From: Leucoraja erinacea
Taxonomy: Eukaryota
DNA: 64,000 nt
Direction: 5' to 3'
Assembly: GCF_028641065.1 (NCBI RefSeq)
Contig: NC_073415.1
Coordinates: forward strand, 3,906,001-3,970,000
Shown: positions 1 through 64,000 of the stretch, piece by piece
Layout: each line of letters begins with the position of its first letter
Numbering within the stretch: position 1 is the stretch's first letter
Program-made: the position numbers and the translations under genes
The notes under the pieces: generated by a model
Seen by the model: only the letters and a program-made list of their open reading frames with translations
The model's database searches: none
What the model was told of the DNA's origin: nothing

Positions 1-86
1 AGACCGCTCCCTCCGTAACTTCCTGGTCAATTCGTCCCTTCCCACCCAACCCACCCCCTCTCCTGGCACTTTTCCTTGCAACCGCT
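1..86 (+). mobile_element. Penelope-like element ORF fragment (region between RT and GIY-YIG)
   Basis: Translates as DRSLRNFLVNSSLPTQPTPSPGTFPCNR, typical of vertebrate Penelope elements; truncated at the window edge. Confidence 0.6.
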
Positions 87-373
87 GGAGAAGTTGCAGA
101 AAGAGAGATCAAGGCACCATTGGGATATGAGATTAGCCTTCTGGCATGCCGGGGATTATTCAACAGCGACTGAAAGAAACTTAGGAAGGTGGAAGATGAA
201 ATAATTCAACATAAAAGGGTAGGAGGAAGAGGCCCAACAAGAAGTTGAAATGTAATTCACAGATGTGGAGCTTGGCATTCTTGCGACCAGTGCAAGGTCA
301 TCCATAATGTTGTGATCCCAGCAAACGTAATGTGCAGTGACTGGAATTACTCAATGTCTATGTTCCTCAACAG

Positions 374-528
374 AAAACGGCAACCCAAAGGGACGCCTGG
401 CTGCGTCAGTGATGGATGAGGTGGACAATGAGAACAGCAACATGATCAGTCAGACCATCGCCATGGCAATAGCAGGATCGCCTGTGCCCCATCCAAACAG
501 GAACGCCCCGTTCCAGCTCCCTGTTGTG
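374..528 (+). CDS. DOCK6: DOCK6 coding exon (ENGNPKGRLAAS...MISQTIAMAIAG...PVV)
   Basis: ttcctcaacag acceptor, gtaagc donor; AMAIAG motif of DOCK6/7; upstream exons lie outside the window. Confidence 0.88.
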
Positions 529-696
529 GTAAGCAGTGCTGCCAACTCTCTCGCATTCAGCGTGAGACTCGCATATTTCACGCAATTCATGTTCAGTTGT
601 CGGTGACAGGGTCAAAGCTTATCGTATCTTGTTGTGAGTAGATGTAACTTTGGTTGTCGTAGGTTGTCGCCTGTGTGGTCGTAGGTGGACGTCCCA

Positions 697-1367
697 ATTC
701 AAAGTCAAAGTAACTTTATTGTCAATTCAATTATGCAACAGTAGTTACACATAGGATCGAAATTACGTTTCCCCATACTCCAAATGTGCAAGTAATATTA
801 AAAACACAGACAGACAACATATCAATAAAAATAGACAATAGACATACATTATTTAAAATATTAAAATATTCACAGTATGCCAAAATGTAGCAAAACCGTT
901 GAGGTATTTTACACAGGGTGCAACAATGAAAGGTGCAATATAGAAAAAGTGCAAATTCCATACTGGAGACATTGAGCCAAAGTTATTTTCACAGTTTGTT
1001 GTCTTTGTTTGGGTACTGTTCATGGAATTTACTTAAGTGTGTTGAGTAGTCTGATGGCCTGAGGGAAAAAGCTGTTTTTGAATCTGGTGGTTTTGCTCCG
1101 CTTGTTGCGGTAGCGCTTACCGGAAGGTAGGAGGGTGAACAGTTTGTGTGCTGGGTGAGTGGTGTCTTTGATAATGTTGCTTGCTCTCTTGCGACAGTGA
1201 GAAGGGTATAGGTCCTGGATTGCTGGTTGGGGTGATCTGGTGTCCTCACCACTCTCTGTAGGGCCTTCTGGTCAGCAGCAGAGCAACTGCCATAACAGAC
1301 TGAGAGACTGCTGGTAAGAATGCTCTCAATGGCACCCCTGTAAAAGGTCGTGAGGGCAGAGGGAGGA
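697..1367 (-). mobile_element. Rex1/Babar-like LINE 3' fragment
   Basis: Minus-strand LTTFYRGAIESILTSSLSVCYGSCSAADQKALQRVVR; tail with AATAAA and short TTTGA-type repeats. Confidence 0.75.
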
Positions 1368-2134
1368 AGAGGCCATTCGGCCCTTCGCGAGGAATTGTGT
1401 CGCCGGCCGACGTAGCTTGTCGCAGCGACGTCGACTAGGTCGAAGCTTGTCGTAGACATCGTCGTGGGGGGGGGGTCCAGATTTCTCACTCTCATCTCTC
1501 ACCCAATGTTGGTAGCCCCGGGTAAGATACCAAATGGCGATGGGTGAACAGTTGAAGGAACTGGTTCCCATTAATGCTCATCGGTTTATTTATTTGTGTT
1601 GAGCATTCAATACAGATAAAGACAAACTCGTAAACTGGGTGGTGAGTTAGTAAATCACATATCCAGTATTGTGTCGCAAGGATTTAATCTCTCTAGCCTC
1701 GATCATTATCATAGCTGGCTATCATTCTTCTGCTCTGGATGGTAGCTGGTTTTATTTTTCCAGTCAATTTATCCACACATTAAATATTAAGGCCACGATC
1801 GCCAGGGTTCAGTGAGGAATGAATACTGGAGACCTTGAAAAAAGCACAAATTGTGAGGAAATATGGTAGAAATAAAAGCATCAGATTTCTTAAGGACGTT
1901 TCACTTGTTGCATTCTGCCCTTACTCTTCCCTCTATATATCATTCCCCATGTGAAGGGACTGACAGGTTTCCTTGCCCCGTCGTTTTGATATTTTGTTTG
2001 AATTGTCTAGGAAAGATTTGTGGAGATACCTCTTGTGTGAGTCATTTAAAAAAAAACATGCTTTCAACCAGAGTGGGAATTTCCTCAGTGAAAAAATGGA
2101 ATGGACTTCAGAATGGAACTATGAAGTTATGAAA

Positions 2135-2304
2135 GACAGACATGAAATGCTGGAGTAATTCATTGGGACCCTTCTCAATAAGGCTCTCGACCCAAAGCAT
2201 CACTCATTCCTTTTCTCCAGAGATGCTGCCTGACCCACTGAGTTACTCCAGCATTTTGTGGCTATATTTGGTGTAAACCAGCATCTGCAGTTCCTTCCGA
2301 TACA
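2135..2304 (+). mobile_element. Penelope-derived fold-back insertion (family A)
   Basis: Inverted ctggagtaa.../...ttactccag arms; 14-bp TSD atgaagttatgaaa at 2121-2134 and 2305-2318. Confidence 0.75.
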
Positions 2305-2349
2305 ATGAAGTTATGAAACCTGAAATCAGTGGGTGTCTAGCTGGATTTT

Positions 2350-2680
2350 GGAAAATAGGTGCAGGAGGAGGCCATTCGGCCCTTCGAGCCAGCACCGCCA
2401 TTCATTGTGATCATGGCTGATCGTCCCCTATCAATAACCCGCGCCTGCCTTCTCCCCATATCCCTTGACTTCACTAGCCCCTAGAGCTCTATCTAACTCT
2501 CTTAAATCTATCCAGTGACTTGGCCACCACTGCCCTCTGTGGCAGGGAATTCCATAAATTCACAACTCTCTGGGAGAAAACTTTTTTTCTCACCTCAATC
2601 TTAAATGACCTCCCCATTATTCTAAGACTGTGGCCCCTGGTTCTGGACCCGCCCAACGTTGGGAAAATATTTCCTGCTTA
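2350..2680 (-). mobile_element. CR1-clade LINE 3' fragment
   Basis: Reverse complement of the CR1 ORF2 end and 3' UTR (gaagggccgaatggcctcctcctgcacctatt). Confidence 0.8.
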
Positions 2681-3010
2681 TAATGGGAGGAGCGTTGATT
2701 TTTCCAGATGCATGAGTTTCTTATATTGTTTTTTGCCCTTTCAGTGACAGAAAAAAACATTAACTAATCCGCTGTACTATCAAGCCACACGTGAATATTA
2801 TTACATGTAACTGTGGTTGGTACAAGCTAATTTCTACTTAAAGGAAATAACATTATCTTAACTAAAAATAATTTATCCAAAATCTGAAACTGATTTATCG
2901 GTCTTTATGAATCACACTTAATGAACCATATTGTTGTTTAACTGCAGACATTCCTCCTGAAGTCATGCAACAGCTGGATGAATTGTAATTCATACTCTGT
3001 ACCTTTGTAG

Positions 3011-3193
3011 CCTAGCCGGCAGTACTCAACATTGTCAGCTGAATCCAGTCGCATCCTTCTCATCTGTTTCCTCTGGGTCTTGAAGAATGCAGACGAGGAG
3101 ATCCTGCAGAAGTGGTTCACAGATCTCTCAGTGTTCCAACTAAACCGCCTGCTCGATCTATTGTACCTCTGCATATCCTGCTTTGAATACAAG
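3011..3193 (+). CDS. DOCK6: DOCK6 coding exon ([14 protein letters not shown]...CFEYK)
   Basis: tttgtag acceptor, gtaaat donor; 183 nt, phase 0-0; strong DOCK6/7 similarity. Confidence 0.95.
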
Positions 3194-3321
3194 GTAAATT
3201 CCGAGCTGCGGGCAATTTTTGAAAATAACTACCTTTTATTTGGCAGGTCTGATAGATAGCTACTTCATCGAGTTGTGGTGGTGTATTTTGTTTGATGCCC
3301 CCTTCCCTTGTGTCTGTTTAG

Positions 3322-3670
3322 TTTAGTTTTGAAAAAGAGCGCGGAAACAGGCCCTTCGGCCCACCGAGTCCGCACCGACCAGTGATCCCCACACAATAAA
3401 GGACCTGTCCCATTTGGCCGTCATTTTCGCGTCACGCAGGTGGCGAGCGAAATTCTGAAACGCCGGGTCACTGCCTTTGTCATCGTGCACCATGTGTGCG
3501 TAATGCGCACCACATGCGTGTGTCGTGACGCGTAAATAATTTACTCGCAAATGACGGCCAAGTGGGACAGGCCCTTAACACTATCCTACACAAACTAGTG
3601 ACAATTACACATTTATACCAAGCCAATTAACATACAAATATGGATGGCATTGGAGTATGGGAGAAAAAAG
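3322..3670 (-). mobile_element. HE1-type V-SINE, interrupted by a MITE
   Basis: tttagtttag tail, gcggaaacaggcccttcggcccaccgagtcc, cactatcctacac, caagccaattaa. Confidence 0.75.
3400..3575. mobile_element. PIF/Harbinger-like MITE
   Basis: About 27-bp TIRs (aggacctgtcccatttggccgtcattt / aaatgacggccaagtgggacaggccct) flanked by a TAA/TAA duplication. Confidence 0.8.
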
Positions 3671-4515
3671 TACATTCTCATTAAAGATATATTCTATATA
3701 TATATATATACACCATATTTAAAGTTCTCTTGAAAAATTTCTCAAAAGCGCAAAATTTAGATACGTTAATTCACTTTTTTTGGAGTTATTGGAACTGATT
3801 TATTATTGTCACATATACCGAGATACAGTAAAGAATTTAATTTTGATTGCTATCCCGTTAAATCATGCCATATACAAGCACATCAAGTAGTGCAAAGGAG
3901 AAAATAAACAGTATAGAGGATAGTGTTATAGTTACAACCTGTACATCCACATAGTGAAGTTTTAAATGCACCATTCTCTTCTGTTAGAGCTTTAAAGGTT
4001 TAAAATATCTTCACTGCATTCGTTCCTCTGATGAAAGTAGTGATCCAACAATTCTGAGGATTAGAACATCTCATGGGTTGTTGTGACTGAACCATCGCTC
4101 TTTGTTTTAAAAGATTTTAAGATTGGCATCATTACTAAACATCGCTTGCTATTGTACCTTTGCATCTCTTTATTGTATTTACCCTTGCCTGGAATCCGTA
4201 AACCATGGAGCCATAATCATCTGTGTAGCTATTGGTGAGGGGAAATTTGGTATGAAGTAAATGTTTGTTAAACTTCGACCTAAACATATTTGTTTGAACC
4301 AGATAGATGTAATTATAAAATCTTTCTGATGATCCAAAATAAGAATTGTGGACTTCATAATATCAAGCAACTGCTCTGTTGCAGAATGTACTCCGTCATT
4401 TCTTCCAATGAAACAAGCCAAGAATAAGGCAGGAGTGAAGGAAATCATTTTGTGAGTATGAAGATATTCAGGCAATGATTGATTTTTTTTTTTTTTTTTT
4501 GTTTGTTTGTTTCAG

Positions 4516-4642
4516 GGTAAGAAAGCTTTTGAACGGATTAATAGCCTAACATTTAAGAAATCCCAAGACATGAAAGCCCGGTTAGAAGAGGCCATTCTCG
4601 GCACTGTAAGTGCTCGCCAGGAGATGGTACGACGTAGTCGAG
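4516..4642 (+). CDS. DOCK6: DOCK6 coding exon ([29 protein letters not shown]...RRSR)
   Basis: Poly-T tract plus cag acceptor, gtaagc donor; KKAFERIN and DMKARL are DOCK6-type residues as recalled. Confidence 0.95.
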
Positions 4643-4934
4643 GTAAGCACGATCTTTGAATTCTCTCCAGTAAATATGCCCATCCAACATTTATCTTTTA
4701 ATCCAAACCACGTAGACAGAAGTGCAAGATCCTAAGCCTGGTTCCCGCAAACCACTGTGTCACCCTGCACCTTGTTCAAGTTGTTTTTACTATGCACGAA
4801 GCTGAACTGTGAGTGTTTTCGTTTAATGTCTACACTCTTCCAGTTCCAGAGAAGGTCACCGTGTGGACAGCCAGCATCCTGAGCAGTTTTTCACACTGCA
4901 ATGATGCTATCTCGAGTCTCTAGCGGAGATCATA

Positions 4935-5410
4935 CGGTCACAAGTGATAGGAATAGAATCAGGCCATTTGGCCCATCAAGTCTACTCCACCATTCAATCA
5001 TGGCTGATCTATCTCTCCCTCCCAACTCCATACTCCTGCCTTCTCCCCATAACCTCTGACACTTGTAATAATCAAGAATCTATCTCTGCCTTAAAAAATA
5101 TCCACTCACTTAGCCTCCACAGCCTTCTGTAGCAAAGAATTCCACTGATTCACCACCCTCTGACTAAAGAAATTTCTCCTCATCTCCTTCCTAAAAGAGC
5201 GTCCTTTAATTCAGAGGCTATGACCTCTCATGCAAGACTCTCCCACTAGTGTAAACATCCTCTCCACATCCACTCTATCCAAGCCTTTTACTATTCTGTA
5301 TGTTTTCCCCCTCATTCTTCTAAACACCAGCGAGTACAGGCCCAGGGCAGACAAACGCTCATTATAAGTTAACCTACTCATTCCTGGGATCATTCTTGTA
5401 AACCTCCTCC
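4935..5410 (-). mobile_element. CR1 LINE 3' fragment (older subfamily)
   Basis: ORF 5211-5393 IPGMSRLTYNERLSALGLYSL... Confidence 0.8.
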
Positions 5411-5951
5411 GCCAGCCAGAGGCCTTACCCCCCTCCCCCCAGCGACCCTTTTGCTCTTAATATATGTGTAAAATCTCTTGGGATTCTCCTTTACATTATT
5501 TTCAAAGTTGTCCTCTTTCTGCCCTCCTAGTTTCCCTATTGTGTGCACTCCTACTTTGCTTATACTGCCTGTTTAGGGACTTTTTCCTGACCAGTACCTC
5601 AATATCTCTCGTCAACCAGGGTTCCCTAATGCTGCCAGTTTATCCTTCACTTTAATGGGAACATGCTGTCCCTGAATTCCCCTTTTCTCACTTAAAAGCT
5701 TCCCACTTGCTTGCCATCCCTCAACCTGCAAACAACCTGTGCAAGTTCATCCAAGCCCTTTGCACTATGGCAGTGCATCAACATGAAGGAGAACACTGTG
5801 TGGCCTGATCTTTTCTGAAGCTATTTAATAAAACACACGACCATAATTATCATGGACCTTTGAGCGTCGAATCTGTTCACTTACTGATCAATAGATGGAG
5901 AGGAGTCGATGAGCAATTGAACCTGATCTATTGTTTTCCAAACTCTTGTAG

Positions 5952-6036
5952 AGAGGAGTCCTTTTGGAAACCAAGAAAATGTTCGCTGGAGGAAGAACAT
6001 TACCCACTGGAGGCAGAATGCTGATAAGGTTGACAA
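5952..6036 (+). CDS. DOCK6: DOCK6 coding exon ([29 protein letters not shown])
   Basis: ttgtag acceptor, gtaagt donor; ERSPFGNxENVRWRK is DOCK6-type. Confidence 0.95.
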
Positions 6037-6222
6037 GTAAGTGGCAGTCTCTTGAAATTTGGGGCTATCTGCTTCTCATCCCATATAGTATAATCCCTCT
6101 GCTGGCTTTTACATTCCAGTTTTAACACGATGGACTGACCAAATCTATCTCCTCATTCACTTATCTCCCTCAATCCCTCTCCCCTCTCCACCGCCCCCCT
6201 CAATCTCTCTTTCTCACTTTAG

Positions 6223-6319
6223 GACAAAGTCTGAAATTGAACATGATGCCTTGGTGGACGGGAACTTGGTAACTGAGTCTAACCTGGTGATTTTGGACAT
6301 ACTTGAAATCATTGTGCAG
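6223..6319 (+). CDS. DOCK6: DOCK6 coding exon ([15 protein letters not shown]...IIVQ)
   Basis: Polypyrimidine tract plus tag, gtaagc donor; phase matches the previous exon. Confidence 0.95.
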
Positions 6320-6446
6320 GTAAGCTGTGGGGTGAGTGAGTACTGCAATTGGTAATAGTATGAACACAATTCCCTTCTGTCATTCGTCTGATTCTGAGAT
6401 GCTTCAGTTACATGAGACTAACATCGAGCAGAGAATAATCTCAGTT

Positions 6447-6640
6447 TTTACAATTATACCAAGCCAATTAGCCTGCAAACCTGTACGTTTTTGTAGTGTG
6501 GGAGGAAACTGGAGATCCCAGAGAAAACCCACGCAGGTCACGGGGAGAATGTACTAACCCCATACAGACAGCGCCCGTAGTCACCATTGAACCCGGGTCT
6601 CTGGCGCTGTAAGGCAGCAACTCTAACGCTGTGCCATCAT
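6447..6640 (-). mobile_element. HE1-type V-SINE, 5' part
   Basis: Reverse complement of the tRNA-like head and V-domain (ggtttcctcccacac type). Confidence 0.8.
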
Positions 6641-6813
6641 ACCACCCTAAATCCAAGTGTAATAAACTGGGTTGATGACAAAGAGTTTGTGCTAGGTAAA
6701 TAATCCGTGACTGAATGACATAGAAATAATTGTCTAAAAGAAATGAAACATTGCAGTTTGGCTGGAACGAGGTAATTCAAGTTTAGACTGTCTAACATTG
6801 TACTATTTTGCAG

Positions 6814-6948
6814 ACAGTCATGGTGTCGGAATCTAAAGAAAGTGTGCTGACGGGAGTGTTGAAGGTCATTTTGCACAGCATGGCTTGTAACCAGAGTGCC
6901 CTCTTCCTGCAACACTGCTTTGCCACCCAACGGGCACTTGTCTTCAAG
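6814..6948 (+). CDS. DOCK6: DOCK6 coding exon ([12 protein letters not shown]...ALVFK)
   Basis: ttttgcag / gtacgt; 135 nt in frame. Confidence 0.95.
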
Positions 6949-7368
6949 GTACGTAGCGAGGCTCACGTTTGGTTAACTTTATGTACAACTGCTTTAACAT
7001 TAAATTGGACGAACAACACCTCATATTTCACTTGGACAGTTTTCAACCCAGCGGTATGATTTCTCTATATTTTAAGTAACTCCTGGCTTTCCTCTCTATC
7101 CCCCTCCGCCACCCCAGTTGTCCAACTAGTTGTACTGTTCCTATCCTTGTATTCCCTTGTTATCACATCTTCCCCAGCCAACAATGGGCCATTGTGGGCT
7201 TCAACCTTCCTTGGTCGTCTGTTGCCGGCCCTGCTATATTCCGGCCTTTTCTACCTCCACCTCCTCCCTCCTCAGAATTTATTATGTAAATTCTGTATTA
7301 TGGCTTATAATCCTAAACTGTTAACTTATTTGTTTAAAACAATTTACTCTTTTTTGAAGAGTAAACAA

Positions 7369-7658
7369 GGCGACAGATAGCACAGGAAGGCGACAGATAG
7401 CACAATGGGCTAAGAGTTCAGCTGGCGACCGGAAGGTAGCCGGTTCAAATCCCGCTTGGAGTGCATACTGTCGTTGTGTCCTTGGGCAAGACACTTCACC
7501 CACCTTTGCCTGTAATGGAATGTAATTACGGCGGCAGGCGCGGGCACACTGCGACGCCCTGTGTCTCCCTTTCAAGGGAGATGCTAAAAATGCATTTCGT
7601 TGTCTCTGTACTGTACACTGACAATGACAATAAATTGAATCATTTCATTTTTTTCATT
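7369..7658 (+). mobile_element. tRNA-derived CORE-like SINE with Rex1/L2-type tail
   Basis: B-box-like ggttcaaatcc, CORE-like gtgtccttgggcaagacacttcacccac, tail aatgacaataaa plus (catt)n. Confidence 0.6.
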
Positions 7659-7727
7659 AAATAAGTAAGATATTTTCACTGATAGCTGCGGAAATTCATT
7701 CCTATTCCGGCATTAAAGCACTGTGTT

Positions 7728-7980
7728 AGAAACATAGAAATTAGGTGCAGAAGTAGGCCATTCGGCCCTTCGAGCCTGCACCGCCATTCAATATGATCAC
7801 GGCTGATCATCCAACTCAGTATCCCGTACCTGCCTTCTCTCCATACCCCCTGATCCCCTTAGCCACAAGGGCCACATCTAACTCCCTCTTAAATATAGCC
7901 AATGAACTGGCCTCAACTACCCTCTGTGGCAGAGAGTTCCATAGATTCACCACTCTCTGTGTGAAAAATGTTCTTCTCGA
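7728..7980 (-). mobile_element. Young CR1 LINE 3' end
   Basis: Reverse complement of ...GIRGYGEKAGTGY* and the (ttctatgt)n tail. Confidence 0.88.
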
Positions 7981-8099
7981 AACGTGTTGTTGCATTAGGT
8001 TAGAAGGTTTTAGCTATATGGAGAGTCGAGCGCCGAAACTTCTCTCCATAGATGCTGCCTCATCCGCTGAGTTTCTCCAGCATTTTGTGTTTACCTTAA

Positions 8100-8424
8100 A
8101 GCCCTGTCCCACGATACGAGTTCATTCCAAGAGCTTTCCCGAGTTTGCCCCGATTCAATCTCGGAGATTTACGGTAATGGCCACTCGTCGGTACTCGGGG
8201 CTCTCGTGGACATTTTTCAACGTTGAAAAATCTTCACGAGTCTTCCCGTGCTTACCTGCCGTTAGCGAGTCTTCCCGAGCACCTGCCGTTAGCGGTACGA
8301 GCCGCTAACAGACGTCCCCGAGCTCCAACGGGTAAGTGCGTTCATTCTCCGTGCTTACCACAAATTTGATTTTTTTTAAACTCGGGAGAGCTCCTGGAAT
8401 GAACTCGTACCGTGGGACAGGGCT
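8100..8424. mobile_element. PIF/Harbinger-like MITE
   Basis: Long TIRs agccctgtcccacgatacgagttcattcca / tggaatgaactcgtaccgtgggacagggct. Confidence 0.75.
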
Positions 8425-8588
8425 ATTAGAAAGAGATTTGTTTAAGCTGGCATCATGTTTGGCATGGACATTGTATGTCAAAGGGCCTCTGTTATATTGT
8501 TCTATGTTCTAAGTCAGTACTGTGTCAGAAAATGGTGAGGTGATCCCTAATCTGCTGTTTGATTTGTCTTTTGAATGCCTTTGCACAG

Positions 8589-8741
8589 TTTCCCGAAATG
8601 CTGTTTGAGGAGGACACTGAGCTCTGTGCTGACCTGTGTTTGCGGCTACTTCGACACTGCAGTAGCTGTGTGGGCACCATCCGGTCTCATGCCAGCGCTT
8701 CCCTCTACCTCCTGATGAGGCAGAACTTTGAGATTGGCAAT
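8589..8741 (+). CDS. DOCK6: DOCK6 coding exon ([21 protein letters not shown]...EIGN)
   Basis: gcacag / gtaagt; 153 nt; EEDTELC is DOCK6-type. Confidence 0.96.
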
Positions 8742-9454
8742 GTAAGTACATCAATTCCTTTTGGTGTTGAATAAGGGAAGGCAGCAACTCGTTATAATCC
8801 AAAAGTGATCCAAATAAATCACAATCACAATAATACTTTATTAGCCAAGTATGTTTTGCAACGTACGAGGAATTTCATTTGCCAAGTCAGTCGTACAATA
8901 AAAAGCAACAGAACACACAAAACACATTTTAACATAAACATCCACCACAGTGACTCCTCCACTTTCCTCACTGTGATGGAAGGCGAAAAGAAGTTCAATC
9001 TCTTCCCTTTGCTCTCCCGCGGTCGGGGGCCTCGAGCCCTCCGTTGACGGGACGATCTTGACCCCCCGTAGCCGGCAGTGTTAATATGTTGTATGTTAAA
9101 CCATTAATATGTGATACTGAAAGCACATTGTCTACATTTAAAATGACATGCACACCCCTAGAAATAGCACCATTAGCAAGGAGAAATACAATTTTTACAT
9201 ACATGGTGTCGAGATCCCTCAAAGTCTTCCATTTGTCAATTAAACCCCACTCACTCTTCTGAATGAATTGCCTTTTTAACATTTTCTCTTGAGGCAACCC
9301 ACCCATTCCAGATATAAGTCTAGCTAACAATTGCTGAATTGCTGACAACATATTAACATCCTTCCTCAAATAAAGAGACCACTCCCATGCACAGTAATAC
9401 AAATGTGATCCCACCCAAGCTGTATAGAACTGAAGCATAACCTCCGTACTTCTA

Positions 9455-9805
9455 TGTGTGGGAAAGAACTGCAGATGCTGGTTTAAATCGAAGGGTAGAC
9501 ACAAAATGCTGGAGTAACTCAGCGGGACAGGCAGCATCTCTGGAGAGAAGGATTGGGTGAAGGTTCGGGTCGAGACCCTTCTACATTTCTTGCCTATACA
9601 TTTGCAAAGACATTTGCCCATCTAAACATGTTTTAAAGACCACTCTCCTATCTGCCTCCACCACCCAGTGCATTCCAGGCACCAACCACTCTCTGTGTAA
9701 AAATACTCCAGGCTGAGGAAGGGTCTCGACCCAAAACGTCACCCATTCCTTCTCGCCAGAGATGCTGCTTGTCCCGCTGAGTTACTCCAGCTTTTTGTGT
9801 CTACC
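9455..9805. mobile_element. Two opposite-facing family A Penelope-derived copies
   Basis: Left copy 9455-9583 and right copy 9711-9805 (ctgaggaagggtctcgacccaaaacgtc). Confidence 0.65.
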
Positions 9806-10731
9806 TCCCTACTCCTATAAATACAATTCCCTGGTCATTTTAGACTCTCACACTTTTAGAGATACAGCGTGGAAACAGGCACTCCAGTCCACCGAGACCA
9901 TGCCGACCAGCGATCACCGCATGAATATATTTAATAATCTGTCCCAATCTATTGATCTGTCACTCGTTTTGTGAGATTGGTTGATTTCAATGATGCTCAA
10001 GACACATTTGCCTGCACTCCATTGTAAGCAGAAGAGCTTGAATGTGTGTGTCCATAACCTTACACATTTTATAACTAAAGTTGCGTGATTGGAGTTCTGA
10101 AGAAAGGTTATCGACCTGAAACATTAATTCAGTTTCTCTCACCACAGATGCTGCCTTATCTGAAAACTATTTTCTGCTTTTATATCAGATTTCTAATGTG
10201 TAGATATTTTTTGCTTTTCAACGCAAATTATTTTTGGATAGTTGGGTAGGAGCCAAGCCCCGACATGTCCTTTATCCAACCTTGTCCCCCTTGTGTCATG
10301 TGGCCATCAGCAGAAATTGAGTAGGTGATCCGAAGGTGCAATGTATTTTAAAAACATGTTTTTTCTGATCCCTGGTAAATTTATGAACTTATCTGGACTC
10401 GTTAAACAAATTAATCCATTACTTTGAGTCAGGAGGAAGTTCGAGTGTGAACCTGTAGTCCCATTAGTCTGTAGAGGACCCAGTGATATCTTAGAGTTAG
10501 CTCAGCTCACCGGTCACCTCGCTGTCTCCACTGATGATTCATCACTGCCCTGTTTTGTCATACAGAGGCTGCCGATGAGGTCTTAAGCAATATTTATTCT
10601 ACAGCAGAGACCATTGTTCTGGTAAGAGCAGAAAAATATCGGCCAAATTGTAGCGCTAATAGAAGAAACTAACCCGATCATCCACTCGTACGTGCACCCA
10701 CTGTAGCATAATACTGGGAGTTTGCCTCTAA

Positions 10732-10983
<252 letters not shown>

Positions 10984-11696
10984 TAATATGGACCGAAATA
11001 TTTACTTCAAAGTTGCCAGTAATGGCCTGAGAATTAGCAATGACCATTGGACAACTCTCTGGCCATTCTGGCAAATGACTAAGCATCAGTTCAAACATTA
11101 CTTATCAAACTAATTTTGACATTTATAAAATTATGATAAAAACTGAATTTGATTAAGTGAGCATGTTAACCCATTTTGATTTCATCCATTAAAAAAGAGA
11201 GATTCCTCAACTTCCTTCCATCTGCATCTTTCATCATTCATTCCTTCATCCACCATTTAGCCCCAAATAGTCATCATTCTTTCTATTTTTTTTAAAATAT
11301 TTTATTTTATTAGAAGTAAGTACAATCATATGGCACCAAAGTGCCTAATATATATTTTCATAATACATTTTATGTACAGCTTCTTTCTATGAAGAACATC
11401 CTGACTATTTTTAATTTGTGGATATTTTGCTTGAATTCATATGTTGAGATTCTACCTTGTAATAGTGCTCTGGCTTCACCTCTTCTAAAGCGTTCATTCA
11501 AAACTATGATTGTGCTCGTCTGTGGTTTTATTATGCTGCTTATGGTGGATAATATTCTTTTTACAAACATCATTTTTCTTATCTGAAGTGATTTCCCCAT
11601 TGGGACTTAACTGAGTGAAGTGTTTTGTCCCAGAAGCGAAGTGAGAAAAACATGTATTCAGCAGTCAAGGGACATGGCTTTGAAGTCTACTCTGAG

Positions 11697-12622
11697 GTTT
11701 AGTTTAGAAATGCAGCGCAGAAAAACACCCTTTGGCCCACTGAGTCCGCAGCGACCAGCGATCCCCACACCAACACTATCCTACATACACCTGGGGCAAC
11801 TTAGTTATACCAAGCCAATTAACCTACAAACCTGTGCGTCTTTGGAATGAGGGAGGAAAGAGAAGATCTCGGAGAAATGCGGAGAACATACAAACTCCAG
11901 ACGGGCAGCTCCGGTAGTCTGGATCGAACCCGAGTCTCTGGCGTACATTCATAGCAAAAGGATTTGAGTATAGGAGCAGGGAGGTTCTACTGCAGTTGTA
12001 CAGGGTCTTGGTGAGACCACACCTGGAGTATTGCGTACAGTTTTGGTCTCCAAATCTGAGGAAGGACATTATTGCCATAGAGGGAGTGCAGAGAAGGTTC
12101 ACCAGACTGATTCCTGGGATGTCAGGACTGTCTTATGAAGAAAGACTGGATAGACTTGGTTTATACTCTCTAGAATTTAGGAGATTGAGAGGGGATCTTA
12201 TAGAAACTTACAAAATTCTTAAGGGGTTGGACAGGCTAGATGCAGGAAGATTGCTCCCGATGTTGGGGAAGTCCAGGACAAGGGGTCACAGCTTAAGGAT
12301 AAGGGGGAAATCCTTTAAAACCGAGATGAGAAGAACTTTTTTCACACAGAGTGGTGAATCTCTGGAACTCTCTGCCACAGAGGGTAGTCAAGGCCAGTTT
12401 ATTGGCTATATTTAAGAGGGAGTTAGATGTGGCCCTTGTGGCTAAGGGGATCAGAGGGTATGGAGAGAAGGCTGGGACGGGATACTGAGTTGGGTGATCA
12501 GCCATGATCATATTGAATGGCGGTGCAGGCTCGAAGGGCTGAATGGCCTACTCCTGCACCTAATTTCTATGTTTCTAAGGGCTGTAAGGCAGCAACTCTC
12601 CTGCTGCACCACCATGCCACCC
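11697..12622 (-). mobile_element. HE1-type SINE split by a CR1 insertion
   Basis: Tail part 11697-11945 and head part 12578-12622 join across the CR1. Confidence 0.75.
11946..12577 (+). mobile_element. Young CR1 LINE 3' fragment
   Basis: [23 protein letters not shown]... plus 3' UTR and tail. Confidence 0.9.
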
Positions 12623-12790
12623 TAAATAGGTGATTGCAAAATACCAATTCCCAACTAAATAGTACTCTCTCGACTGCAAATTTAGGGCATTCTTTTATTT
12701 TGATGGAAGAAAGTCTAAAATGTTTTTCCCCTTGGCTTTTTTGTGTGTCCATGTTGTTGTGATTTGATGAGCTATTCCTTTCCTGTCCAG

Positions 12791-12891
12791 GTTCAAGACC
12801 TGGTGTTCAATCTGCACATGATCCTCACAGACACAGTGAAGATGAAGGAACACCAGGAGGATCCTGAGATGTTGATGGATCTAATGTACAG
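12791..12891 (+). CDS. DOCK6: DOCK6 coding exon ([34 protein letters not shown])
   Basis: tcctgtccag / gtcagc; start of the DHR2 region. Confidence 0.96.
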
Positions 12892-12990
12892 GTCAGCACG
12901 TCTTTATGTCCCATTGCGTACCTCGTGACCCGGACATTTGCTGTTCTCCAAGCCCAAATACGTGCTCTTTAAGCTAACGCTGTGCCTTAA

Positions 12991-13209
<219 letters not shown>

Positions 13210-13244
13210 TAGCTAGTGGCACAGTGACAGTGAGCAGCGTTCCA

Positions 13245-13345
13245 GATACCAGGGTGAACGAGTCGGCCAGGACAGGAGAGGGTGAGGGGCCAGAGATCAT
13301 GGTCCATATTGGCATCAACGACAAAGTAAGAATAAAGATGTGGTC
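13245..13345 (+). mobile_element. Degraded CR1 ORF1 (SGNH esterase-like) fragment
   Basis: GEGPEIMVHIGIND resembles the VVHVGTND motif of CR1 ORF1. Confidence 0.45.
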
Positions 13346-13423
13346 ATAAAGTCATAAGGAATAGGGGTAGAATTAGGCCATTTAGCCCATCAAGTCTACT
13401 CCGCCATTCAATCATGGCTGATC

Positions 13424-13632
13424 AAAATTGCTGGAGAAACTCAGCGGGTGCAGCAGCATCTATGGAGCGAAGGAAATGGGTAACGTTTCGGGCTGAAACC
13501 CTTTGTCTGAAGAAGGGTTTCGGCCCGAAACGTTGCCATTTCCTTCGCTCCATAAATGCTGCTGCACCCGCTGTGTTTCTCCAGCACTTTTGTCTACCTT
13601 CGATTTTCCAGCATCTGCTGTTCCTTCTTAAA
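13424..13632 (+). mobile_element. Penelope-derived fold-back insertion (family B) with hammerhead-like core
   Basis: Inverted arms; ctgaagaagggtttcggcccgaaacgtt at 13507-13534; 15-bp TSD caatcatg(g/a)ctgatc inside a CR1 tail. Confidence 0.8.
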
Positions 13633-14737
13633 CAATCATGACTGATCTATCTCTCCCTCCACACCGTATTATCCTTCCTTCTCCCCATAACCATAGTCAT
13701 GCAGCACGGAAACAAGTCCGACATCTCAACTCGTTCCTGCCAACCGACAAACCCCTTCTAATGTGGTCCTATTTACTCATGTTTGGTCCTGCAAAGAGAT
13801 TTAGAGGGAGACGCACATAACTGCAGATGCTGAAAGCTTGAGTAAAAAAACACACTGCTGGAGGATCTCTGCAATGGGGGAAAAAACAGACAATGTTCTG
13901 GAGTCATAGAGTCATACAGAGTGGAAACAGGCTCTTCAGCCCAACTTGCCCATGCCAACTAACATGTCCCATCTACACTACTCCTACCTGCGTTTGGCCC
14001 ATGTCCCTCTAAACCTGTTCGATCCATGCACCTGCCTAAATGTTTCTTAAATAGTACCTGCTTTAGATGAATAATGTTTAGGAGAACTGCATGATCTGAC
14101 AAAGTGTTGTTAATTTGAAATACAGTTCTGGTGCCTGCTTTAATCTTCTTTCAACCAGCTGAGAATCTCTGATCTTAAGAGGTTTGCCTGTAATATTGTC
14201 AGTAAAAGGTGCTGTTGCCATCACTGAGGCTTTTTGATGATAGAATCTGATCTGCCCACACAGCTGATGAATATCTGGTAAAAATGTGAACTTTTGGGAG
14301 GCGGTGGTTAATATAGCACGAACAATGAACAGCTTTCAGTTCGATAACACTTTCAATATCCCCAGTATTTCACAGGTCAACAGCAAAGGAGAACAAAAAG
14401 CTGCAGTTGCTGGAAGTCTAAACTAAAAATAGAAAATGCTATTAACACGCAGCAGATCAAGCAGCATCTGTAGAAAAGTGAAACAATAAATCTAATGTTT
14501 CAGAACTTTGTCAGAATTGAGGAAGGTTTTGAACTTGAAAGGCCCCTCCTAAATGTCCAAGGAAAGAGATGTACAAAAACAGAGGACTTTAGCGCTTGGC
14601 ATCTGAGAATATCATCAGTATTGAAATGATTAATTTCAGCAATGCTCAACATTCTCAGGCTGAAGGAGTTTATAGAGAAAGAAAACAGAAACCACAGAGG
14701 AATTTGGAAGCTGGATTAAGGATTGTCAGTTCCATGC

Positions 14738-14932
14738 CCCTGCCTCAGAGGGCGGTGGAGGCCGGTTCACTGGATACTTTCAAGAGAGAGGTAGATAGGG
14801 CTCTTAAAGATAGCAGAGTCAGGGGATATGGGGAGAAGGCAGGAACGGGGTACTGATTGGGGATGATCATCCATGATCACATTTAATGGCTCGAAGGGTC
14901 GAATGGCCTACTCCTGCACCTATTGTCTATTG
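14738..14932 (+). mobile_element. CR1 LINE 3' end
   Basis: LPQRAVEAGSLDTFKRE...GYGEKAGTGY*. Confidence 0.82.
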
Positions 14933-15142
14933 TAAGTTGTTTAGATGGGGGCTACCACATGGGGATGGCTGAATGGTATGTTATGGTTGGGATCAAAGTT
15001 TAGATTACCTTAAGTCTGCAGAGAATAGAGTGAGGAAGGCTATCATTTAAAATGGTGGGTGTCTGTGAGTAGCTTCAACATGTTTAAATTTAGCCCAGGA
15101 ATAAACTTGCATTTGTAATTTTACGTACTTCTCTCCATAAAG

Positions 15143-15286
15143 AATATATCATCAAACGTCCTTGAAGAATCGGCTGTATCGGATGACGTTCTTTCTCCAG
15201 ATGAAGAAGGAATTTGTGCTGGGAAATATTTCACAGAAGCTGGCCTGGTAGGATTGCTAGAACAAGCAGCAGCATCCTTTACGATG
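15143..15286 (+). CDS. DOCK6: DOCK6 coding exon ([23 protein letters not shown]...SFTM)
   Basis: ccataaag / gtacgt; 144 nt in frame. Confidence 0.96.
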
Positions 15287-15772
15287 GTACGTTAATATGG
15301 TTTGTTCTTTCCCCCTCTTGATTGGAATTTTATGCTAATTATTTTCTCTTGGAATCATAGTGGTAGAGTCTTGCATTTTGTCCAACTTTATCTCTCTTCC
15401 TGCGTCTGGTACTTCACTCCTTCCATTTCCCTCAATAAGAACAGATAGTTTCTTGTATTATACAATGGTGGTGGGTGTATGGAACGAACTGCCAGAGGAG
15501 GTAGTTGGGGCAGGGACTATCCCAACGATTAAGAAACGGTTAGACAGGTACATGGATAGGACAGGTTTGGAAGGATATGGACCAAGCGTGGGCAGGTGGG
15601 ACTAGTGCCGCTGGGACATGTAGGGCCGAATGGCCTGATTCCACGCTGCATCACTCTATGACAGTGACAAATTCAGAACAGCAAGTTTGTAGTGTGATCT
15701 GAAGTAGTGCAATTGCAGAATAACTGAATGAGGTGGAGTTAAGAGTAAAGAGTACATGGCAACACCTATGGG

Positions 15773-16526
15773 AATGGTGGCCGATTGGGAAAGGGGGAGA
15801 TGCAGCGAGACCTGGGTGTCATGGTACACCAGTCATTGAAGGTAGGCATGCAGGTGCAGCAGGCAGTAAAGAAAGCGAATGGTATGTTAGCTTTCATTGC
15901 AAAAGGATTTGAGTATAGGAGCAGGGAAGTTCTACTGCAGTTGTACAGGGTCTTGGTGAGACCACACCTGGAGTATTGCGTACAGTTTCGGTCTCCAAAT
16001 CTGAGGAAGGACATTATTGCCATAGACGGAGTGCAGAGACGGTTCACCAGACTGATTCCTGGAATGTCAGGACTGTCTTATGAAGAAAGACTTGATAGAC
16101 TTGGTTTATACTCTCTAGAACTTAGGAGATTGAGAGGGGATCTTATAGAAACTTACAAAATTCTTAAGGGGTTGGACAGGCTAGATGCAGGAAGATTGCT
16201 CCCGATGTTAGGGAAGTCCAGGACAAGGTGTCACAGCTTAAGGATAAGGGGGAAATCCTTTAAAACCGAGATGAGAAGAACTTTTTTCACACAGAGAGTG
16301 GTGAATCTCTGGAACTCTCTGCCACAGAGGGTAGTTGAGGCCAGTTCATTGGCTATATTTAAGAGGGAGTTAGATGTGGCCCTTGTGGCTAAGGGGATTG
16401 GGGAGTATGGACAGAAGGCAGGTACGGGATACTGAGTTGGATGATCAGCCATGATCATATTGAATGGCGGTGCAGGCTTGAAGGGCCGAATGGCCTACTC
16501 CTGCACCTGATTTCTATGTTTCTATG
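15773..16526 (+). mobile_element. Young CR1 LINE 3' fragment with open ORF2 C-terminus
   Basis: 216-aa ORF 15785-16435; (ttctatgt) tail. Confidence 0.92.
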
Positions 16527-17438
16527 AATGGTTGTAAAATGAATGAATGGGCAAAATGGGGGGGTAAAGAGGTCTAGCTTTAGATGGGGGATCTTGGTTG
16601 GCATGGATGAGTTGGGCAGAAAGGCCTGTGTTCTTGCTGTATGTTTGAAGTGACTCTATGACACTACCTAGGTACAAGTGACTATAAAGTACCATTGCAC
16701 CATTAAAAGAGGTAATTGGTTCAGGAGTCTGATAGCAGTGGGGAAGAAGATGCTCTTAAGTCTGTACATCGGGGCTTTTAAACCCGTATCTTCTCCCAGA
16801 AGGTGGAAGAGAGAAAACAGAATAGCCAGTCGGAGGCATCTTTGGTGATCAGCCTTCCTGATTCATCGCTTCCTCCTGTTCTTCTGCCCAATCTGATTGT
16901 TCCGTTGTAGGAAAATCTTACATGCTTTTGTTTGATGCGGCTACCTATTGACATCGTTACTTCTGAACCTACAAGCCCTCTGCCCAGAGAGTACTTTCTA
17001 AACTACCAGCCGAGATTTTCAAGATATATAAACATCCTTCATGTATAAACATGTGAAGGAAGTACTCCTTGTAACACTAATCTCTTCAGGAAGAATGTCA
17101 TTTTCTAAAACCATGGAGTAGATATGTAGTACAGGCACTAATCGCTGGAGTAACACAGCGGGTCAGGCAGCATCTCTGGAGAAAAGGAAAAGGTGATATC
17201 TCGGGTTGAGACCCTTCTTCAGACTCCATCAGGTAGATACATAATGGTGATCTACCTTGGCAGACTGTCTCCAGCACAAATTTTAGCCTGTCCTGGTTTT
17301 CTGCAGTTTTTAAGGATGAAAAAAACATTTGCTCTAATACTCCCAAATGAATTCACTGTTGGAAAAAAAAATCAGCAACCCCTATCCCAATGCGCAGTCC
17401 CAAGACTGAACGGCTGATCTTTCTTTTATCCCCGCCAG

Positions 17439-17570
17439 GCTGGGATGTACGAAGCTGTGAATGAAGTTTACAAGATCCTGATTCCAATTCATGAAGCCAA
17501 CCGGGATAGTAAGAAACTGGCAACAATCCACGGGAAACTACAGGATGCTTTCAACAAAATCTCTAATCAG
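17439..17570 (+). CDS. DOCK6: DOCK6 coding exon ([20 protein letters not shown]...ISNQ)
   Basis: ccgccag / gtattg; 132 nt. Confidence 0.96.
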
Positions 17571-18513
17571 GTATTGGACGTGCACACAGTAGCTGCCTTT
17601 TTAGGAAATGGAGTGTGTGTGTGTGTGTGTGTGAAACATGTTTGTCAAATGTGCTGAATATTTTTAACGGTAAGGGCTGGGCTGGAAAATTAAGTTCATA
17701 AGACATAGGAGTAGAAGTAGGCTATTCGGCACATTGAGCCTTCAATCTATTTTTTCCCTCAATCCCATTCTCCTGCCTTCTCCCCATAACCCCTGACGCC
17801 AATCAAATTCCAATTAATTATGTGCCAATTTCCGCCTTAAAAGGACCCATTGACTTGGCCTCCTCTGCCGTCTGTGGCAATGAATTCCACAGATTGACCA
17901 CCCTGCGACGAAAGATATTCTCAACCAATCTACTTTACTCCACTTTCATTGCCCTTCCCAAAGTTCACATCAAAATAAGATGGGAGAGAATGTGCCTTTA
18001 GTGTTGGTTAATGCTTCCTGTGAGTTGGTTGCTGTGCTTTGCAAGTGGAGCTTCCCTCCTTACTTTCTCACGCAATTGTGGAAAGAGCCTCACCCATGCC
18101 TTTGCCTCTTCCCCAAATCACTCTCCCTAAATCACGCAATATTAGATCAGCACTAGCCTGTGCATTAGAGAGTCAAATTAGCACAGTTTCTTGAGCACCT
18201 AACAATTTTTAAACATGGGGATTTTAACCTGAACAGCAATTTTAAACTGGTGTGAACTCAAGCTGTTTTGGAGAAGTGACACTAAACAAAGGTGTATACC
18301 AAACCATGTTAGGAGATATTATGTAAGTTTTAAGAAACATTTCAGGTAAAGAGGGAAGTGGAGAGATTGGGGAGAACATGCCAGTTGCAAGCATTACCAG
18401 CAAAGCCACCAAAAGCAGATACACAAGGTTAGAAAGTAAACCATCCAGGGATTTGGAGGAAAACCACAGGAGAGAGAGCAAGGAGATTGTTTTTACTCAA
18501 ACCTTGAGTAAAT

Positions 18514-18665
18514 AGGATAGACACAAGAAGCTGGAGTATCTCTGGGGCGAAGGAGTGGGTGACGATTCAGGTCGAGATCCTTTTTCAGAGATGCTCCCTG
18601 TCCCGCTGAGTAACTCTTTTTGAGTCTCTCTTTGGTTGAAACCAGCATCTGCAGTTCCTTCCTAC
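18514..18665 (+). mobile_element. Penelope-derived fold-back insertion (family A)
   Basis: 13-bp TSD acctt(g/a)agtaaat at 18501-18513 and 18666-18678. Confidence 0.72.
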
Positions 18666-19689
18666 ACCTTAAGTAAATGACCCCCGTGTGTTAATAAAAC
18701 ACAGACGCCCAGTGTAAACGGCAACACCTCACAAATACCTGCCCACCTGTCTTGCACTTCCTACCTCATCTGTGGGGAAATCACCATGAGTCCACTAAAC
18801 CCAGCGGGGAGGAAGTCTTCTCGATGCCCAGGAATTGCCTCGGGAGAAGGATGGGCAGATAGACGTGCTACAGATTTTGATAGGCAAATGAATGAAGTTG
18901 ACTGCACACACTTTTGACAAAGCCAGCAACCAGAGATACGGAAACTTGCTGCAGCATTCTGATCCTTCACTGGCACTAGTGCAGTGCAACACAAAGAAAA
19001 TACAGTGGACAGATTTAAAAAGCCGCACCTCTGGTCTTGTCGATCCCAAGCCCTGCCACAAGGTGGTGCACACGCACTTTCTTCCTTGTGTTAAATGAGC
19101 TGCTGCATGAGTCGGGCTCACAGTCAGCTTCCCAAGCCTCAGTAAGAGGATCTGTCAAAGCAACAATGGAAGTTAGAGCTCCATTTAAAATTCTTTTGAG
19201 TCAACTCCAGGAACCCCACGTTTAAGTCCTGGCTGATGTTAATTGGCTCTTCCTGTGGAGTTGTTGAAGGATTCAAGTACAGCTCAGCTGAGTGACGAGG
19301 TGGAGATGGGTGCAACTTTGGAATATTGCTTTTAAAATGTTCTGCTCCATTGTTTTGCAATCAAACATAGTATAACCCATTCAGACATGAAGCACTCTGG
19401 CAAAATTAACCCAACTCGATGGGGTTGCTATCCATTGTACATCAGGGTGAATGGGGGAGATGGAAGGTTATGTTGGGTTAACTTGGTCATGTAGGTATTG
19501 GTCTCGGATAGGGCTCTCTCATCATCTGTTGATGAAGGGAAAAATGCTAAATGCACAGAGAATCAAAAAGAACGTACAGTGCCCCCTTGCTGTGGTGTGT
19601 GTGGCATATAAACATTGTGCAACTTGCACTAATGCTTTTCCTGTACCAGACATATTGATCAGATCCCTTCACAGGGATTAACATGTCCT

Positions 19690-20212
19690 ATTGACCATGC
19701 CGTCAGTGGCTGACGGGTACCCTTCATCATGAGGTTGACTGACATGTACCCTCTTCATGAGGCTGGCTGGTGTTCACCTCTCACGGTGACATTGGGTCAT
19801 GTGATTGCATGAGATAGTGACTGGCTGACTGCATTCCTTGCTATGTCATTGTTGATTTGTAGTCCTTATAGTAACAACTGGCGTATATCTCTGACCGCGA
19901 TGGTGTATTTAACTGCGTACACTGCACTATCATGCCTGTGTTTCCATTACAGTGTACCCTTCACAGTCACTGAATGATAGGATACCCCTCACAGTTGCTG
20001 ACTGACTGTACCCTCTCACTGTAGCTGTGTACTCCTCACAGTCTCTGACTAACTCTCCATACCCTTCACAGTCATTGAATGACAGGATCGCCTTCACAGC
20101 TGCTGACTGACTGTACCCATCACAGTCGCTGACTGACTGTGTACCCCTCACAACACTGACACATTCCCCTCAAAGTCACTGATTGCATTCCTGTGACCGT
20201 GACTGACTGATG
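19690..20212. repeat. Degenerate minisatellite (about 25-27 bp unit, TACCCTCACAGTYRCTGACTGACTG-like)
   Basis: Repeated ccctcacagt...ctgactgactg motifs. Confidence 0.7.
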
Positions 20213-20475
20213 CGTAGATCCCCGAGATCTTCGTTTGTCACGGTGCTTGCTGCATTTGTGACATTTTGCACCACACACACTCTCTATTGTTATTTAAGAT
20301 TCTGCACCAGATTAATTTTATAAAACACACACCTGAAAACAAACATATCGATTGCAACGCTCTGCAGCTCAAAACTGTGTGCTCAGCCTTGGATCTGTTT
20401 GACCGTTCATTGATTAGTAAATGTTGTCTCTCTTTTGCCTTACCTCTCCCCTTACCCCTCTCTGTCCACATGCAG

Positions 20476-20490
20476 AGCTCTGGCTGGGAG
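20476..20490 (+). CDS. DOCK6: DOCK6 15-nt microexon (SSGWE)
   Basis: Long polypyrimidine tract plus tgcag, gtaggc donor; phase 0-0; matches the SSGWE segment recalled from human DOCK6 just before R(V/M)FGTYF. Confidence 0.9.
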
Positions 20491-20929
20491 GTAGGCGCAT
20501 GGACCTGGTGTGGATTGCATTGTTTGTACAGTGATAGAGCTTTTGCATGTCACGGCCTGTGTCACATGAGCAGATGGCACACACTGTAGCAGGGAACTAC
20601 TCCCATGTTGTCACTAATGTTTCATCAGCTAACTCTGAGTTAGACATCCAGCGTCACTTCAGGCAGCCCTCTGTTGTCCAGGTGGGAGGGATGAATGAAA
20701 GCTCATTTATACCTTTTGGTTCTATTCTTATCCTTCTTTCAATGATTTCCTCCATTCTATGTGTGTCCTTCCTTGTATATACTTTTCTGGTTTGAATCAG
20801 TGGAAAATCAGCTCTAGGGACCTTTCACCTAGTTTAAAGAGGTTGTCTTAATTTGTCTAATAACTGACTTGTCGTTGATGTTCCATCCCGACTAACTCTC
20901 CCATACCCTAGTTCCTACCCAGCAGAGGT

Positions 20930-21110
20930 TAGAATAGAATAGAATAGTTTCTTTATTGTCATTGTAACATGAACCATGTACAACAAAATTAAAAAATGTC
21001 AGCCAGTCAGTGCACCATTCAAAAATTTCTAAAAGCTAACGATACATACAAGATAAAATATTAAAAGATAAACAACTAAAATAAATATCATGGAAATAGC
21101 ACGCATAAAC
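20930..21110 (-). mobile_element. Rex1/Babar-like 3' tail
   Basis: (TTCTA)n tail; near-identical to 50917-51090. Confidence 0.7.
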
Positions 21111-21454
21111 ATGAGGCAGGGATTATTGCAATGTTATGAAACAATTAGACAGGTACATGGATAGGTGAGGTCTAGAGGGATATGGGCCAAATGCAGGCAG
21201 GTGAGACTAGTGCAGATGGGACATGTTGGTCGGTGTGTGGACAGGTTGGGCCGAAGGGCCTGTTTCCAAGCTGTATGACTATGACTTCTATTGCTATGCT
21301 TGTCATGTGAGATTGTAGAGCAGTTGTCAGCAATCTACAGTGGCAGAATGAGATGACTGTATGCTGTCCTCATATACCACCTTCATCATGAGTAAAGAGT
21401 TTCCAGAGCTTGTGCTGCAGCAAGCAAGACAAAGGAGACTTAACAGATGTAGTT

Positions 21455-21630
21455 CTATGGTGCAGCGGTATTGTTGCCTTACAGCGCCAGAGACCCAGGT
21501 TCCATCCTGACTACGGGTGCTGTCTACGGAGTTTGTACCTTCTCCCTGTGACCACGTGGGTTTTCTCCGGGTGCTCAGGTTTCCTCCCACACTCTAAAGA
21601 CGTACAGGTTTGTAGGTTAATTGGCTTGGA
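21455..21630 (+). mobile_element. HE1-type V-SINE (partial)
   Basis: tRNA-like head and V-domain. Confidence 0.8.
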
Positions 21631-24364
21631 ATGACTGAGAGAGAAAGGTTGGAGCACTCTGCCAAAGAACGAGTTTGAACCCAGCCTCAGATATATATCT
21701 GCATTTGGGTATCCCTTGAAAGTTATGCATTTCATCCCTCGGGTCACCTGTCAAAGGGTTGACATCATTTGCAGCTTTGAAAGAAGAAAGGCAAGTCCTA
21801 TGTGCACAGCTAACCCAGGCTGATGGGGAGCAGTATTGTAATGGAGACATCATTGGCATATCCAATGCTGGCTGCACTCCCCACGTCTCAGATTCGGGAG
21901 AGTGGCTCGGATCGGAAATAATGGGAATTCTCAAGTTTTTTGCAGAATATCAGGTGTTTGTTTGTCCAGTCACATGTTTTCGGGGGTGGAAAAATGAGCT
22001 CTCATTAAGGATTCATAGAGCGTGCCTCTGTACATCAGAGAATAACTTCATGCAGAAGGCTGCCTGAAAACTGCTAATATTGCATTGCCTAATCGTTCCG
22101 TGATCACTCTGTGTCGCTGACTGATTGTTTCTCAATGGATCACAAGTCATAATTCTTGCACACAAGCCATGTTATAACCAAGTAACCCCCATCACGGCAT
22201 GCACGTGTTGTGTTTGCAGAACACCGGCCAGTATAACTGCAGAAGTCCTGTCAATTAGGTGGAAGTGGGACAGAGAAGTCAGTTTGCTGAGTTCTCTTTT
22301 CTGAGCCGTCAAACTTCAGGAAAAAAAATCAACTTGACTAAGAAAGGGATGAAGTGACAATACTCTGTTGTGCTGCAGCAAGCAAGAATTTCATCGTCCT
22401 ATCTGGAACACATGACAATAAACTCTCTTGACTTGAATTAAATTCTGAATTGATATAAACTCTCATGAAATAACATTCCGTGAGATTTGATCCAGGTCTG
22501 AGATGTGTTAGAAAAGATTGTCACCTGATTATGGCTGTGTGGGAATGTGAGCAAACTAAATATATAAAAGCCGTTGTCCTTAGCTTGCAAACTCTTTAAC
22601 CTGCAGCTGTCAGGTGCAGTGATTCCCATCTTGGGCAAGCTGAGCCGAAGAGCCTGTTTCCATCCTGTTTGACTGTGACCTGCTGAAAGCTGCAATTTAT
22701 TGAGAAATTCCGATGAAGGTTTTTTGACCTGAAACATTAGCCCTGATTTGCGTCCCACAGATGCAGCCTGACTGCTGAATATTTCCAGGAATTAGATTTC
22801 AATATCTGCAGGTTTTTTTAATTTTCAGTATATTGAGCGAAACCAGGAGGTTTTATGTCAGAATCGAGCATTAGGCAGGCAGTTCATTGCTTTCTTTTAT
22901 TAAGCTGCTGACTCACCTTCATCCCACCTCCAGAAACTGCTGGTTTAAAGGGCAATGGAGTAATTACTAATTATCGTCTGATAAATGGTTCAGATGGAGT
23001 CCAAGGCCTACGCAGTCACGGATGTTCTGCAGAAGATCTTTTGGTTCATTTTGAACCTTAGATTGTACATGTTTGTGCCCAGTCCTTTTATAGACTACTG
23101 ATGTATGTCTATATTTCATTTAAATATGATTCTGAACAAAGTGAGCTTTGTGGGGTGGAGATGTGCTTTTGTAAAGTTGCATCCTTCACTTCTGATGACC
23201 TCAACCCAAGAATATTAGAAATTGGAGGAGCTGAGGGTAAAGGTTCAGGGAGTGACTGCGTTGTATTTCAGTCTGAGGATGTTATTGCAGACATTTGCTC
23301 ACCGGGGACCCTGGCATGCTTTTCTTGGGGTTGCAATGTGCACTTGTTGAAAACTGATTTCAGACCCAAGTGTAGATGCCTGCGCTTTGTGATGTGACCG
23401 GTGTGTGTTCCACCAATGTTTGAGTAAAACAAAGTTCCCCTTGTATTCCTGGTCAGGGAGTTTCCTGATGACATCCGCTGTGATGAAACTGCTGCTGCGA
23501 GCCTGAATTAAATATGGTCTATGCTTAAAATGCCATCTCTCTGAAGAGCATGGCCTAACTTCCCAACAGCAGGAAGTGAAGCCTGAACGCCTGCTTGAGA
23601 CTTGGTCGTCTGCTCATTCAGCAGGAATTATGTTGAGGCATATTTAACGGTGGGCTGTAGGAGGAATTAACTTAAATGAAATGTGTGTCTGTATTATGAA
23701 TCTCACACTTTCCATGCAGCAGTGCTATGACTGTGGTGTCACAGGAGACCTCCTGTAGCCTGTACATATAAGAGTAATCGGTGTTTAGCCTATCAGTTAA
23801 TTATTCTTTCTATCTGCTTTCTCTTTTACTGCATTTGCTGCCGATCACATTGTCCTCTCGTTATACCTTGTGGTAAGTTGCTATATTTTATTAATTTACT
23901 GTGATTTTAAAGATATAATTTGCACCCAAGATTACTTAAAATGAACTGACAATTACTTATAAATGCTTCTGGCATTCTAGCAATTGCTTCGTACTTCAGC
24001 TTCCAATTCTGTTAGATTTCTTTGATTTTCAAAGTTCTCTCGTAGAGTTTGCTACCTGACCTTCCAGCTGGAAAGGTGGGTTCTACTTTTGATGGAGTAG
24101 CATTAAAGAAATTTCGAAGCTCCCTCGATGTATTAAATAGCAGCCTTTCATCAGTGGAACTTGATGTGAAACCCTCCCAGAACGCTGCGATCTATCTGCT
24201 ACCTTGAGTGCCCTGTGATATGAAGCCAATTAATAGTTGTCTCAAATTAGAGTGGGTGCCCCCCACAGTCCAAAGCTGTGATACGGTGCAGGATTGAGTT
24301 GGCCTGTTGGATCTACAGATCACACACAGGTAAAGTTGAAGTGTTGAAAGATAGGGTTGTGTCA

Positions 24365-24992
24365 ATTTGGTGGCGCAGTGGTAGAGTTGCTGCCCGGAGA
24401 CCTGTACGGAGTTTGTACGTGCTGTCTGTACGGAGTTTGTACGTTCTCCCCGTGACCACGTGGGTTTCTCTCCCAGATCTTCGGTTCCTCCCACAGTCCA
24501 AAGACGTACAGGTATGTAGGTAAATTGGCGTAGCAAATGTAAAAATTGTCCCTAGTGTGTGTGTGTGTAGGATAGTGTTAATATGCGGGGGTTGGCGCGG
24601 ACCAGGTGGGCCAAAGGGCCTTGTTCCATGCTGTATCTCTAAACTAAACTATGGATGAAGCCTACCCTCACAATATTGGATGATGAGTAGTACTTCCTAT
24701 AGGTGGCAGAGCGGTGCAGCTGGTAGAGCTGCTGCCTCATGACGTCAGAGACCCGGGTTCATCTCCATACAACCCACTGTGTGAAGTTTGCGCATTCTCT
24801 CTGTGACTGCGTGGGTTTCCTCCCACATCCCCAAAAATGTGCAGGTTTATAGGTCAATTGGCCTGTGAAAATAGCCCCTAGTATGTAGGGAGTAGATGAG
24901 AAACTGGGATAACTTCGACCTAGTATGGATGGGTGATCGATGGTCAGTGTGGGCTGATGGGTCCTGTTTCCATCCTGCATCTCTAATCTGAA
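24365..24992 (+). mobile_element. Two tandem HE1-type SINEs (about 24365-24650 and 24703-24992)
   Basis: ggtggcgcagtggtagag heads, V-domains, ctgtatctctaaactaaac tail. Confidence 0.8.
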
Positions 24993-25767
24993 CTGTGAAG
25001 CAATGCCATTCGCAACTCCCTGTTCCCGGTCAGTTCCACTCGCTAACCCTGTCCCTCCATTTTCAATATTGGTGATGGTGCTTCAATGGTGTGTCCTTCT
25101 ACCTTTTGCTTTCAATCTGTACCACAACTCAACTCAATTGATGCTCAGTAGGGTAAAAATATTTCTGTACTATTCCAGCATATGATCCGACCTCACCGTG
25201 TCATGAGTTGCTATTCTAAATTGGTAACACGAGATACCGATGTTTCTCTTACGATTTCCTAGCTGTTGTGCCTATTTATGTCAAATTATTTTCCACAGTG
25301 ATATGAGTGACCAACCGGCCTCAGACTTGACAACTTCATTCTGGATATTAGACACCAGACGTTACAAACGCAGCTCCAAATTTGGAACATTTGGGAAAAG
25401 TTTAAGATGAGTGTGTGGGAAATTAAAAAATGTAGGCTGCTGCACCCTGCCAGGTGAAAGAGTTAATATATGCAATTAATCTGAGGTGAGATTATTTAAA
25501 CAAGGAAAACCAAAACTAATGATGGCCTTTCAAAGAAAGTCTGAGGTCTGATCAAATATAATGTACGTTAACATCAAGTTGCAATCTGTATCCATTTTGT
25601 GAGGCTGCTTTTGAATAACTGCACTTAAATTCAGGCTGTTTTTTTTTTTTAAACCACTGACGTCTTTAACTAACCAGTGCAAAATAAGAGCAGAGCAGAT
25701 GTTAGGTGGAGGATTGAATGAATTTCTACGGTATATGTTAACGGTCTTTCCTCAAACATTTCCGCAG

Positions 25768-25902
25768 GCCACAAAGAGGATGTTTGGGACTTATTTCCGG
25801 GTGGGTTTCTACGGTTGTAAGTTTGGAGACCTGGATGAGCAAGAGTTTGTCTATAAGGAGCCCTCAATCACCAAACTGGCGGAGATTTCATACCGACTTG
25901 AG
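25768..25902 (+). CDS. DOCK6: DOCK6 coding exon ((ATK)[13 protein letters not shown]...YRLE); possible second acceptor starting at 25777
   Basis: tccgcag (or in-frame caaag) acceptor, gtgagt donor. Confidence 0.94.
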
Positions 25903-25941
25903 GTGAGTGGGTTCGCCAAATCCATCATAACGTTGCCCAGG

Positions 25942-26296
25942 TGTGTAGGAAGGAACTGCAGATGCTGGTTTAAACGGAAGATAGACACAAAAAGCTGGAG
26001 CAACTCAGCGGGTCAGGCAGCATCTCTGGAGAAAAGGAATAGGTCTCGAGCCAAATCGTCACCTATTCCTTTTCGCCAGAGGTGCTGAGTGACCTGCAGC
26101 TTTTTGTGCCTATGTAAAGTTGCCCAGGAATCTGTAGCACCATTACTTTCCTTCGCGACCTGAACATGTACGTACAATTCTCAGGTACACAAAAATGCTG
26201 GAGAAACTCAGCAGGTGCAGCAGCATCTATGGAGCGAAGGAAATAGGTAACGTTTCGGGCCGAAACCCTTCTTCAGACTGATTCAGACTTCAGACT
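25942..26296 (-). mobile_element. Two Penelope-derived insertions (family A 25942-26118, family B 26184-26296)
   Basis: TSDs gttgcccagg (25932/26119) and gtacaattctca (26172/26297). Confidence 0.75.
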
Positions 26297-26487
26297 GTAC
26301 AATTCTCATACTTAACAATGATGCAATACATGGATGTGTAGTGTACAATAAAGAAGATAGTAACAGATGTAGGGGATAGCACCAGATTGGTGTATGGGCA
26401 GATAGGTGGCAAGTGAATCTTAGTGCTGAGAAATACAGTGTTTGATTTTAATGGAAGAGGCAGGATAAATTAGAGTGCACTGTTCCT

Positions 26488-27571
26488 GCACAAACCAACC
26501 TCCCTTCCATTGACCATTTATACCTCGTGCTGCCTCGGCAAGGCCAGCAGGATAATCAAGGACCAGTCCCAACCTGGCTATTCCTCCTCCTCCCCTCTCC
26601 CATCAGGCAAGAGGTATAGAAGTGTGAAAACGCACACCTCCACATTCAGGGACAGTTTCTTCCCAGGTCTTATCAGGCAACTGAACCATCCTACCAACAA
26701 CTAGAGAGCAGTCCTGAACTACTATCTACCTCATTGGAATCCCTTGGGCTTTCTTTAAACGGACTTTACATAGAAACATAGAAATTAGGTGCAGGTGTAG
26801 GCCATTCGGCCCTTCGAGCCTGCACCGCCATTCAATATGATCATGGCTGATCATCCAACTCAGTATCCCGTACCTGCCTTCTCTCCATACCCTCTGATCC
26901 CCTTAGCCACAAGGGCCACATCTAACTCCCTCTTAAATATAGCCAATAAACTGGCCTTGACTACCCTCTGCGGCAGAGAGTTCCAGAGATTCACCACTCT
27001 CTGTGTGAAAAAAGTTCTTCTCATCTCGGTTTTAAAGGATTTCCCCCTTATCCTTAAGCTGTGACCCCTTTTCCTGGACTTCCCCAACATCAGGAGCAAT
27101 CTTCCTGCATCTAGCCTGTCCAACCCCTTAAGAATTTTGTAAGTTTCTATAAGATCCCCTCTCAATCTCCTAAATTCTAGAGAGTATAAACCAAGTCTAT
27201 CCAGTCTTTCTTCATAAGACAGTCCTGACATCCCAGGAATCAGTCTGGTGAACCTTCTCTGCACTCCCTCTATGGCAATAATGTCCTTCCTCAGATTTGG
27301 AGACCAAAACTGTACTCAATACTCCAGGTGTGGTCTCACCAAGATCCTGTACAACTGCAGTAGAACCTCCCTGCTCCTATACTCAAATCCTTTTGCTGGA
27401 CTTTATCTTGCACTAAACGTCATTTACATTATCCCCCTGTTCATCATGTATCTGTACACCATGGATAGCTCAATTGTAATCATGTATTGTCTTTCTGATG
27501 ACTGGTTAGCATGCAACAAAAGCTTTTCCATGTACCTCAGTACATGTGACAATAAACTAAACTAAACTAAA
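26488..27571 (+). mobile_element. Old Rex1/L2-like 3' fragment split by a CR1
   Basis: IYTSCCLGKASRIIKD...RDSFFP; tail gtgacaataaactaaactaaac resumes after 27396. Confidence 0.65.
26769..27396 (-). mobile_element. Young CR1 LINE 3' fragment
   Basis: ORF 26860-27264 is near-identical to the other young copies. Confidence 0.92.
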
Positions 27572-27971
27572 CGAAGGTGTGCAAGAGAAAAGAGACCTAG
27601 GGGTATATGTATTTCATGTGAATGTTTCCAGGAAGCTTGCAAGAATGTATAGAAGAAATTTACTGAAATGATTTTGGTGATGATGGAATTTAATTATGTG
27701 GATTGACTAAGGACTAACCAAGAAGGTTACATGGGCATCTGATTGTGATATTTAAAAACATGCGCTGGTGCAGAGAGAGTAGACAGAGAGAATCTATCCA
27801 TGTGGAGAGCCAAGAGAGAGAATAAAGATGATTAGCAAAAGAATCACAATTGATATGAGGAAAACATTTTCGTAAGTTATAGGAGCAGAATTAGGCCATT
27901 CGGCGCATCAAGTCAACTCCGCCATTCAATCTTTCCCTCTCAACTCCACTCTCTTGCCTACTCCCCATAGG

Positions 27972-28588
27972 CAAGTCAAGCCAAGTCAAGTCGAGTTTAT
28001 TTGTCACATACACATACGAGATGTGCAGTGAAATGAAAGTGGCAATGCTCGCGGACTTTTGTGCAAAAGACAAACAACAAAACAACAAAACAAATTATAA
28101 ACACAATCATAACACACATATTCTTTCACATAATAAATAATGGAAGGAAAAACGTTCTGTAGAGTTAGTCCCTGGTGAGATAGGCGTTTACAGTCCGAAT
28201 TGCCTCTGGGAAGAAACTCCTTCTCAACCTCTCCGTTCTCACCGCATGGCAACGGAGGCGTTTGCCTGACCGTAGCAGCTGGAACAGTCCGTTGCAGGGG
28301 TGGAAGGGGTCTCCCATGATTTTGTTTGCTCTGTAGTTGCACCTCCTGTTGTTATAGTTCCTGCAGGGGGGGTGAGTGAAGTTCCCATAGTGCGTTCGGC
28401 CGAACGCACTACTCTCTGCAGAGCCTTCTTGTCCTTGGCAGAGCAATTCCCAAACCAGATGGTAATGTTCCCGGACAAGATGCTTTCCACCGCCGCTGCG
28501 TAGAAGCACTGGAGGATCCTCGGAGACACTCTGAATTTCCTCAATTGCCTGAGGTGGTAAAGGCGCTGCCTTGCCTTACTCACGAGAG
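27972..28588 (-). mobile_element. Rex1/Babar-like LINE 3' fragment
   Basis: KARQRLYHLRQLRKFRVSPRILQCFYAAAVESILSGNITIWFGNC; (CTTGA)n tail. Confidence 0.82.
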
Positions 28589-29483
28589 TAACCCCTGACA
28601 TCCTTTTTTACACAATGAGCCGTTCAGGCCTGGTACACATTGCAAGAAGTAACAATGGAAGCAGATTCCAGTATGATATTCGAAAGTGAACTGGATAAGT
28701 ATCTGAAAGGAAAGATTTGTAGATTTGAGTGGAAAGATTGGGCCAGTGGAACTAGGTGGATCACTGGTTCAAACTGCTCCCTTTCTGCAAATCTATGAGC
28801 ATTTAAAAAAAAAAGGTTCTCACGTGTGTGATTTTTATTTAATGTAAAGCTTAAACATTTTCAGCCAAATAATTATTTGTAAAATGTAATTACGCTTGTA
28901 TCATAGGAAGCCTGACGGCTGATTTGCACATAAAACAGCAGTGTTATCAGCAAGATAAAATTTAAGTGCTGATGATTGAGTGATAAATATTGGCCAAGAT
29001 TGTAGGGCAAACTCCCTCGCTTTTCTTCAGACATAGCACAATGGGAATTTGGCATCCATTTGGTTTCTGTTTACTTTCCATGTGATATGTTTTGGAGTGG
29101 GGCTGAAACATGTGACCTTTTACTTGGAATGAGAATCCTTCCAGTGAGGCACAAGTCAAGTCTATATCTCTTACAGTTTTATAACTTGAGACTTTAAAAA
29201 TTCTAACTATTGCGATTTTAATTGAAGAGTGTGTGTATACTGGGAATGCCCCCACAGTATCGGTACTCTGCTTCTGTCAGTGTAGGGTGACTGAGGACAG
29301 TTGTCTTCCTATAGAAGGTTGAAAATAGTGCTTTGGTTCTAAGGATATAACGTGCTGCTGCAAATGGAGTTGTGATGGATCTGCGAGAATTGCTTGGTGT
29401 TGGAGTTGAACTGGAATTTAGCACTTCCCTGCTATGTGCAACAGTGGCAAAGCCTGTCGTTTTTATTGCCCCGCTTTGCTGAT

Positions 29484-30254
29484 GCTGATGTCCCACTGTA
29501 CGAGCTAATTCAAGAGTTCTCCCGAGTTTCCCCTGATTCGAACTCGGAGATTTACGGTAATAGCCGCTCGCAGGTACTCGGGGTCTCGTGGACATTTTTC
29601 AACACGTTGAAAAATTGACATGGTGTTTTTTCCAACATGTTGAAAAATCTTCCCGAGCTTACCGCGTTTCCCCGAGTACCTGCCGTTAGCGTTACGAGAC
29701 GCTAAGAGACGTCCCGAGCTCCGACGTACCCGCTACGTACATTCATAGAACATAGAAATTAGGTGCAGGAGTAGGCCATTCGGCCCTTCAAGCCTGCACC
29801 GCCATTCAATATGATCATGGCTGATCATCCAACTCAGTATCCCGTACCTGCCTTCTCTCCATACCCTCTGATCCCCTTGGCCACAAGGGCCACATCTAAC
29901 TCCCTCTTAAATATAGCCAATGAACTGGCCTCAACTACCCTCTGTGGCAGAGAGTTCCAGAGATTCACTACTCTCTGTGTGAAAAAAGTTCTTCTCATCT
30001 CGGTTTTAAAGGTTTTCCCCCTCATCCTTAAGCTGTGACCCCTTGTCCTGGACTTCCCCAACATCGGGAACAGTCTTCCTGCATCTAGCCTGTCCAACCC
30101 CTTAAGAATTTTGTAAGTTTCTATAAGATCCCCTCTCAATCTCCTAAATTCTAGAGAGTATAAACCAAGTCTATCTACATGCTTACCACGAGTTTGATTT
30201 TTTTTTTAAACTCGGGAGAGCTCTTGAATTACCTCGTACAGTGGGACAAGCCCT
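29484..30254. mobile_element. Harbinger-like MITE (same family as 8100) with a nested CR1
   Basis: TIRs tgtcccactgtacgag / ctcgtacagtgggaca; internal sequence matches 8100-8424. Confidence 0.72.
29745..30174 (-). mobile_element. Young CR1 LINE 3' fragment
   Basis: ORF 29834-30139. Confidence 0.9.
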
Positions 30255-30333
30255 TTAACAAGATTTCAACCTTGCATTACTGGTGCTGTAGTAAAATGGG
30301 TTCCATATTGCATTCTTGTTCTTGCCATGACAG

Positions 30334-30423
30334 GAGTTCTACCGAGACCGGTTTGGGGAAGAGGCTGCTGAGATTATCAAAGATTCCAATCCAGTCGACA
30401 AAGGCAAACTGGACCCAAACAAG
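30334..30423 (+). CDS. DOCK6: DOCK6 coding exon ([30 protein letters not shown])
   Basis: tgacag / gtaata; 90 nt. Confidence 0.95.
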
Positions 30424-30586
30424 GTAATAGCAACTTGGATGGTAAAATTACTGGCTGTGGAAACATGAACAATTAATTTGCTGCTCAAGTATTTAACTTG
30501 GTCTAACAACCTTTCATGCCGTGAATAGGCAAGGTGTAGAAGAATGCGGACAAATGAGATTAGCGTAGATAGCAATAAGTGTCGGG

Positions 30587-31048
30587 ATGTGTAGGAAGGA
30601 AATGTAGATGCTGGTTTAAACCGAAGATAGACACAAAATGCTGGAATAACCCAACAGTTCAGGCAGCATCTCTGGAGTGAGGGAATGGGTGACGTTTCAG
30701 GTCGGGTCTCGATCCGAAATGTCGTCCATTCCTTCTCTCCAGAGATGCTGCCTGTCCTGCTGCATTACTCCAGCATTTTGAGTCTAAGATAAAATGGTCT
30801 GTCTGCTATGGTAAGGCAAAGGGTCCCTTTCTGTGTGGTATGACTCTGTAGGCCTAGTACATAGCATTTGAGCAGTTAAAACTCAGATGTTGCAGTTGAG
30901 AATCTTTTAGGTGATGTTTTCGGGTCAAGACCCTTGAACCCAAAACATCACCTTTCCATGTTCTCTGAGATGCTGCCTGACCTGCCGTATTACTCCAGCA
31001 CTTGTGTCCTTTTGTGTATTAACCAGCACTGCAGTTCTTTGTTTCTAC
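30587..31048. mobile_element. Family A Penelope-derived copies (30587-30787 fold-back; 30910-31048)
   Basis: Inverted arms around gtcgggtctcgatccgaaatgtc. Confidence 0.7.
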
Positions 31049-31223
31049 AGTTCATAAGAAACTTGACAAGAAATTGACAAGAAAGGGATGAGGGTTTGAA
31101 TACAGAAACTTGAGGAAATTTGGCTGCAATCATAATGAGACCACAACTGTAGTTATTGTGTACAGTTTTGGTCTCCCTATCCAGAAAAATATACCCTGAA
31201 CATAGAGCAAGTGAAGAAGCGTA

Positions 31224-31546
31224 GGGCAGTCACGGTGGTGCAGCGGTAGAGTTGCTGCCTTACAGCGAAGGCAGCGCCGGAGACCAGGGTTCGATCCCGA
31301 CTACGGGTGCTGTCTGTACGGAGTTTGTACGTTCTCCCCGTGACCTGCGTGGGTTTTCTCCGAGATCTTCTGTTTCCTCCCACACTCCAAAGACGTACTG
31401 GTTTGTAGGTTAATTGGCTTGGTAAATGTGAAAATTGTCCCTAGTGGGTGTAGGATAGTGTTAATGTGCGGGGATCGCTGGTCGGTGTGGACCCGGTGGG
31501 CCGAAGGCCCTGTTTCCGTGCTGTATCGCTGTACTAAACTAAACTA
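31224..31546 (+). mobile_element. Full-length HE1-type V-SINE
   Basis: A-box-like tggtgcagcggt, B-box ggttcgatccc, V-domain, LINE-derived tail ending (aaact)n. Confidence 0.88.
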
Positions 31547-33019
31547 GTGCTAGGAAAGCAGGCTTACATATGAGAAGAGATTGAGTCGACTAGTCCTGTA
31601 TTCTCCAGAGATCAGAATAATTGAAAACATTCTTACAGGACTTCACAGGCTAGATGCAGGAAGAATGTTTTCCCTGACTGAGGAATCTCGAAGCCAGAGT
31701 CAAAAAAGGTTTCAGACTGAGATGAGGAGAAATGTTTTAATTCCGCAGAAGAATCTTTGGAATTTTCTAACCCTGAAGACTGTGGAGGCTCAATCATTGA
31801 GTTCATTAATAACCAAGATTGTTGGGTTTCTGGGTGTTAAAGTTATTGCGGGATATGGGTTTAGTGCGACAACATAGTGCTGGGCAGATCAGCCGTCATA
31901 TTGATAAATGGCAGTAGTCTTCAAGGACCGTTTGTCCTCCCGCACCTTCGCCTGCTGCTGCTCTGTGCTTGTAAATGAAGGGACAGGAGAAAATAGTTGT
32001 CGAGCTGTTAAGTGTATTATATAAGGGGGACCTGGTCGGGGGGGGCTACTGAGAACAAAGGGGGATTCAGTAGTGAGGTGGCACCGAAAATGAAGGGGAC
32101 CCGGCAGGGGGAGCCCATCAAAAATGATGAGGGACCCAGGGCTGGGGGTTGCGGGGAGACAGTAAATAGGAATGTTCAGTGAACGTTTGTAACTGTGTCG
32201 GCGCCAAACGTGGCAACACTTGTGTACAGTCCAGCTGAGATCTGCTGTATGATTTGTCTGGGTTGTACGCAAAACAAAGCATTTCACTGTACTTAGGTAC
32301 ATGTGACAATGAAGTATGACACAAAAAGCTGGAGTAACGCAGCGGGCCAGACATCATCTCTGGAGAAAAGGAATAGGTCAAGATCTTTCTTCAAACTGAG
32401 TCAGTGGAAAGGGAAACGAGAGATATTGACGATGATATAGACGTTTCCAACAAATGAATCGTTCGTTCGTGCGGTCACTCCTGTGTCAGACGATGTCGCT
32501 CGCTGTTGGCTTCTGTCGTTGTCCTACACGTTGACAGAATTGTCGCCCGACGCGTCACAGAGTGCATTGTGTCCTCACTTCCAGGCAAAGATTCTAGAGG
32601 AGCTTTGCTTCCAGGAATCTTTGTTTCCAGGAATCGCGGTGAGGAGGCTTCTGTCATGATCCCCAAATGAATGAAACGTCTGCAAAAAAGTAGCAATGAT
32701 ATTGGAAACAAACCCTTCTTAGCTGTGGGCTAGATGAAAACGAGTTACAGACAATGAAACTCATCAGGAAACTCACTCAATAAAGTATCATTGAATTGTT
32801 GAATCATCGAAGAGAGATGCAGGAGGATTAGGAAATAGGGGAGAAGAATGTGGAGAGGTTAAAGCATTCACTACCAGAGTTACTGACAGGAACAGAGATG
32901 GAGAGAGGAAGAATGTGACGGGGGAATGTGGGATGATGCTGATCTGGAGGATTATCCTTCATCATTGTTTTAACTTGCAAAGTTTGTAACCATTAGGAAG
33001 TGTCCATGTTTCTTTCCAG

Positions 33020-33256
33020 GCATATATCCAGATCACGTATGTTGAACCGTTCTTCGACACCTACGAATTGAAAGACCGCATCACTTACTTTGACAAGAAC
33101 TATAACTTGCGCTGCTTTATGTACTGCACGCCCTTCACGTTAGACGGCCGTGCTCACGGTGACCTGCACGAGCAGTACAAGCGGAAGACCATCCTCACCA
33201 CCTCGCACGCCTTCCCCTACATCAAAACCAGGATCAACGTCATTCACAAGGAGGAG
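33020..33256 (+). CDS. DOCK6: DOCK6 coding exon ([24 protein letters not shown]...HKEE)
   Basis: tttccag / gtaaga; 237 nt, DHR2 lobe B. Confidence 0.96.
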
Positions 33257-33959
33257 GTAAGATATGCGTTCCAACGTGGCTTTCAGTTACAAAGGAATGG
33301 GTGATGTTTCAGGTTGAGACCCTTCTTCAGACTGTGCTGAACTACTATCTACCTCTTTGGTGACCCTCAGACTATCCTTGATCGGACGCTCTTAGCTGGC
33401 TTTACCTTGCACTAAACGTCATTCCGTTATCATGTATCTATACACTGTCAATGGCTCAATTGCAATCATGTATTGTCTTTCTGCTGACTGGATAGCAGGC
33501 AACAAAAGCTTTTCACTGTACCTCAGTACACGTGACAATAAACTAAACTGAAACTCACCCCAAATGTCGCCCATTCTTTCTCGGTATAGATGCTGACCGT
33601 CCTGCTGAGTTACTTCAGCATTTTGTGTCTATCTGCGATATAAACCAACATCTGCAGCAATTGCTTCCTACACATCTCTGTACTCCACCACTTTGTGTCC
33701 ATCTTTAGTAGAAACCAGCATCTGCAGTTCTTTGTTTCTACAAAGTGAAAAGGGTTCTGACCTGAAACATCGCCTGCCCATTCCCTCCACAGATGCTGCC
33801 TAACTCATTAAATTACTCCAGTGTTTCACTTAAGATTCCAGCATCTACAGCTCCTTGGGTCTAAACAGGAACTTGTATTGAGTCTTCCACTAGTGATACC
33901 TATCAAGATAACTGTTGTCTGTACCCTGCATTTGATTATCATGGGTTTTCATCAAGGAG

Positions 33960-34245
33960 ACTTTAGAGATACAGCGCGGAACCAGGCCCACCAGGACCAC
34001 GCCGACCAGCGATCACCCCGTACATTAACACTGTCCTTCACACTAGGGACGATTAATAATTTTACTAAAGCCAATTAATCTATATACCTGTATGTATTTG
34101 GAGTGTGTGAGAAAACCGGAGCACCTGAAGAAAAGCCACCCGGTTACAAGGAGAACGTGCAGACTCTGTATAGACAGCACCCGTAATCAGGATCGAACCC
34201 GCGTCTCTGGTACTGTAAGGCAGCAACTTTACCGTTGCGCCACAA
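33960..34245 (-). mobile_element. HE1-type V-SINE
   Basis: Reverse-complement head, V-domain and tail. Confidence 0.8.
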
Positions 34246-34287
34246 ATGCAAGAAATTATTTTTAAAGCCTTTCCGGACAGGATCTGA

Positions 34288-34494
<207 letters not shown>

Positions 34495-34514
34495 TAAAGT
34501 TTAGTTTATTTCAC

Positions 34515-35220
34515 TGGAATGTCAGAGGTTGAGGGGAGACTTGATGGATGTATATAAAATTATGAGAGGCAGAGATAGGGTAGACAGTCAGAACCTTTTT
34601 CCCATGGTGGAAATGTCCATCACTCGAGGGCATAGCTCCCCATTGGATTGCAAGCTTGTCGTGGTCGGGGAGCTTGTGTGTCTCAGTGACCCCCTAGAGC
34701 TATGCCAGTGGGAGATTTGTCTCCTGTTAGGGTCTCCCATGCAGGACAGGTAGAGGCAAGACGAAGAGCGATCCACTGATCCTGCAGGTTGGAGGTTGAA
34801 CACAGGTCCACCCTGTCTCGTAAAACAAATGTGTCATGGAAACAGCATCTGTGGGAAACAACACTACTGGGTGGAGGACCTTGGTTGCTGCCCTGCATGC
34901 CAGGAGGCATAATAGGCAGTAAGTAAGTTATTAAGAGGGCATAGGTATAAGGTGAGAGGGGTACGTTTTAATGGAGATATACGGAGCAACTTTTTTACAC
35001 AGAGGATGGTGGGGGGCTTGAGCACACTGCCGGGCGTGGTGTAGGGGGCAGATACAATAGTGGCGTTTAAGATGGCTTTCAGCTAGGCATGTGGAAGTGC
35101 AAGGAATAGAAGGATATGGATCATGTACAGGCAGATGAGATCAGTTTAACTAGGCTTCATGTTTGCCACAAACATTGTACACCAAAGGGCCTGTTGCTGC
35201 ATTCCACTGTTCTATGTTTC
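34515..35220 (+). mobile_element. Old CR1 3' fragment, split by an RTE-derived element
   Basis: RGDLMDVYKIMRG...RGH, resumes after 34944. Confidence 0.75.
34636..34928 (+). mobile_element. Bipartite non-autonomous RTE-derived element
   Basis: RTE-like 5' UTR motifs plus RTE-like 3' end with (TAAG)n tail; gagggcatag duplicated at 34626 and 34935. Confidence 0.6.
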
Positions 35221-36971
35221 TTAAAGTGTTATGTTTCCTTTATTGGAATAAAGTGGGTTTTTTTTGCCCTTTTTGAATAACAATAATTCTGCGTTTATTA
35301 AGTTCTGGCAGTTCCTGCAGTGTGGGTAACAGTAACTGGAATGGAGCATTTTTCAGTGGTGAGCAATTTGGCAGCTTATACACACGGGATCACATGCTGT
35401 TGGCATGACATAGATGTCATGTGTTTTACATAGAAGCTGTAAGGAGCTGAGAGAAATTGCCATCAGCTCAGTGCCATTGATGCAGTTCTCTTATTCACAA
35501 GTGATCTTTGGCCCATAGATCCCAGTTACTTCACTCAATACCCACGACTGTTGTATGTTCACATGCATGCAAGTACAAACCAGAATGCAAGTGTGCATTA
35601 TGTTGAATGCTTCTTAAGTTAGCCTTGTTTAGTCATGATTTTATTACTTTGCATTTTTAGTTCATATATCAGGTCTCACAGCTAAAGAATCATAGAGATA
35701 CAGCATGGAAACTTCGGCCCCCTATGACCCATCTACACTAGTCCCACCTGCCTGCGTTTGGCCCATGTCCCTCCAAACCTGGCCTATCCATTTACCTGTC
35801 CAACTGTTTCTTTAAATGCTGGCATAGTCCCTGCCTCAATTACATCCTCTGGCAGCTCGTTCTATACACCCAGCACCCCTTGTATGAAAAAGGTTCCCCC
35901 TCAGATTCCTATTAAATCTTTTCCCCTTCACCTTAACGTATAAATTAAAAATGCCATCTCAAAATTGCTGAAACTCTTTAATTAAAAGCTACCTGTAGTT
36001 GTGACATGGCCGAATTTGATTCATGAGTGCAAGTGGAAGGCCATTTATTTTTCTAACCTTGTTTCTTACTGTACATGGGGCAGCCATAGACGTTAGTTAT
36101 ATGGTTGTAATATTTTTACATCTGAGTGGTATCAAATATCATAGCACAAAACCAACACTTTTCAATCATACTGTAAGTACTGACTCAGGGGTTTATGGAT
36201 CATTGAAACATCAGTGTCCCTACACAAACCTCCCTGCCATGCTATTTTAAGCTACCTTCAGGCAGTAGAACAGTTGCTCTCTGCACATGCTTTCTACTGA
36301 CTTTGTTTTCACGGCTTCCAACAACATGTAAAGTATCAGTATAATAATGTCAGCCCAATATGTTGTGTTATGTTCTCCTTGTTTATCTGCCACTGCCCTC
36401 TTCAAGTCAAAGATCCCGAGGTCACTTTTGGCTAAACCCGGCAACCTTCTGCTTGTAAACTGAGGCTTTGCCTTCTCTCCAAAACCAGCTGAGTTCACAC
36501 CCCTTGCATCTGAAATAGTTCCTGTGTCTACTTGCCCAAGAGCCTCGGGGTTGGATCTCCCCAGCACAGGGTCTTGCTCTCTCCTTCAGCACCCTGAATA
36601 TCCCCCCCTATTATCAGCTTCCACTGCACAGTGGGTTAGTTCCACAGCCGGGCCTTCTGACCACATAAGTGGTAAAATGCCCATTCTGATCCATAAGGTT
36701 TTGCTTTCCCACCAAACTTGTGCGTTTTGAAGTACATCTTTTAATAGAACAGTTCGCCCTTGAAAGTTGAAGCATGAATGACAGTGTAGATAAACCACAT
36801 TGCGTGAGGAGGTGCTGAGCATTCCAGGCACACACATTCCCAATCTCTGCTCCGTTATGTGATCTCAGGCTGGTCAGTGGCAGGCATTTTAATAATTGAC
36901 CTTGAAGGCTCTAATGGGACAGGGTGGGTTCAATGACGAGGGAGGGAGGGGGGGGAAAGAGCACGTACTCG

Positions 36972-37378
36972 TAGTCACAGAGTCTTACACAGTGGAAACA
37001 GGCCCGTCGACATTACTAGCCCAAACCGCCTAACATGTCCCATCTACACTTTTCCCACCTGCCAGTGTTTGGCACATAAACCGGTCCTATCATAGAAACA
37101 TAGAAAATAGGTGCAGGAGTGTACTTGTCTAAATGTTTCTTAAACGTTGCGATAGTTCCTGCCACAACCACCTCCTCTGGTAGCTCGTTCCATACACCTA
37201 ACATCCTTTGTGTGAAGAAGTTGCCCCTCAGATTCCCATTAAATCTTTCCCCTTCACCTTGAATCTCATGGTTCTTGATTCCCCTACTGTGGGAAAGAGA
37301 TGCTGTGTGTCTGTCTACCCGATCTATTCCGCTCATGATTTTATACACTTCGAAAATTTCACCCCTCATCCTCCTACG
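36972..37378 (-). mobile_element. Old CR1 3' fragment
   Basis: ORF 37016-37369. Confidence 0.78.
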
Positions 37379-37761
37379 CTGCTGCTATACAGTGTAATTT
37401 TTGAATGGGCACAGGTTTGCGCTTGGCCACGTAGCCCTGACATTCGGAATTCTTCACTAGTACATGAAGACAGACCCCGTCAAAAGACTGCACTGCGAGC
37501 AGCTGGTATTCATGTCCTGAAAGATTTAGTGTATTGGTAAAACAGCTGAGAAAACGCTGGGAAGAAATTCAACTATGACTCCTTCAAACTGTATCCTGTG
37601 TATTCCGAGCATTTTCCTTCCATCCTCTTATAACCCTTCACCTTTGAAATATGGCATTGTCAAACCAGCTGGTGATTGAAAGTTATGAACAGTCCCTGGG
37701 TTTGTACAGTTGTAACAGATGTATCTGAAATAATGCTGGTTTTCCCTTGGAACTCTCTCAG

Positions 37762-37868
37762 GGGCCTTTGGAAGTGGCCCAGGTTTTCCTGGCAGACATT
37801 CCCGATGACCCCAAACTCTTCCGACATCACAACAAGCTCCGTCTCTGCTTCAAAGACTTCATGAAGCG
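37762..37868 (+). CDS. DOCK6: DOCK6 coding exon ([36 protein letters not shown])
   Basis: ctctcag / gtatgt. Confidence 0.96.
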
Positions 37869-38297
37869 GTATGTCATTATCTTTGTGTCTAAACTGTGCT
37901 GATTAATTCTGCGTTGCGCTTCACAACTTCCTTAACTCTGAAGGCACCAGCTGCATAAAGACATGCCTCTTTTAAACTTTCCCTTCAATTCCTCTGTCAA
38001 AATCCGCTGCCCTGCAGCTGAGACGAGCTCGATGAGCCTACACAGTCACAAGTCTGCATCAGACTGATCACGAGGAAGATTCAAGAAAGTGCAGATGTTG
38101 TCAAGTGAAAAACACAAAATGTCGGAGGAACTCAGCAGGTCAGGCATCTTTTCTAGAGGAAAAGGACAGATGACATTTCTGGTCAAGACCTTTCTTCAGA
38201 CTGATAGGTGATGTTTTTGATCGCAATCCTTCTATGTACTAATATCTGAAGGAGGGCTTGACCCAAATCATCGCCTGTCCATTCCCTCCATAGATGC

Positions 38298-39028
38298 CTC
38301 CTGGGATGTCAGGACTTTCATATGAAGAAAGACTGGATAGACTCGGCTTGTACTCGCTAGAATTTAGAAGATTGAGGGGGGATCTTATAGAAACTTACAA
38401 AATTCTTAAGGGCTAGATGCAGAAAGATTGTTCCCGATGTTGGGGAAGTCCAGGACAAGGGGTCACAGTTTAAGGATAAAGGGGAAATCCTTTAGGACCG
38501 AGATGAGAAATACATTTTTCACACAGAGAGTGGTGAATCTCTGGAACTCTCTGCCACAGAAGGTCGTTGAGGCCAGTTCATTGGCTATATTTAAGAGGGA
38601 GTTAGATGTGGCCCTTGTGGCTAAAGGGATCAAGGGGTATGGAGAGAAGGCAGGTACAGGATACTGAGTTGGATGATCAGCCATGATCATATTGAATGAT
38701 GGTGCAGGCTCGAAGGGCCGAATGGCTTACTCCTGCACCTATTTTCTATGTTTCTATGCAGCCTGACCCACTGAGTTTAGACAACAGACAATAGGTGCAG
38801 GAGTAGGCCATTCGGCCCTTCGAGCCAGCACCGTCATTCATTGTGATCATGGCTGATCATCCCCAATCAGTACCCCGTTCCTGCCTTCTCCCCATATCCC
38901 TTGACTCCGCTATTTTTAAAGAGCCCTATCTAGCTCTCTCTTGGAAAGCATCCAGAGAACCTGCCTCCACCGCCTTCTGAGGCAGAGAATTCCACAGACT
39001 CACCACTCTCTTTGAGAAAAAGTGTTTC
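38298..39028. mobile_element. Tail-to-tail CR1 fragments (38298-38758 plus, 38779-39028 minus)
   Basis: ORF 38428-38667 and a reverse CR1 3' UTR. Confidence 0.85.
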
Positions 39029-39029
39029 C

Positions 39030-39270
39030 TCGATCCCTGTACACCAGCACTATCCTACACGCTAGGGACAATTTACAATTTTTTTTTACCAAAGCCAATT
39101 CAACTACAAACCTGCGCGTCTTTGGAGTGTGGGAGGAAACCAGAGCACCTAGGGAAAACCCACGCGGTCACAGGAAGAACGTACAAACTCTATACAGACA
39201 GTACCCATAGTCAGGATCGAACCAGGGTCTCTGGCACTGTAAGGCAGCAACTCTAACGCTGCGCAGCCAT
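39030..39270 (-). mobile_element. HE1-type V-SINE
   Basis: Reverse-complement V-domain and head. Confidence 0.8.
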
Positions 39271-39528
39271 GATCTCAGGCCGATCGTTGCAGTTTGTCGG
39301 TGAACAGTGGCTGTAATCCAGCCTTTTTCTCTCAATCCAACCTTCTCACAGTGTAAGCAATGTACAGCCCATATCGGGAACACACTGGGCAAGGAGTGCA
39401 GGGCAAATACCACATCAACAAACCATATCTCGCTGCGGATAATATCAAACGGCACTGACTGCCATGAAAAGTCGTTGTATAATTGGTTAAATATGCTTGC
39501 ACTTGAATAAACTGTGCTTTGTCTGCAG

Positions 39529-39696
39529 ATGTGATGATGCCTTACGTAAGAACAAGACTCTGATCGGAGCTGACCAGAAAGAATATCACAGGGAGCTGGA
39601 ACGTAACTACCACAGACTGAAGGAATCTTTGCAACCCATGATCAGCATGAAGATCCCCCAGCTCTACAAGACCCTTGTGCCCAGTACAAGTCACCG
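39529..39696 (+). CDS. DOCK6: DOCK6 penultimate coding exon ([27 protein letters not shown]...STSHR)
   Basis: gtctgcag / gtaagg. Confidence 0.95.
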
Positions 39697-39806
39697 GTAA
39701 GGGGCTTCATGAATTTCTCGGCGTTTACAACATGGCCTCATCGATTTAATTCCATTTTGTTGTGACATTCCCACAGCCATTAAACTTTGCCTGTGCTTTA
39801 TTTCAG

Positions 39807-39849
39807 AAATTCTTTCAGCAGATCGAGCTTGCGTAAAGTGGAAATCTGA
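39807..39849 (+). CDS. DOCK6: DOCK6 last coding exon (NSFSRSSLRKVEI*)
   Basis: tttcag acceptor; TGA at 39847-39849; resembles DOCK6/7 C-termini. Confidence 0.9.
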
Positions 39850-42800
39850 AGATCCGGTGGGTGCAGTGGTTTTATTTTTGTTTTGACTCTCAAGTATGAA
39901 GGACCTGGAATGGAGGAAGAGTGAGGAAAGATCAAGGTTCAGGGACGGAGCGTTTGCTCTTTTTAAAGCCCCCTCCTCAGGACCACTTCGACGTAGGGCA
40001 GTTGTCGACTGCATCTTCACCTCCACCATCCCGTCACAGCGGACCAATGTCAAAGTTAGAAACATTGCTCCACGAGAGTCTGGCTGAGTTATTTTCATGT
40101 GGTCCTGAACATCATTCTACTTGTTGAACGATTAATTTGACCTTTTTATCAGTCCAAACATTTAAAGCAATATTATCAACAATGTGTTTGTGTCTGCACC
40201 TCGATACTGAAATGGGCTGTTGTTTAATTTGAGGAGCTTTCCTTGGCCAATGCACTTGTGCCCTGTACAGTACGTATTACCTGGTGTACTCTAAATGACA
40301 CTAAAAGCCACCTGCAGCAGCTAAGCGTCGACTTGCTACGAGGTGTGAAGAGGTGGTGAGCTCGATCTTTCAAAATTTACTTTTGTTTTCATGTCGTGAA
40401 TGTATCTTGAAATTCAGGAAGGATGCACTTTGGCACTGGTTTAAGTTTCTTGCTGCCAACTTAACACATACTCAGTCAATACCATCGCACTAACAAAAAT
40501 CAAATACTTCAATATCAAATAACTTGGGGGAAAAAAAATTGGACCACTCTGGTGCCTCTCAATCTAAGTCATCCAATATCTGTTTTATAATTTATTACCA
40601 GTTCCCGTTGTGCACATATTTTATGTACTAATGACCTTTTAAGAAAGACTAAAAAATCACCCTATCATTCCAAGCGTTAACTCCTTTTCATTAAGTATGT
40701 GTTGGAGTGGTTTAAAGAATGACATCACTACAGTTATCTTCTAATGAAAGGTGCCGTTTAGTTTCTGCTCAGTTCTTACACTGTTTTCCTTCTTTGGAGT
40801 TATTTTTTTGATGATATAATTTAATCTTTGAGATGATTAGCACCAAGTGGCACTAGAGAGTGTCTGACAGGTCAGTCCTTCACTTTGCAACTCAAAAGGC
40901 ACATGAATCCAATAGCTCTCCTTTTTAAAGATCTACCTGTTGGAAGGTGTTTGACAGTGTCGTCACCTGCTGAGGGGACATTTTGGCCAAGCCAAGCAGC
41001 CATTGCATTTAAATGGAAAGTCAAGAGTGTTTTATTGTCATTTGTCCCAGGTAGAAGAATGAAAGGTTACTCCTGAAGGAAGAAGGAGAATGTATGGAGC
41101 TGCAACCCATATCTTGAGAGTTGGCTGGTGGTCATCTTTGCTTCGATCTAACTTGTCGTTAAGAAAGGGAACGGCCAAATGCAGTGTTAGAGGACTGATC
41201 AGCATTAGTGATGTAAAGTTAATGCTGTTTCAGGTTTTTAAAGAATGTTTTTTATCAAAAACATGATGGTCTTACAGTAACTGTTATTTAATGCTCATGC
41301 CTGTTATTGGGGGCTTGGCTGACAAAATAAGCACTCTAAATAAAATATAACAACATCCGATGATTAATACTGTACCTGCAGTAACATATCAACTCACTTT
41401 AATCCTTATACAAGCATTTCTGTTCAAGTGCATTGATCTGTGTTAAATCCTTTAAGTTTAACCCTTCAATCCATTGCCACATTTTATGACTGAAGCACTC
41501 CAGACTCGGCATCCTCTTTCACATTGTGCGTCTGATTTTGTCAGAAGTGAACAAATTCCAGTGCTCTCCCTTCCTCTCTCGACTACCGTGTGGCTATAGG
41601 TAGGTCCTGAAGTCGGCATGTTCCCAGATTTTTATCCATGTTTTATACAGGCATCTCGTATCGCGTGTTGTAATCAGTTTCCGAGTCGAGGCAACTTCTT
41701 GACTTGCCCAGGGTAGAGGCAGCTTCCTTTACATCCCTATTCTATATGTGATGCAGATTAGAAGGCAGTGCTGAGTAAACCACTTTTCTATTTAGTTCAC
41801 ATTGCCTTTGCCTCTGGAGTACAACCTTTGTAGTTGCTGTCATGTGTTATCTGAAACCTAATCCTTCTGTGTAATTTCAAAAGAGGTGATTGTAGTCTTT
41901 ACTCTTTTTACATGATTTATTCTTATTTATTCAGATTATTTAAGGATATAATGGAATATTTTACACAGAGCATGTTTATTTAAGACTGTGTGAGTCTGAC
42001 ACACTTTAAAAAATTCCAGTATCCAGAGGTTTTATTTGGTCCTTTATTAGGCCAGGGTTTTTCTCTACTCCCAAAGATTTACCAGATTTGTATGTTCTCT
42101 CAATTTCATAGCCCTGGCTACTTCAAACAGGAGGGAAAGTCTACCAATGCTGTGTTCACAGTGCCCAAGCAGTCGTATTTATGGTAGAATCAAGGAACTG
42201 CAGATGCTGGTTTACAAAAAAAGGACACCAAGTGCTGGATTAACTCAGCATCTCTGGAGAACATGGATAGGTGACGTTTCAGGTCTTCAGACTCTTATTG
42301 GGGGCACTCTCATTTGCAATTCTCCAGTGTAAAAAACACAATTACTACTGTGCAAATTTCCACTGCGAGTGGCAATGAAATGGCGGGGGATGAATATTAA
42401 CATTGGAGATGGGTCTCGACCCGAAACGTCACCCATTCCTTCTCTCCAGAGATCCTGCCTGTCCCGCTGATTTACTCCAGCTTTTTGTATCTATGGTTTA
42501 AACAAGCATTGTAGTTCCTTCTTACACATTAACATTGGCTGGTTCTGCTGCTCTTTCTATGCGACGTACACATTCGCACACACATGAACGCACAGACTCT
42601 CAAAATGTGACCAAACATTTGTGGCCAGTATTAGACCATAATATACTAGGGAGGGAGGGGGGGGGGATTCGGATCAATATTATTAATGTCGGAGCAGCAC
42701 AAGGATCATAAAGCAGCACCTTTGGAGAATGCAGTGGGAATTATCCCATGCTGGTTGGACTCTGTGAGAGATAAGGGAGTCCTGCAATGTTGGATTCGTC

Positions 42801-43765
42801 TACATGTCTCTCATTGTGCAGAAAGTGGATACGAATCAGTCAGCTATAATAATAATAATGGCTGTATTGAAGAGTTAGCAAGTCCTGATACAAAACCACT
42901 ACTTAATGACACTGAATTTGTGTTATGAATTTGTTTTTTTTAATATAATATTCTTTTATATTACTTTTTCTTAATGTTATTACCATGTGAACAAGACTCG
43001 TAAACACATCAATGACTGATGGATGCAACCACTGAAACTGAAATAAGAAATTTCTATGAACACATTTGCAGGTCAGTTAACGAGAATGATATGCACCAAT
43101 GTGGCATCTTCCTCGTAAGGCTCTTTGGACTCCTTGAACTGGGGGCATTATTCAAGACCTGGTAACCATTTTCCCGTGAACCTCCGACTGCTGTCTTTTT
43201 AATTAGATAATTAAGTTGCGGACATATGCGTTCATTACAGTGCTTCTTGGATGTACATATGTATGTGTTAACTATCTTATCATCTAGTTATGAAAGAGAA
43301 GTCCCAACTGATTGAGAACACTAAAAGGATATATCGTCGGACTGAGACTTCATCCTTAATGTTCACGATTTATTTTTAATTGAAGGAAAGCCGCTCATGG
43401 GATGGGACTCTTTGTTTACAGCAGACTGACTTTATTCTGCACTGTAGATAACTCTGTTGTACTGTGGAAACACAAGCACTCTCAGTTTACCAACCTACGG
43501 GCCATATCCAAAGTACCAGTCGCAGGGAGTTCTCGACTTCTGTGTGTTTCCCACCTTATCTTCAAAACCTGCTTTTCTCAGGTTGATTTGTTGATTCTGT
43601 ATTTTGCTAGACAACCTTTGCACTTTTTATTTGTTGTGGAACAGGAATGGGTGTGAATTGGATTTAGAAGGGTGAGGGGTGTTGCATTATTGAAATGGAT
43701 TTTTTTTTTTCTTTCAATTTGTAATAATCTGTGTTGTCAATAAAAAAAGACCAAACAATTCTGTC
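39850..43765 (+). other. DOCK6: Probable long DOCK6 3' UTR
   Basis: AT-rich and nearly TE-free until about 44170; the end is inferred from a polyA signal. Confidence 0.55.
43739..43744 (+). terminator. Candidate distal polyadenylation signal (proximal alternative at 41339-41344)
   Basis: AATAAA with upstream U-rich/UGUA elements and downstream GT/T-rich sequence. Confidence 0.6.
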
Positions 43766-44171
43766 GTTGTAATGGTTACTTTTCTCCCACACTTCTCAGA
43801 ACATCACCAAACCGCTGATTCTTGCTCAAAACCCTTGATGTTTCTAGCTGCAAACATGGTGGACAGTAAAAAAATAAGAATTCCACTATGTTTTGCACTT
43901 TGTGATTATAAAGCACTATTCATCCAATGAAAGATTCATTGTCAACTCCCTCTGGAGCACAGGACCTTCCAGGCATAAATCACCATTGTACGGCCAGCCC
44001 TGAACAAGCTTCACCCTCAGAAATACTGTTTTTAAAAAATGTCAGCCTGCTAAACCACAGCTTTGCCAGCAGTTAAAATCCTCAAAAATTTATTTTTTTT
44101 CTGATAAGGAGAAAGTAATTAGTTTTAAAAGAATCAAACTTAAATTTTAAATAAAAAAATTTAGCTGGATA

Positions 44172-44604
44172 CTGGATAGTCTCGGCTTGTACTCGCTAGA
44201 ATTTAGAAGATTGAGGGGGGGTCTTATAGAAACTTACAAAATTCTTAAGGGGTTGGACAGGCGAGATGCAGGAAGATTGTTCCCGATGTTGGGGAAGTCC
44301 AGAACAAGGGGTCACAGTTTAAGGATAAGGGGGATATCTTTTAGGACCGAGATGAGGAAAACATTTTTCACTCAGAGAGTGGTGAATCTGTGGAATTCTC
44401 TGCCACAGAAGGTAGTTGAGGTCAGTTCATTGGCTATATTTAAGAGGGAGTTGGATGTGGCCCTTGTAGCTAAAGGGATCAGGGGGTATGGAGAGAAGGC
44501 AGGTACAGGATACTGAGTTGGATGATCAGCCATAATCGTATTGAATGGCGGTGCAGGCTCGAAGGGCCGAATGGCCTACTCCTGCACCTATATTCTTTGT
44601 TTCT
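44172..44604 (+). mobile_element. Young CR1 3' fragment
   Basis: ORF 44187-44516. Confidence 0.88.
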
Positions 44605-45245
44605 AAAGTTTTCAAAATCTAACAAACCTTTTAATTATTTTGTATTTTATGAACATTAACTTGATTTAGAAAATTAAATTTCTTAGTTAATACTTAACCT
44701 GGGTACCACATGGTGGACAATGCTTCATCTTCCAAACCTGGAAATCTGTGAAACAAGGCTGCCTGCATTCAATTTGCAGCCTCTGCATAAAGTTGTTTCT
44801 TTATTGATCTCTTCAATGCAAGCAGCAAATTCCTGTTTCAGTAAAATTGGCAAAGTGAGGCTCGGGGCTTTGATCTTTTAAAAATGTTGCCTCCTTAAAT
44901 GCGTTTCTGTTTCAGTTTATTTTTTGAAGGTTCCTGCTGTGTATTGTTCCAGGTTGAGCATTTACAAAACGGGGTAAAATGCCCCCCTCCAGTTCTGTTG
45001 CAATTGATTTTCCAACTATTCCCTGGTTATTGGTCAAATCATTACATATGACCTGTAAACACTGCAGTTCTTTAATAAACAAAATCAAGTTGAATTGCTA
45101 GTAGCGGGCATCCTTTTGTAGATTTTAGCTTGTTCATGCAACATTGATGGTGGTGGTGCAAGAATATATACCATCAGGTCTCGCAAGCCTTTCTCACCAT
45201 CCAGTATCATCAACTCCTCTGTAGCAGATCTCTCATAGATTCCCT

Positions 45246-45473
45246 CATAGAAACATAGAAATTAGGTGCAGGAGTAGGCCATTCGGCCCTTCGAGCCTGC
45301 ACCGCCATTCAATATGATCATGGCTGATCATCCAACTCAGTATCCCGTACCTGCCTTCTCTCCATACCCCCTGATCCCCTTAGCCACAAGGGCCAGATCT
45401 AACTCCCTCTTAAATATAGCCAATGAACTGGCCTCGACTACCCTCTGTGGCAGAGAGTTCCAGAGATTCACCA
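45246..45473 (-). mobile_element. Young CR1 3' end
   Basis: Same tail as 7728 and 26769. Confidence 0.88.
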
Positions 45474-45908
45474 TCTTTCAAAAAGGGTATTTCCTCCACT
45501 TTTAAGCATTTATATTGATCTAGCCTCCACACCTGGGATAGAGAATTCCAGAGATTTGCTACGTTCTGTGAGAAGAAATGTCCACATACCTTGGTTTCAA
45601 ATGAATGACCCTTTCTTGAAACTGCAGCTTCATTTGAAACTCACCACGAGGACATAACAAAGCGTTTTGTCCCATCCATGTAGAGCAAGTGGCTTCTCAC
45701 TAAGCATCGGCCATTATGTTTTGATCAGATCAGATGGATTAACTTGTCATATACAGCAGGTGCAACGTTATTCTTAGTTGCATGATGTTCATGCATAACC
45801 AATAAAGATAGGCACACTAGTGCAACACCAAATGCTAGAGCAGCAAAATTGAGTCAAGATTGGAGTCGCAGCTGAATTAGTACAAAGAAAGAAGTATAAT
45901 ATTCGAAT

Positions 45909-46096
45909 GTACACAAAAATGCTGGAGAAACTCAGCGGGTGCAGCAGCATCTATGGAGCGAAGGAAATAGGCAACGTTTCGGCCCGAAACGTTGCCTATT
46001 CCCTTCGCTCCATAGATGCTGCTGCACCCGCTGAGTTTCTCCACCATTTTTGTGTACCTTCGATTTTCCAGCATCTGCAGTTCCTTCTTAAACACA
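45909..46096 (+). mobile_element. Family B fold-back element, near-perfect 149-bp palindrome plus 3' extension
   Basis: Arms 45909-45982 and 45984-46057, with two mismatches. Confidence 0.85.
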
Positions 46097-46480
46097 TATA
46101 ATATGAATGAGGTAGAGTTAATAGTTAAATTATGTGGCAGCAGCAACAGGAAAACATCTCCAAAGAGTTGGATGGTTCAGGAGTCTGATCGCCCTGGAGA
46201 ATCTGTTCTTAACTATGGACATCCGAGCTTTCATGTTCCTCTGGATCTTTACGATTGTTCGTGCGACAGGTTAGAGGATAGAAGAGGGGAAAAGGGAATG
46301 GCCAGGGAGACGGGCATTCTCGTTGATACTTCCATCCCTCCTGATGCAAAGCACCGTGAAGATGAGCTAGTTGGAGTTAAGTGACGAGCATGTGATGGAC
46401 CGGGCTGTGTCTGCAGACTCAGGTGGTCAAGAGCAGAGCAGTTGTCTAACCAGGCGAATTCCAGAGTACTGGGAAGGGAT

Positions 46481-46616
46481 TCTTAAGGGTTTGGACAAGC
46501 TAGATGCAGGAACAATGTTCTTAAGGGATTGGACAAGCTAGATGCAGGAACAATGTTCTTAAGGGATTGGACAAGCTAGATGCAGGAACAATGTTCTTAA
46601 GGGATTGGACAGGCTA
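46481..46616 (+). repeat. 38-bp tandem repeat (about 3.6 copies) of CR1 ORF2 sequence
   Basis: tcttaagggattggacaagctagatgcaggaacaatgt repeated. Confidence 0.9.
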
Positions 46617-47030
46617 CCCCCGCTCAGTCCGCAATAACCTACCTGAACTCCCGGTGGCTCAGCACTTCAACTCCCCCTCCCATTCCCAATCCGACCACTC
46701 TGTCCTGGTTCTCCTCCATTGCCAGAGTGAGCAACACCGGAAATTGGAGGAACAGCACCTCATATTCCGCCTGGGTTGCTTGCGTCCGGTTGGCATGAAC
46801 ATTGAATTATCCCAATTTTGCAAGCCCTTGCTGTCTCCTCCCCTTCCTTAACCCTCGAGATGTCTCCTCCAATCGCCCCTCCCTTGGGCTCCTCCTCCTC
46901 CTCCCTTTTTCCTTCCTTCTCCCACCCCCCATCAGTCTGAAGAAGGGTTTCGGCCCGAAACGTCGCCTATTTCCTTCGCACCATAGATGCTGCTGCACCC
47001 GCTGAGTTTCTCCAGCATTTTTGTGTACCA
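46617..47030 (+). mobile_element. Penelope-like element 3' end (GIY-YIG C-terminus plus pLTR with hammerhead-like motif)
   Basis: RSVRNNLPELPVAQHFNSPSH...RKLEEQHLIFRLG...GMN; ctgaagaagggtttcggcccgaaacgtc at 46937-46964. Confidence 0.85.
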
Positions 47031-47310
47031 CTGATTTTAGATGATTAGCCATGATTATATTGAATGGTGGTGCTGGCCCGAATGGCCCACTCGTGCACCT
47101 ATTTTCTGTTTACCGGATAATCCGTGATAGAAATGGGTGATATACAGCTTGGAGGCGGTTGTGCTCACATGATATCTTTGCTTGTTCTTGGTGGTAAAAG
47201 TGATAAGTCACAGCCAAAGTATTTTAGGAGCCGCACTGCAAAGTGTCTGTCGATAAGAGGCCATTACAATGTGCATCTGTAGAAGGGTGGATATTGAAGT
47301 CAATGACCAC

Positions 47311-47460
47311 ACCAAGTCAAGTCAAGTCAAGTCAAGTTTATTTGTCACATACACATACGAGATGTGCAGTGAAATGAAAGTGGCAATGCTCGCGGAACAA
47401 CAAAACAACCAAACAAATTATAAACACAATCATAACACACATATTATTTTACATAATAAC
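47311..47460 (-). mobile_element. Rex1/Babar-like tail (same family as 27972)
   Basis: (CTTGA)n and a near-identical 3' UTR. Confidence 0.75.
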
Positions 47461-48984
47461 CAAACGAGAAACTGACTGCCTTGGATGATATGTTTAGTTA
47501 GCAACCATTTAGGTGACTTAGTCCTGATTTGAGCAGAATAACTGGGTGATTTTGAGGCCTTTTGGGGCAAAATATACAGCAGCAGCGCTACAGAACCTTG
47601 CCATTAAACAATGCAACTATGTTTTCTCATAGAAATGGGAGGAGAATGGAGTCTTTCCTTCTCTGATCCCATTGCTTTATTGGGCAGGGAATGCTCAACG
47701 CGTTTGGAAGACGTTAATACAGCAACTCCTTTATATTTTGCTGTGACATTACACAGCTGGTAAAATTGGCTTGAAATATTTTTGATACTGCTCACCCAGA
47801 GCAACAAAATAATATAACATGGAGTTTGATGCAGGGGTGGGAAAATCCAGCAACAGTCAAACCACTCAGAAGTATCCAGACTGCCTATTTGCGGGATATC
47901 AACTCCATAATCTACCATAAAAGTAAATGAAATGTAACCCATGAGGTCCCGTACCCTCCCTGTACTTGGGGGATGTCTCAAAATATCTAGTTAAGCAAAG
48001 TGTAAAATTACTAAACACAATTCCCACACTTTGTTGTAGAGTAAGTTTAGCCTGATAGGCAGACCCAGGTTCGTAGTATAGTTGCTGCCTGAATGTACTC
48101 CAGGGACCCGTGGGTCCTCGATCTCCGGTACGGGGGGGGCTGGGTGCAGTCGAGGTACAGTTTGAAGCCGCCGGAAAGAAGCTGTTCCTCGTACTCCCTG
48201 GGTAACCGTCCATGGTTGGGGTGAGAGGTCCTTGGCTGCTGAGTGCCCTCCGCAGACAGCGTTTCCTGGACAGACTCAATCCACAGACGTGAACCGGTTT
48301 GTAGGTTAATTGGTTTCTGTCGGAGAATTAGTTGCCCCTACTGTGGGTTGGTAGGATGCTTCGATGGTGCAACTAGAAGTTCACCAGGAGGGTGATTGAC
48401 CTTCTTCAGTCTTCTGGGAAGAAGAGACGCTGATGAGCCTTCTTGGACTCAAAGGGCTTGTTTCCACGCTGTATCACTAAACTAAGTCCCGGTGATATAA
48501 CCCAGGCTAGTTTGTCATTGGGCACTATGCAGCCAGGAGTATTATATCCTAACAGCGTATGGTATGCTGCTCCTTCTGTCATAACACGCTTGTTCCTGAG
48601 CAAGATCGGGAGAAATGGCTCAAATTTACCCTGGTAGAAACGAAGAACTGCAGATGATGGTTTACAAAGAAAGCCACAAAGTGGTGGAGTAACTCATCTC
48701 TGACCCACTGAGTTACTCCAACACTTTCAACTTTTCCTTTCTTTTGGCAAGACTCAGACAAATTATGACAAGTTCACTGCTTGAGTGCAATGATCTAATA
48801 TAACACTGAATACATATAAAATCCCGGATCTCCCTGTCCTATATGGATCAGTATGTGACTATACTTCCTTCCGGAATGAGTACTCTTTCCATTTTTCTTC
48901 AGACATTTTCCCTCAATAGAAATTCATCCCTAGGACATTTTCATTGATCTAGCAGAGTTGCACTTACAGCATAAGGGCCGGTAT

Positions 48985-50120
48985 CAGTGGTGCAGCGGTG
49001 GAGACCCGGGTTCGATCCTGACAACGAGTGCTGTCTGTGCGGAGTTTGCACGTTCTCCCCGTGACCGCGTGGGTTTTGTCCGGGTGCTCCGGTTTCCTCC
49101 CACACTCCAAAGATGAGCAGGTTTGTAGGTTATTCGTTTTCGGTAAAAATTGTAAATTGTCTCTAGTATGTAGGATGGTGCTAGTGCACGGGGTGACCGC
49201 TGGTCAGCATGGACTCGGTGGGCCGAAGGGCCTGTTTCTGCGCTGTATCTTTAAACTAAAATCTAAACTAAACTAAACACCATGTTCCCGATGTTGAGGG
49301 AGTCCAGAACCAGGGGCCACACTGTTTAAAAATAAGGAGTAAGCCATTTAGAACGGAGACAAGGAAACACTTTTTCTCACAGAGAGTGGTGACTGTGTGG
49401 AATTCTCTGCCTCAGAGGACGGTGGAGGCAGGTTTTCAGGATGCTTTCAAGAGAGTTAGATAGGGCTCTTAAGGATAGCGGAGTCAGGGGATATGGGGAG
49501 AAGGCAGGAATGGGATACTGAGTTGGATGATCAGCCATGATCACATTGAATGGCGGTGCTGGCTCGAAGGGCCGAATGGCCTACTCCTGCACCTATTGTC
49601 TAGTCTATTGTCGAAACCTCAACGGTGGAACAGGTGGAGGATGGAGGCTGGATAGAGTGTGGAACACCACAGCAGCTGAGAAGATTGAACAAGGTTGCAG
49701 CAAGGAGAGGTGGTGGAGTCCATGCTGTTGGAGCTGAGTCTGCCTCTGCCAAGGACCGTGTGGTGGCTGTCCATGCACCAGTGGCCCCACGGTAAAATAT
49801 GTCACGCACAGGCGTCCACCTGGAGGAACTTCGAAACATAGAAAATAGGTGCAGGATGAGGCCATTCAGCCCTTCGAGCCAGCACTGCCATTCATTGTGA
49901 TCATGGCTGCTCGTTCCCTATCAATAGCCCGTGCCTGCCTTCTCCCCATATCTCTTGACTCCACTAGCCCCTAGAGCTCCACCCACATCTCTCTTACATC
50001 CATCCAGTGACTTGGCCTCCACTGTGGCCGGGAATTCCATCAATTCAAAACTCTCTGGGTGAAAAAGTTTTTCCTCACCTCAGTCTTAAATGACCTCCCC
50101 ATTATTCTAAGTCTGTGGCT
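48985..50120. mobile_element. Cluster: HE1 SINE (48985-49277 plus), CR1 (49279-49600 plus), CR1 (49835-50120 minus)
   Basis: Diagnostic heads and tails as in the other copies. Confidence 0.8.
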
Positions 50121-50916
50121 CCAGGATCAGCCATCTGAAGACCCACAGAAAGGACCTACGAGGAGGACAATCACACTTAGACTTCGAGTGATCGCAGATG
50201 ATGGTTCGGCATGAGATTTGTAAAACATTTGGAACGGATGGGAAGGAGTAGGATGTTGGGCATTGTAACAGCAGTGGAAAGTTGAAGTCAATGCCGAGAA
50301 GTCATGCGTTGCCCAAGCAGGATATTGATAGAAAGAGCAGATAGAAAGCCAAGTGGTTTGGCTGCTGTCCCAGAAAGTAACCAGAGAGAAATGGGTCTGA
50401 ACGAGAGAGCCCGGACTGCACTGATATTACATACAGGGTTGTGTCGAAACAGAAACAAAAAAGAATAATGAGATGAATGAGGATGGCCAGCTTTTAATAC
50501 AGAGAATGTCAGGGGGTCCTGACAGTGCTGACTATGCAAGGAAGGAACGCCACTGATTAGTTGGAGTGTGTTGAAAGGGAAGGCTGTCGGGATACGTAAC
50601 CATATGGTTCTAAACCAAAACCAGTTTTACAGGGTGGGAACGCAATAAAAGTAGCCAAAGGAACAAATGTAGCATCGCACAGTGGCGAGGTAAAGATTTA
50701 TAACAGCTGCACACATGCGGTACAACTGTAAAGAAATGTGAATGTGATTAATGAAGATGTGACTTCACACTTCTGTCTGAAGGAGGGTCTCGGCCCGAAA
50801 CGTTGCCTATTTCCTTCGCTCCATAGATGCTGCCTCACCCGCTGAGTTTCTCCAGCACTTCTGAGGTTCCCTTTATACTAATTCATCAATAATGCAAATG
50901 CAATATTAGAGAGGAG

Positions 50917-51680
50917 AAGAATAGAATAGTTTCTTTATTGTCATTGTAACATGGACCATGTACAACGAAATTTAAAATGTCAGCCAGTCAGTGCAGCATT
51001 CAAACATTTCTAAAAGCTAACGATACATACACGGTAAAATAATAAAGATAAACAACTAAATAAATATCACGAACACAGCACGCATGCACACCCAACCCTC
51101 CATCCTTCTGTCGATTTCACAGTTACCACAGTCCCTTAGTCTGTATCGCCCCTGCGTTCCTTGGCGGCTACATTTAGTGCCTTTATAGCAGTGGGGTAAA
51201 AACTGTTTTTGAGTCTGTTTGTCCTTGTCCTTGTAGATCTGTACCGTCTGCCTGACGGCAACAGTTCAAACAGGGAGTGTCCGGGGTGGGAAATGTCCTT
51301 TATGATACTCTGGGATTTTTTGGTGCAGCGGGAACTGTGTAAGTCCTCCAAGGTAAGGAGAGGGCAGCCGACAATCCTCTGGGCGTTGTCAATGGCCCTC
51401 TGGAGCGCTTTCCTCTGAGCCGCTGTGCAGCTGGTGTACCACACGCATACACAGTATGTTAGTATGCTCTCAATGGAGCACCAATAAAAGGACAGCAGCA
51501 GTCTCTGAGTGATGTTGTTCTTCCTGAGCACCCTCAGGAAGTGCAGTCTCTGCTGGACCTTTTTCAGCAGCGCAGTGGTGTTCACGCTCCACGTCAGGTC
51601 CTCCTCAATATGGATTCCCAGGAAGCGGAAATCCGCCACCCTCTCTACACAGTCCCCTCTGATAGTCAATGGTACCATGT
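50917..51680 (-). mobile_element. Rex1/Babar-like LINE 3' fragment with an intact 180-aa ORF end
   Basis: VERVADFRFLGIHIEEDLTWS...RLKNSFYPTAI; (TTCTA)n tail. Confidence 0.85.
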
Positions 51681-51979
51681 CCGTTTTGTATGATAGTCAA
51701 TGGTACCAGGCACAGCTTTAAGGTAAGAAGGACAAATTGTGCGGGACATGTCTTTTACACAGTGGATGGTGGGTGCCTGGAACGCACTGTGATGGAGGCA
51801 ACTGTACAATAATGGCATTGAAGAGGCTTTTAGGAAGCAGGGAATGGATGTATATGGATCACATCAGGCAGAGGAGATTAGTTTAACATGGAATTATGTT
51901 CATCACAGACTAGAGTCCTAGCCTACTCAACCTCTCCCCATAGCTCCCCACACTTCCTGTGCCGTTCTATGTTCTATAA

Positions 51980-52205
51980 TGCCCCTGTCCCACTTAGGAA
52001 ACCTGAACGGAAACCTCTAGAGTATTTGCGCCCCACTCAAGATTTCCGTGCGGTTCCCGGTGGTTTTTGTCAGTCTCCCTACCTGCTTCCACTACCTGCA
52101 ACCTCCGGCAACCACCTGCAACCTCCGGGAACCGCACGGAAACCTTGGGTGGGGCGCAAAGTCTCCAGAGGTTTCCGTTCAGAATTCCTAAGTGGGACAG
52201 GGACA
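51980..52205. mobile_element. PIF/Harbinger-like MITE (third subfamily)
   Basis: TIRs tgcccctgtcccacttaggaa / ttcctaagtgggacagggaca, extended internal palindrome, TAA/TTA flanks. Confidence 0.78.
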
Positions 52206-52300
52206 TTACTGTTCAGATTAGCATTGCACAGTACAGCTGGGCACAGAGTCTGAGGATGGACACAAAATGCTGGAGTAACGCAACTTGTCAAGCAGCATCT

Positions 52301-53062
52301 AAATGGTGGCCGATTGGGAAAGGGGGAGATGCAGGGAGACCTGGGTGTCATGGTACACCAGTCATTGAAGGTAGGCATGCAGGTGCAGCAGGCAGTAAAG
52401 AAAGCGAATGGTATGTTAGCTTTCATTGCAAAAGGATTTGAGTATAGGAGCAGAGACTTCTACTGCAGTTGTACAGGGTCTTGGTGAGACCACACCTGGA
52501 GTATTGCGTACAGTTTTGGGTCTCCAAATCTGAGGAAGGACATTTTTGCCATAGAGGGAATGCAGAGAAGGTTCACCAGACTGATTACTGGGATGTCAGG
52601 ACTGTCTTATAAAGAAAGACTGGATAGACTTGGTTTATACTCTCTAGAATTTAGAAGATTGAGAGGGGATCTTATAGAAGCTTACAAAATTCTTAAGGGG
52701 TTGGACAGGCTAGATGCAGGAAGATTGTTCCCGATGTTAGGGAAGTCCAGGACAAGGGGTCACAGCTTAAGGATAAAGGGGAAATCCTTTAAAACCGAGA
52801 TGAGAAGAACTTTTTTCACGCAGAGAGTGGTGAATCTCTGGAACTCTCTGCCACAGAGGGTAGTTGAGGCCAATTCATTGGCTATATTTAAGAGGGAGTT
52901 AGATGTGGCCCTTGTGGCTAAGGGGATCAGGGGGTATGGAGAGAAGGCAGGTACGGGATACTGAGTTGGATGATCAGCCATGATCATATTGAATGGCGGT
53001 GCAGGCTCGAAGGGCCGAATGGCCTACTCCTGCACCTAATTTCTATGTTTCTATGTTTCTAT
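52301..53062 (+). mobile_element. Young CR1 3' fragment inserted in a family A fold-back element
   Basis: Host halves 52255-52300 and 53063-53200. Confidence 0.9.
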
Positions 53063-53659
53063 CTCTAGAGAAAAGGAATTGGTGACATTTCGGGTCTTCA
53101 GACTGTCCTTCTCTCCAGCGATGCTGCCTGTCCCGCTGAGTTACGCCGGCTTTTTGTGTCTATCTTCAGTTTAAACCAGCATCTACAGTTCCTTCCTACA
53201 CACACAGTATGAGGAGTTTAGTGATCTCTGCCTGGTTCTGCCTTTGGAAAGCCAGTCAAGTCTCCTAGAGTTTTTCTGCAGTCCATTGCAACATGTCTGA
53301 ATTCTGGAGTTTAGTTTTATGGCCAGTTATTCATTGAGTGGGACATCTGCGTAGATCCAAGATTTAACGGACTTCTTCATAATGGATTTCCACCCTAGCA
53401 GACTGACCTACCGACGTTGCCCGCCCATATGCTCTAATTTTGGCCACTAATCTCCGGCGTGGAACTGTGCGATGAATGGAGAAACCTTTGGGCTGGAGAG
53501 CTGAGTCTGGGGAGTAGGTGGGTGAGCCAATTCGCTGTGAACTAAAGCACACAACATCCCCTCACACCCCTTTGGTGAAAAACTCTTGCTCTTTAGTCCT
53601 CAATCTTATTCTCTAGGGTCTTAATTAAGAGGATGTTGAGTATTGTGTTCAGTTTAGAG

Positions 53660-55238
53660 TATTCTGTTCATTTCTGGGCACCACGTTAAAGGAAAGATGT
53701 TGTCAACTGAGAGGATTTACAAGGATGTTGCCAGGGCTAGAGGGTCTGAGCTATGGGGAGAGGTTGAGTAGGCTAGGACTCTAGTCATTGGAGGGAAGGA
53801 AGATGATGGGTGCCCTTATATAGGTGTATAAAATCATGAGAGGAATAGATTGGGTAGATGCACAGAGTCTCTTGCCCAGTGCAGGTGAATCGAGAACCAG
53901 AGGACATAGGTTTAAGGTGAAGGGGAAAAGATTTAATAGGAATCTGAGGGGTAGATTTTTCACACTATGGGTGGTGGGTGTATGGAACAAGCTGCCAGAG
54001 GGGGTAGTTGAGGCAGGGACTATTGCAACGTTTAAGAATCTGTTAGACAGGTACATGGATAGGACAGGTTTGGAGGGATGTGGACCAAACGCGGGCAGGT
54101 GGGACTAGTGTAGCTGGGACATGTTGGGCAAGTTGGGCCGAAGTTCCCCGATTCCACACTGTATCACTCTATGACTATTTGACTCAAATGTTAGGATGGG
54201 GAGGGGAGGGGGGGGGGGGGGTAGTCTCTGATCCTTTGCCCTCGCAGGCTGCAATGTGGTCAACATTTCTGGGTGCAATGGGAACCTCCCTAGTGTTTCC
54301 AGGTACTGTCCTTACTGTGTCTGCATGCCACACGCTCCACATGGGCTGTCTATGTTAAAAGCATTATTGGGGTAAGAAAGAAATCTAATCTTTCACATCT
54401 GGGCGAGTAAACAATTTAACACTTCCCACTCTCTGGTTACGGGGTAATGTCAAATTAGAATCTAAAAACAAGCTGTACATAGTAAGAATGAAACCAAAAA
54501 ATTGGTATATGTGGAGCCAGTAGCATATAGTAGATGATGAGAATGTAGCGGTTTGTATCATGGACATCGAAACTGCTCTCACTTTATAGTGTTATTTACT
54601 CTTACACTGCCTATATAACAAGAGGAATCGAATATAGGGGCAAAGAGGTCCTTCTGCAGTTGTACAGAGCCCTAGTGAAACCACACCTGGAGTATTGTGT
54701 GCAGTTTTGGTCCCCTAATTTGAGGAAGGACATTCTTGCTATTGAGGGAGTGCAGCGTAGGTTTACAAGGTTAATTCCCGGGATGGCTGGACTGTCACAT
54801 GCTGAGAGAATGGAGTGGCTGGGCTTGTACACTCTGGAGTTTAGAAGGATGAGAGGGTATCTCAATGAAACATATAAGATTGTTAAGGGCTTGGACACAC
54901 TAGAGGCAGGAAATATGTTCCAGATGTTGGGGGAGTCCAGAACCAGGGGCCACAGTTTAAGAATAAGGAGTAAGCCATTTAGAACGGAGATGAGGAAACA
55001 CTTTTTCTCACAGAGAGTTGTGAGTCTGTGGAATTCTCTGCCTGGTGGAGGCAGGTTCTCTGGATGCTTTCAAGAGAGAGCTAGATAGGGCTTTTAAAAA
55101 TAGCGGAGTCGGGGGATATGGGGAGAAGGCAGGAACGGGGTACTGAATGGGGATGATCAGCCATGATCACATTGAATGGCGGTGCTGGCTCGATGGCCAA
55201 ATGGCCTACTCCTGCACCTGTTGCCTATTATCTATTGA
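53660..55238 (+). mobile_element. Two CR1 3' fragments (53660-54176 older; 54610-55238)
   Basis: ORFs 53824-54108 and 54660-55088. Confidence 0.85.
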
Positions 55239-55714
55239 CTGTAATATTTTCTCGCTTAATCAACTTCCACGGAGGTTTCTGTTTCTGCCTCAGTAACCTC
55301 AGAAACAATGCTCCCTACATTCTTGCAGCTTGTGTAGGTGGCAAGAATGTGTTTTGAAATATCTCCCATTCTGTTTAAACCAAGGTTGTGTCCCTCGTGT
55401 TCTGGATCAGGTACATGGATAGAAAAGGTTTAGTGGGATATGAGCGACATATGTGGGAGGTAGGACTAGTGTAGATCGGGCATTTTGGTCAGTACTGGCA
55501 AGTTGGGCTGAAGGACCTGCATTCGTGCTGTATGATCCTATGAAAGAGAAGAGAATCAAATAATTATATAGTCATACAGGCCCTTTGGCCCAACTGGTCA
55601 TCAAAGAGAGGAATTATTCTTTAAAAAAGACACAACGTTTTGGAGTAACTCAATGGGTCAGGCAACATCTCTGGGCCCTTCTTCTGAAGAGAGGAATTCT
55701 TCTTGTCATTACTT

Positions 55715-57200
55715 TTAGTTTTTAGAGATAGAGCATGGAAACAGGCCCTTCGGCCCTCCTAGTCCTCACCGACCAACGATCCCCACACATTAACACTATC
55801 CATGCCTTTGGAGTGTGGGAGGAAACCGAAGATCTGGAAGAAAACTCACGCAGGTCACGGGGAGAACGTACAAACTCCATACAGGCAAGCACCCGTAGTC
55901 AGGATCGAACCCAGGACCCGGGGCTCTGGCGCTGTAAGGCAGCAACTGTACCACTGTGCCACCATGATATGACCTTCCCCCCTATATCACCAGCTGAGTA
56001 AATGCCCACCCAGTCCAGAACAAAATCCCACAGAAGTCTTGACATCCTCCACAACCTCCAACATTGAACTCGGCAAATCCCAGGGGTATTTCGAAACAGG
56101 ACGGTTTGGTTTTGTAGGATTTGAACTGAAGGAAATGTTGACACATCCATGACTCCTGCCTTTAATTTGTGCCACAGGAATTGCCATCATTTTGTGGTAC
56201 GTGATTTCCTGCTCATCTACAGCCAGCTATTAGTGGCAATGCATTTTCTAATACCACGCTGTTTCACCACAACAACCCCGCCCATGCTCTGGACAATCAT
56301 AGTTACATTTCCCCAGATACCCGCCTCCTTACTGCATCCTTTCTCCCACCACCTAGGCAGGAGGTTGACTGCTAAAGTACCATTTGGGGGAAATGGGCGA
56401 TCCTAAAAGTCCTGGAAGAATGAACGAAAAACATTTATTTAAAAGATGAGGCTACAACATGTTGTGGTACAAATGGACTTGGTGTTCCTCGTACATGCAA
56501 CACAAAAGGTTAATAGATGCAATAGTCAATAGGTGCAGGAGTAGGCCATTCGACCCTTCAAGCCAACACCACCATTCATTGTGATCATGGCTGATCATCC
56601 ACATTCATTACCCCGATCCTGCCTTCTCCCCATATCCCTTGACTCCGCTATCTTTAAGAGCTCTATCTAACTCTCTCTTGAAAGTATCCAGAGAATTGGC
56701 CTCCACTGCCTTCTGAGGCAGAGAATTACACAGATTCACAACTCTCTGGGTGAAAATGTTTTTCCTCATCTCCGTTCTAAATGGCCTACCCCTTATTCTA
56801 ATACTGTGGCCCCTGGTTTTGGACTCCCCCCAACTTTGGGAACATGTTTCCTGCCTCTAACATGTCCAATCTTTAATAATCTTATATGTTTCAATAAGAT
56901 CACCTCTAATCCTAAATTTCACAGTATACAATACAATACAACACAATACAATTTATACAATATATTTGTTGTCATTTGAACCCAGAGGTTCAAACAAAAT
57001 TTGGTTTATGCAGTCATACAAACAAGTAGAAGAACCAAGACACAACACAATTTTCACAAACACAAATTTACAAACCCAGCTACTCCATTCTATCAACCTA
57101 TGACAGTCCCACCATCCCAGGAATTAACCTTGTGAATCTATGCTGCTCTCCCTCAATAGCAAGAATGTCCTTCCTCAAATTTGGAGACAAAAACTGCACA
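55715..57200 (-). mobile_element. HE1 SINE (55715-55965) and CR1 fragment (56520-57200, with a small nested insertion)
   Basis: Reverse-complement diagnostic motifs. Confidence 0.75.
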
Positions 57201-57719
57201 CTGGACCATCCTTCCACCAAGGAGAGAGCAGTCCTGAACCTCAATGGAGACCCACTTTAATCAAATTTTACCTTGCACTACACATCATTCCGTTTATCTG
57301 AGCACTGTGGGCGGCTCGATTGTGATTATGTACAGTCTTTCCGCTGACTAATTAGCACGCTGCAAAGAAGCTTTTCACTGTGCCTCGGTACATGTGACAA
57401 TAAACTAAACTGAACCAAATCTAAACTAAAGATAGACACAAAATGCTGGAGTAAATCAACGGGTCAGGCAACATGTCTGGGAGAAAGAAAATAGGTGACG
57501 TTTCAGGTCAAGGCTCTTCTTCAGACCCTATAATACTAAACTAATTGTCTGCTATGAACTGCCCATGTGGGTAAGGTAGAATCTAAGGGGGAGTTGCTGA
57601 GATAATTTTAAAAATAGGATTTATGTAGGCGTAAATATAAATAATGCAATTGGCAGGGGGCCTGTTTGTGTACTTCATCTCTCTATGATCCCATGACATA
57701 ATCTAAAATGAAATTGCTT

Positions 57720-57965
57720 ACTTCCTAGAGTGTTTACTTTTGGGCAGAAAGCTCTATTTAAAACGGGGCCGGGATTTGGAGCTCTGGAAAAGGCGTGTGC
57801 ATTGGTTGCTGTGGATCCTGAAGGTTACGTCGTGCGCTTTGTTCCAGATGTGGCAATTTGGAGAGAGTCCCTAAGCCATCTCGGCATCGGACTCTCGCAA
57901 TTAGAATCGTTCAACTCAAAGCCGGAGGAGGATTTGACTGCGGCGCTGGGGAGTCAACTTTTAAT
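57720..57965 (+). promoter_or_regulatory. Candidate promoter and non-coding first exon of the next gene (possibly KANK2)
   Basis: TE-free, CpG-enriched island; TGTTTAC at 57731, TATTTAAAA at 57755, AAT|GTAAGT donor at 57965/57966. Confidence 0.4.
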
Positions 57966-58240
57966 GTAAGTCGTGGAAGTTTTAAAAGTACCGTTTGTTT
58001 CGAAGCAAATTAATACGTGAATGTATTCAGAGCTTTGCAATAACTTTAAGAAGCATTGTTGATATTAAACATTTGTGCCTTTGATGTTTTGAATGAACGT
58101 GGGATGTTTACAGTCAGAATCTCGGGACGTATCTTTGCAAATAGCAGCCGACTAGTTCCCCAAACATTAAACTGTATGTCTAAAGTGGCTGGCCGATCTA
58201 TTTGGAGTTAAACGAATGCTCTTTCTGGATATAATTTAGA

Positions 58241-58242
<2 letters not shown>

Positions 58243-58273
<31 letters not shown>
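58243..58273 (+). repeat. Poly-G tract (31 nt)
   Basis: Direct observation. Confidence 0.9.
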
Positions 58274-58274
<1 letters not shown>

Positions 58275-58689
58275 GTTTTGCACCAAGAAAAAGTGTTTTG
58301 GGACGAAATTAGACTCCTCGTCCTCCCTCGACAGACGGGGACGTGGTCGATATTCCCAACTGAATGGTCGGAAGTCGTTGGGGAAACAGGGTCAGCCGGA
58401 CTAACTGAACCCAACGGTGATGGAAATAGGAGCAGTCGCCAGAGAACAGAGTCCGAGCAATCCCAAACACCCCACCCAGGGCTGGGAGGAAAGACTTCAC
58501 TTTTGTTTTCAAACCTGCCCTGAATTCTCGTTTGGTTTTAGATGTCAGTTTGAACAATCGTGCTGCATTTGAGCCAAACTCTCCCCGGAGTTCACAGGAA
58601 TCGCCTTTGTTGTCCCCGTGTTTGGTTTCCGAAACAAATCGTTTGATATTTCTTTCATTTTTATTTTTCACTCTCCGATCTCCTTTAGT

Positions 58690-60040
58690 CATAGATTCAC
58701 AGAGCGTTGCATCATATAAACAGGTCATTCGGCCCACCTTGTTCATGCCGACCAAATTGAATGTTTGCCTTTTGCATTTCATGTTGGCCCCTAGCCCTCT
58801 AAACCCTTCGTATCCATGAGTAGGAAGGAACTGCAGATGCTGGTTTAAACCGAAGATGCTGGAGTAACTCAGCTGGACAGGCAGCATCTCTGGAGGGAAG
58901 GAAGGGGTGAGTCTGGGGAAACGTCACCCATTCCTTCTCTCTAGAGATGCTGCCTGTCCCGCTGAATTACGCCAGCATTTTGTGCTTTCCTATCCATGTA
59001 CTTGTTCGAATGTCTTTTAAAAGTCACAATTGTATCTAATGTTATAGCTTCCTCTGGCAGCTGATTCCAGATACGGATTACCCTCTGGTTGAACAAGCTG
59101 CCCCTGAGGTCTCTCTTCAGTCTCTCTCCTCTCGCCTTAAGCCTGTGTCCTCTAGTTGTAGAACTCTCTACTCCGGGGGGGAAAGACTGTGAGCGTTCAC
59201 TTTATCCATGCCCATTATAATCGTGTACACCTCAATAAGGTCACACCTCCGCCTCCTACACTACAAAGAAAAAAGCCCCAGCCTATCCAACTTCCCCCTT
59301 CAACTCAAGCCCACAAACCCTGGTAACATCCAGGTGAATCTTTTCTGCATCCTTTCCAAATACTTCACCAGGTTAATTCCCGGGATGGCATGGCTGACAT
59401 ATGATGGAAGAATGGATCAACTGTGCTTAATATTCACTGGAATTTAGAAGGATGAGTGGGAATCTCATAGAAACATATGAAAGAGTTGTGAATCTGGGGA
59501 ATTCTCAGCCACCGAAGGCAGTGGAGGCCAATTCACTGGATGTTTTCAAAAGAGAATTAGATATAGCTCTCAGAGCTAATGGAATCGAGGAATATGGGGA
59601 GAAAGCAGGACCGGGATACAGATTTAGGATCATATTGAAAGGCGAATATTGAATAATGAAACCCCTTACAAAATTCTTAAGGAGTTGGACAGGCTAGATG
59701 CAGGAAGATTGTTCCTGATGTTGGGGAAGTCCAGAACAAGGGGTCACAGTTTAAGGATAAGGGGGAAGTCTTTTAGGACCGAGATGAGAAAAACATTTTT
59801 TACACAGAGAGTAGTGAATCTGTGGAATTCTCTGCCACAGAAGGTAGTTGAGGCCACAGTTCATTGGCTATATTTAAGAGGGAGTTAGATGTGGCCCTTG
59901 TGGCTAAAGGGATCAGGGGGTATGGAGAGAAGGCAGGTACAGGATACTGAGTTGGATGATCAGCCATGATCATATTGAATGGCGGTGCAGGCTCGAAGGG
60001 CTGAATGGCCTACTCCTGTGCACATTTTCTATGTTTCTAT
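58690..60040. mobile_element. CR1 cluster (minus 58690-59360 with a nested fold-back at 58820-58985; plus 59363-60040)
   Basis: CR1 ORF2 peptides and tails. Confidence 0.78.
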
Positions 60041-61296
60041 GGCATTGCTGGCTCGAAGGGCCGAATGGCCTCCTCCTGCAATTACCTTCTATGTTTGGTA
60101 TCATATTTTCAGCTGAGAGTTCCTCTTCCATGTTCTCAAGAGAACGAGGTTTTGCTCCTCAAATTCTCCTCACAGCTCGTTCAACATGCCACAAGTGTCG
60201 AGTCGGTACATTTGTGGTGGGATGAATGTTAACCAGAGGGCGAGGAACTCCCTTTGTATCTTCAGGCTGTTTTGGACTGAACAACTATTGGCACACTGTG
60301 GCCGTGACTGTTTACTGAAGTCTTCTCATAACATCTGACTCCCCTCGCTCTGACACAATGATAGGAACGACACAAAACTGCCGAGCCATCACATTTCCAA
60401 TGTCTTATCTCGTTTAATACTGGAGCCCACTGAAAGCACAGAAGAAGGCCATGATACCCACCAGGCACAAAGTTCTGCATAGAGTTATGGAGTTAAACAC
60501 CGTGGAAACAGCCCAATTTGCCCACACTGCCCAACATGTCCCAGCTACACTAGCCCCACCTGCCTGCATATCCCTCCAAACCTGTCCTATCCATGTCCCT
60601 TGCAGAGACAAGGACTTAAGACTTTTGGCTTCCATCACAGTGAGTGGGCCTGGTGGGCTCACTGTAGTGGATGTTAAATATGTGTTTATTGTGTGATTTG
60701 TTATTTTTATTCTATGTCACGACTGCAAGGCATGAAATTTCGTTCAGACTGAAAAGTCTGAATGACAATAAGGGATACTTGACTTGACTTGACTTGACTT
60801 GACTTGACTTGAGATGCTAGTTCAGTCGGAACAAGATTCTCGTCCCGAAAAATCACCTATTCCTTTTCTCCAGAGACGTTATCTGACCTGCAGAGTTACT
60901 CCTCCAGTTTGCATCTATCTTAGGCACAAAGCCCTTCTTTTCACTGCTTCCAATGCATGAATAAATTCTCGGTGATCAGATCTGGGTACAGAGAGCAAGT
61001 TATAATTTGACCACAGTAAGGTTTAGGCAGGGATTTCCCAACCTTGTGCTCCAGTGAATGAACTGTGTAGTTTCGTGTCCAATTTGTGATGTTGAACGAC
61101 TGGTTTAATTACGTTTAACACAGATGCAGCTGTAACACTACAATCGGAAAAGAAAGACACAAAAAGCTGGAGTAACTCAGCGGGCCAGGTGATGTTGCAT
61201 ATGCTGGGAATAAATTCCTGATCTTCCAATCTACCTCATTACGAACCTCGTACTTTTTTACCTGCAATTTCTCTGCATTTGTAATACTACAATCAG

Positions 61297-61478
61297 GAAA
61301 GATAGACACAAAAAGCTGGAGTAACTCAGCAGGACAGGTGATGTTTTAGGTCGAGACCCTTCTTCATACAACGATCACCCATTCCTTCTCTCTAGAGATG
61401 CTGCCTGTCCCGCTGAGTTACTTCAGCTTTTTGTGTCTATCTTTGGTTTAAACCAGCATCTGCAGTTCCTTCTTACAC
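61297..61478 (+). mobile_element. Family A fold-back insertion
   Basis: 11-bp TSD actacaatcag at 61286 and 61479. Confidence 0.75.
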
Positions 61479-62561
61479 ACTACAATCAGCAATTTGTTTG
61501 TTTCCTCTTTGGCACTTCCTGAGGCACTCAAATATATTAGGAATTGAACTTTAGTACATGCAGCGATAATAAACCGATAGCAACACTATAACTGAATGTA
61601 AAGATAGCCATGCACTGCTTTTGATTTTAGTTTGTTTAAGAAATACCAGCGTGGAAATAGGCCTGTCGACCCAACGAGTCCGCACCAACCTACAATACCT
61701 GCGCACAAACACTCTCCTACACACTACAGACAATTTACAATTTTGCAAAGTCAATTAACCTACAAACCTGCACGTCTTTGGAGTGTGGGAGGAAACTGGA
61801 GAAAACCCATACAGGACAATAGACAATAGGTGCAGGAGTAGGCCATTCGGCCCTTCAAGCAAGCACTGCCATTCACTGTAATCATGGCTGATCATCCAAA
61901 ATCAGTACCCCTCCCCATATCCCTTGGCTCCACCATCACCATGAGAACGTGCAAACTCCTTACAGACAGTAACTCCGCCACTGTGCCGCAATATTTCTTA
62001 CATTTTTTATGAATAAAATTTATTATTGATATTAAATAATCCATTCCCATTGAATATTCCCAGAGATTTTTTATTTCCCTGAATTTATTTTCATTTCTGA
62101 CCTTGCATTTCTTCCCTCTTCCCATTTTGGAATTATGTGCAGAATTTGAGAGAAGGGAGTCCTTTTGAAAAGTAGAGCTCATTAAAATCCATTTTCCTCT
62201 TCAGAGCCTATTTACTCAATTGCATAGATCAATATCTCGTGATTATCTGACTAATGAGACAGGGTTTCTTTGATCAGCGATGCTGAAACCAGCTTCAGTA
62301 GCTGCTGTGTTGTTGCTATTCTCTCCCTGCCTGCATTGTCACTGCATTGGCTGTCCGTTCTTCCACTGAATCGAACTACCAAATCAGTGAACTCTCTTTT
62401 GGAGGAGTTTGAGGAAGCTACTGTAATTATAGAGTGGTTGAGCTGTACAGCAACAAAACAGTCCCTTCAGCCCACCTTGTCCATGCTGGCATATTGCTGG
62501 CTAAAGATAGACACAAAATGCTGGAGTAACTCAGCGGGACAGGCAGCATCTCTAGAATGAA

Positions 62562-62930
62562 GTGTTCAAGAAGGAACTGTAGATGCTGGAAGATCGAAGG
62601 TACACAAAGTTGCTGGAGAAGCTCAGCGGGAGCAGCAGCATCTATGGAGCGAAGAAAATAGGCGACGTTTCGGGCCAAAACCTTTCTTCAGACTGATTGG
62701 GGGTGGGAGGGGAGAAGGAAGGAAAAAGGGGAGGAGGAGGAGCCCGAGTGCGGGGGGGTGGGAGGAGACAGCTCGAGGGTTAAGGAAGGGGAGGAGACAG
62801 CAAGGGCTAGCAAAATTGGGAGAATTCAACATTCATACCATCAGGATGCAAGCTGCCCAGGCGGAATATGAGGTGCTGTTCCTCCAATTTCCGGTGTTGC
62901 TCACTCTGGCAATGGAGGAGACCCAGGACA
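62562..62930 (-). mobile_element. Penelope-like element 3' end nested in a family A fold-back
   Basis: Reverse complement of the 46617-47030 element; host halves about 62503-62556 and 62931-63058. Confidence 0.82.
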
Positions 62931-63092
62931 TTTCGGGTGAAGACCCTTCTTCAGACTGCCCGACCTGAAACGTCACCCATTCCTTCTCTCCAGAGATGCT
63001 GCCTGTCCTGCTGAGTTACTCCAGCATTTTGTGTCTATATTTGGTGAAGCCAGCATCTGGCATATTAAGTTATTTGTATTTGTGGCCCTAGG

Positions 63093-63698
63093 ATCAGGGA
63101 GGTTCTACTGCAGTTGTACAGGGTCTTGGTGAGACCACACCTGGAGTATTGCGTACAGTTTTGGTCTCCAAATCTGAGGACGGACATTATTGCCATAGAG
63201 GGAGTGCAGAGAAGGTTCACCAGACTGATTCCTGGGATGTCAGGACTTTCATATGAAGAAAGACTGGATAGACTCGGCTTGTACTCGCTAGAATTTAGGA
63301 GATTGAGGGGGGGATCTTATAGAAACTTACAAAATTCTTAAGGGGTTGGACAGGCTAGATGCAGGAAGATTGTTCCCGATGTTGGGGAAGTCCAGAATAA
63401 GGTCACAGTTTAAGGATAAGGGGGAAATCTTTTAGGACCGAGATGAGAAAAACTTTTTTCACACAGAGAGTATTGAATCTGTGGAACTCTCTGCCACAGA
63501 AGGTAGTTGAGGCCAGTTCATTTGCTATATTTAAGAGGGAGTTAGATGTGGCCCTTGTGGCTAAAGGGATCAGGGGGTATGGAGAGAAGGTAGGGATGGG
63601 ATACTGAGTTGGATGATCAGCCATGATTATATTGAATGGCGGTGCAGGCTCGAAGGGCCGAATGGCCTACTCCTGCACCTATTTTCTATGTTTCTATG
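63093..63698 (+). mobile_element. Young CR1 3' fragment
   Basis: ORF 63114-63341 plus tail. Confidence 0.9.
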
Positions 63699-64000
63699 TT
63701 ACCCTTCCTATCCATACATCTACCCAGATGTCTTTTTGGACTATTGTAGCATTTGTATTTAGTTTTAATTTGAGTTTAATTGGATTCCAAGTAAATACCT
63801 TTCACTGTTACTTTTGATCAGAGTGTGTTATGATTTTAGCGGTGAGGTCAGTTCTACAAGAGTGCATAATCACGACATGCTATTTCCATCTATCAGTAAC
63901 AACTCTGTAAACTTGACATTCTCATAAGATACGGGGCTGTTAGTGGAAACGGCTTTTTTTCTACGAGGCTACATATTCCGTGGGAGACTGAAATGTCAAA

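Follow-up and report, generated by a model that had tools for sequence, protein, structure and literature searches.

A 64,000-nucleotide stretch of the Leucoraja erinacea genome (contig NC_073415.1, positions 3,906,001 to 3,970,000; the whole stretch is termed the window herein) carries many short non-coding repeats, and it raises the question of whether these form a mobile family of their own or are pieces of larger elements. A sequence-only reading had attributed them to Penelope and left two alternatives, extreme 5′ truncation combined with inversion at a fixed RNA structure, or a retrozyme- or SINE-like non-autonomous family mobilised by Penelope enzymes; our analysis supports the first and not the second. 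We consider it likely that the hairpins of both subfamilies, A and B, are end pieces of two ordinary Penelope-like elements (PLEs), with no separate small mobile family.

Fold-back and solo arms in the window

The repeat unit, termed an arm, corresponds to the terminal repeat (pLTR end) of GIY-YIG PLEs. It begins with a hammerhead motif, continues into a body of ∼65 nt, and may carry a further tail of ∼33 nt, which gives lengths of ∼100 or ∼130 nt. Two motifs match the window at 27 places with ≤10 mismatches, in line with the 25 to 30 copies estimated before, and nhmmer delineates 28 loci with 41 arms, split into 47 segments. The seven target site duplications (TSDs) reported earlier were all recovered with the same coordinates, lengths, and mismatches, and five of them flank fold-backs as claimed; the other two, 26172/26297 and 42396/42528, enclose single arms. 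The earlier description thus holds for the repeats and TSDs and fails for the fold-back status of these two loci and, as described below, for the parentage of A.

Fold-backs of subfamily A with a TSD lie at 2121 to 2318 (decayed untailed arm on the minus strand and tailed arm on the plus strand, 2173 to 2304; 14-bp TSD, 2121/2305), 18501 to 18678 (untailed minus, tailed plus; 13 bp, 1 mismatch), 25932 to 26128 (tailed minus, decayed untailed plus; 10 bp), 58808 to 58999 (tailed minus, untailed plus; 12 bp, 1 mismatch; absent from the sequence-only reading), and 61286 to 61489 (untailed minus, tailed plus; 11 bp). At 30589 to 30787, an A fold-back has its junction inside the hammerhead and yielded no TSD, and an asymmetric A remnant occupies 53061 to 53203. 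At 9442 to 9820, a tailed A arm (minus) and an untailed A arm (plus) are separated by a 123-nt foreign spacer, with a candidate 14-bp TSD (2 mismatches; found by eye and unscored). B fold-backs are located at 13409 to 13647 (untailed minus, tailed plus; 15-bp TSD, 1 mismatch) and at 45902 to 46094, where the junction is the stem-II palindrome GTTTCGG-C-CCGAAAC and the flanking repeat of 8 bp is under the TSD threshold used. Solo arms comprise an untailed A arm starting at position −2 (17132 to 17225, minus), a tailed A arm with an 11-bp TSD (42396 to 42538, plus), an untailed B arm that has a 12-bp TSD and whose 5′ junction carries small repeats (26172 to 26308, minus), and another untailed B arm (50770 to 50865, plus).

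Arms were also detected with nhmmer profiles in a 1.45-Mb genome sample, whose reversed sequence gave 0 matches. Arm density was 5.9 per 10 kb, A and B profile matches covered ∼8% of the bases sampled, and by extrapolation the whole genome would hold ∼1 million arms. Close pairs were head to head in 124 cases and tail to tail in 10; most of the 816 arms of the sample lie outside close fold-backs. The 3′ ends of the arms are bimodal (∼+95 to +100 and +129/130), as for the optional 30- to 40-bp tail of known PLEs. In Rfam, the short palindromic hairpins drew sub-threshold miRNA matches only.

Coding parents and a predicted hammerhead

A full-length B element of 3.8 kb (locus L164, 2803 to 6581) has pLTRs at its 5′ and 3′ ends, inverted arms are present, and 16 of 30 copies carrying the ORF 5′ region are partial tandems. 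The full-length element also begins with this arm segment at its 5′ side, ∼35 nt before the likely ORF start. A arms are joined to EN/RT sequence at loci L034 to L047 and L170, and the A coding sequence is 77 to 78% identical to that of B. Translations of L164 and a further copy, L006, both with broken ORFs, carry LIYCIRCSRC..IYIGET..H..H together with RT N-terminal and thumb motifs recognised by eye, as in EN+ PLEs; the Pfam GIY-YIG match to them (E = 0.003, 18.3 bits) is under the 22.6 cut-off, and Pfam did not recognise the 80-aa EN fragment of the window or the RT N-terminal pieces. The B linker CNRKKCNTC fits the CX2-5CxxC pattern upstream of GIY-YIG that marks Neptune/Nematis (PMC8557442). 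By this motif, the B parent is predicted to belong to that clade, and the label Neptune is presumptive.

In the window, a 5′-truncated B PLE on the plus strand (46616 to 47030) comprises the GIY-YIG C-terminal part, 3′UTR, hammerhead (46935 to 46964), and an untailed arm, and a composite at 62496 to 63059 consists of an A fold-back and, inserted into its left arm, a 5′-truncated B copy that has a tail and EN coding sequence (62563 to 62930, minus). These bear out the view that subfamily B corresponds to the 3′ terminus of the GIY-YIG fragments (46616 and 62563). The accompanying claim that A has no coding parent in the window does not stand: an A-type fragment of the EN coding end and 3′UTR, without an arm, lies at 7002 to 7239 (plus; E = 8.7e−31), and the proposed search for a coding Penelope ending in A found such parents elsewhere in the genome.

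Two features go beyond the earlier description, a minimal hammerhead at the arm 5′ end and the pairing of a long with a short arm. The former, exemplified at 13505 to 13534 (plus) by GAAACGUU with CUGAAGA and stem II GGGU-UUCG-GCCC, has the descriptor features of minimal type-I hammerheads, which PMC4209133 describes for metazoan PLEs, with thousands of dispersed vertebrate copies. Like those, it shows the CUGANGA core with an extra base, a short stem II, GAAAC-GUH with palindromic 15.2-16.2 positions, and a 2-bp helix I. There are 8 matches in the window at ≤3 mismatches (0.00 expected), and stem II pairing is compatible between subfamilies (U-A in A, U-G in B). An Rfam scan matched no hammerhead family, and minimum free energy folding of the arms was no better than that of shuffles (z from −0.7 to +0.7). 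Self-cleavage of the arm hammerhead is putative. We rejected the cleavage site as the 5′ boundary of copies, since few ends fall around +28 (7 of 464 A ends and 1 of 119 B ends at +27 to +29). Unlike in PMC4209133, copies here end at the 5′ edge of the motif, away from the cut.

Arm pairing and the 5′ edge

TSDs are retained in 44 of 122 fold-backs of the sample (null, 2 of 600) and measure 9 to 17 bp, mostly 12 to 15 bp; those of solo arms measure 10 to 22 bp (n = 41). There is no strong target consensus, and TSDs are 66% AT. All 44 TSD-bounded fold-backs consist of one tailed and one untailed arm, whereas TSD-bounded solo arms split 23:18 between the two classes. The 27 pairs among the 122 that look long with long or short with short include none with a TSD and may be neighbours or decayed copies. 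Short, palindromic, and abundant units could suggest a DNA MITE bounded by terminal inverted repeats, which we regard as very improbable: the fixed TSD and equal inverted repeats of such an element are refuted by variable TSDs and by ends that differ by ∼33 nt, centres vary, solo arms carry TSDs too, and the repeats derive from the terminus of an RT/GIY-YIG element. A fixed-TSD signature is accordingly absent.

The pairing is likely to reflect an enzyme that copies the RNA twice, from both cut DNA strands. In the model put forward for Adineta Penelope elements in PMC3846280, one cDNA or antisense RNA would instead fold at a palindrome and copy itself, and palindromes or microhomologies do occur at many junctions. 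Yet a copy-back arm cannot be longer at the 5′ side and shorter at the 3′ side, and among the 44 TSD-bounded fold-backs the arm that extends further 5′ is the untailed one in 19 and the tailed one in 11, both being equal in 14, which argues against a single cDNA folding back on itself. The anole PLE enzyme, moreover, primes on nicked DNA with a sense RNA template, according to PMC11167929. Self-priming therefore appears improbable, its antisense-RNA version somewhat less firmly so. Within-pair identity is higher (A, 0.89 versus 0.85; B, 0.95 versus 0.92), a difference confounded by shared age; because A and B differ in age, we gave the concordance of arm family within pairs (AA or BB) no weight as evidence for a single RNA.

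The 5′ ends cluster at the hammerhead 5′ edge and the stem-II palindrome, at ∼15 to 25 times the rate elsewhere. For B, stop rates are 3.8% per nt at −8 to +4 and 2.5% at +5 to +19, against 0 to 0.26% at +20 to +60 and 0.14 to 0.25% upstream of −20, so the smooth truncation that had been named as a refutation is not seen, and 5′ truncation with inversion at such a fixed RNA site is supported. Starts at −10 to +4 account for 26 of 41 TSD-bounded solo arms. Among the 30 copies carrying the ORF 5′ region, 7 start at −11 to +3 and 16 extend at least 80 nt upstream of the hammerhead; longer templates are thus common. Exact B copies number 18,893 in the genome from −1, 15,024 from −2, 11,354 from −4, and 2,342 from −9. 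The 60% of them that keep TCAGT to −4 exceed what a single start at A(−2) would give, and the edge is a zone of ∼10 nt, more than one base. Flanks upstream of edge-starting arms are unique and rarely pyrimidine-rich (3 of 116 at ≥0.8), and the edge is therefore no alignment artefact. The signature of a cap-derived extra G is weak outside fold-backs (10 of 21).

The same twin priming could have operated on a longer RNA, with the edge set by RT stall or drop-off at the boundary of hammerhead and pyrimidine tract, or by a processed splice acceptor, and we hold this to be possible, if rather unlikely. Ends spread over ∼10 nt and the 35 of 69 B arms reaching +4 that go on past −8 would fit a stall, and in the A and B parents alike a pyrimidine tract and CAG lie immediately upstream. 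Reverse transcriptases, however, normally stall ahead of a structure, not once past it. The edge is also common to A and B despite different upstream tracts, upstream exons recurring among copies were not observed, and 16 of the 18 solo arms examined have their TSD within ∼7 nt of the core. The D. virilis start is placed ∼120 nt 5′ of the hammerhead, which counts against run-off at the edge. A D. virilis intron terminates at helix I (PMC4209133), consistent with the splice variant.

A SINE- or retrozyme-like RNA, from a short or hairpin master and possibly circular, transcribed on its own and moved in trans by PLE enzymes, would accommodate the arm density, the narrow size classes, the hammerhead motif, and the occurrence of one palindromic junction sequence at 1,550 genome sites. 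Junctions vary from copy to copy across the 44 validated fold-backs, however, and make a short master family unnecessary; 7 of 20 B fold-backs are joined at the palindrome, with a centre base supplied 4 times by the tailed arm and 3 times by the untailed one, unlike the shared junctions of short masters. Arms are plain parent pLTR sequence, ends avoid the cleavage site, and A and B, being solo or head to head, lack the tandem arrays of at least two head-to-tail units, each with a hammerhead, that define non-LTR retrozymes. With coding parents present for both subfamilies, this second alternative of the sequence-only reading is improbable for A and B. Outside the window, a subfamily C does look like an amplified non-coding unit: its 66-nt tandem unit, without the CUGANGA core, has a junction matched exactly at 18,764 places in the genome.

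RNA reads came from 1 to 6% of each of four raw-read runs of related organisms (polyA, oligo-dT, and single-cell libraries, types blind to small or circular RNA). They cover arms on both strands with low ORF-5′ depth and have loose ends at −1/−2, +92, and +129 that match the genomic edges; sharp starts, many molecules beginning together, were absent from the four runs sampled.

A proposed twin-primed insertion model and its relatives

We favour, with reasonable confidence, the reading of the fold-backs as fresh twin-primed insertion products of the coding PLEs A and B. The RT-EN protein would nick both target strands 9 to 17 bp apart; synthesis would begin at the distal (tail) start site on one nick and at the proximal site on the other, with sense RNA as template, and both cDNAs would mostly stop ∼100 or ∼130 nt on. 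Their 3′ ends would be joined via microhomology, often the palindrome, and repaired, while use of a single nick would leave a solo arm with a TSD. Chances seem about even that these stops are run-off, the RT start sites of the 5′ pLTR being at that distance from the transcript 5′ end (Inr-like TCAGT). Stub copies are probably dead ends, because they are without the RNA downstream of the tail that the anole enzyme requires.

That enzyme, as set out in PMC11167929, is a predicted dimer that depends on RNA 3′ of the tail. In vitro, it cuts both strands, extends them, and starts RT on uncleaved RNA at two internal sites bounding the tail. The A and B scheme resembles this element, Poseidon_Ac, in the two start sites, in the cutting and extension of both strands, and in the uncleaved hammerhead RNA proposed as template. 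The in vitro support thus comes from a different clade; unlike Poseidon_Ac as described there, the present clade has a CX4CxxC linker and an ORF that starts after the tail, not in stem II. The available text does not trace fold-backs or run-off stubs to this mechanism, and inverted and tandem PLE ends are called unresolved both there and in PMC8557442. EN+ PLEs are known with an inverted pLTR and an optional 30- to 40-bp tail (Adineta Pen2a, PMC3846280; general scheme, PMC8557442), and our copies share the head-to-head inverted pLTR, one-sided tail, variable TSD, junction palindromes, and an Inr-like motif in the pLTR. They differ from Pen2a in that a whole insertion is usually two pLTR stubs, the 5′ edge is fixed, TSDs are mostly longer (8 to 10 bp in Pen2a), and the one-tail rule is quantified. 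Non-LTR retrozymes (bioRxiv 10.64898/2026.07.22.740005) are likewise PLE-pLTR-derived, non-coding, and hammerhead-bearing, and are head-to-tail arrays, in contrast to the solo or head-to-head A and B copies with variable junctions.

Inverted pLTRs, tails, and hammerheads are already known, and there is no new kind of element here. The strict one-long-one-short rule, the fixed 5′ edge, and the A/B family were not found in the literature, supplements aside; no PLE work linking Penelope to twin priming was found by title or abstract, and “strong-stop” had 0 occurrences in the PLE literature found. L1 twin priming, as Ostertag and Kazazian reportedly described in 2001, yields two cDNAs from both target strands, a microhomology join, and an inversion within the TSD; its second primer is said to anneal at random internal sites, so that the arms do not overlap. 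Here, by contrast, both starts are fixed ∼33 nt apart, and the arms are near-duplicates.

The pairing and the 5′ edge speak for twin priming with a sense RNA template rather than for the self-priming model in print, and they lead to precise predictions that suit the in vitro assay already established. Annotation can mistake short PLE palindromes of this kind for MITEs, SINEs, or miRNA precursors. More tentatively, the ∼million stubs may record the PLE insertion cycle, in which a dimer on one RNA would always prime one strand at the tail site and the other ∼33 nt inside it, and initiation in the 5′ pLTR would let cDNA run off the capped end as “strong-stop” product. If true, a single scheme would account for the inversion of pLTRs, the presence of a tail on one side only, and the great surplus of non-coding copies.

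Arms and their coding parents

Motifs of subfamilies A and B were matched at 27 places in the window, in line with the roughly 25 to 30 copies claimed by the sequence-only reading, and a profile search identified 41 arms at 28 loci, with 0 arm matches in the reversed sequence. Each arm, the pLTR end of a Penelope-like element (PLE), opens with a minimal hammerhead motif (8 window matches versus 0 expected) like those reported from PLE pLTRs (PMC4209133); arm positions are counted from the C of CUGA in this motif, taken as +1. All seven TSDs proposed around fold-backs (two arms head-to-head) were recovered, five of them in that position and those at 26172 and 42396 flanking single arms. The window repeats are probably intronic in a DOCK6/7/8-like host gene (exon at ∼25774-25902, DHR-2 region; E value of 1.8e-20 to DOCK7).

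A stepwise upstream walk from the window's B fragment located a full-length B element with a broken ORF (2803-6581 of L164, a stretch elsewhere in the genome). Its order is 5' pLTR (from -1), tail, likely ORF start ∼35 nt on, reverse transcriptase (RT), CX4CxxC linker, GIY-YIG endonuclease (EN), 3'UTR, and tailed 3' pLTR; the linker suggests placement with Neptune/Nematis (criterion from PMC8557442). The proposed search for an autonomous Penelope ending in A yielded many loci joining A-type arms to EN/RT sequence 77-78% identical to B coding sequence, and the window, said to hold no coding parent for A, contains an A-type fragment at 7002-7239. Given these loci and the B anatomy, the same arm sequence forms both the element's 3' end and the opening ∼130 nt of its unit.

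Two A arms are separated by a foreign 123-nt spacer (9586-9708), possibly a templated patch, since part of it resembles, in reverse, repeats elsewhere in the window (51753-51800 and 55003-55054). At the 61286 element, the left flank, TSD, and untailed-arm start are locally duplicated ∼150 bp upstream (61121-61196 and 61281-61345). CR1-like 38-bp tandem repeats (46481-46616) abut the 5' junction of a 5'-truncated B copy. Head-to-head LINE 3' ends, which we take to be CR1-like, and other short inverted-repeat elements (44151-45473, 38515-39021, 49450-49992, 8095-8429, and 29489-30248) are unrelated to the PLE arms.

Pairing of tailed and untailed arms

The genome sample (1.454 Mb of 2.19 Gb) combined the window with 139 stretches of 10 kb each, placed at round coordinates and not in proportion to chromosome length, so that small chromosomes are over-represented. 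The sample held 858 arms (697 A and 161 B; 5.9 per 10 kb), which extrapolates roughly to ∼1 million genome-wide. Arm 3' ends are bimodal, at ∼+95-100 and +129/130, matching the anole PLE, in which two RT start sites bound the tail (PMC11167929).

With scores of ≥25, gaps of ≤60, and the array-bearing stretch L112 excluded, 124 head-to-head pairs were obtained, 122 of them testable: 95 mixed, 17 short plus short, and 10 long plus long. TSDs (score of ≥9) flanked 44 of the 122 (null, 2/600) and measured 9-17 bp, with 31 at 12-15 bp; all 44 paired a tailed with an untailed arm. Solo arms with TSDs (41/266; null, 0/400) split 23:18 between the two types. A one-sided tail was already known qualitatively (PMC3846280 and PMC8557442).

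Going beyond the parents, anatomy, pairing rule, and end clusters demonstrated here, we consider it probable that fold-backs are made by twin target-primed RT, in which two start sites would be used, each on one nick, and the twin cDNAs would then be joined through microhomology. Self-priming, in which a single cDNA copies itself (model of PMC3846280), is disfavored, because the untailed arm reaches further 5' in 19 of the 44 TSD-bearing fold-backs, an outcome hard to produce that way; an antisense-RNA form of that model is possible. Junctions vary among the 44, and the sole recurrent one, a fold at the B stem-II palindrome (7/20; 1,550 exact sites genome-wide), takes its center base from the tailed arm in four cases and the untailed arm in three. 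This diversity, with a center base from either arm, suggests that such fold-backs arose many times independently, not from one master.

A shared 5' edge

After score filtering, and with L112 excluded from A, end statistics drew on 119 of the 161 B arms and 464 of the 697 A arms. The B stop rate was 0-0.26%/nt at +20 to +60, 2.5 at +5 to +19, 3.8 at -8 to +4, 1.4 at -20 to -9, and 0.14-0.25 beyond; the A rate peaks at the same place. A smooth spread of truncation lengths, named beforehand as the refuting outcome, is therefore rejected. Twenty-six of the 41 TSD-bounded solo arms start at -10 to +4, and 7 of 30 copies with the ORF 5' region also begin at the edge. The edge is a ∼10-nt zone, since exact B genome counts fall stepwise from 18,893 (-1) through 15,024 (-2) and 11,354 (-4) to at least 2,342 (-9; subfamily variants missed). 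Upstream flanks are unique and lack pyrimidine richness. The predicted hammerhead cleavage site (+28) was not a boundary of these arm ends, which agrees with the uncleaved RNA template used in vitro (PMC11167929).

Less certain than twin priming, and evenly balanced in our judgment, is that cDNAs end by run-off at the transcript 5' end near an Inr-like TCAGT. PLE promoters sit inside the pLTR (PMC2377424), but D. virilis transcription starts ∼120 nt upstream of its own hammerhead (PMC2377424 and PMC4209133), 16 of the 30 ORF-5' copies continue further upstream, and no transcription start signal was seen in RNA reads. An RT stall or a processing site at the same edge is a doubtful alternative to run-off. 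Elsewhere, an inverted B copy (L166, 883-1894, minus strand) starts past the tail, at least ∼1.5 kb into the ORF, yet ends at -2; it thus has the usual 5' edge despite a nonstandard RT start.

Subfamily C and the nonautonomous reading

Retrozymes are defined by head-to-tail units with a hammerhead in every one (bioRxiv 10.64898/2026.07.22.740005), and the suggestion of a retrozyme- or SINE-like nonautonomous family found no support for A or B. In a third subfamily, C, a 66-nt unit spanning pLTR +21 to +86 is repeated head to tail in arrays; the units lack the CUGANGA core and are up to 97-98% similar (L112 at G000:C40:4.00 Mb, 1080-1425, 4807-5204, and 7516-8636; also G000:C2, ∼24-26 Mb). The one junction common to C has 18,764 exact matches, which are heavily clustered (in 4 of the 140 stretches sampled), and was not found in the window; C is a candidate PLE-derived nonautonomous or satellite unit. 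At one C locus, a fold-back has an array as each arm, plus 66-nt tail-region repeats. In another stretch (L174, 1465 to 1376), a few RNA reads (3 and 6) link the untailed end back to +2, as would be expected from a tandem arrangement in the genome or from a circle. The A and B copies give a useful footprint of the PLE mechanism.
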